From NCBI RefSeq assembly GCF_964204645.1, contig NC_134029.1, forward strand, positions 11,806,850-11,870,849: a stretch of DNA of 64,000 nt, in the 5' to 3' direction. The DNA is from Tubulanus polymorphus (lineage: Eukaryota > Animalia > Nemertea). The first letter of the stretch is position 1, and each line of letters opens with the position of its first letter. Both the position numbers and the translations under genes were made by a program. The notes beneath the pieces were generated by a model. It did no database searches, had not been told where the DNA came from, and saw nothing but the letters and a program-made list of their open reading frames with translations. Below, one piece after another: positions 1 through 64,000 of this stretch.

Positions 1-308
1 TGTTTCTTATCATTATCTTTATCAAAATAATCTTCACCTAAAATATCATTATTCTTATTTCTAATATGACTTTTAGATTTTAAATGTTCTTTATAATATC
101 TTTTATCACTGAATGATTGATAACATGTATCACATTTGTATGTTTCTTTTTCATTCTTTAATTCATCTAATTTAGTTTCTAATATATCATCTTCATATTC
201 TAATTTCAATTTATTCTGTAAATGTGTTTTAGTTTTATTGTGTCTTGCTTTTTGGGATTTATCTATATTGATATTACATGTTGGACATTAGTACTTATTT
301 GCTTCCAT
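1..308 (-). pseudogene. N-terminal zinc-finger region of a Polinton PolB-like gene, running off the window edge
   Basis: Minus strand reads MEANKY*CPTCNINIDKSQKARHNKTKTH...KCDTCYQSFSDKRYYKEHLKSKSH...NDILGEDYFDK. This parallels the ZnF-ZnF-NVLGIDYFDD N-terminus at 27578-28126. One in-frame stop. Confidence 0.65.
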
Positions 309-565
309 TTTAATACTAAATTTTTTTTTTAAATTGATTTTAGAAGTTCAATGATTTATATCATGTACTATTTCAATCACACTTTACTAACACTTTTAAT
401 GTTTAAAAATCTAACTCATACAAATATGAATATTGAAATAATGTTGTAAATATATACTTTTATATTGAATAATCTGTCAATTTAAATGTTATTCATTTAC
501 ATGAATATTTTAAGAGTAATAGGGGTAATGGGCTTTCAGGTTAAAGGTTGAATGGTCGAGTTCAT
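309..565 (-). mobile_element. Subterminal region of a Polinton-related element
   Basis: cacactttactaacac repeats and agtaataggggtaatgggctttc...aaaggttgaatgg, closely matching 61020-61360 and the reverse complement of 39180-39440/41090-41200. Confidence 0.6.
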
Positions 566-967
566 TAAAAACAAATATTAAAAGTAATTTAAAACTATAA
601 TATATTCTCATAACCGTGTGTATTTCAGTTGAATAATAGAATAATTATTATTATTCGAATATATTTGATTATATGAATTTGTGTATTGTAAATAAATCAA
701 TAGCCTACAATTGGAATTATTTGTTTGTTCTGAAAACTGCGAATATGTCGATATGCACCTGAAGATGACTTGTTTTAATACTATTAGTATTAAAACAATT
801 GTTTTAATACTATTAGTATTAAAACAAGTCATCTTGATAACTTAGTCTAAGTTATTTTACTGGTGTCATTATTATGTTATTGTAGCTCACTTTTCAACAG
901 TCTATCATTTGTACAGGAAATCTTAAAATAGTTATAAAATAATCTAATTTCAACAGTTTTAATATTT

Positions 968-1107
968 AAACAAGAGGCCCATGGGCCTTGAAGCATTGGT
1001 AGATTATGCTGTGGTATTAAGTGGTTATAATGTTTTACATCTGCCGGCAAATCTTCTATGACGATATTGATTGGGAGGACCACAGACTTAAAGGTCTATT
1101 TGTCTAG
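968..1107. repeat. Interspersed repeat, left part of a unit that is contiguous at 43176-43800
   Basis: aaacaagaggcccatgggccttgaagc...tttgtctagt is nearly identical to 43176-43315. Confidence 0.8.
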
Positions 1108-1117
1108 TACCATTTTA

Positions 1118-3349
1118 TTAGGCCAGCCGTAGGCTGAGCCTATTACTATACAAATGGAGCGAATTTAAATGACATGGTTTCCACACAAAAGGCTCTTTTG
1201 CTTGCCAAGTGAGGGCATATTCGAACAAATCACGTATTTAAGCGTAATCCATTCTCGGAATCGTAGCGAGCAGAATTTCGAAATAGGGTCTCATAAAAAT
1301 GTTTTCTGCATTTTTCACGAAAGTTAAATCGGGAAAATTTCAATTTTTATCAGCCAATCAGGAAGTTGTGTCTTCCCTGTGATTGGTTTATCTGAAAATA
1401 TCAGCAGCTGTTCACGTGAATTATCGCGATTTCATTACTGGCGCTTTTGCGCATGACGTCATGTATCAACACGCGACAATACTTCCGCGTTCGCTACGTG
1501 TTCGCTGATTGGCCCATTTACTGGGAAATTCCACAGAAGCCTAATGTGGTTTGTTACAAGCGCTGTGATTGGCCCGACCCGATTCTGGCATGGCTTTAGC
1601 TTAGTGGGTTCGAATCCCTTGACGGGTGAAAATGATGGATCCTATCAATATCTATTGAAACAAATAAGTTTCCCGGTTGGGCAGCCGCGGATATCTACCG
1701 GAAGTGTTCCGGTTCGATATTTCGAGGTTTCGAGGAATTTTGGAGTGATATTGAAATCCGGTAAATACCAGCGGTAGATTGTGAAAACCCATTGCATGAT
1801 ATTTGTATTACTTAATCAACGAAAAGCGTCGGGGCCGCGCCAGGAGTTTTCGTGATTCAAGTAGCGCAATAGCCTACTTCTTCGTGTTCGTCCACCTCAA
1901 TTTTCATTCCGCCGATCTCTGACACGGCTCTGTCCCCGTCGGCGCTGTGATTGCACTTTCGTACCACCAACATTTTTTATTTCTATATCAGGGAGGTCTG
2001 GAGAATAAAAGAGTCAAAATTTGGATATCACATAGGCCTGATTTCATCGAATAAGTCGACCATGGTCGTTACGTTTCCGTACTTATTACCACCTAAAACC
2101 GTCTGAACAATTTTGTCACAACCAACATTTCGTTTACAGATATCAGGGTTCACGTGAACCCGCGGTCGTCTACTGTTTTACTTCCGGGTTTTATTTTAAG
2201 ATTTAAAATTGTATTTCAAGATCGATTTCTATGAAATCTTTAGTTGATCTGGTGTTAGGGAGGAATTTTTATTTGCTCTACAGAAAATTCATCCTTGACA
2301 ATTGCGCAAGGTTCGCGAAAAAAATGGTTTTACCAAATCGGGTGTATGACCTTGATATGCTAATTAGCCATGTGCCCGAATTGCAAATTCAATCAAATTT
2401 TATTCTGCCAAAAAAACGTTAAATACAATTCGCTTTCCGAGAGTTAATGGTATGCTGCATGGAACAAAGTTGTTTTGAGATGGGTCTTGAAGCTATTGAG
2501 GTCGAGAGATAACCATCTAGATAGTTCGTGAGAGTTCCAAAGTTTTGAAGAGGCTTCAAGGTAATGTCTTGATATTTGGTATATACGTGTATCTACCCTA
2601 GACACATCTTCAGGCCAAAAACTGGCCCTGTCAGATTCAAGATGGCCGACTGGCAGCCATTGTTGTTCGCCAAAATCAGCACTTTTTACACATTTTTGAA
2701 GTTTTCGAGGGAAATTTTGAAGACACTTTTATCAATAACCTTGATCATTCGTATATATTTGTTTCCCCCGAGGGCCCATCGGCATGAGAAAAATTGGATC
2801 GATCGGACTCAAGATGGCTGTCCTGTGACCTTTTTTGTTCCCAAAAATGTCAATTTTGGCCTGAATTCTGAGTACTGTAGCTTTCTAATGGTGTGCCATG
2901 TTTCATTGCAATTTGTAATGGGTATTCTTTGGAAAGGGATCTTTTATATCCGAGAGGGTATTTTTGACCAGGCAATTATGACGCACTTGGCGGCCATCTT
3001 GGAGTCATCAGTACTCATTCGTAGGTGGAAAAAAGTTTTTCCACATCATAATTGATACTTAAGCATATTTTGCAACTATAATCAATTGGAAAGTTGTAGC
3101 TCATGTTCTATGATCGAGGTGAGTTTCAAGCTCATTGGTTTTTGTATATGGCCACCAGGGGCGTTGAACAATACAATAACTTAGTATTTCTATATTACAT
3201 TCATTCCTGCTGTCTGTGTTAACACACGATTTTACTATGTAAATGATATTGAGCAGGGAGTGTATATTGATAAATATAACCCACAGATTACATCATTTAT
3301 AAAAAGCAAATCTGACAGGCTGGCCATTGTGCCCCTTGGGGCTCTTGTT
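1118..3349 (+). mobile_element. Non-autonomous Helentron-type (HINE) element, about 2.2 kb
   Basis: 5' ttaggccagccgtaggctg; 3' subterminal inverted ggctggcc followed by hairpin gccccttggggc and cttgtt. Internal 2540-3190 is shared with the 8219-9434 family. An empty site exists at about 43325. Confidence 0.65.
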
Positions 3350-3740
3350 CCTGAAAATGAATTTATTTTCTGCCGAACGATTTAGCCTAGGCTATTTGTA
3401 CTGTTAAACCTCATTAATGCGATTCTGTTAAAAAGACGAAACTAGTTTATTCTGATGCTTTCCATCATGTCCCAGCCAAGATATTTATATCAATCAAGAT
3501 TTGGATACAAGAACCCATTTTTACGCATGAACTGTTAGGCCCCACTGAATAATGAAAACAAAAACAGAACGATTTTTCTGAATGCAATTGCAAGACCATC
3601 TGATCTTAGACTAGAGCTCCAAGCTCTGTTGCATGTACGCATGCAAAACGTCGCAGAGAGCGATGCCGGCGTTGGTGTCACTGAGGCCGGCTGATGATTG
3701 TTTGTTTGTCTTTTTTGTTTGTTTGGCTTTATGTACGTCG
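3350..3740. repeat. Interspersed repeat, right part of the unit at 43326-43800
   Basis: cctgaaaatgaatttattttctgcc...ggctttatg is nearly identical to 43327-43792 apart from one indel. Confidence 0.8.
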
Positions 3741-5089
3741 TTTGGATCTTGGTTTCCCAAGACTATTCCTATTGGATTGTTCATTTAACCTCAAACCCAC
3801 TTGTCACTCAGCATTGATAGTGGATTCTTCAACAGCATCACGCCTTATCTCACTGAGCTACCGAGGCCGCTCGATTCAATTCCAAAAAAAACTACAGCAG
3901 CGGCAAATTACCATCGCAATATTGCAATTTACGACAAACAACGCGTAAATTCAATCACTGTTATTTAACGCATGGAAAAGATAATAAAAGGTATTTTTTC
4001 CCGCCCGGCGCGCATTACAAAGCGAATCTCTGCCGAGTGCGTAAGAGGGTGCTAGCGCCTTATGAGTGCGCAGCAGGCGGGTAGGGCGTCCTAAAGTGAA
4101 AACTTATATTAGGATAGAGCCGAATCGAATTTTACAATGTCAGTCAACTAATTGATGATACAACATGGTTGTTCTCGGCGTACTTAACAATGATATTTTC
4201 CTCCAATAAACAACTCTGGTAAAATTGAATAAAATGATCTATCTTTATCGGTGATATCGTATCATGGTGGTAGCCTACCGTTTACCGTTTGATGTTTCGT
4301 GTCATCATGAAATGGTTTTAACTTTAGTAAAGGTGTTCCCGCACGATCACATACGGGTTTCAGTCACGAGTAGGCTGCCGTTCCACTGCTCTAGAAATAC
4401 GTACTCTGACGCTGAGAATTAATCCCAAATAATCCCATGGATACTGATAGTTGGAATAACAGTGATATCCAAACACTGTGATATTTATAAACCGGAGGTA
4501 CATAATTTTATGTTTTTCTATTCAGAAGAGGCTGTTACCCATTCTTTACTGCCAATGTCAATACGGACATATCGCTACGCGATTGTTTAACCCGCTCTCA
4601 TCTACCAGATAATGAACGAGAAAAATGCGATCGAATAACTCGCTATTTTCGATCCATTTTACTCGCATTGGCATGACGTCATAGACGTCAACCAATTCTA
4701 AAAATCTTTAATTAATACCATGACACATTAGGACCGAGTTCTAGGCTTCATAAGTTTATATTTTTTGCCACATCAGCTATCAGCAGAACACATAGAGATA
4801 TAGAAAAAGATTATTAACTGGGAACAGTCTGAGGAACCAGGGGCCAATGTTGGTCATATCATGGATTTTTAATTTCCTTTATATAGAATTAAGGCCTATG
4901 TAATTCTAAATTGATCACAAAATTTTTACAGCCATACAGTAGCACCAGTGTATAAATTGAATGAAAATTACTATAGAAAGATAACCACACTCAAACGTGG
5001 TGAACGGATAATGAGATAAAATCCCACTATTTACAGATTAAAAGAATTAAAAACAAGAATTTATTTATTAAATATTAAATATTTAAAAG

Positions 5090-5131
5090 ACACGACGTTT
5101 CGATCTCACCCTAGAGATCATCGTCAGGTGT
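5090..5131 (-). ncRNA. Minimal type I hammerhead ribozyme of the Penelope pseudo-LTR
   Basis: Minus strand ACAC-CUGACGA-U-GAUCUC-uagggu-GAGAUC-GAAAC-GUC-GUGU: core boxes, 6-bp helix II, palindromic ACGU helix III, 4-bp helix I. Confidence 0.75.
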
Positions 5132-5208
5132 GAGAAATAGACTAAAAACAGGGGTATATATACAGAGGAGGACAGGTTAATTGAGTAAATTGATGAGTGA
5201 GTAAATAA

Positions 5209-6299
5209 TTAGTGTTTGGCAAGGCATGAAGTAATATACTTAGAAAGAAGGGAATTATGTGGAGAAAAGACATTATTTAAATTGGTACTAATATCTGAGT
5301 GACGAGTAATTAGGGCAGACTCAACTATGTGGCGTTTAGTGTAATTGCTGGAAGTATAAATAATTTCGGCTGTATCAAAATTAAAACGATGACCAGTGTT
5401 CCAAACGTGATTGGCTACGCCACTAGCCGGTTTTTGATTTATTATATCCTTTTTGTGTTCCGAAATTCGAGTTTTTAAATCACGACCAGTTTCTCCAAAG
5501 TAAATTTTATCACAGCCAAAACAAGGAATTTTGGAAACTCCGCAGTCCAAGGGTTTAGATTGATTGTTTTTAACCAAAGTCTTACTAATTTTGTTTTCAT
5601 AGGTGAAAATGATTTGTTTATCCAATAAAGGGAGAGAGTGACGTAACTTTTCCAAAACAGGTACATACGGAACTACAATGAACTCTGAAATGTGTTTTTT
5701 ATTTTCTGGAGGTTTAGAATTGAAGAAAGTACGTTTAGCCTTAGAAATAGCGATTTTCAAAATGTGATCAGGGTAAGCCAATTTTCTAAGAGAGTTGGAT
5801 ATATGGTCAAATTCAGCCGAAAGGAAGGTTTCATCGCAGATCCGCAGTGCACGGAGAAAGAGGCCTTGAGCGAGACCTATTTTGATTGATTTGGCAGTAA
5901 ACGAAAAGAAGTGAAGGTATGCCTCGGCGTTGATAGGTTTACGGTAGACTGAGAAAATCAAATGAGAAAATTTATTGTGAATTAGAACATCTAAAAAAGG
6001 AATTTGGTCATTTTGTTCCCATTCAAAAGTGAATTTCAAAGATGGATATTGGGAGTTGATGAAGTCGATAAAAGAGGTAAGATCAAAATTATCAGAAACT
6101 AAGCTCAGAATGTCATCAACATATCTAATCCAAAAGTTAGGTTTAGAGCCAGCGTACTTAGGGAGAATTTCGGATTCAAAGTGTTCAAGGAAAGATTAGC
6201 AAAAATCGGGGACAATGGGTTACCCATAGCGAAACCGAAAATTTGTTCATAGAATTTGTCTTCGAATTGGAAATATAAATTGGTAGTACAGAGTTCCAA
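5209..6299 (-). pseudogene. Penelope RT/GIY-YIG polyprotein fragment, frameshifted near 6190
   Basis: ORFs 6105-6299 and 5209-6039. YVDD lies upstream in frame with the latter. Confidence 0.85.
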
Positions 6300-7716
6300 A
6301 GGTTCAAGTACCTACTCTCATCATGAAGACATAATATACTGATACACCGGTCACAATCCTCTCCTTAATCGTTGAATATAAAAACGTAAAGATCGGTCCC
6401 TGGCGAGAGAACGTGTCCGTGCACAAACCCAAATAATTAAACTAAAATGCCGAAATTCTGATTGAATATAATAATAATAAAATAGATTTTATTTACCTTG
6501 ATGATAGTAATATCTCCAGATAGTACACAGTCCAATTCCTAACTCTAAATTCCTATTGTACTCTACTGTTGGTAACCCGTCTTAATTCTGGTATTTCCAC
6601 CCAAATCTCAAGTATCTTAACGAGCGTCCCCGGGTAAGTCTGCTTTCTCAAGACTGCGGGCCTCTTTTATGGAAAGGATCGGCATTCCTAGAATGCCGAC
6701 TCTCCCGTTCGACTTTTGGCAAGGAGCAGCAACCTAGCTGTCATGGCGGTTTTGGACATGTAGAATTAGCCTTAATGATTTGCTAATCTAAAATTATTTG
6801 AGAAACTGATTTGCCAAAGTAACTTTTCTTTCCAACCCTCCTGTCATAACGCGCTTTGATTTACTCACTCCCTACTCATCATCGTTGAAAGAGCAGCTAT
6901 TCTCTACGAGTTACCAACAGACATGTACACCAACAGAAACCTTAGAGAGCTAGTATTGATATTTGCCACAATTAAACTTCCATAAAACTTAAGCGATTAT
7001 AAAGGTCCTGTCCTTAATTAACATCCAGGATACTTAATTTTAGATATATTTTCAAAACTTAGTTTTCACCTAGATTATGGAACAAACTCATCGTTTCTTT
7101 TTCCAATCAACAATAGTAAACTTTCGATTCAGAAATACAATGTAATTAATTATCAAATCTAAAATCATTCTATACTTATTATACCAATTTTCATTTATAA
7201 TTTTACTAACTCTATAATACTACAGGATAAAGCAAAACAACCATGTCTTCCTATACTTCCGGTTCTTCCTTTTATAGAAAGTAGTCGGGAGTATCAAGAA
7301 GTAACAGCGAGATCCCTGCACAAACCACACTATCAAAGCACCTCATCGTTCCGACCCAACCAATTACAGTTCCGTCTATCCTTAAGTTTTTAAAAATAAT
7401 TCTGAATGTTTGCCAGATATCGACGCACAAGAACCGAGGAAGAATTATTTTTACCCCTGGCTGATTTATTGTCAGCGCTGGTAGATCAAAGCATCAAACA
7501 ACAACTTGCACACATCGTTTGCTGTCTGATACCCATAAAGAAACCACCAACGTAAACAAAAACCATCATTACAAACATTTTTTAGTTACTACGGAATCTT
7601 GCTGCGGATCAATACACTGGAAGAATTAATTTTTATGACTGTACTCATGTGGTCGCCATTGTGATGTACTCATGCAGATAAATTTCAATTCATATTGACA
7701 ACAATATCGTTCCATG

Positions 7717-8141
7717 TCACTTTGGATTAAGTCGTCCCCCTGTGATATTTTCAGCCAGAATATGTGGTACTTTACAAGTGCCTTTACGAGATGCAAATAG
7801 TCCAGGATCTGATGTAGCGCATCGCCTCTTACTACCAGGAGGGCGACCAGCTTTAATAAGTGCCCTCCCCTTCGTCTGTATCAGTCTTCGCCGACAGAAA
7901 CCACTCGAGTTCACTCTAATCCTCTTCCCAGAAAACACAGCTCCACGGGTGATACTTGTCCGTTTTTTGCCTTTGGATGTAAATATTGTTGTAGTCTTGC
8001 CAAAACTCTGGAAATGTGATGCAAGTTTTGAAGAGCCACATGGATTACCGCTCACAGAATTTCTGTACACACCCCAAAAATTTTCAAATCCAGATAGAAG
8101 TCCCGGTTCTCTGGTGGATAGACGAATTTTCATTATACACT
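7717..8141 (-). pseudogene. Possible C-terminal remnant of a MULE/SWIM-type transposase, cut by a Polinton-like end
   Basis: Basic tail RIRVNSSGFCRRR...AGRPP...PHILAENI...K resembles tails I recall from invertebrate MULE-like ORFs. No catalytic motif visible. Confidence 0.25.
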
Positions 8142-8218
8142 AGTAATAGGGTTTTAGTTGTTCTATACCAAAGGTCGAAGGGTCGAGCTCGTAAAAAATA
8201 AGAATAAATTCGAGCGTG

Positions 8219-9434
8219 TAGCCCACTTGGGACTTTAGTCCCAGCGGGCGTCTGCGTTCACTTTTCGTCCGTCCGTCCGTTCGTCCGTCCGTAGACGGAA
8301 CCCAGTTATTTTGGGAAGTTTTGAAGACGCTTCAATGTAATGTCTTGATATTTGGGTTACACATGTATCTACCCTTGACACATCTTCAGCCCAAAAACTG
8401 GCCCTGTCAGAATCAAGATGGCCGACTGGCAGCCATTGTTGTTCGCCTAAATCAGCACTTTTACACATTTTTGAACTTTTTGATATATGTGAATCCCCCC
8501 AGGGCCCATCAGCATAACAAAAATTAGGTCGATCGGACTCAAGATGGCCGTCCTATGACCTTTTTAGTGCCCAAAAATGTTAATTTTGGCCTGAATTCCG
8601 AGTCCTGTAGCTTCCTACAGGTTTGCCATTTCTCATTGCGATTTGTGATGGGTATTCTTTGGAAAGGGATGTTTTATACCTGAGACTTTTTTCATCAGCC
8701 AATTATGACGCAATTGGCGGCCATCTTGGTGTCACCAGTACTCATTCATAAGTGGGAAAAAGTTTTTCCACATTATATTGATACCTAAGCGTATTTTGCT
8801 ACCACAATCAATTAGAAAGTTGTAGCTCATAATGTGTTCTATAACTGTGGTGAGTTTCAAGGTAATTGGATTTATCATATGGCCACCAGGGGGCGTTGAA
8901 TAATACAATATCTTCGCATTTCTTTATTATATTCGTACTATGCATATTTTGTAACCACAATCAATTGGAAAGTTGTAGCTCATGACATCATCTATGATTG
9001 TTGCGAGTTTTAAGGACATTAGTTATTCTATATGGTCACCAGGGGGCGTTGAATAGTAGAATAACTTAGTATTTCCTTATTATATTGGTACCTAGGCATA
9101 TTTTGTTACCATGATCAATTGCAAAGTTGTGGTTCATGACATGATCTATGATTGTGGTGAGTTTCGAGGTCATTAGGTTTCGAATATGGTCACCAGGGGG
9201 CGTTGAATAGTAGAATAACTTAGTATTTCCATATTAAATTGGTAACGAGGCATATTTTGTTATCACAATCAATTACAAAATCGTAGCTGATGACATGTTC
9301 TATGATTGTGGTGAGTTTCAAGGTCATTGGTTTTTGTATATGGTCACCAGGGGGCGTTGAATATTGAAATTGTTAGATTGTTGAGCATTTGGAACCACTT
9401 CCCAAGTGGGCATGGTGTCCCTGGACCCCTAGTT
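8219..9434 (+). mobile_element. Non-autonomous Helentron-type (HINE) element, family A
   Basis: 5' tagcccacttggg plus short IR, (cgtc)n microsatellite, about 155-bp central tandem units (ggtcaccagggggcgttgaa), 3' subTIR cccaagtgggc, hairpin, ctagtt. Confidence 0.8.
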
Positions 9435-9557
9435 TTTATTTTTTACTCACTCGACCACTCAACCTTAATTGTTATAGAACAACTAAAACCCTATTACTCT
9501 TAAAATATTAATCTAATAACTTCTAAAATCAATTTTAATAAAAAATTTGATATCAAA

Positions 9558-10190
9558 ATGGAGACAGAACAATCACAAACTATCAATATTACAAATAGTG
9601 TTGTTAATATTTATCATAAGAAATGTGAATTGAATAAGCCATTTACAGAATATTTCACACAAAAAACTAAGAAAGATGGTTTAAGAAATAATTGTAAAAC
9701 ATGTTGGAAACAGAATAATAAAACATATTTTACAAATCACCCAGATTATATGACAGAATATATGAGAGAATGGAGAAATAATAATCCTGAACATTATAAT
9801 GATTACAGTAATAATTATCGAAAAGAAAGATATCAAACAGATCTTAATTCTAAATTGAAGCAATGCTTAAGTTCTAGATTAACACAATTATTCAACAAAG
9901 AAACGCATTCAGCAACACTATCTTATTTGTTGGGTTGTACATATGAATTCTTAAAATCATGGATAGTATATCAATTCGACGATAAAATGAATATAGATAA
10001 TTATGGTGAATACTTCCAGATTGATCATGTGTTGCCGATTTCTAAATTTAAAGTGAGTGATGAACACAATCAGAAGCTAATCTGGAGCTGGAAAAACTTA
10101 AGACCTTTAGAAAAGAAGGAAAATATAATTAAATCTGATAAACTAGATTTACAGTTATATTTAGATCAACTATATTTACAATCCGTATGA
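9558..10190 (+). CDS. HNH / endonuclease VII-like nuclease of the type common in large DNA viruses and phages
   Basis: Open 210-aa ORF: N-terminal KDGLRNNCKTC Zn-ribbon remnant, then LGCTYEFLKSWI...QF...MNIDNYG...QIDHVLP...NLRPLEKKENIIK. Confidence 0.75.
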   Translation: METEQSQTINITNSVVNIYHKKCELNKPFTEYFTQKTKKDGLRNNCKTCWKQNNKTYFTNHPDYMTEYMREWRNNNPEHYNDYSNNYRKERYQTDLNSKLKQCLSSRLTQLFNKETHSATLSYLLGCTYEFLKSWIVYQFDDKMNIDNYGEYFQIDHVLPISKFKVSDEHNQKLIWSWKNLRPLEKKENIIKSDKLDLQLYLDQLYLQSV

Positions 10191-11678
10191 TATCGTTCAG
10201 CTCACTGAGATCTACAAATACTCCGCGTGTTTTTTCACGAATCATCGTTACAAAAGCACTGTCGGGCCGTAAATATCGAAAATTTAGCCCCATTCAATGG
10301 GGCGACATGTTTTTCGAGTCGTCATCCCGAAATCAACCTGCAGGCCGATTGTCACTTCGATTATCAATTCAAGTATAAATGAACTAATTGATTGCCGCAG
10401 ATTTCACATTCAGCCGCGGTCTTCAAACAGTAATTTTAACAATAGCCAATTTTCCTCATCAAATCATATTACCGATACACTGGAAATTTACTACTTTAGA
10501 TTTTAAAAGCACTTTCGAGCCGTAAACATCGACGAATCGGCGTGTGTCACTACATCGTCGTTCCGGAGATCAGCCGCGAGTTTCTCCTCATCATGAGAAT
10601 CAATTTGAGTACAAATTAATTTGTTACTACCAGTGATTTGGCTGCGGGTTTCAAGGAGTTAGTTTAACAATACCTATTTTTCTTTACCAAATTAACCGTG
10701 TATTTACTGAGATAAATCTTTAGTGTTCCGGGGGGCCGTAGGCCTAAACTAAACACGCCGAAGAGATATAGCGGAGAAAAGCTGTTATGTCGGCGAGGTA
10801 TCAAAATAAAAGAATATATTACTTTATTCGGCCGCGGGCTTCAACCTCTATATCAATACCATCAATTATCTATACTTCCTACAGTACATACCGATCATTG
10901 TCAAATGCACAAGGTATTTACCAAATACCAGTATATAACACACTCCTATCCGTAGGTTGGACTCACACTTGACATTCGGAGTAAGCGTTCGCTGTGGGGG
11001 AAAGGAGATCGTTCGCTGTGTCGCTTGAAGTGTTTATCGAGTTTTACGCGACCTTAAGGCTTTAGGCCTACCGGTACTGACATTTACTGTCCCAAACAAA
11101 CACAGTATAAATGTTGCGGTTATTAACGGACTCATTGGATTGAACTTCAAAACAAAATTTACGATATTTAGGAGGGTTGTTATTCAATAGGCCTACGACA
11201 AATCAGTCCGGATGTTAGGCCTACGCGTATACATAGGCCTACATAGGCTAGTAGCCTCTACTAGGTTAAAGCTAAGTTCACTGTATAGGAGGAACCAGAT
11301 TTATTAAAATGCATGTTAATTAGTGATTAACTGGTTCTGGACTTGCAACGATCAATCACAATTATCTATTTTATTGGCAAAAATCAAGATTTTTTTTTGA
11401 AAATTTCGTCTGAGCAGACAGCTTTATAAGCCAGACTTTTCATTTGAGTTTTTTCATCATAAATGAAACTGGTATTTCATTAATTCCTAATGAGTTAAGG
11501 CGGGCGTAGGTCGGCTTTGCAACGGCTTGTGACTCACTGCGACGCCATTCACTGCGACCGCCAGCGACGATTGTGTCACAACGACTCATCGACCTACGCT
11601 CCTTTGCGACGGGTTGCGGCTGTCAGCAACGCCAGTCACAAGGAGTCACACGTGTTCTACTTTCTGCGTCGCGACACG

Positions 11679-11753
11679 AGTAATTGGAATAGTGGGCTTT
11701 CAAACCAGATTACGAGAGTACGAGACACCTCTCATCACCACTAGTAATTTTTT
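11679..11753 (+). repeat. Left TIR of Polinton 1
   Basis: agtaattggaatagtgggctttcaaaccagattacgagagtacgagacacctctcatcaccactagtaattttttt. Confidence 0.9.
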
Positions 11754-11763
11754 TCACTAATAA

Positions 11764-12075
11764 ATGGGAGATAGAAAAGCATTCTTAGCAACAATAAATA
11801 ACAGAATAAAACCAGCAAAAAAACAATTTGAAATAAAAAAGTTAGTAGATGTTACCAAAGAAATTGAACATAAAATATTGAGCTTAGAAAAGATAGAAAC
11901 TAAATATGGGGAGAAAGTATCAGCGAATTTAAGTTACTGTAATGTTAGTACATCGCGAAAATTTAAAGTATTTTTACCTGATAAATGGGTTGCATTGAGT
12001 ACAGAGGAATTAAAAGATTTAGAAGGATTTAAAATAATCTATCATGGAAAAATGAAGACGGTCATCATGATTTAG
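11764..12075 (+). CDS. Small Polinton protein, possibly an OB-fold ssDNA-binding protein
   Basis: Open 103-aa ORF with TAAATG start. KIETKYG...VFLPDKW pattern recalled from Polinton small proteins; the fold is inferred. Confidence 0.5.
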   Translation: MGDRKAFLATINNRIKPAKKQFEIKKLVDVTKEIEHKILSLEKIETKYGEKVSANLSYCNVSTSRKFKVFLPDKWVALSTEELKDLEGFKIIYHGKMKTVIMI

Positions 12076-12252
12076 AAATTGTTGATTAAAAAAATAAATT
12101 GATAATAAAAATAATGAGTATCTAGAATCCGAAATGACTTATCTGGACAATTCAATTGCTCCGCGTAGATAAACAAAAGTAGTGAGATGGTGCCGTACGG
12201 CACCCACATGGTGATATTCAATTATTTTTTTGCTTCTTTTTCTAAAATATTA

Positions 12253-12601
12253 ATCCATTTTTTTATTGTCCATTTTGGAATTTCAGAAGTATTTTGAATT
12301 TTAATAGCAGTAGTTTCAGAATTATTAATATCATAAATTTTATTTGATTTCTTATACCAACTACACCCAATCAAAATGAATACAATTACAAATCCAGTTG
12401 CAAAATATAGATATTCATCAAATATTCTATTATTAGAAGGAGTAGAAATAACAATATTTTCACCATTTTTTTAACATTTTTATTACTTATTTTTTCTTTT
12501 ACAGCTTTTTTATATTCTTGTGATTTAATTTCTAATTGCCGAGACCATTCAATTTGTTTCGGACTTCTCGGTTTTTTCTTCACTTCTTCCACCTTGCTCA
12601 T
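12253..12601 (-). pseudogene. Small membrane-anchored protein, homolog of 29927-30285
   Basis: KKPRSPKQIEWSRQL versus KKPRSEKQIKWAREL. Frameshifted; ends ...KMD*. Confidence 0.6.
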
Positions 12602-13090
12602 TTATTGTAGAAAAATATATTTCAATATTTGAAAATGTTATAACTCCAGTTGATAATAATGTCGTAAATCCACCTAATTGAAATGATAAATATCCAATCC
12701 ATTTATTTAATTCAGTCATAACTAAATAATCATTTTTTAAATCGGAATATAATCTATTTTCATCTTCAATTGGTAGTATATATTTAAATAATTTACTATA
12801 ACCTTTTACTACATTTTCTGATATCGCGTCATTAATTCTAGCTGTTCTCGCAGTTTCATTAATCTTAAATGATCTAATAATTTCATCTGATTTTTACATT
12901 TCCCAGATGCTATTAATATTTCTAATTGATGTTTGCAGTAAAGATAATATTCATAATTATTATTTGTTGTAACATAATTTAAAGCACCATCATCTGGAGT
13001 TAATTTTGTTTCTGTTATTCCTAAATCATCTAAAGTTTTTTCAATTGGAACATCACTATTTCTAGATTTTATTTTCTTTTCACCTCCCAT
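12602..13090 (-). pseudogene. Conserved Polinton hypothetical protein, homolog of 29359-29934
   Basis: IEKTLDDLGIT...EYYLYCKHQLEILIASGKC; downstream DLKNDYLVMTELNKWIGY after a frameshift/deletion. Confidence 0.7.
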
Positions 13091-13119
13091 TTATATAACA
13101 AACAAATTAGTTGTGTTGT

Positions 13120-13386
13120 TGCAACTAGAATTCAACTAGAATATAACTAGAATTCAACTAGATTAACAAGCTAGTTGAAATATTGTTGTTTTTATTTATT
13201 TCTTGTGGAATTTTATTTGATTTTTGCTACTAACAACTAGAATTCAACTAGAATGTAACTAAAAATATACTAGATTAACAAGCTAGTTGAAATATTGTTG
13301 TTATTTATTTATTTTTTTGTTTCAACTGCCAATAACAAAAATTTACTAGAATGTAACTAAAATATACTAGATTAACAAGCTAGATG
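13120..13386. repeat. Intergenic tandem repeats in Polinton 1
   Basis: Three copies of actagattaacaagctag plus multiple caactagaat units. Confidence 0.7.
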
Positions 13387-13389
13387 AAT

Positions 13390-13730
13390 TTAAATAAATT
13401 CATATTTAAATGGGTGTTGTGATCGAAATAGTAATTTTGATCGTTTATTATTTTTCAATTTATCCATATATTCGTTATGTAAATCATGTGGAATAATATC
13501 ATTTTCCTCAAGTGCATTTTTCATCGATTTCCTATCTTTATTGTGGAATAAAACTAAAAATCTAATGTTTTCTCTAAAATCTTTAACAATTGAATTATAT
13601 TTTTGATTTAAAACCCATGTTGTTATCCCAAAATGTCTCCCAGAGAAAGCTAAATAGCATAACTCACTTTCTATCACTTTTGAATCATGTAAATTTGCAC
13701 AATCATCTATGATAAAGAATGTATTAGATC

Positions 13731-13738
<8 letters not shown>
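13390..13738 (-). pseudogene. A32/FtsK-like packaging ATPase, C-terminal half only
   Basis: YKGSNTFFIIDDCANL (Walker B)...SGRHFGITTWVLNQKY. The Walker A half is missing at the (AT)n tract. Confidence 0.85.

Positions 13739-13796
<58 letters not shown>
13734..13796. repeat. (AT)n microsatellite
   Basis: Pure TA run. Confidence 0.95.
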
Positions 13797-13801
<5 letters not shown>

Positions 13802-14505
13802 ATTTTTTTCTTTTAATAGTTTTTGTTTTTAATACTTTTTCAATTTTATATTCTTGTTCTAGATTTTCAGTAGTTAAACTCAATTCTTCTTCATAAAAAT
13901 ACCCATCAACATCTTCACCATCTAAATCTTCTAATTTATAGACATATGGTTTTTTGTTATAACCTTTTTTATTTTATATATTTCCCTAGTAAAATTTCGA
14001 TCGTATCCTTTGTCAAATATCTTTTTATACTTGGAAATTCTAACATTTTGACCAACTTTAAATTTAGGTTCACCAAAATCATCTACAAGAAATGCCCCAT
14101 ACAAGTTATTCCAAACAATTTCAGCATTTTCAGGTTTTCTAGCATCAATAGGTTTCATTCCAATAGAAGAATGATAAGAATTATTATAACCTTCTATCAA
14201 TTTTGGTAAAACATCAATCCATTTAAAAGTATTATTTGCTGTAAAATATTTCCACATTCTTGTTCTTAATGTTCTATTAAATCGTTCAACAACTGCTGCT
14301 TTTTTATCCGATTTTGTTGAAAAATATTTAATATTATGATTATGTAAGAGTTCATGAACAAGTGAATTATCAAATTCTTTTCCATCATCAAATTGTATTT
14401 TTTCTGGTTTTAGTTTATCATCCGAAAGTAATTTTCTTAAAACATTTGATGTTTGTACAGCATCTTTTCTATAAAGTGGGAAGCTCCATACATAACGACT
14501 AAAAA

Positions 14506-17484
14506 TGAAAGGCTGAATCCAAGAACATGTCTATCGCACTTTTGAGCCCAAACGTCTACTTTTACTTAGTAGCCACTTGAGAACAATAAGCAATTAACGA
14601 TATCAGCTACTTTTCCAGTAGTATACATTTCAAAACAGTCACTCTGAAATAGTATTCCTTTCAATTCGGTTGGTTTTCTATAGTAACTGTTTCGAAGAGT
14701 CTACTATTGAAAAGTGACCATTTTAAAACATCTGGTTTCGATAGTGCACACTAGCAGTAGAGGTGACTGTAAAACCACCCGTCTGTCAACAGTGACTTTG
14801 TGATAGTAACTCTTACCGTAGCAGCTACTCTCAAAACACATCGTTTCTAAAAGTCAACTATTGAATAGTGACCATTTGAGATCACTTGCCAGATTCTCTG
14901 TTATAAATACACTGTAGCAACATATGCTTCAGATTTGCAGTGATACGTGACAATATAAACATACTGAAAACTCTACTCATGCTATAGTTTGGGGTATAAT
15001 TCTATTTTGAGTGACTCAGTTAAGATCTGAAGATATTGTAGATACTCTGTGAGGATGTGAAATGTGACGATCGATTCCCAACTCTTACCAATAAAAGTCG
15101 AAATTGGAGTTAAATTTGTTTCCAAATTGTCAATAGTTATGTAGTGTTAAAATAAATCGAAATTTCCTTCTTTTCATGGCAATATGATTTAATGCCGACA
15201 AATGCAGCTATTTTCAAGCATGGGTCTGCATTTATTTTTGGTATATTCTTAGATTAAAAGCGCAATCATAGATTCAGGCTATAACCTCTCATTATTGAAA
15301 TGGTGGTTTATTTTCAATGGGGGCCTGGATGTCTCTGCATCTTAAGATGTGCATTTCGGAGTGTTCGAATTTCCCTGAAATCATTGATCTTTTTTTAAAC
15401 AAAATATGCCATATCCGTGTGGATTTTAAACATTCTAAAGAAATCATCTAAATTGAGCCCATATTTGATCAAATCTTTTAAAAGAAACTTTGTATGGTAT
15501 TCAAGATTTCATTTGGATTACGGTAACGGCCTTTGGTGATCGTCACCGGGGTCATGAATGAAGAAATCCCGTAATAGAATTTTAAATATGATAAAATTTG
15601 TTAAAGGTGAAACCGCAACGTTTCGACTGTTGACTAACAGCAATCATCAGGTAGAACGTAGACATTTCTAGTGATAAGGGCTTTTAGTCAGATGGCTGTC
15701 AGTCAACAGCCGAAACGTTGTGGTTCAACTTTAATCAATTTCATGATACAAAATTCTGTTGCGGAATTTCTTCATTTATCTACAGTTAACACGGTTTAGA
15801 GTACTTTATTCGACTTCTTCGGGTCCTGTAGCCGTTAAGATCTAAAATTATTTACTTTTCGGCACAGAAGGGATATACAACCGTGTTGCTCCCTATGAGA
15901 GGGATTCCCTCTATATCTGCACCTTAAACCGGTACCTTTGTTGGTTCTAGCCCGCATTCGCTTCCAAATTCAAGTATTGGTAACGTTGGTTTACGATAAT
16001 TTGAGAAAAAGAGTTTAGTTGGAGGAAACTGATGATTATCTTATAATTCAGCCATTCATTGGTTCATCGATTCAGAAAAATAAAATAAAGTCTCATAGAG
16101 ATATTGCGGTGCTAAGTTTATTACTATTAAGAGGTAATTACTTTTGGTTCGTAGTCTTTTGGTGGTTAGTGCAGTTAGTTCATTCGTTCATCAATCACTG
16201 TCTAGTTAGCCTGTGTAATTGACCTGCTGACCGATAGCTGCTGCTGGGTTTTTGATAACCTATATAAACAATTTACTCAACTAAGTAGGAAAGTATGTGA
16301 AACTGAAATTACAGCCTCATTTCTTTCACTTCTTAAGCCAAACGAAGTATTCTCTATCAAATGAAATTGCTGATTTCAAAATTACGTGAACATCTCAACA
16401 CTCAACTCTTATACGCTAATCCTTTGATCTTTTATAATAAGTTGGTAATTTCATTTCAACCAAACCGTATAACTACGAAACAAGATTTTGATTAGGGTAT
16501 CACTTCTAGCAAGCGATAAAACGATTCAATATTCATCAATGAACAAGCAGAGAACAGCGTGACAAAGTGAACATCACATGGATTACTTAAAAATCGTTTG
16601 TATCGAAATAAACAATAAATTCAAGGTTAATTCTAAGTATTTTAGATACATTTTTTTCATAATTAATTTTATGAACATATGATTTTATTTGTATATTCCT
16701 CTCTCATATACCCTCAAAAACAAATTAAGCCTAAAAGACAAATTTATTTCTTGTCTTTCTTTTCTACAAAATCAAAGATTTATAATCGAAAATGTAAAAC
16801 AAAAATCTTAAAATTCTAAAGATTCTAGGACTGGCACTATATTTTAGTATTAATGGATTCAATCAATGATGATGATATATGAATCAATAGTTTTCCTATT
16901 GGATATTGCCATTTTGTTGAGCGTAATATAATTTAGGGGATTCTTGGCAACTCAAAAACTTTGATTTTCTATTCACAGAACTGTATTCAAAGCATACAGA
17001 GTTCTGTATATAAAGCATATGGGGTTTAATAGTACCTTTGAACCTGTCACGTATCACTGCAAATCTTTAACAGCTGCTGCTATTTTGAACAGGAAATTAC
17101 CTTGCCATCTCAAAATGGTCACTTTTCAATAGTTGACTTTTAGAAACGATGTGTTTTGAGAGTAGCTGCTGCGGTAAGAGTTACTATCACAAAGTCACTG
17201 TTTACAGGCGGGTGGTTTTACAGTGACCTCTACTGCTAGTGTGTACTATCGAAACCAGATGTTTTAAACTGTTCACTTTTCAATAGTGGACTCTTCGAAA
17301 CAGTTACTATAGAAAACCAACCGAATTGAATGGAATACTATTTCAGAGTGACTGTTTTGAAATGTATACTACTGGAAAAGTAGCCGATATCGTTAATTGC
17401 TTATTGTTCTCAAGTGGCTACTAAGTAAAAGTAGACGTTTGGGCTCAAAAGTGCGATAGGCATGTTCTTGGATTCAGCCTTTCA
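14506..17484. mobile_element. About 3-kb non-coding DNA transposon with about 375-bp TIRs, copy 1
   Basis: TGAAAGGCTGAATCC...GGATTCAGCCTTTCA ends. 2-bp AA duplication deduced from the integrase reading frame (DIFSRY). Confidence 0.85.
15613..15654 (-). ncRNA. Degenerate Penelope-type minimal hammerhead motif inside the TIR element
   Basis: cuac-CUGAUGA-uugcuguu-aguc-aacaguc-GAAAC-GUU-gcgg, within an inverted repeat at 15558-15775. Confidence 0.5.
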
Positions 17485-17862
17485 AATATCAATCATATTC
17501 AATATCCACCAATAATCATCATCATCTTTCTTAACATTTTTCATATCAATTAAATCTCCTTGCCACTGTTGATCTACATAACTTACCATAGTTTTACGAG
17601 TTTTATATTTTCTAACAATTTTTTTATGTGTTGTATATGTTGGCTGTTCTAACATAAAATCATTTATATCTTTATATTTAACTAAATTTTGTGGGATTAT
17701 CTTATCTAATTTATCTTGTTTTACTTGACGCCATATATTTTTGGTAGAAGAATAAGCAACCGAACTCTCAGGGTTGTAATATAAATTTCTTAAATATTGT
17801 TCTTTAGTATTAGGAGTTTTTTTACCACCCATTTATATATCGTTAATTTTAACTTAATATTT

Positions 17863-19111
17863 CTAATATTGAATACTATCTAATTGAGAATTTATAATAT
17901 TTAATTGCGCGTCAGATATAAAATAATTGTGCATTTTGAAATTTTTGATTCCTTTCTTCTTTTTCATGAATAATTGTATCCCATCTTTAGTATTCTGCAG
18001 CTTTTTTTCCAGAACCATGTAATGAATTATCCTCTGTTGTTCTTAAATCTAACCATAGTGCATATTTATTACCGGTATAATAATCAATTTGATTAATATT
18101 ACAATTTTCAGATGATTTTATTTTTTCATTCATAAAATGTTTTCTAATTTCTGGCCATTGATCTATCATTCTCATTCCTAGACAAAATATTTTATTTGCT
18201 ATACCTTCAATTGGTTTTTCTACTTTTGATATTTCAGGATTATAATAATCATCAACATTTATTGCGCCATTAGAATATGTTGCAATGGTAAAAAATATCA
18301 ATGCGCCGTTTATAGATCTTCTTGGGAAGTTAATATTCTCATTAATTACTTCATCATTTGCATTAATAGTTACAGTTTTAAATTTATCAATATAATCATA
18401 TAATAATGAAAATCCTTGATTGTATTGAGTTTGAATCATGCTAGCAATATGTTCATCAGTTACTGAATCATATTCTAAACATATATTCGATAATTTATAA
18501 CCCATATCTTTAACAACGCTAGATAAAACAATTTCATTAACGGGAGCAAATGTTATTTCGAATATAATATCTTCTTGAATTGCGTATTTATATAAAGGTG
18601 CATTATTATTTATCAATTCAAAATCTAATGGAATTTTATGTTTGCTTCCATAAATCTTTTTGATCAAATTATCTGCGGTACGAGTTACTATTGCGTCATT
18701 AGCTCCTGATCTTAATTTATTTTGGTTTTCTGATAGGATGATTTGAAATATAATATTATTTCTATTTTCTTTAGTTAACCATAAATCTTTGTAATGCATA
18801 AATAAATTATAATCATCTAATGAGAAAACTGTTTCCGGGCCAATCTTTTTAGTTAATTTTTTAATCAAATATCTTCCAACATTATCAACAACATAATTAT
18901 TATTATTACCATTTACATTTATATCAGCCGATAAATAAATACTATTTGGAACATAAAAAGTATTTTGATTTAATCTCGGGATTCTTACATATAAAGTTTC
19001 ATCAGGATTAATATTAGAAGGATTATGAGTAATTATATGATGAGATCTTTCTGCTTTAATAGCATTAGATATTCTTGAATTCTTAGAAGGATTGATATAA
19101 CTCCCACTCAT
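17863..19111 (-). pseudogene. Major capsid protein (double jelly-roll/hexon-like), frameshifted near the C-terminus
   Basis: 374-aa ORF with ITHNPSNI...LYVRIPRL, IPLDFEL, LSNICLEYD, ALWLDLRTTEDNSLHGSG. The tail (NTKDGIQL...DAQLNI...QY*) is in other frames and is intact in the paralog at 36856-37167. Confidence 0.8.
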
Positions 19112-19131
19112 TTATTTAACAAAAAAATTAA

Positions 19132-19446
19132 TTATTTATTTTGTATCATATTCACTAACCCAAAAATAATTGCACTTACAACTGTAATTAAAAATAAAAT
19201 AACATGTTCAGCAGCAAAGTTAAGAATATTCCCAGCAGATTTTAAAACAAAACCCACAATCGATGCAATAACACCAGGTAAAGCTGCAGCAGATTTTTTA
19301 GATAGTTCCCATAAATATTTTGCTAATTTTTTTAAACCATCCTTAACTTTATCTTGTATAGAATTATTATATTTTTATTAAAATCTATTGCAGGAATATT
19401 ATATTTAATTGATTTATTATATTGGAAAGCTTTTGGAAACCCCATT
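19132..19446 (-). pseudogene. Degenerate membrane protein fragment
   Basis: VKDGLKKLAKYLWELSKKSAAALPGVIASIVGFVLKSAGNILNFAAEHVILFLITVVSAIIF; early stop after the ATG. Confidence 0.5.
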
Positions 19447-19461
19447 TATATAATTAAAAAA

Positions 19462-19896
19462 TTAATAATTTATTAATTCTTTTAATAATTTATCTTGTTC
19501 TTCAACTGTAATATTACCATTTAAACTTATTATATAATCTAGTGTATTTTTTAATTTATTAATTTCTTTTATATTAGATTTAATTTTTTCTTTATTACTT
19601 TTTATATTTAATTTTGAACTCATACCAGTTAAAACACTTGATGATAATCCTAGCACGCCAATTGATATAGCTAAAGGTGTTAATGGACTGAATATTGCTA
19701 AAAATGTTATTACAGAACTAATTGTAACTGAACCACTGATAATAAAATAATATATAATTTTACTTTTTAAATATTTTTTCTTTTTTATCTTTAAGTCACT
19801 TTCAAATTCTAATATTTGTTTTTCTAAATATTTTTTTGATTTAGTTTTATTTATATCATGAGGAATAATATCAATATTATCAACTTTATCATCTAT
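19462..19896 (-). pseudogene. Two-TM coiled-coil protein; start codon apparently mutated ATG to ATA
   Basis: Frame is open from TAAATA-GATGAT at 19896 through IYFIISGSVTISSVITFLAIFSPLTPLAISIGVLGLSSSVLTG into ORF 19462-19656. Confidence 0.55.
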
Positions 19897-19915
19897 TTAT
19901 TTAGAAAAGAAATTA

Positions 19916-20338
19916 CTAATTAGTAAATTTATATGCTACAAATAAAACAATAACAGTTCCACCTAAAATCCATATTATTTCATATTCCTGTTGTTCTTTA
20001 CTTGGTGTATAATAATCTGATAATTTAGATTTGTATAGATGTAATTTTTCTTTATTGGTTACCGCGTTATATAAACTCATTGCATCATCGACTGATTGAA
20101 AATCTCTATGTGAAATCTTCTGATCATATAATTCTTTGTTAATATAATCCATGTAATTTTGTCTCTTTTCTCTATATTCTTCTGCTGCTTTATTGTATTT
20201 CTCTAATGCTAAGTTATGTCTTTTTTGTTCTGATAATGAACCACTTTTATCAATATGCTTAAATAAATAACCACCACATGTAAATGCTAAAGCGTTAACA
20301 ATTGCCGATCCTATAATAGTTATAATTGCAGAAGCCAT
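19916..20338 (-). CDS. Conserved Polinton small membrane/coiled-coil protein
   Basis: Open 140-aa ORF MASAIITIIGSAIVNALAF...EQKRHNLALEK...C-terminal TM; TAAATG start. Confidence 0.7.
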   Translation of the reverse strand: MASAIITIIGSAIVNALAFTCGGYLFKHIDKSGSLSEQKRHNLALEKYNKAAEEYREKRQNYMDYINKELYDQKISHRDFQSVDDAMSLYNAVTNKEKLHLYKSKLSDYYTPSKEQQEYEIIWILGGTVIVLFVAYKFTN

Positions 20339-20361
20339 TTATTTAGTAAAATAATTACGCA

Positions 20362-20583
20362 TTTATATAGGAAGAATATATTTTTGTTTTTCCAAATAAT
20401 CAATTGTTAAATTAGATAAAGTAACTGCTAACGTTAATTTTAAAATATCATTTATATCAAATCTATCAACATTAACACTTCCCATTTTAAATACTTTTTT
20501 AATACCATTGTATAACCAACAGTTCCCACTGATAATAATGCTCCATTATATAAACCAGTTATTATCCACTTATTATCACTCAT
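20362..20583 (-). pseudogene. Small hydrophobic protein with a frameshift in an A-run
   Basis: MSDNKWITGLYNGALLSVGTVGYTMVL / FKMGSVNVDRFDINDILKLTLAVTLSNLTIDYLENKKYILPI*; TAAATG start. Confidence 0.5.
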
Positions 20584-20940
20584 TTATTTATCAAAACAAT
20601 TACTATCTTCAAAATATGTATTTATCTTAGTTATAATTATTTCAACATTTATAGAATCATTAGTTTCATTTTCATATATTTCAGTTATTATTCTTTTAAT
20701 ATCATCAATGGTAAAATCTTCATCTAATTCATAAAATCTTAAAGATTCTCTAATTAAATTAGTAATCTTTTCTACATTTAAAGTTTCTTTATCTATTGTT
20801 TTTTCAAACTCAAATGTTGTTTCATTAGAAAATGCAATATTTTTAATATGTGTAATTACATCAGTAATGTTAAATTTCATTTCTTTCTCATGTTTAAAAT
20901 CAAATCCAAAACATATACTCGGTCCTACTGTTATATTCAT
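20584..20940 (-). CDS. Acidic hypothetical protein of the Polinton
   Basis: Open 118-aa ORF abutting its neighbours, preceded by taattttttcactataTAAATATG. Confidence 0.55.
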   Translation of the reverse strand: MNITVGPSICFGFDFKHEKEMKFNITDVITHIKNIAFSNETTFEFEKTIDKETLNVEKITNLIRESLRFYELDEDFTIDDIKRIITEIYENETNDSINVEIIITKINTYFEDSNCFDK

Positions 20941-20958
20941 ATTTATATAGTGAAAAAA

Positions 20959-21706
20959 TTACTCTTTACATCTTATAATTAATTCATAAATTACAGGAAA
21001 ATTATTTAAATCAATTAAATATCCATCATGATTTCTAAGTTCTAATCTAAAATTATTAAAATGAGGAATGCATGGTTTGAAATCACATTCTATTAAATTA
21101 TAATTTATTTGAGTTCCAAATTGTTTAACATTTTTAGTGGTAAAATATTTAGTATACTAGAACTACAAATTGTTTCTTTAGTTGCTTCGAATGTTTTTGT
21201 AGGATCGATTAAATTGCAATAAATATATAAGTGTGTAAAAGGTATTATATTTGAGATGCCTTCTGCGCTTCCAGTAACTGTAAGCGGTTTAATTCCTAAC
21301 ATTTTAGCCATTGGTTTGTTTACCATAAATTTATGTTGTTCATCTTTATTCTTATCATATTAGTACTATCAATTTTATTAAATTTAATTTCAAATACAGA
21401 AGTGCCCCCGATTTTCAACCGAGCTCTTCTATTAATTTCCTGCGCTAATGATTCTAAATTATATAATCCTGGTTTTAAAAATAGATGAAACCATTTATCT
21501 TTATTTCTCATATAAATCATAAACCCTCTATGTTCAAAAGTTTTATCCGATATATTACAAAAAGAATTACATAAACTTACATTTACTAATTTTAAATCAA
21601 CACAATTCTTAAATTCTCTATCTAATTGTACTAGTAAATTATGTGATTTAGAATTTAACAGTTTTCTAGAATCAACAAATATTCTATATTCTTTTACTTC
21701 ACCCAT
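20959..21706 (-). pseudogene. Minor capsid protein (penton, single jelly-roll), two frameshifts
   Basis: IFVDSR...LVNVSLCNSFCNI...PGLYNLESLAQEIN / HLYIYCNLI / FRLELRNHDGYLIDLNNFPVIYELII, a typical penton motif order. Confidence 0.7.
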
Positions 21707-21775
21707 TTATTTATAGCACAAAAAAATTACCTCTCATCACTAAAAATTAATTTTAATAGAATTTTTCCTTAATAA

Positions 21776-22996
21776 ATGGATGAGAAGATACCATGTGAAA
21801 TTTGTGGTGAACTTCTAAGAAAAAGTAATATGGCTCGACATATGAAAAAAACATGATAAAAATTATAAACCCCCTAAAATAAACTGCCCAAATTGTAATA
21901 AATTATTCTCAAGAAATTATGTTAAAAAACATTCAGAGAAGTGTAAAATTAATGACACAACGGTTAATGTTGATAGTAACGAAAGTAATAGTAATTCTGT
22001 TGAAGTTGAATCTGAAATTATTTGGAAAAGACCTTTCTTATTCTATGATGAGGATAATATAAAAGATTATTTCTGTGAGCCTTGTCGAATAAAATATAGA
22101 CCTGAAAAATATAGATGATTGGGAGAATAATCAATTTCGTAAAGCACATATAGATAAAATTTCTAATAAATTTGAAACTGAATTCAATGAAAGAAAAAAT
22201 AAAATATGAGAAAACGTTGCCAGATAATGAAGAAACACTTAAAAAGTTGGAAAAACAATATAATGAATTAGTTAGAAAAACATATTATTGTAAATATTGT
22301 AAATTGATTAATACAACAAGTAATTCAAATCTACATAATAGGACAATAAAACATAAAGAAAACGTAAGAAAATACCAAGAGCTTAATGAAGATCTATTAC
22401 CAAGAAATGATAGAAAAAAATGCCCACAATGTATTTATGGGCACTTAAGACAAGAAGGTCCTGTGATATTTTGTAATGAATGTGGATGGCAAAGGAATTT
22501 ATGGGGTGATGAAAAAACTAGAGATATTCTTATAGAACCAAAATCAAAATATCTAGATGAAATTTTTAAGATATTTGCTATGGAAGATCATACACCAGAA
22601 TATAAGCAATGGCTTGAAAAAATGAAAATGATAGAAAATAAAAATGGTGAAATAACGAAAAAAGATATCATAAAAACAATTATTCCATCAACATTGAAAA
22701 TGTATTTATATCTATTATTTAACGATTATCATAAAAAACCTAAATTAACAGAAGAAGATATGGAAAATATAAAAGAAACATTCAAAAAAATATTAAGATA
22801 TTATGTGGATAATAGAATAACAGATTTAATTAATTATGAATTCTTTATAAATAAGATTGTTAATTTTTTAAACATCGATATTATAATTCCATTTGATGAA
22901 TTAACAAACAAAAAGAAACAAAGAGAGCGAGATGAAATGTGGTACAATATAGAACTTTATTTAAATGAGAAAAATGAAATGGAAGAACCTAAATAA
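21776..22996 (+). pseudogene. Zinc-finger protein with a C-terminal VLTF3 (poxvirus A2)-like late transcription factor domain; 5' part frameshifted
   Basis: N-terminal CEICG/CPNC fingers. ORF 22172-22996 has CPQC...FCNECG, PKLTEED...IKETF, LINYEFFINKIVNFL...LTNKKKQRERDEMW, matching the VLTF3 pattern. Confidence 0.6.
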
Positions 22997-23055
22997 TTAA
23001 ATAAAAATGAAGAAACCAGTAGTGATTTCGAGTATGATGATATTGATATTATGTT

Positions 23056-26000
23056 TTAATAACCATAAGGTAATGTTTTTATTCCATCACCCAAAATATA
23101 TCTTTTATCACCGAATGGATTTAAACTAGTTTTTTCAACTTCATTAATGTACATCTTGTGATCTTCTGATCTTAAACAATTCATTTTATGTTTCATTACA
23201 AATGAGTTATATAAACACTTTATATAATCTTGAAATTCTATATGTTTATCAACCACATGTTTTGTTATTCCATTTAACTTTTTAGCTTCATGATCTTTTG
23301 TTCTATAACTATACATTTTACTTCTTATCCCAACAAATTCAATCATTTCATCGCCCCCTAATTCATCTTTAAACTTGCCAGGAATCTTTTTACTATCGTT
23401 GCTAAATAGTTCATGATCTTTGGGATAATTGCTAAAATCAAAATGATGTTTTGATGTTTTTAAGTCTTTTGTTATGTCATTTGTCTTGATGTTTAGTATG
23501 TACGCATCAGTATTCCGGGCGATTAATGGAAATCCACAGTTAAATGTGCCATATTCAGTTGACAAATCATAAACATAATCTGATGGGTTATATATTTCGA
23601 ATAAATCTTTAAATTCTTCAGTTATTTCTTTTTCTGTATGCCTTAGATTAAAACAATTTGGCATAGATTTAATCAATCCAATATTCATATTAAAACCTAA
23701 TGAATTACATAAAGGATTCAATCCTGATATACCAACTTTTCCTTTTTGTACAAATGTTATTACTGGAGAACTCGTAAATTTTTTAGCACCATCAGCTGCG
23801 TAGAATCCAATGAAGAACCATTTTCTTAAATTATCTTTTGCATTTAATACATAATCTGGAACTATCTTTTCTTTTTTTGGAAGTATAACTTTTAACTATT
23901 GCATGAATATAGAATTCGTCATTATATTTTATAGCAAAATCTTTAGGGTTATTCACGAGTATTCTATAAACTGCTGATGATTTCACAACATCCATGATTC
24001 TAAATGTTTTATGTGAATAAACTTCTTCACAGTATTTCTTTATTCTTTCTAATAATTTCAAATCTTGATTACATAAATACCAACAATATTTATTGCCACT
24101 TACATAATTATACACACCTGCTGAACCATCACCCATGAAAAATCCTTTAATAAAATATTCTTTTTCTTCTAATGTTTCAGGTTCTATATTATAAGTATTA
24201 TCAATTATTTCATCAAATGACATATGATCCATTCTTTGGAAAAATCTTTTATGTAATAATTCATCTCCAATTTTTATATCAGTTGGTTTTATTTCATCAC
24301 CATTTCGTTTAATTAAACTATGATCTTCTGTAACATCTACAAACCCTAATTTAGTTCTAACTCTATAAATCTTTTTATTTGTTTTATGCCTAATTATATT
24401 CTTTAATTTTTTCCATCCATTTCTTGTCCAAACATCCATTAATCCATTTAATTGTATTAACTCTTTTTTACCATATAAAATATAAGATTTATTTTGTTTT
24501 GGAATTATTTCTGAAATTCTTCTTATCAATATTTTATCATTACATTTTAATAATTTTGGGGTGTCAGCTGTTACAGAATCAAAATATAAGATTACTATAT
24601 GTTTTTCCCTAAAAAGTGGTTGTAAAACATTATAATAAAATCATACATTAATAATTTTGATATTTCTAAAACAGTTGAACCAATGAATATAGGTTTATTA
24701 AATTTCATTGACGTTCTTTTTAATTTTACCGCGGTTAAATAATCTTCAAATCTTTTATTTCCTAAATGTCTAGGACTTGATTGTAAATGTCCTAATCGTT
24801 CAGAATTATCTACTAATTCAATATCATTTCTATTTCTAATATTTTCACATGTTTAACCATAAAAACTATTATTCATTAATTTGAAGAAATCTTTTTCAAA
24901 ATCTGTTTTTGATATGGTTCTCTGTTGAGTATTAAAATCTACATATTTTTCTAACCACTTCGATTGATTAAATTCAATATATCTATGTACTTTATTTGAT
25001 TTCATTCCTTGTTTTAGATAAAATTTTAACATTCTATAATGAACAATATAATTATATTTATCATTTTGTGTTAATATCAATTTTTTTGTAAAAACATGAT
25101 CTTTTGATTTTATTTTCTTCTGGTATTCACTTAAATAATTATCACCTACGGTTAAATGTTCTGGGCAATATGGTAAATTTCTTGTTTTAAACTTTATGTC
25201 ATCAGGATATTCTAAATCAAAAACAAAGAAATAACCAATCGGTGCTTCATCTTCTAAACTCATAATTGCGCTTTCCCAATTAGTTTTATCATCATTTTCA
25301 ACTTCTGTTAATATAAACTTTTTGTATGGTTGAGGTTGCATCATTGCCCAACCATATAAATTATTGGCGTCATTATATAATAATTTGTATTCATCATTTG
25401 CTTTAAAATACCTATCTCCCATAACACCACTAATTCCACCTCTAATTGATTTTTCAAATAATAAAACCATGTCTGGTTCTTTTAATAAATCTAATTCTAC
25501 ATTTGTATATTTCAAACCACATTGCCAAGTTAAACCAGGACTTGAATAACAATAACAGGGATCAACATTAAAATGATTCAAATTAACTTCTCTAAATTTT
25601 TCAAATATATCAGCCAATATCATAACATCTGATTTTAAGTATAAATCTACTAATTAACCATGATTTTTTATCTTAAAGTGATTCCAAATATTTAATGTTC
25701 TATTAAACACTTCATCTTTCACATACTCCTCTTTTAATTGATCATAAAATTGTTCTTTCAATAATTCTGTTACATTAAAATCATCATGTGTTTTATAAAA
25801 TGAATAAGGAATTGCGCCTTTATATCTCAATAATTTAAAATCTTGGTCATTTGGATAATATTGTCGAGTTATTATAAAATCATTATCAACTAAACGTTTT
25901 GCTAAATTATCTAATAAACTTGCTAGAAATCTATAAGAATCTAAAAATCTAATGCAACCAAATTGAAATAAAATATACTTTTCGGATGTCTTAGCTAATA

Positions 26001-28126
26001 GTTTAAAATCTTATTTTCTTACATTTGTACCATTCATAGCATTATATTCTTCTATTTCTTGATTAATTGCGCCCAATTTTCCCGATAATTGTTTTATAAA
26101 TAGATGGGTATCATAGCCCGATAAATTATGAAATAATTTTGGTACGAAATTAACTTTCTTAGCTTGTAAATTACAATCTTCATGAGCAGCTCCACGATAT
26201 TTTGAATTTAAATGATCATGATCTCTAACTTTTTCATCAAATGAATAAAAACGTTTTTCACAATAACAACAATGAATTGCATAATTAAAATCAATTTCAT
26301 CTTCTTTTGTCATAACTATTCTTTTATTTTTGTTTAATAATTTTGCAAAATCACTTTCTATTTCAATTATTTTGTTACAAAAATCATTAAACTCCATCTT
26401 CACCTCTAAGAGAAATATATTGACTTTCATATAATTCAGGATAATTTGATTTTATGTAAATTCCATAAGCAGCAGCTCTTTGATGAACTTTTTTAATTGT
26501 GTTTATAATTGGTGGATCTTGAATTATGTCTTCATTTAATTCATTTCCTTTATCCATTGATTTTAAAAATTGCTTTTTATTGTATATTTCTTTTCTATAT
26601 TGATCAGTTAATTCTTTATTCAACGATTCAAAATCCCCATAAATTACAAATGGAACAATATTTTTAAATTTATGATTAGTAAATTTCAACTTACAATCTT
26701 TTTTTGTTGGCATTATCAATTTACAAAAAATCTTTATTATCACATAATTCTTTATGTTTTAATAATGTATTCTCAGTCATAAATTTAGATAAACATTTTC
26801 TAAATAGATAAATTTTATGATGATGATCACTTTCTGTTCTAAAGAATAAATCAATTTGTTTTAACCACATATAATGTTCATTTTCATCTTTTTTGTAATG
26901 TAACAAATCTATAGCATTTTCATCATCATCATATTCTGTTAGATATAAAGCTTCTAATGTATAATCTTTAATATTTACACCTTTTGTCTTTGGTAATTGC
27001 ATTAATTCAAATACATTTATTTTTAAATTATTAACTTTTTCTATTTTAGGAATCATCTTTATAGTTACTGGATATTGATCAATTTTATATAATGTTTCAC
27101 ATTTCCGGTAATTTGTTATTCTAAATCTATGCGTAATATTTTCTGTTGGGTGTAAGCAACTAATAATTGACCATAGCAAACATGTATTATCTTCATTTTG
27201 AACATTTATTACTGCTTTTGTTGTAAATGGTAATTTGATATAACTTGATGCTTTAATATCCTTTTCTGTTGTAAAGTTTGAATCATTTTTAAACATTGTT
27301 TTACTTTTTGATGTTTTATTCATTTTTGTATTATAAACATTTAAATCTAAAAATATAATTTCATTCAATGTTAAACCAGAACCCTCAAAATATCTTTCTT
27401 CAATATGACGTTTAAATTCTTAAAATATTTTTTCTAACTTTTCGTTTATTTGTGTTTTTGAAATTATTTCTTCAGAGAGTGTTTGAATATTATAATCCAT
27501 TTTCTCTTCTGACTTTAAAAAACTTACTTTCCCAGAGATACTTATACAGAGATATTAATTAACATCTGTTATCAAATCTAGTATTTTTCCATTATTTCAT
27601 TAAATTTACTATAATCTTTTATTGTTGTACCTTTAAAAAATCTAAATATAATGGCTGCAGGACCAATTTTACTATGTAATGTTTCTAAAATTTCAATTGT
27701 ATCTTTTATTTCTAGTGAATCGATATAATTTCTAACATTTTCCATGTAAGGTTTATTTGAAATGGATTTAGTTTTTGAAGTTGGTTTTTTTACTTGTTGA
27801 GGTTTATCATCGAAATAATCTATTCCTAAAACATTATTACTCAAATTTTGATGGTGTTTTTGTGATTTGATATGTCTTTTATAATTCCTTTTTACTATAA
27901 ATTCATTACAAACTTCACATTTTATTTCATCCACATTCATATCATCTAATCGTTCTTTTCTTTCATTGGAATTTTCTGAAGTTTCAAAATCTATAACATT
28001 TTTTATATGATTTACGGTTTTTTCATGGTGTGTTTTATTAGATTTATCTATGGATTTTTTACAATATGGTCAATAATATTGGTTTTTAGCATCAATTTGT
28101 TCTGTATGTTGTTCACTCTCTCCCAT
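23056..28126 (-). pseudogene. Protein-primed family B DNA polymerase (pPolB) with N-terminal Zn fingers, an endonuclease VII-like insert and an intein; several stops and frameshifts
   Basis: ExoI IYGDFES, VRDHDH...YRGAAHEDCNL, ExoII FHNLSGYD, ExoIII YLKSDV, motif A DANNLYGWAM, motif B KLMNNSFYG*, motif C YFD|TDA, C-terminal GKFKDE, KMYSY, DKRYIL...TLPYGY. Confidence 0.95.
23512..24577 (-). mobile_element. Intein with LAGLIDADG homing endonuclease at the Pol-c site of pPolB
   Basis: Block A SVTADTPKLL, block B VDVTEDHSLI, LAGLIDADG motifs FIKGFFMGDG and FFIGFYAADG, block F YVYDLST, terminal N followed by +1 Thr. One frameshift at the homopolymer near 23875. Confidence 0.92.
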
Positions 28127-28133
28127 TTATAAG

Positions 28134-28202
28134 AAAAAAAATTACTTGTGGTGATGAGAGGTGTCTCGTACTCAGGTCTGAAAGCCCACTTTTCCAATTA
28201 CT
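28134..28202 (-). repeat. Right TIR of Polinton 1
   Basis: Reverse complement agtaattggaaaagtgggctttcagacctgagtacgagacacctctcatcaccacaagtaattttttt. Confidence 0.9.
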
Positions 28203-28354
28203 GACACGACTGTCACAACCGACCTACGCGCTCTTGCGACTGGCAGAAACTAGTTGCACACAATCGTATCGCAACCGACTTGCACCGAAACTTGCGATGC
28301 AACGCGAGGATCGCATCGCGTCACAAGGCCGACCTACGTCCGGCTTTAAGTTAC

Positions 28355-28930
28355 TGCGGAGCCCCAGAAATATCTTTTTTTTCGTTCAAAAAACCTTTCG
28401 CTTGAAAATTCTTTCACAACAAAATCTATTTCGTTCCAACCAATAATATTCTTTTCGATTGAACAAATTTCAAAAATCGTTTGAACAAAGTTGAACAAAC
28501 TTTTTATTTCCAAACGAAAGGTTTTTCGTTCGAACAATCGTTGATCGAACAGAATCGTATTAATTTGAACAGAATTTTCTTGTCAGAACATTAAGTTTTT
28601 CGTAACAAGTATATTGTAAAAAGTTTTTTCTCCGAACCAAAAGTATTAAGTATTTTGTTCAATCGAACAGAATTGTTTTCATTCACAACATTCGTTCGAA
28701 AAAAATTGTTTTCGCTCAACCAAATTTTTTGCCGGGACAAAAAGTTTTTCATTTCAACAATAACATAGGTTTTCATTCGAACACATTTTTTTGTCAGAAT
28801 GAAGAAAGATTTGGTTCAAAAAAGCGTATTATTCAACCAAACTGAATTGTTTTCACTCGAATACGATTTTCTTGTCGGAACATTAAGGTTTTTGGTCGAA
28901 CAGCGTGTTAAGTTCGTTTTGGAAATTTTC
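28355..28930. repeat. Degenerate short-unit tandem array (ttcgaaca-like)
   Basis: Recurrent tcgaaca / gttcga / ttttgtcagaac motifs. Confidence 0.5.
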
Positions 28931-29358
28931 TCGGTCTGGTATATTTTGGATTACTGTGTATGTAATTTGTCAGGACATTAAACAGAAGACGACTTAGGAT
29001 ACTACCGTTCCGTTGATTTCGGCTACAAGCTTTCGTTCAGAGATAACTGCTGAGCCATTTGGGCGACCTATCATTGATACTGTTTCCTAATAGCCTGTTA
29101 AGTTAGTAATGGCTGATGTTGTGCCTTATCAAATGCTGTGTCGAAATCCACTGTTGAACAGGATTCTAAGACTGTGCAGAAAACCCGTTATCGCTGCTTT
29201 GCAGCTATATTGAAATCTATTATTTCTTTTCAAAGGAGAATACATTATATTTTGAATAGATTTGAATAAAAAAACTATAACTTCAACTAGCTAGTATTTA
29301 AAATTCTTAACTTTAACTAGCTAGAATACTTATATTTTTTTCGCTTTTTCTAATATAA

Positions 29359-29934
29359 ATGTCAAAGAAATCTGATAAAAATAATACCGATATTGAAAAG
29401 ACAATTGATGATTTAGGTATTACAGATAATAATGATACAGTTATTTCTAATTGTGCTCAAAATAATTATAATATTGATTTTGAATACTATTTAACATGTA
29501 AGCACCATCTTGAGTTACTAATTGCTAGCGGCAAATGTAATGAGCTTATTGGCAAAATTATAACTTTTCAAGAACTAGATGCCATGAAACCAGATAAAGT
29601 AATAAAACATTTCAAAATATATGAAGAAGCTAGATTAGCTAGAATAAATGACTCTATAAGTGATGGAATAGTTAAATGTTACTCTAAATTATGTAACCGG
29701 ATTATACCAATTGATGATGAAAATAAATTATATACTGATTTAAAAAATGATTACTTAGTTATGACAGAACTACAGAAATGGGTCGGGTACGCTTCATTTC
29801 AATTAGGAGGAATAATGACATTGATTTCTACTGGCGTAATAACATTTTCTAACATCAGACCTATAGAATATAAAGATAAAAGTAAATCAGAAGATATTGA
29901 ATTAGAACAAAAATTAACTAAAATAAATGAGTGA
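29359..29934 (+). CDS. Conserved Polinton hypothetical protein
   Basis: Open 191-aa ORF, TAAATG start, homolog at 12602-13090. Confidence 0.75.
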   Translation: MSKKSDKNNTDIEKTIDDLGITDNNDTVISNCAQNNYNIDFEYYLTCKHHLELLIASGKCNELIGKIITFQELDAMKPDKVIKHFKIYEEARLARINDSISDGIVKCYSKLCNRIIPIDDENKLYTDLKNDYLVMTELQKWVGYASFQLGGIMTLISTGVITFSNIRPIEYKDKSKSEDIELEQKLTKINE

Positions 29935-30285
29935 TGATATTAAGAAGAAACCTAGATCCGAAAAACAAATTAAATGGGCTAGGGAATTAGGTAAAAGATC
30001 TTCAGAATTAAAAAGAGCTAAGAAAAAGAAATTAAATGATATAAATGAATCACAGAAATTATCTGATATTAATTCAAATGATAATCCATCTGATTATTCT
30101 AATGCTGGAAGTAATAATAAATTATATATAACAATTGGATTAGTAGCAGTTATTATATTCTCTGGTGTAATATATAAATTTGAATTTAATAACAATAATG
30201 ATTCCGATGATAAACCTATTATACCAGAAAATAAGTCAAATGATAAAACCATTGAAAATAAACCAAGATTATTATTAATGGATAA
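29927..30285 (+). CDS. Small membrane-anchored protein (stop lost, reads through into the integrase)
   Basis: KKPRSEKQIKWARELG...LYITIGLVAVIIFSGVIY...LLMD; the homolog ends MD*. Confidence 0.55.
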
Positions 30286-30292
30286 AAATAAG

Positions 30293-31375
30293 ATGAAAAT
30301 GGAACAATATTTAAGAGATTTATATTATAACCCAGAGAGTGAAGTATCATATTCAAGTGTTTCAGAATTATGGGATAAAATTAAATCTGATAAAGAAAAT
30401 ATAAAATATAGTGAATTAAGATTATGGTTAAAAAATCAACCAACATATCAAATCCATAAGAAAATGGATAAAAATTATTTAACGAGAAAAGTTATGGTTT
30501 CATATATCGATCAACAATGGCAAGCAGATTTAATAGACATGAAGAACTTAGAGGAACACAACAAAGGATATTTCTGGATATTAAATGTTATAGATATATT
30601 CAGTAGATACGCATGGAGTATTCCAATCAAAAATAAAACTGGTATAGAAATTACTAATGCCTTTAAATCAATATTTAAAGAAGCTATTCCAGGTAAGATA
30701 CAATTCGATGAAGGTAAGGAATTCTATAATAAACATTTTAAAAGATTATTATCTGATAACAGTATAGAATATTTTTCAACGCATTCAGATAAAAAAGCAT
30801 CTATTACGGAAAGGTTTAATAAAACATTGAAATCTAGAATGTGGAAATATTTTACAGCTAATGAAACATATGAATATATCGATGTGTTAGATTATTTAGT
30901 GAAAGGTTATTATAATTCTTAACATAGTTCTATAAATATGAAACCTATACAAGCTAGAAAAGAAGATAATTCAGAAATAGTTTGGAATAATTTATATGGA
31001 GCATTTGTTACACATGATTTCGGAGAACCTAAATTTAAGATAGGACAACATGTGAGAATATCTAAATATAGAAAAACGTTATATAAAGGTAATACAAATT
31101 TTAGTGAAGAAATATTCAAAATTAAAAAGATAATACTTACTAAACCATTTGTTTATAAATTAGAAGATTTAAAAGATGAAGAAATATTAGGTTATTTTTA
31201 TGAACAAGAATTATCACTTGTACCAAATCCAGATGAAATAGAATACAAAATACAAAAAGTATTAAAAACAAAAACTCTTAAAGGAAAAAAGTATTCTTTA
31301 GTGAAATATAAAGGGTATGATGATAAATTTAATGAATGGATTTTATCTAGTAAAATTAAAAGAATAAATGAATGA
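30293..31375 (+). pseudogene. rve integrase with C-terminal chromodomain; one in-frame stop at 30920
   Basis: WQADLIDM, IDIFSRYAW, QFDEGKEF, ERFNKTLK, EYKIQKVLKTK...LVKYKGYDDKFNEWI. Confidence 0.9.
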
Positions 31376-31976
31376 AGATTTATTTATATTTGAACCGCAT
31401 AATATGTTAGTTACTGGCGTAACCAACTGTGGTAAAACACATTTCATATTAGATTTATTGGAAACTATTTATAAGAATCATTTTGATAATATAATATTAT
31501 TCTGCCCTACTAATGAAATGAATAAAACATATAATAGAGATATAGTTAAGATAAAAAAGTTTATTATATTAGATCCTAAAACAGTGAAAGAAAATTTAGA
31601 TAATTGTATTAAAATAGCAATCGATATTTATAAAGGACCAAATACATTATTTATTATAGATGATTGTGCTAATTTACATGATTCAAAAATTAGAGCAAGT
31701 GAGTTATGCTATTTAGCTTTCTCTGGGAGACATTTTGGGATAACAACATGGGTTTTAAATCAAAAATATAATTCAATTGTTAAAGATTTTAGAGAAAACA
31801 TTAAATTTTTAGTTTTATTCTACAATAAAGAAAGAAAAATGCAACAATCATTGGAAGAAAATCAAATTATACCTACTGAATTACATGATGAATATATGAA
31901 TAAATTAAAAAGTAATAAAGGTTCAAAATTATTACTGAGGCTTCAATATCCATATGAATATAAATTTATAAAATAA
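31368..31976 (+). CDS. A32/FtsK-like genome packaging ATPase
   Basis: Open 202-aa ORF: Walker A GVTNCGKT, Walker B FIIDD, GRH and hhhhQ motifs. Confidence 0.9.
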   Translation: MNEDLFIFEPHNMLVTGVTNCGKTHFILDLLETIYKNHFDNIILFCPTNEMNKTYNRDIVKIKKFIILDPKTVKENLDNCIKIAIDIYKGPNTLFIIDDCANLHDSKIRASELCYLAFSGRHFGITTWVLNQKYNSIVKDFRENIKFLVLFYNKERKMQQSLEENQIIPTELHDEYMNKLKSNKGSKLLLRLQYPYEYKFIK

Positions 31977-32104
31977 CTATTTATATATCTAAGTACTAGA
32001 CATATGAGTAAGAAACCAAGATTCTTGCTAAGAAAGTAAGAAAGTAAGAATTCTTGGATTCTTACTCATACGTCTAGTATATAGATATATAAATTAGTTT
32101 TTAT
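31975..32104. repeat. About 125-bp imperfect palindrome right after the ATPase stop; a second copy is at 32450-32470 plus 35612-35708
   Basis: tatatctaagtactagacatatgagtaaga...tcttactcatacgtctagtatatagatata. Confidence 0.75.
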
Positions 32105-32183
32105 ACAAATTATTAAATGAAATATATAATAATGAATAAATTATATATTAAAACTATGTTTATAATTTATGTTTTCACAGGGG

Positions 32184-32307
<124 letters not shown>

Positions 32308-32470
32308 ATTTATAATAATTACGAATATAAATTATTAAATGAAATATATAAAAATGAATAAATTATATGTTTTCACTCAATAGAAATAAAAATAGATTAT
32401 GTTATAACTATTTCTATACTTCAATTAATAATTTATATTTTTAATTTTTATAAAAACTAATTTATATATG

Positions 32471-35400
32471 TGAAAGGCTGAATCCAAAAACATGTCTATC
32501 GCACTTTTGAGCCCAAACGTCTACTTTTACTTAGTAGCCACTTGAGATCAATAAGCAATTAACGATATCGGCTACTTTTCCAGTAGTATACATTTCAAAA
32601 CAGTCACTCTGGAATAGTATTCCTTTCAATTCGGTTGGTTTTCTATAGTGGCTGTTTCGAAGAGTCTACTATTGAAAAGTGACCATTTTGAAACATCTGG
32701 TTTTGATAGTGCACACTAGCAGTAGAGATGACTGTAAAACCACCTGCCTGTTAACAGTGACTTAGTGATAGTAACTCCTACCATAGCAGCTACTCTCAAA
32801 ACACATCGTTTCTAAAAGTCAACTATTGTAAAGTGACCATTTTGAGATGGCGTGGTTATTTCCTGTTCAAAATAACCACATCTGTTAAAGATTTGCAGTG
32901 ATACGTGACAGGTTCAAAGGTACTGTTAAACCCTATATGCTTTGTATTCAGAACTCTGTATGATTTGAATACAGTTCTGTGAATAGAAAATCAAAGTTTC
33001 TCAGATGCTAAGAATCCCCTAAATTATATTACGCTCAACAAAATGGAAAACTATTCATTCATATAACATCATCATGGATTAAATCCATTAATACTAAAAT
33101 ATGGTGCCAGTCCTAGAATTCTTAGAATTTTAAGATTTTTGTTTTACATTTGCGATTATAAAACATTCTGGTAGACAAAAAAATAAATTTGTCTATTAGG
33201 CTTAATTTGTTTTTAAGGGTATATGAGAGAGGAATATACAAATAAAATCATATGTTCAAAAAAATGAATTACGAAAAAAATGTATCTAAAATACTTAGAA
33301 TTAACCTTGAATTTATTGTTTATTTCGAAACAAACGATTTTTAAGTAATCCATGTGATGTTCACTTTGTCACGCTGTTCTCTGCTCGTTCGTTAATGAAT
33401 ATTGAATCGTTTTATCGCTCGCAAGAAGTGATACCATAATCAAAATCTTATTTCGTAGTAATACAGTTTGGTTGATTTGAAATTACCAACTTATTATAAA
33501 AGATCAAACAATTAGCATATAAAAGTGTAGTGTTGAGATGTTCACGTAATTTTGAAGTCAGCAATTTCATTTGATAGAGAAAACTTCTTTTGGCTTAAGA
33601 TGTGAAAGAAATGCGATAGGCTGTAATTCTAGTTTCACATACTTTCCTACTTTGTTAAGTAAATTGTTTATATAGGTTATCAAAAACCCAGCAGCAGCTA
33701 TCGGTCAGCAGGTCAATTACACTGGCTAACTAGACAGTGATTGATGAACGAATGAACAAACTGCATTGGCCACCAAAAGACCACAAACCAGCACCGCAAT
33801 ATCTCTATGAAACTTTATTTCAAGGTGCCAATATAATAACATGCCAAAATGTACGGTGTTTGAACTTCGCTGAATCGATGAACCAATGAATGGCTGAATT
33901 ATAAGATAACTATCAGTTTTCTCCTACTAAACTCTTGTTCTCAAATTATCGTAAACCAACGTTACCAATACTTGAATTTGGAAGTGAATGCGGGCTAGAA
34001 CCAACAAAGGTACCGGTTTAAGGTGCAGATATACAGGGAATCCCTCTCATAGCGACCAACACGGTTGTATATCCCTTCTTTGCCGATTAGTAAATAATTT
34101 TCGATCTAAACGACTACAGGACCCGAAGAAGTCGAATAAAATACTCTAAACCTTGTTAACTGTAGATAAATGAAATTCCACAATAGAATTTTGTATCATG
34201 AAATTTATTATAGTTAAACCACAACGTTTCAGCTGTTGACTGACAGCCATCTGACTAAAAGCCCTTATCTCTAAGAATGTCTACATTCCACCTGATGATG
34301 GCTGTTAGCTGTAGATAAATGAAGAAATTCCACAATTGAATTTTGTATCATGAAATTTATTATAGTTAAACCACAACGTTTCAGCTGTTGACTGACAGCC
34401 ATCTGACTAAAAGCCCTTATCACTAGGAATGTCTACATTCCACCTGATGATGGCTGTTAGTCTACAGTCAAAACGTTGCGGTTTCACCTTAACAAATTTT
34501 ATCATATTTAAGATTATATTACGGGATTTCTTCATTCATGACCCCAGGGACGATCACCAAAGGCCGTTACCGTAATCCAAATGAAATCTTGAATACCATA
34601 CAAAGTTTCTTCTATTAAATTCGATCAAATATGGGCACAATTTGATGATTTCTTTAGAATGTTAAAAGTCCACATGGATAAAGCATGTTTGAAAAAAATC
34701 AATGATTTCGCGAAATTAGAATTCAGGGAAATTCGAACACTCCGAAATGCACATCTTAATTTAAGATGCAAAGACGTCCAGGCCCCCGTTGAAAATAAAC
34801 CACCATTTCAATAATGAGAGGTTAGCCTGAATTTATGATTGCGCTTTTAATCTAAGAATTTAAATCAAAAATTAATGCAGACCTATGCTTGAAAATAGCT
34901 GCATTTGTTCAAATTGAATTCTTTATTCAATTATATCGCCATGAAAAGAAGGAAATTTTGATTTATCTTAAAAACTACATAACTATTGACAATTTGTAAA
35001 CAAATTTAACTCCAATCTCGACTTTTATTGGTTAGAGCTGGGAATCGCTCATTAAATTTCACATCCTCAAAGAGTATCTACAATATCTTCTTATCTCAGC
35101 TGAGTCACTCTAAATAGAACTATACCCCAAACTATAGCGTGAGTAGAGTTTTCCGTATATTTATATTGTCACGTATCACTGCAAATCTGAAGCATATGTT
35201 GCTACAGTGTATTTATAACAGGGAATCTGGCAAGCGATCTCAAAATGGTCACTTTTCAATAGTTGACTTTTAGAAACGATGTGTTTTGAGAGTAGCTGCT
35301 ATGGTAGGAGTTACTATCACAAAGTCACTGTTAACGGGCGGGTGGTTTTACAGTCACCTCAACTGCTAGTGTGGACTATCAAAACCAGATGTTTCAAAAT

Positions 35401-35609
35401 GGTCACTTTTCAATAGTAGACTCTTCGAAACAGCTACTATAGAAAACCAATTGAAAGGAATACTATCCCAGAGTGACTGTTTTGAAATGTATACTACTGG
35501 AAAAGTAGCCGATATCGTTAATTGCTTATTGTTCTCAAGTGGCTACTAAGTAAAAGTAGACGTTTGGGCTCAAAAGTGGGATAGACATGTTCTTGGATTC
35601 AGCCTTTCA
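32471..35609. mobile_element. About 3.1-kb non-coding long-TIR DNA transposon, copy 2 (opposite orientation)
   Basis: Same ends as 14506-17484, TG duplicated on both sides, interior is the reverse complement of copy 1, with an about 150-bp tandem duplication at 34160-34460. Confidence 0.85.
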
Positions 35610-35715
35610 TGTATGTACTAGACGTATGAGTAAGAAAGTAAGAATTCTTACTTTCTTGGATTCTTGGATTCTTACGTACGTCTAGTACATAGATATAAAA
35701 ATAGTTTTACAATAA

Positions 35716-36823
35716 TCATTGTAATTTTGTTTCTAATAAATTTATAAAGTCATCTTGGTTTATATCGAATTCATAATAATGCTTAGGTAGATTTATTAAT
35801 TTTAGTTGAGCCATCAGATAATAATAATTAGTATGTATCTTACCTTCTTTTTTTAATTTTTCAAAGTATTCATCAAAATCAAAATCAAAATGATATCCAA
35901 AATTTTTTATTAGATAACTTAAATCTATTTTTCTCGAATACAATAATTTATATATTTGCCTAGGATTATCTTCTGCATAAGCTAATAATTTATCAAATAA
36001 CAACTTATAGAATATATAATATTGTTTAGTTTTAGGATCAAAATATTGATATATTTCTTTGGGTTATTTAACAATGGTATCATACTTTCATTTTTATAAA
36101 CATTAATTAGATGTAATTTTGATTTATAATGAGTATTTTCATCAACAGGTTCAATTTTCTTATTATAATATTGACACGTTTTATTTCTTTCTATTACTTC
36201 AAATTTCTTTTCATGTTCTTCTAACTCCCTTTCATTTTCTATATGTCCCTGAGATTTTTTATGCTTAGAAAAATTACTTTTAGAAATATCTAAATTACAA
36301 ACATTACAATGTTTTTAAGAATCATCATTTGTTTCATTATCATTAGTTTCAATTGTATCAAATTATCCGTTATATTATCTATGGTATCATTAGTTTCAAT
36401 TGTATTAACATTATCTATGATATTATTATTCTTTTCTTTTTCTACATGTTTCTTTGATTTCTTATGGGTTGCCCAATTTTTATATGATATATATTTCTTA
36501 CATACGTCACAATATTTTTCATTTGTCTTTTTGGTTTTGATATCAAGTTCAATCTTATCATCATTCGATGTAGAAGGTATAACATTATCTTCTATTTTTG
36601 TTTCAATATTATCTTCTATTTTAGATTCAATATTATCTTCTTTTTTAGGTTCAATATTATCTTCTATTTTAGGTTCAATATTATCTTCTTTTTTACTTAT
36701 TCTATATTTGAATTGATTAAAGTATTCTCCAAAATACTTACTATATTCATAAGGTATTATATAATATATATCTGATATCATTTCACTTGGACTTTGTATT
36801 TCATATAACTTACCTGCCTCCAT
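35716..36823 (-). pseudogene. Zinc-finger protein with 8-aa tandem repeats, frameshifted
   Basis: TAAATG start, (KIEDNIEP)-type repeats, YCDVCKKYISYKNWATHKKSKKH and a second CNVC finger in another frame; C-terminal ORF 35716-36003. Confidence 0.55.
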
Positions 36824-36855
36824 TTATTATATAAATTTTTATTAAAACTAAAATT

Positions 36856-37292
36856 TTAATACATAACACTATTAAATTGAGAATTTACAATAGTTAATTG
36901 CGCGTCAGGTATAATATAAATGTGCATTTTGAAATTTAAACTTCCTTTTTTCTTTGTCATAAATAATTGTATCCCATCTTTAGTGTTCCGTAGTTTTTTC
37001 CCAGAACCATGTAATGAAGTATCCTCTGTTGTTCTAAAATCTAACCGTAGTGCATATTTATTACCGGTATAATAATCAATTTGATTAATATTACAATTTT
37101 CAGATGGTTTTATTTTTTCGTTCATAAAACGTTTTCTAATTTCTGGCCATTGATCGATCATTCTCATTCCTTAACAAAATATTTTATTTGCTATGCCTTC
37201 GATAGTTATTTCTACTTTTGTTATTTCAGGATTATAATACTTATCAACCTGTATTGCACCATTAGAATATGTTGCAATGGTAAAAAATATTA
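36856..37292 (-). pseudogene. C-terminal fragment of major capsid protein
   Basis: 53 of 58 residues identical to the MCP of Polinton 1 over MRMIDQ...SGKK (manual count). 5' part is lost. Confidence 0.85.
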
Positions 37293-37473
37293 ATACTGAC
37301 TGCTACTGACTGGCCAGTAGCAGTACTATATCTGACATTTATGAAAAGAACAATATAATTAGTATCTGGTATGTTGTCACCCTGATATAAGTCACATATT
37401 TCATAATCATATATATCTACAATTTCATATTGAATGGTTCATAATATTTCATATCTCTTACTATATGAAATGC

Positions 37474-37512
<39 letters not shown>

Positions 37513-39441
37513 GTAGTATTAATAATGTAATATAACTTATGAATATAGTATCAATATGTGCTTTATAGTAATCAACATGTCAGACTACTCAATATGTATT
37601 CAAAGTAATTAGCTCTTGTCAGTGCTCATCATTAATTAATTTACGTCTCTCAAACATGTCACTAGGTGTTAGTTTGTGAGTCCTGATGTCTACAACTTGT
37701 CTGACACCTAGTTCTCACATTATTCTCATGATTCTGTATATAAAGAAGATGTAAAGTTATGATAATCATTCTCATTCCGGGATGCAATAAAGATTGTACA
37801 TATAAGGTTTAACTGCCTTGTTGTTCCTGATGGATGGAATCCTGTACCGCTGGTGTAAATGCTAGTTCCCCAGCCAGCCTGCCGATACAACAACCAGCCG
37901 GTTACTATGTCAACAGAGTAGCCAATTGAACAGACAAACACATGTTGTCTTAAAGAGTTAAAAACAGAGCCAATGGAATTCAAATGACTCTCTGAATACC
38001 AATTACAACATGCAAAGCAACGAAATATCTCAGGGGTCATTAAGTTGTACTTTTCACCTAAAGATCAATACCGCAATGTAGTGATTATTTCTAAGAACTC
38101 TTTCACTGCATTTTTCAGTTCACTCGAATATGAGTTAATACATACAAGCCGAAGCCATTTTTTCTCATCAGAGTCTACTTGTTGTTTAATAGCCTTCGGG
38201 GAAAACAACTAACGACACACATTTAAGCCGCTAATACACCCCACTCAAGTTTCACAATCCATTCAGCTTCGCCCTGTTTTCTTTATATATTTATCAGAGA
38301 CGTACACAAATTTTCTGGTAGTAGAAATGAAGCAGCAAGTGGTTCACGTATTAACACTCCTCACAAAAGTGAAATGGCGTTGCCGTAGCAGTTGGTGGAA
38401 ACTTTAGACCAGCTGCTTGTAATCGAGTGAGGTTACTGTATCTATATATAGTAGGACTCTCCAAGTTGTAATTCATTGTCTAAATTGATGATCTACAAGA
38501 TTAAATGATAATGTTTCACGAATTTCATAAACCAGGGTTTGAACTAAGAAAAAAATTCCACTAGTCCAAGGGGCGAGTGGATTTCTTATCACTAGTTCGA
38601 CTTAACATCTACTAGTCCTATCTGAAATCAATGCATACAGGCTAGAAAGCAACACAAATACGCAGCGAATTGCGTCTCATAGATATTTTAAATGGCCTAG
38701 TCCGACAGGCTGGTAGATATTAAAATCCACTAGACCGATCGTATAAATTCATAAGTCCCGGACTGTTGAGTTTATAGATGGATTATTTTCAATCAAATTT
38801 AATTTATTCGATTTTCGTCGGTTCAGTTATAGATTCATTTATCTGCATGTTTCTGGCGCATACACGCCCCTCAGTAAATTCAGGCATTCATAACTTGGGT
38901 TTGGATCATGGCACCCAATATAAGAAATAAGCTGCCAAATTCTTCTGTAAGTAACTTTTATTTAGCTTGTACTATCCTTTGTTCTTCAAGTTAAATGTTA
39001 AATCTGTAGTTTAAATGTGCCTTATAATATGTGTTTTGTAGAAACGGCAATAAAAGAAAGAATGACGTCAGTTTAGAAGATCAATGGTAGTAATTGGGAA
39101 TAAGTTGGTTCAGGCCAAAGGTCGAGAGGTCGAGCGAGTAGAAAATGAAAAATAAATTCTCGCAAGCTCGAATCTACTCGCTTGACTCAACCTTTGACCT
39201 GAACCAACTTATTCCCAATTACTCTAATATTTTCATATATTAAAAGTGTGAGTAAAGTGTTAGCATGATAATTTAGATAAATAAGATCAAATATAGATTT
39301 CGAATAGTAAAAAATCAATAATAAACATAGAAGTGTGATTGAAATAATTCATATTTTAAACATATTTTAATAGTTATATTTGTAAGAGTTAGATTTTTTA
39401 ATATTTTTAGTGTAAGTAAAGTGTGAGTAAAATAATTTAGA

Positions 39442-41072
39442 TTTTTTGGTTTACCTTTGTCAGCAGTATGAGGTTGGCATTGAGCCAATTCATGTAAAAT
39501 CGCGGTACGTTTTTTTATGTGAGCATTTTTTGCATTGGTTCTCGGGTTAAACGACGTATAATCGATGCGATTGAAGACATGACGAACCTCCGTCGATGAC
39601 ATGGTCAACTCTGTTTAAATTCGACGAAAAACTGTTTTTGGCGGGAAAATTCTTAGCTCTTGCGTATAAAATTGCAATGACCTCGATTGGGGGGCGTCGT
39701 CTCTACGAGCGAATGTGATTGGCTGTTTTTGGGATACACGGGGAATTCCGGCCCTACTAAAATAATTATGGGGAAGCCATTTATGGCGAACGTTTCATTG
39801 GACTAAGTGCGAATTTTAAATGCTCATTGCTGGTGAGAATATAATTATTTCACATATCGCCATAGGTATTGTTTCGTTTTAATACCCATTGATTGAGATT
39901 GAAGTGAAGCGAGCGTTCACTACACAAGGCCTCCACGTGCGCGGGACGGGAGTGCTAAACATTAGACTGTTGCACACAAACACACGCTCATACAGACTAC
40001 TATATGGAGATGCTGTAACGCTGCTTGGCGCGTGCACGTTTTGTATGATAACAGGCTGAATAATCGTCATAGCAGAAGATGAGCGCTGTGTTTTCTGTTT
40101 GATAGAAGTTGTAAGAAATTGTAATTTCTTGTGACCTGAAAATACTAAGCAGCAAACTATAGGTATAGGTCGAGGTCTGAATATTGTAGCGGTAAATTCC
40201 AGGATTCAAAACGATCTAATACTACGCCCCGGTGTTTTAGCTTCCGCGGCCATACATTGGCAGGCGCCGATCCAGGGCCATACAGTGACTACAGCACAGT
40301 GAAAAAGGGCACCAACTGAAAAGGGCCAGTATTAATGCCCAGCGAGCGAGTTTGAGTTTGAGTGCAATCGTATCATGCCACTAAATGTGTCTTCACATTC
40401 AATTCGCTTTTAGCCTTTTTTAGGTATTTGGTCAAAATTTGCCATTTCTCGATTAAATTTATAGAGCGACAATAATTTATTTTTTAGAATAGTGCCCTTT
40501 TGAGTAAAAAATGCCTTAGATTGCCTTTTATGATTTTGGGCAATTTATTTCATCCACATTTCGCTTTAGGCCTTGTACAGAAAGGCAATTATTTTTTATG
40601 ACGCACAAATTGTGTGCCCTTTTATTTACTTTTTTCCCGAAACATAAATTTTTCAAGGGCATTTGAAAACTGCGACTACCGCACGTGCTGCATGTGCGAT
40701 AGTCTGGATCCGCACCTGATTGGAAGAGGTTTCGTTTCCAAGACTCAATATTCAGCCACCCTCTGATATGTGACATCATATGAATTTTATTTGAATATTT
40801 TTTCATATTGTGAAATTATTTTTTTTAAATATAAAATAGTTTCCAATGCCGCGTCTATCTGTACCCTACGAAATTTTGGACGTAGACCATAAACAAATGT
40901 TTATCTTTGGTCTTATTTGACTACAAAATAATTCTTTAAGAAAAATAAAATACAATATAAACTTCTAGAACTTTGAAGTCACGAATTAAAAAGATTTTTT
41001 CAAGCAATGCCCTTACTCGAAACAACCTCTAGCTTTCAAGGTAAACCACACTTTGCCCATGGGCAATTTATT
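39442..41072 (+). mobile_element. Helentron-type non-autonomous element, family C
   Basis: 5' T-run plus tggtttacctt; 3' subTIR aaggtaaacca plus palindrome ttgcccatgggcaa. A second copy is at 56198-57227. Confidence 0.75.
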
Positions 41073-41226
41073 TTATATTTAACGTGTGAGTAAAGTAATT
41101 TAGATTTTTTAAGCATAAAAGTGTGAGTGAAGTGTTAGTAAAATAATTTAGATTTTTTAAGCATAAAAGTGTGAGTAAAGTGTGAGTGAAATAATTCATA
41201 TTTTAACATTGAATATTCATATTTGA

Positions 41227-41897
41227 ATGAGTAAGATTCATTTTAATAAAAGTTTTGTTATAAAAGTGAAGACAGAAGAAGAAGAACCGAAATTCAAAAT
41301 CGAAATCAATGAAACCAATAAATTATTTTCACAGTTTAACATTAAAAATTATATCTCAGCATCAAATTTAGTGTATTGAAGACAATATAAAATTGTTAAT
41401 ATTACAGTAATTAATCAAATATTGTCAAATGAAAAATATTTAATTAGTGAACTAGTAGATACTTTTGATAATGGTGCTAAAAATCCTACAATATTTAATA
41501 CAGTTTTAAATCATAAAGGTAATTTAGATGAAAACGTAATAAATATTCTTAAAACTCCTTTCAATGAAAGAAATGATGATATAATACTTTCTAAAAGTTA
41601 CAATGATTTGATTAACTTAAGAATTGAAAAACGACAATTATATTATTTTAATTCTAATAATTAACAAATTATCTATAATGAAAATTCATCAAATATTGGA
41701 ATTCAATGCGAATCGGTTAATAATAATTCTTATAAAGATATTGGAATTCAATGTAATTTAGATGATGAATTTAGAAAATTCAATCCTAATGAAAAAGTGT
41801 ATTGTGATTGTGGTGGTAAATATTTAGAATCACATAAATCAAAACGTTATCAAACAATTAAACATATCAATAATGGAAAGAATAATATTATATATTG
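41227..41897 (+). pseudogene. Decayed paralog of the 60333-60992 ORF
   Basis: FKIEINETNK...DTFDNG.KNP.IFNTVLN.KG.LDEN...LRIEKRQLYYFN, with in-frame stops. Confidence 0.8.
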
Positions 41898-43175
41898 AAA
41901 TAAGATTAAGCTGTATGTTTCAAATATATAATAGTTAAAACATTGTGAAATTAGTTAATGAATAACTGTTAGACTGTAAGTTAAATTGTTATTTGATTTA
42001 ATCATTTTAAATTTTAATATTTCCAAAAATGATTATAAAATATTAAATATTAATTAATTTTTTAATTTTTTTTTCTTAAGGTTTCATTCCAACCGGAAGT
42101 AGTGATTTAAAACATTATATAGTTGCTGTAGGTTTAATATTGGCTGCGCTTTACTTTTACTATGAAAATATTAGTAAGGATTTGATGAATGAAAATATGA
42201 AATTAAGCAAGAAATTTAAGACGTTAAATGGAAATAATTATAAAAATAAAAAGAATAAAAAGTTAATTTAGAAAATGATTAAGAGGATTAAGACAGAATC
42301 ATTTTATTTTATATATTTTAACTAAAAAAATGAGTGAAAGTAAGGTATTAGAAATATTACATCTTATTTACAGAAATCAAGAGCGCATTAAGTTAATCAT
42401 TATGGTTTCTGGAATGGTTTCATTTTCAGTTTATAGTTTGAAACAGTTATTGGATTTCTATGATAATTGTAAGATTAAATATACAGAATTAATAGATAAT
42501 ATAAATTATCTATCAGATCCACGTATACCATATACTAGCGCTTTCTGGCCGACACATAAGATTTAAAGCTGCATCCGCAGCCTGACAAATTCAAGGAAAT
42601 TCATTAGATCATTAGGTTAAACACAATTCCTACAATGGCTTCCAAAATCAAGTGAGCTAAACGCTGTTAATGAACACGGTACCTGAATCCTGTTTTCTAC
42701 TTGATTCTCAACCTGAATCCTGTTTTCATAGCATAGAATCTAAAAACTCAAAACTTTTTGCAAAACCAAGTTTGATTTACCCTCTGAATTGCAGTAGGCC
42801 TAAGCATTTAAGGTAAAAAGTTCTATTGGAAAATCAATGATGAAAGCACTTACTCTTACTACAACCATTCTCACGCCAGTGCTGTTGATCCTGGAACTAA
42901 GTTGGTTCACAGTTCTAACAATACGTTTTACAACACAACTACAAACAAAACAAGGAGCCTATCGGCTTATACGCTGTGAGATTTGAAGAAATAGAAGCTG
43001 CATACCTAGGGGAGCCCCCTCTTGGCCAAATCCAAAAAGGGATCTGTACTGTAGGTATTGGAACATAGAACATTCATACCAAATTTGGACTTGATCTGAT
43101 TAAAACTGTAGGACTAATAGCAATTTGAGGAAATAGAAATTCCACCCCCACGGGCGCCCCCTGATGGACGAATCA

Positions 43176-43800
43176 AACAAGAGGCCCATGGGCCTTGAAG
43201 CATTGGTAGATTATGCTGTGGTATAAAGTGGTTATAATGTTTTACATCTGCCGGCAAATCTTCTATGACGATGTTGATTGGGAGGACCACAGACTTAAAG
43301 GTCTATTTGTCTAGTGAGATTTTATTCCTGAAAATGAATTTATTTTCTGCCAAACGATTTAGCCTAGGCTATTTGTACTGTTAAACCTCATTAATGCGAT
43401 TCTGTTAAAAAGACGAAACTAGTTTATTCTGATGTTTTCCATCATGTCCCAGCCAAGATATTTATATCAATCAAGATTTGGATACAAAAACCCATTTTTA
43501 CGCATGAACTGTTAGGCCCCACTGAATAATGAAAACAAAAACAGAACGATTTTTCTGAATGCAATTGCAAGACCCTCTGATCTTAGAGCTACTAGTTAGT
43601 TACCTAATCGTTGGTGGTAAGCATTTTATAATCGGATGGGTTTGTGAAAATATCCGATCGTGAAACTAAACCACAGTCAGGTTACTGACTACATTAACGC
43701 ATGCAAAACGTCGCAGAGAACGATGCCGGCGTTGGTGTCACTGAGGCCGGCTGATGATTGTTTGTTTGTCTTTTTGTTTGTTTGGCTTTATGAACGTCTA
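43176..43800. repeat. Uninterrupted copy of the repeat split at 968-1107 / 3350-3740
   Basis: Direct sequence identity. Confidence 0.8.
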
Positions 43801-45054
43801 AATTCCAGCTCTTTAAACCTCATCACTGCATCAGAATCAAGGAGTTTCGCCACTTGTTATTTGGAATCTTATTTCATGACGATTAGTGCTGGATTCGTTT
43901 AACCTCTTTGATTCGTGATTGACGATACATTCTGAAATTAAATCAATATAGATATACTAACAATTAAACCTGGATTGACTCTTCAATTCATGTTTCATCC
44001 GTTTTTCAAACTGACCATGATACAACAACAATTCATTCTGTGCATGTTGAGCTCAATTCAATACGTATAACTTCTAATTCTTAAGAAATCCTGAGTACTA
44101 TCTCAGAAAAAATCTTCATCAGAACAAAATCAATGACCTACAATAGACAATCAACAGAATATTTGTAAATAAGTATTCATTTACTGTTCACAAGTTTTAA
44201 AAGACGGCTGAAGTGAAGGTACCTGTCGTATAATAATATTTTCACCACAATGAAATTGACTGCTAATGTCCAGTGTCACGTTCAGAATTATAAATTAATC
44301 ATCTTAAGTGAACAAACAAATTCCAGTGTCGTGGCCTCTGCTGCATGGCTGGTTCAGTTCAGTATGTCAGTGACAGTAGAGATTGGTTTTTATCCATCTC
44401 AAGTTCGTTGTTGTCGATTGACGACGGTTTCTTCAAGCAGGGTAGATTTAGACGGCGCTGTTATGGAGACATCCTGAATTGTATATCGCTATTTTCAAAG
44501 CCACACGTAGGACAGGTGCCCGCAGAAGCGTTACCTGATAGTTTTGGTCGAGTTTCTTTCTTCATTGGTGTGAAAATCGACTTTAAAGCGGTCCATGGAA
44601 CGTAAATCGAGACACTGTGTAGGCGGCCATGTTACATTGTTCACGTGATGAAATACTGAAATCTGATTTGATCCGTATATTCCGCGGAAGATGGCGGACG
44701 GGTTAAACCTGTCCTATTCTGACTGCGAATGCAGGTGGCGCAGAATTGGACAGGCGACCATTATTCAGGACGCTTAATTGGTTGCACGACCACCACCACC
44801 TTTTCTATCAGGAGCGTAGCGAAGATGGCTGCTGATTATTTCGTCAACTTGAAATTTTGTTACGTTGAACTGCAACTGAGCAGCTTAAAATGATTGTCAT
44901 GTCAAATACAAATTACTCGTAGCTTGAATAATTCCATTACACCAATGGCAATCAATGATCGATTAACAAAGTTTCTCAGCCCATACTCAGAACTGTCAAT
45001 CCTTAGATATACACTACACTATCTATTTCAATTTATCTACTTAATTTGAACAGA

Positions 45055-45572
45055 ATTTATCAACATCAACATTAATCAAAAGTTCAATTGAATTCTCATT
45101 CATTACAAATGTCTCATTTCTACGAAGACACTTGACTCTACTTGTTTCTATACCGAAGTATACATAGTGACCCCCACAAAGTTTACGGCAATCTTTTGGT
45201 AATTCATGTCAATGAGCTCGGAGAATTGCGAGCAGTTTAAAGTTTGCCTCTGTGCATTTACTCACAACTCCCCATCCTGCCAATTGCTGGGCCAAGCTTG
45301 CATCGTCAACATCATTGTCAGTAGAATTCGCGTCATACCAGTACGGACAGGGATCAGAATCAGAATCAGAATCAGTAAAAGCATCTTCAGTTAACTCTTG
45401 TGCACTGCCCGATTGTTCATTCAAGGTCTCAGAGTGTTCCTATATCTGAGGATGTTTCTTTGTGTGAGGGTGGTTCTATATCTGAGGGAGGTTGACTATC
45501 AGAACTATAAACTTCACTAACTAAATCTTCACGCAGTTTAGCATCGATAAAACGCCATTTCTTGAGAGACAT
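45055..45572 (-). pseudogene. Remnant of a CMC/EnSpm-like transposase N-terminal region
   Basis: LAQQLAGWG...LLAILRAH*HELPKDCRKLCGGHYVYFGI...IELLINVD matches the LPxDxRTL...GxYxxFG...LxINxDG pattern. Confidence 0.55.
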
Positions 45573-45872
45573 CATTCGAGTTAAAACAGCAACTGGAAAT
45601 GATAATAATTCGACTAAAAGGATTGTGCCGGGAGTCGGTCGTCGATGTTCACAAAAACATTTTCAAACAATTTAGTGTTACTTATACGTTTTGTGAGTTA
45701 TTGTTAATATTCATGTTATTTTTATAATCATTACGTGAATATTTCCGTGTACATAATCATATCAACTCTTTTGGCTATATTCTAAGCCCGGTTAGCTTCG
45801 TTTTAAGAATTAAAATCTTTTTGCAAGTTTGCGAAGTTCTAAGGCTATCCAAGGTCACCTGGTGACCATATA

Positions 45873-47133
45873 AACAAGGGGTCCAGGGACACCATGCCCA
45901 ATAAGAAAGTGGTTTCAAATGCTCAACAATCTAACCAATTTCAATATTCAATGCCCCCTGGTGACCATATACAAAGACCAATGACCTTGAAACTCATCAC
46001 AATCATAAAACATGTCAGCAGCTACGATTTTGTAATCGATTGTGATAACAAAATATGCCTCGTTACCAATTTAATATGGAAATACCAAGTTATTCTACTA
46101 TTCAACGCCCCCTGGTGACCATATTCAAAACCCAATAACCTTGTAACTCACCACAATCATAGAACATGCCATGAACTACAACTTTGCAGTTGATCATGGT
46201 AACAAAATATGCCTAGGTACCAATATAAAAAGGACATGCTAGGTTATTCTACTATTCAACGCCCCCTGGTGACCATATAGAATAACTAATTTCCTTAAAA
46301 CTCATCACAATCATAGACGATGTTATGAGCTACAATTTTGCAATTCATTGTGGTAACAAAATATGTATTGGTACAAATATGATATAGAAATACTATGATA
46401 TTGTATTATTCAACGCCCCCTGGTGGCCATATTTAAAAACCAATGAACTTGAACTCACCACAATCATAGAACACGTTATAAGCTACAACTTTCTAATTCA
46501 TTGTTGTAACAAAATATGCTTAGGTATCAATATAATGTTGAAAAACTTTTCCCCACCTACGAATGAGTATTAATAACACCAAGATGGCCGCCAATTGCGT
46601 CATAATTGGCTTATCAAAAATACCTGTCTCTGGTATAAAACATCCCTTTCCAAAGAATACCCATCAGCAATTGAAATGAGAAATGGCAAACCAGTAGGAA
46701 GTTACAGGACCCAGAATTCTGGCCAAAATTGACATTTTTGGGCACTTAAAAGGTCATAGAATGGCCATCTTGAGTTCGATCGACCCAATTTTTCTTAAGC
46801 TGATGGATCCTTCGAGGATTCAAATATATACGAAAGATCAAGGTAATTGATCAAAGTGTCTTCAAAATTTCCCTCAAAAACTTCAAAAATGTGTGTAAAA
46901 AGTGCTGATTTTGGCGAACAACAATGGCTGCCAGTCGGCCATCTTGATTCTGACAGGGCCAGTTTTTGGGCTGAAGATGTGTCTAGGGTAGAAACATTTG
47001 TAACCCAAATATCAAGACATTACATTGAAGTGTCTTCAAAACTTCCCAAAATAACTGGAATCCGTCTACGGACGGACGACGGACGAAAAGTGAACGCAAT
47101 AGCCCGCTGGGACTAGTCCCAAGTGGGCTAAAA
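45873..47133 (-). mobile_element. HINE family A copy
   Basis: Reverse complement of 8219-9434 including both ends. Confidence 0.8.
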
Positions 47134-49070
47134 GGATGTCCCCTGTTCCTTCAGCATGTTCTGTATTCAGTGACTGACGCGGCTGAGCTCACCTCGCAGT
47201 AGATTTGAATCCGGGATTTCGATCCTTGTTAGTTTGTGTTCCGAGTACCAGGTAAGTTATCAGCGGATTCATCTGATACTTACAGCAATTAATGTCTTTT
47301 CGTCCGTTGTAAATTTTCCTTTTGTTTGTTGGTTACATTGATGATTCATTGACTATCAGATGCTATTGTAATCATTCATACCAGGGCAATTTTGATATCG
47401 CTCGAAGCATGCAGATTCGAAGAGACGCCATCTTAAAGACGAAGTAACTTGCTTCTTTACATGTTTGACATTATTTGACATGCATCGAAAATGTAAAGTG
47501 GAGGATGGGCACAACTGGTCTCTAATTGAAGATGGAGACCGGTACCAGTCTACCCCGCTGGTGGAGGCCATTTCGCGAATTCATTTTTCACAAGAGACCC
47601 GCGCAGGCGCAGTTATGAAACTCACGACTATCTTGATCGCCGATAGAAAATGGCCGCTTTTTAAATAGTCGTTCTATATAGAGATTCCAGGGCGTAAAGG
47701 TGTTTACAGTGTCCAGTAGGCTTAGGTATAGGATTAGGGTTTTAAGGGAAAAATTATAGGTAAATGTAATAAATGTAGATATAGTGAAATGTTGCTTAGC
47801 CGGCACTAGAGCTGTGCGTGCATGTTCGAATCCCATTTTTGAATCAACTTAGATTTTTCTAAGACGACTAAACATAAAACTGATAAAGATAAGAACTATT
47901 TTGAGATTTACTGTAAACATGTAAATTGGTGATATCTTACCTGCTAAAAAGTGAACTATAGGCAATTCTGTTCTGTTAACTGCTCCATGAATAACTGCTG
48001 TAAGTTTTTGATGGATCCGTATATTCTGAATTCTAAGTTGAAGTACATTACTCTTTGCTGTCAGAGAACTAGACGTTTTTTGAAATCATTTTGGTTGACC
48101 TATTGTCCTAGGCATTGGTATGCCTACAGGCCTTCCTAATTTGGGTTTTATTTTCTTAAGGTAATGATGGGCAATTTACGGATCGATATTTTCAGTTCAG
48201 TCAAGCTTGCATGCAGTGAATCCGAAAACACTTAATCTTAAGATCGTCGACAATTGTTATACAATTTGACTTATAAAAAGTTTTATTTTTGATGCACTAA
48301 AAATAATTTGTTTGTTTCTTTCTTTAATTGCGGTAATGTGATTTTTCTCTCTCAAGTAGACTTCTTCGCTAGACCACGTGGGTTTGTTATTGTTATTGTT
48401 TGCGTCTTGCGAAAATGGTTTGCGCACGCGCCGGTCCCTTGTGAAAAATAAATTCCCGCATGACCGGCAGCCCACTTCAAAACTTAAGTTACTACATGTA
48501 ATATGTCGGAATTTAAAGCAATTTTTTAGCCAGCTCTTCTAAATCAATTAATAAAAATAGGTCCACGTTTATTGGCGTCAATATCACCATGACTATGCCG
48601 TGCCTGCTGGCTGTAAAGATGACATAGACAGAAGGCCAACTTACCTGCAGCATGCCAGACATATGAGGCTCGGTCTTAAAGTAAATTGGAGGAATTACTT
48701 TTTTGTACATTTCATTTTGAAACATATTTCAGTAATGTTTATATCAGATTACTTGATGTCAATCATACAGCCGGTCGCTAATTGGTACTGTGGGTGTAGA
48801 TTTCCGCATTTTGAACCCACATTTTCTTCAAAATGAGATGAATCATTGAACAAATCGGACACAATAAATCGCCTATCATACGTACGCCTCGAGTATCAGT
48901 TTCGTGCTAGAAATTATGAATATCAACCTATTCAATTCTGTCGCCATTTCGTTTGTGAAAGAACACGCACCTGCTGATTCCCTCATTAACATATTCAATG
49001 CGATGACATGATGGAGGTCAAACGGAGTCAACACAAATCAAATATAACCGAGATTTTAAGGGGTTTCGTA

Positions 49071-49689
49071 TGATGGCTGATTCGGGCCGTGTAAAAAAAA
49101 ATCACAAATGGTGCAAATTTTTTTTTACAGACGCCTAAAAGTCGTTTTATCGCGCAATAAAACGAAAATTACCACGTTAAAACGAGAAATTTATCGCGCA
49201 ATAAAACGAGAAAAAGTCGTTGATAAAACGAACTTTTTCGTTCTATTGCCACGTTAAAACGAAAAATAGCGCGATGAAACGATAATTACCGCGTTAAAAC
49301 GAGAAAAAGTCGTTTTATTGCGCGATGAAACGAGAAAAAGTCATTTTATCGCGCGATAAAACGAGAAAAAGTCATTTTATCGCGCGATAAAACGAACTTT
49401 TTCGTTTTATTGCCACGTTAAAACAAAAATAGCGCGATAAAACGAAGATTACCGCGTTAAAACGAGAAATCGTCGTTTTATTGCGCGATAAAACAAGAAA
49501 AAGTCGTTTTATCGCGAAAAGTCGTTTTATCGCGCGATAAAACGACTTTTTCTTGTTTTAACGTGGTAATTTCTCGTTTTAACGTGGTAATTTTCGTTTT
49601 ATTGCGCAATAAAACGACTTTTAAGCGTCTGGAAAAAAAAATTTGTAACGTTTGTGATTTTTTTATTACATGGCCCGAATCAGCCACCA
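49071..49689. mobile_element. Foldback MITE with TA TSD and internal palindromic tandem units
   Basis: ta|tgatggctgattcgggcc...ggcccgaatcagccacca|ta; interior ttttatcgcgcgataaaacg repeats. Confidence 0.75.
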
Positions 49690-51216
49690 TACATAACTAC
49701 CCAACAAAGCGTCGGATTTTGACGACGTAAATATCTTGACTGACGCAAATAGCGTTGAACGCTGCCTCCGTTTTTGGCCTTAGGATAGCAAGCTCAGTCT
49801 ATCTACGCACAATTGTGACTGGAAAGTTGCCTCTTGACATCAGTCTCATCAAAAACTACCAAAAACCTGATCGTGACAATGTAAATAAAACCCGATCAAG
49901 ACTGTATGTATGTAAGTGTACAAACATGAATTCAATATTCACGTGTCTGTGCCGCTTTCTTACTGACGGTCTATCAATACGCATAGCACTGTCCGTTTGA
50001 TTGCGATACATTCACGGACCTAACTATGCACTGTATATTAGAAACACATAACTGCTCCCAGTGTAAAACTTTTACTTTTAGGCAAATTCAGCACCAGATG
50101 TGAAGTACCAACTGCGCACCCCTTGACGGAGAAACCCATCCTCATCGGAGCTGCACCGTCGATGTCATACAACTACACTTCGGATACCCCAGGGCTATAC
50201 TCTCATCTGGAAAATTTGCGTTTCGAAATGTGCTTTCTTCCTGCGCGGGATCATCAACTTAGAGGACTTCTACATCAACATCTACCCGAGAAAAAACGAC
50301 AATAAACTACCGGACTATTTACACGTAGAAAACGACCAAACAATATAAAAATGGACAAAATGATCTTAAACCTTGTAATATAGCTATTTTCCAGAATCTC
50401 AATGTATTAAATTAGGCAGCCAGAAAAATTCATCCCAATCAGTCGCTTGCCGGTTCAGACTGAATGGAAGATTATTTGGATGAACCGGAACCGAATTTCC
50501 AATTATGTACTCTGATTTAAAAAAACATACCGGTACTGTTAACTCGACCGCCGATCACATAACTAAGCTGTACTTCGATTTCCGATTTCAAAATCAAACC
50601 CCCTGTTTCGCTCCCGGCAGGTGTGGTGGGTCTGGAAGGGACACTCAATCGAAAAATCAAACGAAATTTACCAACCAAATTAATAAATAACGGGGACAAT
50701 CCCTATTTAAAGATAAAAAATAGCATTGAATTTTTACATGTGTAATTTTGGAAAGTTAAAGATGCTGCATGAAAAATGTGCTCAAATAAACTGAATTTTT
50801 GACCTTTTTGGTAAATTTCCCAAAAATATGAAACCCACGGCTTTTAACTTTGCGTACCATAAAGAAAAACAAATTACAAAATATTTTTGGTTAATCCGTT
50901 CAATTCGCCCTAGTTGTGAAATTTACAAGCTACTGAAATAGCGTTTGAGTGTGGTAAAAAGAGCCTTATTGCGCGTAGTGTATTAAGCATACCAATGATT
51001 ACCGATCGACCAGACCGTTTTACTACGCTTGCTAATGCGAGCCAAAAACATTATTTTAAAAATACTACATGGAATTCCTGGAATTTTACAATCCAAGGTT
51101 GCCATCAATGTCTGATTATCAAAGAGGTCTGAGAAACAGGGTGTTCTTTTGGTATGGCCTTACTTACGTTTTTTTCGATTTATGAAATTTTAAAATAAAT
51201 TTTTTTTGTTGAAATA

Positions 51217-51676
51217 CAGAACTGGTGTAACTCGGACTCGTTGGGACAACGGGAAAATGTCCGACTTAGAAAAATTCCGATTATGAGTAAGTCGGATTTT
51301 GGGGGTTTTCCAAGAAAAATCCGAGTTAGCTACAGATTAAGACCTTAAACCCTAACAACTGAGTGACACGAGGTCATTTCTCTATTCTATAGCCGACTAC
51401 TATTGTAACACGTGTCCGTCGACGGAAAAATCGATCCACCGGTGTATAATAAATGCTGCGCGCCGCAGTGACGATCTATTTGAAAAGAACTGAAATTAGC
51501 CGAGATTTAAAAATGTTTTGCTTTGAAACTTTCGAAACATATTATTCTAGCCGACTTAGCTGAATTTCCGACTTCTAGAATCCGACTTTGAGACATATTT
51601 TGACAGGAAAATGAACTGAAAAATCTTGGGATCTCGGCAGACTTCGCCGATTTTCCGACTTACGCCAGTTCTACTG
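51217..51676. mobile_element. Tc1/mariner(pogo)-type MITE
   Basis: ta|cagaactggtgtaactcgga...tccgacttacgccagttctactg|ta. Confidence 0.65.
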
Positions 51677-52137
51677 TATTTGGATATGTTGTAGATAGGT
51701 GATAAAAATAAATACTAAATCTATCAATAAATTATAAATTGAATTGGTTCAGGTCTCAGGCTGCTGTGGACCTAAAATGCTGTAATGACAGGATATCCGT
51801 GACAAACATTGCAACACCTATGCCAACCATAGTTATGCAACCTACCTGTGGTAAATCATAGTATGATTATACATTGGTCAAATTTTTTGTGCATGTGGGG
51901 TTTTTTTGCAGGGGCGGATCTAGCCTAAGTTTCTTCCAGAGTACTGCACAGCTGTCGAAGGGCAACAATATCATAGAAACTTGCAATGCTCTGAAATGCA
52001 ATCTGGATGAATTTCGGGCATCAAACCATTCTATGTATCCACAAAATATGAAATTTTGACACGTAGAAGAAAAATCATTTACAAGAAATAAGAAGTTTAC
52101 CCCATTTTCGATTATTCAATTTGGCAATTCTAAATTA

Positions 52138-52615
52138 CAGCCAAAGCTCGTTATAATGCCAGCCCGGGACCTTCAAAATTTTGACGGTGTAACGAATGTG
52201 GCGGTATAACGAAATGTCGATCGTGAGAATTGTAACACAGTTTACAAGATGTATCTTTATCGAATCCAGAATTGGACATTATTTGACATTAGTTGATCTT
52301 AATTTAGGAAGGGTAAAGCTTATTTCATTTAGAAAATAGAAAAAATTGTGTGTGATACTGCCGACCAGATGTATCGATTCTTATCCAAAAGACTGGAAAC
52401 GTCATTTGACGAAATATCGTGTTGGCAGTATGACGAATATTTTCTCTATGGGGATGAGTTTGAGAAGTACTGTTCTAGGATTTCGTTGGCGTTATGGCGG
52501 AGAGTGCGAGGTGGTATAACGAGAGCTGTTTACATACATAAAGATATCAAATGAACTTTTCTGCACAAGGAAATTCTTAGCAATAAGCGAATTTGGCGGT
52601 ATAACGAGCTTTCTA
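52138..52615. mobile_element. Tc1/mariner(pogo)-type MITE, within possible hAT-like ends (51909-52658)
   Basis: cagccaaagctcgttata...tataacgagctttc; outer caggggcggatc / gatccgcccctg without a clear TSD. Confidence 0.5.
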
Positions 52616-53715
52616 TAATCGTGAGTACCACTGAAGCAATAGGCCGGATCCGCCCCTGAATTAAGTTTCATCGTACTGTGCATGCGTTTCGATTGGACAT
52701 GGTTTCATCGTCTATATAAAGTTCTTGTTTCAACTTACTGTAGATTTAAACTCAATGCCAGGGCAAGAATTCTATTTTCCAGCTACACTGAAGGATTGAT
52801 TGGGGCAACAGCTGTGCACATAAATTCAACAATGTTTCATAGATATCATATTCTTATATCTGATCCTTAAAAGTAGAACTCGCCCGAAAGTTTGTTTTGG
52901 AATCAAACCAGTTTTAAGAAGTACTTCGTTAGCACTAACGTAATTCTTAATGCAAAACTTGCACTTCTTGAACAGCATTGCATAGATTTGATCTGCTTGC
53001 ATTATGCACAATACATTACATAGTAGAACAATTAACAACACGATTACATTATATGGATGTACGAACACGTATGGACAGACATATGTTTCCAGTTTTACAA
53101 CAGTCCCATAGCATCTAAATTCAAACAAAATCAATGGAACAAATTGCATCCTATCTACATCATGCCGCCAAATTAATGAAACTACATGTACGCAGTGTAT
53201 AGTCTAAAGTTTTATTTGCAATTTTTGTACAGAGGCAAAGATATGAAATCCATCATCTGGTCCATGAATAATTAATTCATTTTAAGAAATCTATGGAATA
53301 ACTAATAAAAATAGTGTTTTAAAGGAAAACATCAGGAAAATAATAGCGATTTCAACTGAACATATAAAAAAATGATCTGGTTGGAGAAAAGGTACACAGT
53401 CAAAAGTTTCCAATTCGATAATTACTTATTCAATTAATTCAAATGATAAACCAGTCCCTATTAACATTAGTTCAAGTGTGTTCCCCAAGAATAATACATA
53501 ACAGGTCAGGTGGAGGTCACTAGTAAATATTATTAAATCCAAAATGTTCTTTTGAACAATAATACAAGAATATACTGTGTCCATGTCATACAAGCATGCA
53601 CACTGTATGCGTATTACACTATACTATGTGTGCCACCTAATACAGATATTTCAGAAATAGAACAGTTCAATTTTACAGTTTCAAACCAGATAACCAGACT
53701 GATGGCAACCATTAC

Positions 53716-55115
53716 AACTACGGGTCCAGGGACATCATGCCCACTTGGGAAGTGGTTTCAAATGCACAACAATCTAAGTATTTCAATATTCAAAGCCCCC
53801 TGGTGAACATATAAAAAAGCAATGCCCTTGGACCTCACCACAATCATAGAACATGTCAGCAGCTACGATTTTGAAATTGATTGCGGTAACAAACTATGCC
53901 TAGGTACCAATATGATAAGGATATACTAAGTTATTCGACTATTCAACGCCCCCCATGACCATATAGAATAACTAATGTCCTTAAAACTCACCACAATCAT
54001 ATACGATGTCATGAGCTACATTTTGCAATTGATTGTGATACCAAAATATGCCTCGATATCAATTTAATATGGAAATACTAAGTTATTCTTCTATTCAATG
54101 TCCCCTGGTGACCATATGCAAAACCCAATGACCTTGAAACTCACCACAATCATAGAACATGTCATGAACTACAACTTTGCAATTATGGTAACAAAATATG
54201 CATAGGTACCAATATACATGTAATAAGGAAATACCAAGTTATTCTTCTATTCAATGCCCCTGGTGACCAGAAAACTGATGTCCTTAGAACTAACCACAAT
54301 CATAGATGATGTCATGAGCTACAACTTTGCAATTGGTTGTGGTAACAAAATATGCATAGGTATAGATATAATATAGAAATACTAAGTTATTGTATTATTC
54401 AACGCTCCCTGGTGGCCATATACAAAAACCAATGACCATGAAAATCACCAAAATCATAGAACATGTTATGGGCTACAACTTTCCAATTGATTATGGTAAC
54501 ACAATATGTTTAGGTATCAATTTAATGTGGAAAAACATTTTCCCACCTACGAATGAGTACTGATGACACGAAGATGGCCGCCAATTGCGTCATAATTGGC
54601 TGATCAAAAATGCCTGTCCCAGGTATAAAACATTCCTTTCCAAAGAATACCCATCACAAATTGCAATGAGAAATAGTAAACCAGTAGAAAGCTACAGGAC
54701 TCAAAATTCGGGCCAAAATAGACATTTATGGGCACTTAATAGGACGGCCATAGGACGGCCATCTTGAGTCTGATCGACCTTAGATTTTTCCTACGCTAAT
54801 GGGCCATTGGGGGATTCAGATATATACGAAAGATCAAGGTAATTGATCAAAACATCTTCAAAATTTCCCTCAAAAAGTTCAAAAATGTGTAAAAAGTGCC
54901 GATTTTGGCGAACAACAATGGCTACCAGTCGGCCATCTTGATTCTGACAGGGCCAGTTTTTGGACTGAAGATGTGTCTAGGGTAGATACACGTGTAACCC
55001 AAAAATCAAGACATTACATTAAAGCGTCTTCAAAATAACTGGATTCTGTCTACAACAGACGGATGAAAAGTGAAAGCAATAGCCCCCTGGGACTTAGGTC
55101 CCAAGTGGGCTAAAA
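53716..55115 (-). mobile_element. HINE family A copy
   Basis: Reverse complement of 8219-9434 with an additional central unit. Confidence 0.8.
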
Positions 55116-56197
55116 ATGACCCCAAACCCCTTCTATTGACATCATTTGTTTTCCAAAATAAATAAATAAATACACTGTGTAAACCCAGCCACAATAAAAT
55201 AGTAATCCCAGCCCTCAAGTTTTAGTATCATTATTTTTTAAATAATTTTCTTTAAGAGTTGTATATACACACTGGCTTAGTATGGTAATGAAGTACAGGG
55301 CTTAGCAAGTGCAAAAAGATTTCTGAAATGAAAATCTGAATCATTTTCTGAGCATCTAGAGCAATTATAGAACGAAACTACCATGCAATAATGTCATCAT
55401 GGCAAAAAATAGCCCAACCCCTTAACCTGCCCCTGCACAACTACAAATAAAGCAAAACACTAAATTGACCTAGTAATATGACAAATCTAGTCAATTATAC
55501 TACAAGTAATTAGTGGTCAAATGTACTTAAAGCATCGTAAACCTCACCTAACTCGCACAAACTGGGACCAGTGGTCCAAGGTAAGTGATGCCGTAGTTAA
55601 GGATTATAATATAAAATATTTAGTTTTTGTCATTAGAGTTTAAAAAGTCTGAGTTGCCATGTCCAGGTAGGACATGGTTTACCGGGTACTGTAATTAGTT
55701 TTGAACAATACTTGAACAGAATGAGTGAATTGAAAAGGTCAGTTCACTAATTAGCTAGGTTGACACGTAACCGCTGTTCACTTAAGGGAGGTAAATTGAA
55801 CCTTTTTTCCAAGAAAAAGTGTTTACCATATGGTATTTAGGTACTTATGTTCGTATGCGAGATATTTTGACGAATTCAGTACCAAAAAGGTATGATACTT
55901 GCTAAGCCCTGAATCTTGTGTGAACATCACTGTAAGAGTTGATTGTGAAGTTGGTTAGAGTTGGTTCTTAGTGGAATGGTTTACCAAGACTACCCATTTA
56001 GGAGATATAGCCACAATACATTTCTCTCATGAAGTTGTAAACGTACCACATCACAATTCTCAAACGGATACTATGTAAATCACAGTTTACTGTGTTCACT
56101 TTTTTCTATATACAAAATATAATTAAATATAATATACATTTCTTTTATACTCATATATTTGTTTTTTTAAACATTCAATTAAATCTCCATAAAGAGA

Positions 56198-57227
56198 AAA
56201 TAAATTGCCCATGAGCAAAGTGTGGTTTACCTTGAAAGCTAGAGGTTGTTTGGAGTAAGGGCATTGCTTGAAAAATCTTTTTAATTTGTGACTTCAAAGT
56301 TCTAGAAGTTTATATTATATTTATAATTGTTATTGGTCTACGTCCAAAATTTCGTAGGGTACAGGTAGGCGCGGCAGGGAAACTATTTAAATATTTTCAA
56401 AAAAACATTTTTCACAATATGAAAAAATATTCAAATGAAATTCATATGTCACAGGGTGGTGAAACCTCTCCCAATGTATGGCCGCGGAAGCTATAACACC
56501 GGGGCGTAGTATTAGATCGTTTTAAATCCTGGAATTTACCACTACATTATTCAGACCTCGACCTATACCTATAGATTGCTGCTTAGTATTTTCAGGTCAC
56601 AAGAAATCACAATTTATTACAAATTCTATCAAACAGAAAACACATCACTCATCTTCTGTTAGGACGATTATTCAGCCTGTTATCATACCAAACCACGCGC
56701 CAAGCAGCGTTACAGCATCACCATATAGTAGTCTGTACGAGCGTGTGTTTGTGTGTTTAGCACTCCCATGCACATGGAGGCCTTGTGTAGTGAACGTTCG
56801 CTTCACTTCAATCTCAATCAACACAATCACCGGGTATTAAAATGAAACAATACCTATGGCGATATGTGAAATAATTATATTGTTGCCAGCAATGAGCATT
56901 TAAAATTTGTACATATATGGCACCTAGTTTAATGAAATGTTCGCCATTAACGTTCGCCCAAAAACAGCCAATCACATTCGCTCGGAGATGATGCCGCCCC
57001 CCGAGGCCATTGCAATTTTATACGCATGAGCTAAGAATTTTCCCGCCAAAAACAGTTTTTCGTCGAATTTAAACAAAGTTGACCATATCATTGATAGAGG
57101 TTTGTCATGCCTTCAATCGCATCGATTATATGTCGTTTAACCCGAGAACCATAAAAAAATGTACCGCGATTTTACATGAATTGGCTCAATGCCAACCTCA
57201 TACTGCTGACAAAGGTAAACCAAAAAA
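56198..57227 (-). mobile_element. HINE family C copy, internally shorter
   Basis: Reverse complement of 39442-41072, lacking about 40260-40730. Confidence 0.75.
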
Positions 57228-59165
57228 TACTTGAGCCTGAACTTAAGAGATTTTTACGTATACTTAATACAGTTCATGCTGATATAATACAGACTAGACC
57301 AACCCATCACACTGGTTGGTTCAGTGTTCAGGTCCTCTTCAATTGTTATGCCTTAGGCGAAACTTATCATAACATATACCATATATAGTGATGTTTTTAT
57401 GCTAAAATGTAATTTTCCAACATGTTTCAATGGTAATGACCTATCACAAAGTTTTTCCAATTGCCAGGCCCATCGGAAGCAAATCTGAAATGGCATGGCC
57501 CATCCATCCAAGACTATATTAAGGAAACTGCTTAGAAAACAGATTCAAAGAATTCACATTGATTACAAAAACATTTAAGAACAATGGTAGTCTTGTAAAG
57601 CAATATATAAATCAGAATTTTCGTCCTATTGAATCAAACTCAAGTTCTCAAAACCATTTACTGTTTCAATAATTTCGTTTAACAAAATTCTCGACGGGAA
57701 AAGAAAATGTTCAGGGGATGATGTCATCAAGAGCGGCTCCAGGAATTTAGATAATAGGCCCAAAAAACTTCCAAGGCCTAGTTGTATATACATTGAGGTA
57801 CATGAAGTACGAGGAACAAAACCTATCGGGGGCTTTGGAGCCCTCCCCCAAGAAAATGTGATTGTGAAAAAAATTGATCATCTTTCTAGATTGATTCGAA
57901 AACAAAAATACCATCCATTAATGTCAGCAAGAAATAGGGGTGCCCCTCCCCCTTCATCCACCCCATACTACATACTTTTTTACTTAGGCTAATCAGTGTG
58001 CATACATTTAAACTCAATGCTCGAACCACTCAATGACACACGCGCCTCTCTTAAAGAGCATATGCTATCAAAATGGAATATTGTGTAAAATTCATTTTCA
58101 ATTGTGATGTATTCACAAATATCAAATATGGAATTGGTTTGAATTTTAGTTCAGCCATTACTGAGAAATATGACTATTAAATCGGAAATTTCAGTGTGTG
58201 CTCACTGTTTTTGTTTACCTTAGCAGGAGCGTGTTTCTGACGTCATCTCTGACAAACGCTCGCGGCTTCCAGTCATTACATTAGACATTTCATGCGATAT
58301 TTTATCATTTTGGGAGTGATTTGAATTGATAAACTCTTACCATTGTATAGTGTTGCTACCGTTGTATATGACATGATAATCGTATATAAGTGAGTAGCGC
58401 TGTAGGTCAGTGAATACAGTGAACAAATGGTGTTTATTTATCAATTATACATAGGCTTCGGAAAGTACAATTTTGATGGCATTTGCCCTCTAATGCTCCT
58501 TTGCATTATATTTTTTAAATATGATGAAAAAAATATATGAGGCAGCATTCATTGTATATAGGCTGTCGTGTAATTCAGTGCATAGGCCTTACTATTGAGA
58601 GTGGTCAGGCCTATATGCGATCATGGAGGGTGCTTCCGACGGCCCTGATTACTTATAACTTCATGTTATGGTTAGCATCAGTGCACTGTAATTAACCTGA
58701 ATTGACACAAGGAATTTGAGAAACCTGAATGCTGAACAAATTTGGCATGAAGCAGGTCAATATTGACAGGGCTTTCATATATTGTAGAGAAGTTTTCTTT
58801 TCCAGGTGAATCCTTGAAAGGAGATGAAATATGAACATTCAAATAAAACTTAACACCATAACCAATTTTTCAATCCACGATAATTATATCGGATAAAATA
58901 TGCAGTTTTAGACTTACAGAGAAATTAAATAACTCGCACCTTACTTTGAAACAGTCCTTGCATTATTGTTGATTAGTTTTTGTTCATCATTTGTTGTTTT
59001 TATTTTTCAACTGATGGATTAAATTAAGTTATTATCGCATGAAGTGAGTACATCAACAAATATCACATTCGTCCATATAATCATGATTCATTACGAAATA
59101 ATAAACAAGAGAACATATTTAGTAGTCGTTGTATATAATCCATCCGTTCCATTCAAAGCATTTCA

Positions 59166-59597
<432 letters not shown>

Positions 59598-60299
59598 TTA
59601 TCAACATATACAATATTTATATGTTGAACCAACTATACATGGCCCCCAACACACCCCTAAAACATTTTTCCCACATTTGTACCAATAAAAGTTCAGTCAT
59701 ATGTGGCCTCTTCTGTGGTTGAAGGACTCAATCTCAATGGGCACAGGATAGCTAGCTTTCCGAAATACCAAATTGTATCTACTCAAATGGCAAGGGAGAA
59801 CAGATCATATACCGCATAACCTAATATTCACCAATACTGTAACTAGGGGTGCAGGGACACCATGCCCATGTGGTGAAATACTTGACAATCTGAAAATCTT
59901 AATAAAGTCAACCTTGCATAAGTTGCCTTGCTATAAGCCGCACACTCATCAAAGTCGCACAAAATCTAACAAGAAACGAAATTCTCAATATGGACTTTCC
60001 TAAATTTACATGAGTGTATGTTTAATCAGCATCAAAATTGACCATTGGTACTCTAGATTAGAGATTATAAGCAGAACAAATGAAAAATAGTTAAAACTAT
60101 TGAATTGAATTCAAATGATGGGAGAAGACTGACTTTTTACAGACAATTAGATAGAAAATAAGGACGGAAAATATCAAGAAAAAAATGTCCTTTTCAAATT
60201 ATGAATGGAAAGGGATAACTATCTTCAGCATGAAGTTTTTGGCAGAATTACAGAGAATCTGTGCTCCATTCAATTCTTGTTTACTTTACATTTCTTTAC

Positions 60300-61365
60300 A
60301 TTAAGTAATTTGAAATATCTTATTTTGAGTATTTAGAGTTGAAATATTACTTTTGAGTTATGATATTTTGATTTAAGATGGTGTGATTTATTGCTTCGAG
60401 TATAATATTTTCCACAATTACATAAAACACTTTCATTAGGATTATATTTAGGCGTAACAATTTCATTATCTAAGTTACATTGAATTCCAACATCTTTATA
60501 TGATTTTTCATTATCTAATTCACATTGAATACCAATATTTGATGAATTTTCATTATAGATAATTTGTTTATTATCAAAATTGAAATAATATAATTGTCTT
60601 TTTTCAATTCTTAAGTAAATCAAATCATTGTAATCTTTAGAAAGTATTAAATCATCATTTCTTTCATTGAAAGGAGTTTTAAGAATATTTATTATGTTTT
60701 CATCTAAAGTTCCTTTAAAATTTAAAACTGTATTGAATATTTTAGGATTTTTGATTCCATTATCAAAAGTATCAATTAGTTTAGTAATTAAATATGTTTC
60801 ATTTGATAATATTTGATTAGTTACAGTAATATTTTCAATTTTATAATGTCTTGCGGACACTAAATTTGTTGCTGAAATATAATTTTTAATGTTAAACTGT
60901 GAAAATGATTTATTGGTTTCATTGATTTCGATTTTAAAGTTGGGTTCTTCTTCTTTCTTCATTTTTATAACAAAATTTTTATTAAAACTCATTCAAATAT
61001 AAATATTCAATGTTTTAAATATGAATTATTTCACTCGTTAATTACTCGTTACTTTTTATATTAAAAATCAAGAATTTAACACATATAAATATTCACTGTT
61101 TTAAATATGAATTATTTCACTCGTTAATTACTCGTTACTTTTTATGTTTAAAAATCTAACTCATACAAATATAAATATTGAAATATGTTTAAAATATATC
61201 TATATATCTATTCTATAAGAGCTCGTACTCTCGTACTCTGATCTGAAAGCCTACTTTCCCTATTACTTATATATGTTATTCATTTATATTTTATCCATGT
61301 ATATGAATATTTTTAGAGTAATAGGGGTAATGGGCTTTCATATCAAAGGTTGAATGGTTGAGAAA
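60300..61365 (-). mobile_element. Polinton-related terminal remnant inside a GOLPH3 intron
   Basis: 61219-61267 reverse complement agtaatagggaaagtaggctttcagatcagagtacgagagtacgag matches the Polinton 1 TIR; subterminal repeats are shared with 370-560. Confidence 0.7.
60333..60992 (-). CDS. Polinton-associated hypothetical protein with a C-terminal CxCG...H...H zinc finger
   Basis: Open 219-aa ORF; paralog at 41227-41897; VLCNCGKYYTRSNKSHHLKSKYH. Confidence 0.6.
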   Translation of the reverse strand: MSFNKNFVIKMKKEEEPNFKIEINETNKSFSQFNIKNYISATNLVSARHYKIENITVTNQILSNETYLITKLIDTFDNGIKNPKIFNTVLNFKGTLDENIINILKTPFNERNDDLILSKDYNDLIYLRIEKRQLYYFNFDNKQIIYNENSSNIGIQCELDNEKSYKDVGIQCNLDNEIVTPKYNPNESVLCNCGKYYTRSNKSHHLKSKYHNSKVIFQL

Positions 61366-62870
61366 TTTTCCAAATGTGAAATAACAATAATTTCTACTTG
61401 AATTAGGAGTGTACGCGACTAATTCAAGTAGAAAATATAGCTGCCAAGCAGCGATGACGGGTTTTCTGCAAAGCCATTCAGAAAGATGGGAATTATAGTA
61501 AATTGAAATATCGATACATAGAATAAAATACATTGACAGATTCGAACCTAATATGCTACCACTGTGTAAACGTCAAATATGATTCAGCTTTGAAACCGAA
61601 CATACACGGACGTACAATCAACAAATATTAATTCATTTGGCCAGGCATTAATCTTGGCATTCAAACATCATGATACTGTATTATCACCATGCTTAAAAAT
61701 GGATCTGTCCTATTAAGAACTCATTTGAAGCACCTGCTGAGTCGATAGATTGAGTGAATTTACAGATAAGAACGTATTATGATTTAGAATAGATTTAAGA
61801 AGTTAATGTTTTTATTGAAATATTTGAATAAAAACATATATTGTAGAGTAGATTCAATCAATAAATTATGAATTGATCTGGTCTGGGTTTCCGGCTGATG
61901 TTGATTTTGGCTTTTATGGATTACAAATTCTATAGTGATAAACAATTGATACCTGCAACATGTGTGTAAATCAAACCTATTCCACTAGTTGCGTGTGTTT
62001 CCTAACAAACGGGAGAGTCACTCTTGATCTGAGTTATTAGAAAAATAATGTTCATTTCGTTATAGAAATTCGTTGCCTTTTTGGAAATTCTGTAATAATA
62101 TTTGTTCTGTCCTAATTTTTATTACTGTATGAACCAATGATATGCTTTGTAAATATGATGTAATAAAATAAATTTGAATTTGAATTAAATTTGAACATGA
62201 GAATCAAGCATAACTTGTGTTTTTTCAACTCGTCTTTTGTTCCAGAGTTTCAATTACAATCAAATCCAAATTGGCTAAAAAGTACATAGGACTAAATGAA
62301 ATGAACCGTTAGTTACTGCAAACCTATTCCAGTGTTATGTCGATCGTGTTGAATCACTTTCCTTGAGTGGAAAGAATCAGATCTTCTATGGTGCAACATC
62401 GGTCGAAGAGAGATATCTTGGTGTTGACTGTCCTTGACCATCTAACTTCATGCGTTTGACATTGGAATCAGCATCATACCCATTTAAACTGCAAAATATT
62501 CATACAACATGAAAACCTACAGTACATGTATACAGTAATCAAACTTTCACCGATGTTGGATATTTGAATGAACGTTGGGCTTATTTCAGTATTCTAAAGC
62601 AGGAAATAATAAGCCCAATAAATAGGCCCTATTCCCATTGGAACAATTGTATAATGCGTACGCTGTACCGTACACTTATCAGTCAAGAATGGAGAAATCG
62701 GTATACCAAACCTACGAACAGCAAAATGTACAGGCCTACAATGATTTCTGGTATACAAGCCGTGACCACATTGACTATTAATGTCAGCAGGTCAGAGAAG
62801 GCCTGGCCAAATTTAATCACATGGCTCAAATCAATTAGCCTTTCTGCGTGTGAATACTTCACTGTATTGT

Positions 62871-63038
62871 GGGATCATTCATTTATTACGTACGCATTAA
62901 GGGAGGGGGGAGGGGTCAGGGTCAGGGCAATTACGTACTGTAATGCTTAATGTACATGAAAAAATGGCAGATTTTGCGTACAGAGGGGGAGGGGGTGAAA
63001 TAATCAAATTTTATGCGTACATAATAAATGAATATTCC
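62871..63038. mobile_element. Short Harbinger-like MITE
   Basis: gggatcattcatttattacgtacgc...gcgtacataataaatgaatattcc. Confidence 0.55.
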
Positions 63039-63249
63039 TGTTTTAAAAATAGGCCTATCGAGTGAATTAGTACATAGACTGAATTAGACTTTAGGCTAGT
63101 CCTGGCCAAATCCTATCCATGTTATAATTGCACCAGTTATAGCAACATCATTGTAGAAGGATGACCGCCGACGAGAGGGAAAAAGTTGTTTGTAGTACAT
63201 AGGCATGGTAGGCTTGTCGTACTCACTTAATACCCGGTACTTAAAACGC

Positions 63250-63722
63250 TGTTGTTACCTGTACGTGACTGTACGGTGATTTCTACAGGTTAGCCGTATG
63301 TGAGTATGTTGACGCTCAGACTTGAAATATTGGGATTCGTAACCAAACGAAAAAAAAATCCAGTTGTAGTCCAGTGATTTACCCGTGCCACAGAACGTAA
63401 CTGCAGGGTGGATGAAATTTGATTTACAAATAGCCTAGCCTCACCTAACCCAAACTCTATTCTTTCACGCATGCACGTTTGCAGATTATAGGAACTCACT
63501 TAGGGCCTTTTTAGGGAACTCACGTACGGTTAACCTGTGGATATCACCGTACAGTCACTGGCACGTACGGGTAACAACTTCGTACTTAAAAAATGGTATT
63601 GGCTACTAGAGGAACTCACGTAGGGTACGGCGTTAGTAGGGAACTCACGTACGGTTAACCTGTGGAGATCACCATACAGTCACGTACGAGTAACAACTAC
63701 GTACTTACTGGTATTGGCTACT
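63250..63722. repeat. Inverted and tandem about 55-100-bp repeats
   Basis: 63250-63305 is the reverse complement of 63518-63578 and 63643-63697. Confidence 0.6.
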
Positions 63723-64000
63723 ATATAATAGGCCTATAGACAAATAAATACCCGTACTGCGGCGCGGTAGGCTTTCTTAGCTTCCACACTTCACAACCGA
63801 ACCAACTGACCAACCAGTATATTTATTCCCAGTACGCACCAACCGGTACAGGCCTAACTGTTTGTCAACTGTGTGTACCGTAGTAGGCTATCGATAATCA
63901 CCTGATACTTTTCTGTCGTTTGTTTTCTCTCTGAGACGAACGTAATTCTCGCAGCCCTCCGCGACTCAACGACCTTGATTTAAACTTGATCAATTCAAAA

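Follow-up and report, generated by a model that had tools for sequence, protein, structure and literature searches.

Gene content of the two Polinton copies

The window, by which we mean the whole 64,000-nucleotide stretch of Tubulanus polymorphus DNA that was analysed, contains two Polinton/Maverick copies, elements A and B, and, standing alone, an HNH-type nuclease gene that belongs to the same clade (9558..10190, plus strand), starts AAAATG and retains the upstream element described below. The two elements are of the group-2 type, having between them a protein-primed-type DNA polymerase B, an rve integrase and an A32-like ATPase, with terminal inverted repeats in element A. Pfam matches in window ORFs include rve (E 3e-8) and, for the ATPase of element B, Pox_A32 (E 7.6e-12), and the polymerase fragments align at 26-39% with residues 93-1154 of the 1176-residue polymerase of locus L026, which itself matches DNA_pol_B_2 (E 7e-14).

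Element A is bounded by a left terminal inverted repeat (11488..11766, plus strand), clear in its inner ~95 nt and patchy outside, and a right one (28124..28356, minus strand); 11679-11774 and 28202-28116 are 83% alike over 96 nt, with patchy similarity to ~280 nt. A 6-bp target-site duplication is a feature of Polintons/Mavericks, and none could be placed at the outer ends of element A, which are heavily decayed. A ACCTCTCATCAC box lies within the left repeat (11727-11738), which also holds the first gene's promoter-like start, with others in the right repeat (28151-28162) and in a divergent intergenic region of 69 nt that has two opposed TAAATG starts (21707..21775, box at 21729-21740).

The first gene of element A encodes a 103-aa terminal protein of unassigned function (11764..12075, plus strand; TAAATG start at 11761-11766; 70% to locus L001). 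The following genes are on the minus strand, and for those with a TAAATG start its position is given last: a frameshifted small basic-region gene (12294..12604; 12601); a frameshifted conserved Polinton gene, family 1 of the present analysis (12549..13093; 13090); an A32-like packaging ATPase gene of which the 5' part and the start are lost and the 3' half remains (13390..13731); a frameshifted rve integrase-chromodomain gene (13797..17835; 17832), split by a ~3-kb inverted-repeat insertion (14506-17484); a putative major capsid protein gene with a frameshift near its 3' end (17866..19114; 19111); the remnants of two conserved ~450-aa genes fused by a large deletion (19135..19448; 19445); a SLATT-like 2TM gene that aligns with L001 at 76% from residue 1, and whose damaged start codon lies in a TAAATA context (19462..19899); a conserved 140-aa gene (19916..20341; 20338); a frameshifted conserved ~75-aa gene (20363..20586; 20583), where the TAA doubles as the upstream stop; a 118-aa gene of unassigned function with a TAAATATG start at 20940 (20584..20945); and a gene spread over three frames (20959..21709; 21706), which from its size and resemblance we take to encode a putative minor capsid (penton) protein. 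Beyond the divergent region lie a broken zinc-finger/VLTF3-like gene on the plus strand (21773..23047; start at 21776; VLTF3-like domain at ~22400-22993) and, on the minus strand, the DNA polymerase B gene with its many breaks (23056..28129; start at 28126), which carries an intein (~23512-24577) within the YxD-TD motif.

Element B is a fragment in which no terminal inverted repeats were found. On its plus strand are a family-1 gene (29356..29934; TAAATG at 29359), a small basic-region gene (29924..30290; 29927), an integrase-chromodomain gene with one internal stop and a TAAGATG start context (30293..31375) and an A32-like ATPase gene whose reading frame is open (31365..31976; 31368), and on its minus strand a broken zinc-finger-type gene, family 35 of the present analysis (35719..36826; 36823), and the 3' third of a putative capsid gene (36856..37302). 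The putative capsid belongs to a conserved ~415-aa family with 275 matches, usually encoded beside the ATPase gene; it has no Pfam, NCBIfam or PDB sequence match, and we take it for the major capsid protein, which in Polintons is of double jelly-roll type, on account of its size, its conservation and its place near the ATPase gene.

We found no protease in the window Polinton family, and a Pfam scan of 37 window ORFs and 18 ORFs from clade loci, none of them a complete genome, revealed no RNA polymerase gene. The polymerase, integrase, capsid and VLTF3-like genes of the window copies are broken, and both copies are probably inert. A provirophage defence calls for an intact, inducible integrated copy, which neither is, and because the copies are broken the initial annotation's suggestion of an antiviral provirophage-like system is unsupported for them.

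The TAAATG start signal

The initial annotation stated that nearly every Polinton gene here starts with TAAATG and named 14 exact starts. All 14 are correct in position and strand, as are its TAAATATG at 20940 and its mutated TAAATA at 19896, and we add a fifteenth, the start of the gene remnant at 19445 on the minus strand. Starts were mapped by homology, most aligning with orthologues in L001, L002 or P0139 from residue 1 or close to it, while that of the polymerase was set by its position adjoining the terminal repeat, without N-terminal homology. TAAATG is found at 15 of 19 mapped starts across both elements, the exceptions being 19896, 20940, the second integrase (30293) and the isolated HNH gene (9558), compared with 46 of 979 other ATGs (4.7%) in 11700-37400 (binomial p ~4e-17). 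The upstream TAATTTTTT tract that had been pointed out also holds up: a weight matrix over positions -20..-4, trained only on related loci, gives the 15 true starts higher scores than the 46 TAAATG sites that occur by chance (Mann-Whitney p 5e-7).

A survey of other Maverick families, which the initial annotation had proposed as a check, indicates that the motif is a clade trait. In loci of the clade TAAATG occurs at 60/71 ORF starts versus 90/2316 non-start ATGs, and outside the clade at 9/452 starts. Among matched full-length gene families the figures are 21/23 within the capsid clade and 0/132 outside, where 111 of the 132 starts have a purine at -3, the position at which the clade has T; on the capsid tree, where the clade has an SH-aLRT of 99, TAAATG is present in 14/15 members inside and 0/53 outside. 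An artefact of AT composition, the null against which the motif was to be judged, is ruled out by the counts of 15/19 versus 46/979 in the window, by AT-rich loci outside the clade (2/64 starts) and by the matched families, and clade loci of 40-44% GC (L007, L008) keep the motif. With near-duplicates removed, exact TAAATG remains at 54/63 clade starts (86%) and TAAAT within -8..+2 at 57/63, and three of the nine misses retain TAAAT directly ahead of a displaced ATG. It marks structural, integration, replication and regulatory genes alike, as well as clade-specific accessory genes such as those for dNK and HNH. The clade capsids are 48-73% identical to that of the window, and the intergenic DNA is otherwise diverged.

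TAAATG together with an upstream AWWTTT marks gene starts as a conserved signal in one clade of group-2-type Polintons; no report of a TAAATG start motif in Polintons was found in the literature searched. AWWTTT lies at a fixed distance, 12-18 nt upstream of the start, with A at -18 in 76% of clade starts, T at -12 in 89% and a T peak at -15..-10. The motif takes the form AATAAATG at 23 of the 54 clade TAAATG starts and TATAAATG at 21. A Pol II TATA box was considered and rejected, as a TATAAA placed right at the ATG would leave transcription no space to start downstream of it. Two features of a poxvirus-type late promoter are present, TAAAT(G/A) on the start codon and a T-rich core at a short fixed spacer; PMC5294985 describes vaccinia late promoters as TAAAT(G/A) preceded by a T-containing core and a 5-7 bp spacer and lacking a 5' UTR. 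The poxvirus early terminator TTTTTNT is scarce in clade coding strands (21 observed, 48 expected), though not specifically, since outgroups too are poor in T-runs, and the clade is poor in A-runs. Separately, an ACCTC box lies 36-47 nt upstream of three window genes (polymerase, VLTF3-like and terminal gene); for two orthologues in L001 the distance is 39-41 nt. The box could be a host-read early element.

The VLTF3-like factor and how the signal may be read

Element A also encodes a VLTF3-like late transcription factor of TFIIB fold, absent from the initial annotation. The protein combines a zinc ribbon, a TFIIB/cyclin-like helical domain and a C-terminal VLTF3 motif, the features of a poxvirus A2-like VLTF3. 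Its domain is so assigned by Atlas (0.96, 27/30 matches), and a profile of it matches a canonical giant-virus VLTF3 (E 7.7e-5, 5018 ORFs searched). The predicted model (pLDDT 74.6) finds mostly VLTF3 in BFVD, including that of cowpox (E 9.7e-6, TM 0.61), and in structure comparison its top row is yeast TFIIB (7o4i_M; Z 6.6, rmsd 3.8, 94 aligned), a middling score. A single-sequence fold of the domain was poor (pLDDT 45.7) and the structure search from it weak, word-indexed homologue searches gave no matches, and Pfam PF04947 matched neither the window domain nor P0139 nor P0140. A sister clade encodes a VLTF3 of its own and uses a TATA motif at its starts; its VLTF3 proteins reach E 4e-5 and 6e-4 with PF04947, below the cut-off, and their similarity to the window protein is marginal (BLASTP E 0.064, profile comparison E 0.024). 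VLTF3 and a strong start motif co-occur in two clades, and VLTF3 is found in 0/18 other loci of at least 8 kb, none of them proven complete. Family 22 of a far clade was considered as a VLTF3 candidate and rejected.

On balance we favor, with moderate confidence, the explanation that the signal is a viral promoter of late type which a co-infecting large DNA virus reads with its RNA polymerase; the active ancestors of these elements would then have been virophage-like parasites. The initial annotation had likewise proposed dependence on a large-virus polymerase, and what speaks for it is the late-promoter anatomy, the VLTF3-like gene and the exclusion of AT composition and stop-start overlap. 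The helper polymerase would read the TAAATG and AWWTTT promoters and begin transcription on the AAA of TAAATG, where slippage would give the mRNA a 5' poly(A) leader instead of a 5' UTR; the VLTF3-like protein may help to recruit or redirect the polymerase.

The main rival, which we consider unlikely, is an autonomous nuclear cascade with no helper, in which host Pol II would read the genes with an ACCTC box and the VLTF3-like protein would then steer it to TAAATG promoters. The TFIIB-type fold, the pairing of VLTF3 with a strong start motif and the ACCTC boxes would all fit such a cascade, as would integration of the element in the nucleus and the mriyaviruses, which retain VLTF2/3 without an RNA polymerase and are thought to use the nucleus (PMC11253617). 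However, TAAATG is also the start of the VLTF3-like, polymerase and integrase genes themselves; eight of the 11 divergent clade starts lie only 19-30 nt apart (range 19-72 nt between ATGs), with hardly any space for a 5' UTR; neither a VLTF2-like nor a TBP-like partner was found; and in the intermediate complex of poxviruses TAAA is contacted directly, and read, by the viral polymerase itself (PMC12917281). It is improbable that the motif is a relic, inherited from a helper-dependent ancestor by members that later spread as nuclear transposons without using it; the window copies are indeed integrated and decayed and no helper was found, but retention at 86% of starts across a clade this diverged, accessory genes included, would need continued selection. 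Least probable is a translation-level signal (an in-frame TAA guard, termination-reinitiation coupling on read-through mRNA or an AATAAA polyadenylation signal of the upstream gene), for although the genome is compact, the TAA is in frame with the ATG and AATAAATG is frequent, the TAA coincides with the stop of the preceding gene at only 1/54 clade starts and 1/15 window starts (20583), 11/54 and 5/15 being divergent and without a same-strand gene upstream, respectively, which also disposes of the stop-start overlap that the initial annotation had raised and agrees with its remark that several cases lack an abutting stop, while 21/54 starts are TATAAATG rather than AATAAA, TAA alone is used apart from one TGA (L033), TAAAT is retained where the ATG is displaced, the clade's T at -3 contrasts with the purine of the outgroup and the upstream element sits at a fixed distance.

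If helper dependence is correct, virophage biology would no longer be confined to protists but would include animal germ lines, and the TAAATG motif would point to the virus to be sought; the promoter code, clade-wide and 30 nt long, and an element-encoded late factor make it directly testable. A broader proposition, tentative and in our view somewhat doubtful, is that one entire branch of animal Polintons consists of virophages of invertebrate large DNA viruses, each subclade having its own VLTF3-like factor and helper-matched promoter code, so that from gene-start motifs in animal genomes one could predict viruses not yet seen and, in the animals, an antiviral system of virophage type. The codes in that case would be TAAATG for a pox- or iridovirus-like helper and AWWTT...TATA for an asfarvirus-like one.

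Candidate helpers and known systems

TAAATG is not diagnostic of poxviruses among large DNA viruses. It occurs at 60/141 starts (background 166/5565) in 12 loci, L207-L218, which we take to be invertebrate iridovirus-like from Pfam WIV_dom, MSV199, RNase III, NIF, XRN and PCNA, and at 7/26 starts in the giant-virus bin G001 and 11/67 in other giant-virus bin loci. The helper therefore need not be a poxvirus, and of the initial annotation's poxvirus-late-like promoter the anatomy stands and the pox-specificity does not. Two candidate groups share the motif, and the helper was probably pox-like or an invertebrate iridovirus; we lean toward the former, to which the T-tract and the TATAAATG variants seem to point. 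No helper genome was found: no clade relative turned up in viral_contigs with capsid, capsid profile, VLTF3 profile or ATPase queries, the intein query gave no usable locus, the L001 dNK query gave one 37% match, in a locus where 1/17 starts have TAAATG, and of 40 motif-started ORFs in L083-L203, the 29 scanned included no poxvirus-family match. The iridovirus-like loci share a SLATT-like gene family (E ~1e-25) with the window Polinton family, one present in Polintons inside and outside the clade and distinct from the window's own SLATT gene; they differ in using AATAAATG at 55/60 TAAATG starts versus 23/54 in the clade and in having T at -12 at 28/60 versus 48/54.

Group 2 Maverick-Polintons/adintoviruses share the pPolB, rve integrase, A32 ATPase, SLATT gene and terminal repeats and the lack of a detected protease, and VLTF3 has already been reported in a subgroup of them (PMC11131425; PMC8502044; 10.64898/2026.06.19.733378), the main texts of these papers containing no promoter analysis; unlike the window clade, group 2 relatives outside it have purine -3 starts and no TAAATG. 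In poxvirus intermediate/late promoters, and in yeast virus-like elements with their TAAAN initiator, TAAAT likewise lies over or beside the ATG with an AT-rich upstream core (PMC5294985, PMC12917281, PMC6211774), and the yeast elements are, like the window Polintons, linear with terminal repeats; but an RNA polymerase is encoded by poxviruses and yeast elements alike, while none was found here and the motif marks all gene classes. PLVs that occur with entomopoxviruses are likewise animal-associated, Polinton-like and proposed poxvirus hyperparasites (Barth et al. 2024, PMC11296320), but they encode an adenovirus-type protease and are found in occlusion bodies; the main text does not mention promoter, motif, TAAAT, upstream or transcription. 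Close parallels in helper-matched promoters are mavirus with CroV, Sputnik and Guarani with mimivirus, and the PLV Gezel-14T with PgV, small integrating elements of pPolB/rve type that lack an RNA polymerase and carry one large-virus-type motif ahead of most genes (10.1101/068312, PMC6510173, 10.1101/2022.07.28.501842), that of mavirus matching the CroV late motif (10.1101/068312). The window family, in which no RNA polymerase was found, resembles them in these respects and differs in its animal host, its Polinton-type capsid lineage, its own VLTF3-like gene and in its helper dependence being a predicted one, and its TAAATG sits on the start codon, whereas TCTA or AAAATTGA lies upstream in the virophages and PLV.

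Polinton copies in the window and their VLTF3-like gene

The window holds two Polinton copies: element A (~11490-28350), which is bounded by inverted ends and carries genes for an rve integrase, a putative capsid, a SLATT-like protein and an intein-containing pPolB along with what remains of an A32 ATPase gene, and element B (29359-37302), a fragment of a related subfamily with the gene order of the related loci L002 and L005. Their gene content fits that of group 2 Maverick-Polintons as set out in section 5 of 10.64898/2026.06.19.733378, and we infer the capsid label for a protein that has no match in Pfam, NCBIfam or PDB. Both copies are decayed by frameshifts, stops and deletions, and each carries the same 3-kb insertion, a non-coding insert with inverted ends of ~450 nt (14506-17484 and 32463-35617). 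Because they are too broken, a present antiviral provirophage-like role, which the initial annotation had offered, is not supported for these copies. The exon at 59169-59597 (-) encodes GOLPH3 and is closer to the human protein (E 8e-68) than to yeast Vps74 (2e-20), indicating that the window flanks are animal DNA.

The intein (23512-24577, minus strand) has endonuclease-like motifs and interrupts the polymerase at its catalytic YxD-TD motif, which we take to be the site that giant-virus PolB inteins also occupy. Relative to L001, an intact close relative, the genes from the putative penton through the small basic gene (12294-21709) are inverted as a block, and the terminal and VLTF3-like genes flanking the block are unchanged. 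L001 also has a deoxynucleoside kinase gene (L001:10343-10981, minus strand; Pfam dNK E 1.7e-31), which starts with TAAATG and has no counterpart in the window.

The gene at 21776-23047 is broken and resembles VLTF3, the poxvirus-type late transcription factor; its full-length relatives are P0139 (49%), with an N-terminus nearly identical to that of the cut last ORF of L001, and P0140 (36%). Within the 22187 ORF, residues 72-262 match Pox_VLTF3 clusters (Atlas 0.96, 27/30 matches, scores that are uncalibrated for protein parts), and in a search of 5018 ORFs the domain profile picks out a canonical giant-virus VLTF3 (E 7.7e-5). Pfam PF04947 gives no match. The structural model, built on an alignment of three rows (pLDDT 74.6), has 12 BFVD matches at E <0.001; the top row bears an exonuclease label, and the named VLTF3 proteins include those of cowpox (E 9.7e-6, TM 0.61) and two entomopoxviruses. 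Among solved structures, yeast TFIIB ranks best, although its Z of 6.6 is middling. VLTF3 has already been reported from some Polintons, in section 8 of PMC11131425 and in the portion of PMC8502044 covered here, and a broader profile found none in 18 other Polinton loci of at least 8 kb, none of them proven complete.

The TAAATG start signal as a clade trait

A scan of both strands recovered exact TAAATG at all 14 starts for which the initial annotation had reported it, the variant contexts at 20940 and 19896, and a 15th exact site at 19445(-). Gene starts were mapped by homology to related loci, that of the polymerase by position alone, and 15 of the 19 have TAAATG, compared with 46/979 other ATGs between 11700 and 37400 (p ~4e-17) and 39/1384 in the host flanks. 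The upstream tract that had been described is also real, in that a matrix built from clade loci separates the true starts of the window from chance TAAATG (p 5e-7).

A capsid profile search provided the best 80 of 199 metagenome loci plus two genome-collection loci, and of the resulting 83 rows, 15 with capsid ORFs <250 aa were left out and the other 68 went into a quick maximum-likelihood tree, with SH-aLRT support only. The window capsid falls inside a clade with support of 99, and among these rows, drawn from the best 80 of 199 plus the two genome-collection loci, the capsid start has TAAATG in 14/15 clade members versus 0/53 outside, so that the wider survey of Maverick/Polinton loci proposed at the outset identifies the motif as a clade trait. 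When all non-overlapping ORFs of at least 70 aa were counted, with L042 and L072 joined to the clade by identity, TAAATG stood at 60/71 starts versus 90/2316 remaining ATGs in the 16 clade loci, and at 9/452 starts in the 66 non-clade loci, all from the best 80 of 199 plus two; the 10 AT-rich loci among the latter gave 2/64, and AT-richness was rejected as the cause. For full-length ORFs of seven shared families in the same best 80 of 199 plus two, the counts were 21/23 inside the clade and 0/132 outside, where 111/132 starts have a purine at -3. The closest relative in this set of 80 of 199 plus two, L001, has TAAATG at 15/16 starts, the sole miss being an internal fragment.

With near-duplicates removed, 54/63 clade starts have TAAATG. 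The nine misses comprise three that keep TAAAT ahead of a displaced ATG, four internal fragments or doubtful ORFs, one TAAAAT and one without a motif. The TAA doubles as the upstream stop in just 1/54, bearing out the earlier remark that several sites have no abutting stop and leading us to reject stop-start overlap as the explanation; the others follow a gap (27), an overlap (6), a contig without an upstream gene (9) or a divergent neighbor (11, with 19-72 nt from ATG to ATG). An upstream element lies at fixed distance, with A at -18 (76%), T increasing from -15, and T at -12 (89%), and the signal as a whole agrees with what section 6 of PMC5294985 describes for vaccinia late promoters. In the vaccinia intermediate complex, the viral polymerase itself recognizes the TAAA bases (PMC12917281), and a table for salmon gill poxvirus has TAAATG at ~30 genes (PMC4542343).

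A sister clade uses another start code, a bipartite motif of AWWTT followed ~12-18 nt later by TATA(G) and then by ATG 1-19 nt on (for example L059 4388, 4621 and 8392; L067 5910, 6149 and 8205, in the pair L067/L068), with TATA in 20/26 starts versus 2 expected. It has its own VLTF3 gene (L059:5082-5576; L067:6543-7049). The asfarvirus late motif is TATATA, located at the start site.

Candidate helper viruses

A motif scan of viral_contigs gave at least 121 loci and led to iridovirus-like ones, of which 12 (L207-L218) were retrieved via an exonuclease homologue. These have TAAATG at 60/141 de-duplicated starts versus 166/5565 other ATGs, and the giant-virus bin G001 has it at 7/26. The motif is thus not diagnostic of poxviruses; the pox-late-like reading of the initial annotation holds for the anatomy of the signal. 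The TAAATG starts of L207-L218 are almost all AATAAATG. Many starts in G001 (L204-L206, L125) have (T/A)AAATG with ATTTT ~12-20 nt upstream; this bipartite pattern occurs 35 times versus 10 for a reversed control.

The TATAAATG form is found at 21/54 clade starts versus 2/60 iridovirus-like starts, and T at -12 at 48/54 versus 28/60; these differences, together with the high ranking of poxvirus VLTF3 folds, make us lean to a pox-like helper, poxvirus promoters having been compared by description. Four iridovirus-like loci (L207:5656(-), L208:5430(-), L212:6327(-) and L215:6178(+)) contain homologues of a SLATT-like Polinton gene family (E ~1e-25), pointing to possible exchange of genes between Polintons and the iridovirus-like group. 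This common family, with the iridovirus-like particles from marine invertebrates described in part of PMC5923455, leans toward an iridovirus-like helper. TAAATG is not listed for invertebrate iridoviruses in the covered portions of three promoter reviews, among them PMC5923455 and PMC8400408.

Proposed transcription of active elements and comparison with known systems

We consider it probable that a helper virus transcribed the active elements with its RNA polymerase, reading compact promoters of late type, and that the VLTF3-like protein served the element as a TFIIB-type adaptor of its own. The site of transcription initiation, the poly(A) leaders and the need for a helper are all predictions. 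The main rival, an autonomous nuclear cascade, seems to us rather unlikely. It draws on mriyaviruses, described in the available part of PMC11253617 as being without RNA polymerase, and on an ACCTC(TCATCAC) box (window 11727, 21729 and 28151; L001 86 and 11013), which precedes the terminal, VLTF3-like and polymerase genes by 36-47 nt, has its core equally placed in L001, and may represent a second promoter class, although these same genes likewise have TAAATG starts. That the signal is a relic is improbable, and a translation signal slightly more so, both fitting more poorly than helper reading or a nuclear cascade.

The TAAATG observation is confirmed and its interpretation supported in part. 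Outside subscription journals and supplements, our search found neither a published TAAATG or poxvirus-type promoter motif in animal Polintons nor a virophage-type helper link between Polintons and iridoviruses in invertebrates. Promoter mimicry is known, from the portions of the sources covered, for mavirus (10.1101/068312), Sputnik/Guarani (PMC6510173) and Gezel-14T (10.1101/2022.07.28.501842), and PLVs are known with entomopoxviruses, in a main text that, as far as covered, has no promoter analysis (PMC11296320); further related papers, likewise covered in part, are 10.1101/2024.03.23.586382, PMC6211774 and PMC8400408. To these systems the present analysis adds a clade boundary with controls, a VLTF3-like gene within the element, a sister clade with a different start code, and an iridovirus alternative for the helper.

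Follow-up and report, generated by a model that had tools for sequence, protein, structure and literature searches.

Introduction

Inteins at the Pol-c site of family B DNA polymerases (PolBs) are known from archaea and giant viruses, where they split catalytic motif C as YxD|TD; for the mimivirus PolB intein the splice-junction residues and the site were described by Ogata 2005 (PMC549080). Gallot-Lavallee 2023 (PMC10710043) also reported viral-like DNA polymerases with inteins in Klebsormidium, Tetrabaena and a labyrinthulomycete, in each case on a nuclear scaffold. Inteins are given as absent from metazoan genomes in the relevant statement of a review (PMC8529194), and a eukaryote-wide survey, as presented in its text, reports viral inteins from NCLDV families and unclassified viruses only (PMC5784728).

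Polintons or Mavericks (adintoviruses) are described as elements with TIRs, a 6-bp TSD, a protein-primed PolB (pPolB), an rve integrase and an A32 ATPase, and two divergent PolB classes are found among them (Starrett 2021, PMC8502044; Barreat 2021, PMC8097293). HNH and VSR nuclease domains have been seen inserted in Polinton pPolBs (Jeong 2023, PMC10748475; Krupovic 2024, PMC11071308), and one sentence of the latter paper suggests that these insertions result from intein invasions; neither account of them describes a Hint domain, LAGLIDADG or a motif-C site. The word 'intein' is absent from the main text of Jeong 2023, which surveyed about 22,000 pPolBs, and from the main texts of PMC8502044 and PMC8097293. 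No earlier account of a Polinton with a Hint/LAGLIDADG intein was found in the literature on inteins together with Polintons, Mavericks or adintoviruses, in whose supplements some could be listed, and none is described in the available text of PMC12220804, PMC3671162, PMC11131425, PMC10643990, PMC13768754, PMC5718144 or bioRxiv 10.64898/2026.10.13.758929.

Here we analyse an intein in a stretch of 64,000 nucleotides, referred to below as the window. Like the archaeal and giant-virus Pol-c inteins it occupies the YxD|TD site, is about 350 aa long and has Ser1, a terminal Asn, a +1 Thr, the block B Thr/His and a LAGLIDADG domain, the mimivirus side of this comparison being by description (PMC549080). 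It differs from them in residing in a protein-primed Polinton polymerase, in its nuclear integration and in forming part of a clade of its own. As in the cases of PMC10710043, the intein has been brought into a eukaryotic nuclear genome within an endogenous viral polymerase gene. Those cases, however, concern algae and a protist with giant-virus-type genes, in an account that, as far as its text goes, leaves Polintons unmentioned, whereas the carrier here is an integrase-encoding multi-copy element in what is likely an animal. The window element itself resembles the Polintons of PMC8502044 and PMC8097293, as described there, in its TIRs, 6-bp TSD, pPolB, integrase and ATPase, although its end reads AGTAAT as against the (AGT)2 quoted for vertebrate elements.

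Results

The element and its chromosomal setting

The element spans 11,679-28,202 (16.5 kb), with TIRs of about 90 bp and ends reading AGT...ACT. Its features outside the polymerase gene, and those of the surrounding host DNA, are as follows.

11,495-11,672, no strand: left half of an interrupted host MITE, with a terminal inverted match to 28,330-28,350
11,679-11,774, plus strand: left TIR of the Polinton, starting AGT and preceded by the TSD GACACG (11,673-11,678)
13,390-13,812, minus strand: fragment of an A32-type packaging ATPase (Pox_A32, E 0.0026)
13,931-17,832, minus strand: integrase of retroviral type, interrupted at about 14,505-17,489 by the insertion of a 3-kb element
17,987-19,111, minus strand: 374-aa ORF, a possible major capsid protein by size and place alone
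28,116-28,202, minus strand: right TIR of the Polinton, ending ACT and followed by the TSD GACACG (28,203-28,208)
28,209-28,350, no strand: right half of the host MITE, flanking the Polinton's right TSD
59,166-59,590, minus strand: last exon of host GOLPH3, with the spliceosomal acceptor TTTTAG

The rve match of the integrase (E 1.8e-4) covers 13,934-14,530, with an N-terminal piece at 17,482-17,832, and the ATPase fragment shares 85% DNA identity with the stronger ATPase of a neighbouring element. The 374-aa ORF matched no Pfam or PHROG family and its single-sequence fold reached a pLDDT of 29; among the scanned ORFs there was no match to a protease gene. Carrying a protein-primed PolB, an rve integrase, an A32 ATPase, TIRs and a 6-bp TSD, the element is identified from its sequence as a Polinton, and these three genes are all decayed.

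Other mobile DNA is visible in the window. The 3-kb element, with TIRs of about 450 bp, is present in two copies (14,505-17,489 and 32,466-35,610), each in or beside a Polinton, and it is the first of these that divides the integrase gene. At 29,359-31,976 (plus strand) and 35,609-37,294 (minus strand) lie the remains of one or two additional related Polintons, with an integrase-chromodomain, an A32 ATPase and a segment that shares 90% identity with the region of the 374-aa ORF. Positions 3-308 (minus strand) hold part of the N-terminus of a further Polinton-type polymerase, which has about 63% identity to P0435/P0437. An ORF at 5,209-6,195 (minus strand), without a Pfam match, looks by eye like the C-terminal RT and GIY-YIG of a Penelope-like retroelement. 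AT-rich virus-like ORFs, also without Pfam matches, lie outside the main element at 9,504-10,190 (plus strand), where an HNH-like motif can be seen by eye at the end, and at 60,333-60,992 (minus strand).

The GOLPH3 exon matches a PDB GOLPH3 chain with an E-value of 1.8e-67, compared with 3.9e-20 for Vps74, and since it is far nearer to the animal protein than to its yeast counterpart, the host is very likely an animal. From this and the sequence at the element's borders, integration of the Polinton in an animal chromosome is very likely. We consider it very improbable that the contig is chimeric or the host something other than an animal. About 31 kb separate the GOLPH3 exon from the element, which would leave room for a chimera, but the 6-bp TSD GACACG is perfect on both sides, the MITE is cleanly split so that its halves flank the element, and repeat families are common to both sides of the Polinton. 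A non-animal host is opposed by the GOLPH3 exon itself.

Anatomy of the motif-C insert

The polymerase gene is divided into three parts, all on the minus strand.

24,578-28,069, minus strand: N-extein of the protein-primed PolB, interrupted by three stops and four frameshifts; the homologs P0001 and P0127 carry PF03175
23,512-24,577, minus strand: Pol-c-site intein with a Hint domain and a two-motif LAGLIDADG endonuclease, assigned by sequence, profiles and the fold of the homolog P0299
23,056-23,511, minus strand: C-extein, beginning with the +1 Thr (TDAY) and 79% identical to the intein-less P0433

A preliminary description of the window had proposed a homing intein here, and its reading of the residues stands. 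Motif C is split such that ILYFD is followed by SVTADTP at 24,577, and PLIARN by TDAY at 23,512. Ser1, the TEDH of block B, the VYDL of block F, the terminal Asn and the +1 Thr are all found, together with two LAGLIDADG-like motifs, FIKGFFMGDG and FFIGFYAADG, which retain acidic catalytic residues. The presence of a Hint domain is borne out by the N-half of the insert, which passes the TIGR01445 intein_Nterm profile with 25.0 bits against a cut-off of 24.5; its match to PF14890 (E 2.7e-5) is below the cut-off of that model, and its best PDB sequence match is PI-PkoII (E 1.8e-4). No Pfam or PHROG family was matched by the C-half alone, and the LAGLIDADG region in the window halves gave only a weak PHROG match. 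The expectation that the exteins would join into a Polinton polymerase is likewise upheld: the intein-less P0435 aligns to 24,575 and restarts at 23,514, so that the exteins join exactly at the site, and P0433 also joins both of them exactly at YxD|TD of PolB motif C.

The penultimate residue is Arg, not His, as the preliminary description had it. In class 1 inteins a penultimate His is usual but not obligatory. It is present in 18 of the 23 complete Polinton inteins, while among 176 non-Polinton relatives 76 have His, 69 Lys and 3 Arg (100/176 without His). The Arg was considered as the mark of a new splicing class and this was rejected, residues other than His being common in the intein group. 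Several departures from conserved intein columns are seen in the window copy. Taking junction residues, profiles and extein alignment together, the insert is confirmed as a class 1 intein of the Pol-c allele with a predicted homing endonuclease.

The reading frame through the window intein and its host protein is interrupted. The one frameshift that had been placed near 23875 is indeed a single break, located between about 23,875 and 23,900 beside a T run, but it is not the sole damage to the polymerase. Four others lie at about 24,640, 26,390, 26,727 and 27,585, and in-frame stops occur at 26,013, 25,656 and 24,855; the polymerase is therefore dead whatever the status of the frameshift in the intein. 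The N-extein also shows a weak HNH/EndoVII-like match. To judge from its five frameshifts, three stops and split integrase, the window copy is an inert fossil. The frame through intein and polymerase is uninterrupted in P0001, P0004, P0282 and others.

The intein in other Polinton polymerases

The best homologs of the insert are other protein-primed PolBs with the same intein, namely P0001, P0003/P0124 and P0004. P0001 is an intact protein of 1,693 aa that combines PF03175, LAGLIDADG_3 and the intein; it is 59% identical over the window intein and its PF14528 match is above the cut-off (30.1 versus 22.5). In pooled similarity and profile searches, with a Polinton-clade intein called at 55% or more identity to a reference, the intein was present in 74 of 359 matched proteins. 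The great bulk of these carriers (67/74) belong to a single expanded clade; their contigs reach about 1 Mb, and they may derive from just one assembly or a few. The intein is present, often intact, in at least five lineages of Polinton polymerase: window/P0001/P0328/P0334; P0124; P0287/P0297; the P0282/P0289/P0286 clade; and P0004. Both LAGLIDADG motifs are retained in nearly all 23 complete Polinton inteins. The fold predicted for a natural homolog, P0299 (pLDDT 92.5), matches the HEN-bearing inteins TliVMA (E 6e-18), PI-PkoII and PI-PfuI as well as I-DmoI, and when used to search viral folds it matched Megavirus PolB at 28% identity.

None of the IMG/VR loci L001-L101 had a match to a protein-primed PolB. 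Among 11 loci found by scanning the metagenome collection for motifs, one was of Polinton type (L188), and the INPHARED phages gave two weak partial matches.

The cluster of P0299, with 55 members, includes several intein-only ORFs, 362-365 aa long, which have a Met of their own, about 11 residues before the intein and 4-7 after it, and in some cases TNS instead of TDS behind the intein. Either decayed polymerases or a free-standing family of inteins/endonucleases may be represented here.

Relatives outside Polintons and the donor of the clade

Over the whole intein the window copy is 40-59% identical to other Polinton inteins and at most 42% identical to outside relatives, the nearest named one being the ChoanoV1 PolB intein (37% to P0001). 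For the intein tree, 40 rows were selected on BLAST rank and spread out of a set of 99 inteins 315-380 aa long, which left out shorter, longer and four mis-parsed inteins; two partial rows were added. IQ-TREE runs replaced a first FastTree run that had set the Polinton clade beside long branches. The Polinton inteins form one clade with support of 100/99 (6 rows), again with 14 rows, and with 100/100 (7 rows). Its sister, at 93/82 (not starred), is a group of inteins ending in G(F/Y/T/S)PLIVKN or a close variant, which holds inteins of giant-virus PolBs (P0014, 99.6% identical to a GVMAG locus, and ChoanoV1 P0351) and of T4-like phages. When rooted on nine archaeal Pol-c inteins, the Polinton clade nests among the inteins of viral RNA-primed PolBs (95/94).

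Giant-virus PolB inteins had been named as the source of the insert, and both the sequence searches and the trees do place them among its outside relatives. What is not supported is the direct jump into this element by homing during co-infection. Such a recent arrival from a giant virus would sit with the identity of up to 44% to PolB inteins of giant-virus MAGs over the window N-half, and with the fact that the polymerases closest to that of the window (66-82%) are all intein-minus. Against it, the nearest relatives of the window intein are the inteins of other Polinton polymerases, and it pairs with P0001 at 99/97 inside a Polinton-only clade. In the window copy no compositional sign of recent acquisition was found when the GC of the intein (0.26) was compared with that of the exteins (0.25-0.27). 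A direct jump is largely refuted for the window copy and we find it scarcely credible, but the clade as a whole may have originated in that way.

For the whole clade the trees favour, but fall short of proving, a donor among the large DNA viruses. A bacteriophage or other non-NCLDV donor, or a transfer that ran outward from Polintons, is in our view unlikely. In keeping with a phage donor, the T4-like PolB inteins P0012, P0152 and P0157 have about 39-40% identity and the shared end G(F/T/S)PLIVKN, and in the AU test a tree with all other viral inteins together was not rejected (p 0.158); the archaeal root joins long branches. Yet all three of these phage inteins are nested within the giant-virus-type set, and the non-Polinton viral inteins stayed together as one group in 0 of 200 bootstrap trees, which argues against an outward transfer or a non-NCLDV source.

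Three further observations concern these relatives. The position of P0012, P0152 and P0157, T4-like phage PolBs with Pol-c inteins, suggests an exchange of inteins between phages and giant viruses. Related inteins are found in viral topoisomerase II (P0006, P0058, P0061 and others) at DQD|TDG, a site resembling that of motif C. Two MAG contigs binned as Bacteroidales (L192, L193) encode giant-virus-type PolBs with Pol-c inteins and are probably mis-binned viral DNA.

Age and probable mobility of the intein

Identities of intein and extein run parallel (55/59, 74/68 and 78/72%) and the two trees largely agree. Because the intein tree largely mirrors that of the polymerase, the intein appears to be an old resident of Polintons; the transfer into Polintons is, on these comparisons, ancient and not specific to the window copy.

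This parallel is also what would be expected of a single entry followed by vertical inheritance, in which the intein splices without homing and minus alleles arise by repeated precise loss. P0124 (plus) and P0127 (minus) would fit as well, their exteins being 99.2% identical and their flanks identical; without flank differences, gain is not separable from precise loss in this pair. In a polymerase tree with 36 rows chosen by hand (11 plus, 25 minus), however, intein presence needs 10 changes, at least 9 of which are forced by supported branches, so that vertical inheritance needs about 10 precise losses; clustering on this tree is no greater than in shuffles. Plus and minus alleles also coexist among close relatives. 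Among the 15 members listed of the 121 in the P0003 90% cluster there are 5 plus, 1 minus and 9 that do not span the site, and among the 15 listed of the 136 in the P0282 90% cluster there are 7 plus, 6 minus and 2 that do not span it.

In the P0282 family the exteins of plus and minus alleles are 97.4-98.7% identical, and the fixed differences that separate 7 plus from 3 minus alleles, 11 in number, all fall at -6 to +44. Nine of the 11 are within 30 residues of the site in an extein of 1,191 residues (binomial p 1e-10). A sister allele of the family has the minus state at 9 of the 11 differing positions, and five of the plus states match more distant intein-bearing families, a polarity towards gain that speaks against loss. 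The flank cluster fits what homing with co-conversion predicts for a gain, at the protein level and possibly for one event. Preservation of both LAGLIDADG motifs similarly speaks against splicing without homing. Nor can vertical inheritance account for P0004, the extein of which is unalignable with other Polinton polymerases (E 0.11 or worse) while its intein is 39-46% identical to Polinton inteins and nested among them; the combination implies a jump between polymerase classes. From PF03175 scores the window PolB would belong to the Beta class and P0004 to the Alpha class. Vertical inheritance alone is, on balance, distinctly unlikely, and maintenance by homing is preferred.

The empty alleles of the P0282/P0289 clade are unusually varied in motif C (YMDTDS, YIDTDA, YFDTDA, YGDTDA, YTDCDS); escape from the endonuclease could be the cause.

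Discussion

In class 1 inteins Ser1 makes the attack, the +1 Thr takes over and the terminal Asn cyclises. By this chemistry the intact Polinton inteins would splice themselves out and restore the YxD-TD motif of the polymerase. The LAGLIDADG domain would cut an unoccupied motif-C site in a further Polinton copy of the same cell, and repair of the break would copy the intein and flanking sequence into the cut copy. More tentatively, the family may go back to a single ancient entry into Polintons, with the RNA-primed PolB of a large DNA virus as its source. That virus was probably a giant virus, if so, and the family may later have crossed between two Polinton polymerase classes. The window copy would have reached the host genome as cargo of an integrating Polinton and then decayed. 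We hold it to be probable, with good confidence, that the window intein is a decayed member of a Pol-c family of Polinton PolBs, the intact members of which are predicted to splice and are likely maintained by homing. The broader proposition, that animal nuclear Polintons harbour a living intein family of giant-virus origin that splices, homes and crosses classes, with one lineage having free-standing intein-only ORFs, seems to us evenly balanced.

An insertion in motif C would be tolerable only if it splices, and intact multi-copy alleles would thus imply splicing where the elements replicate. The intein allele itself is a known one; the class of polymerase that hosts it is new, and the nuclear genome in which it sits is very likely that of an animal. 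The Polinton intein family would be an exception to the absence of inteins from metazoans, though one carried in viral cargo and not in a host gene. It would also record directly that genes have passed between large DNA viruses and Polintons, at a catalytic motif common to both, and the plus and minus alleles within one family would allow homing in a eukaryotic nucleus to be tested directly.
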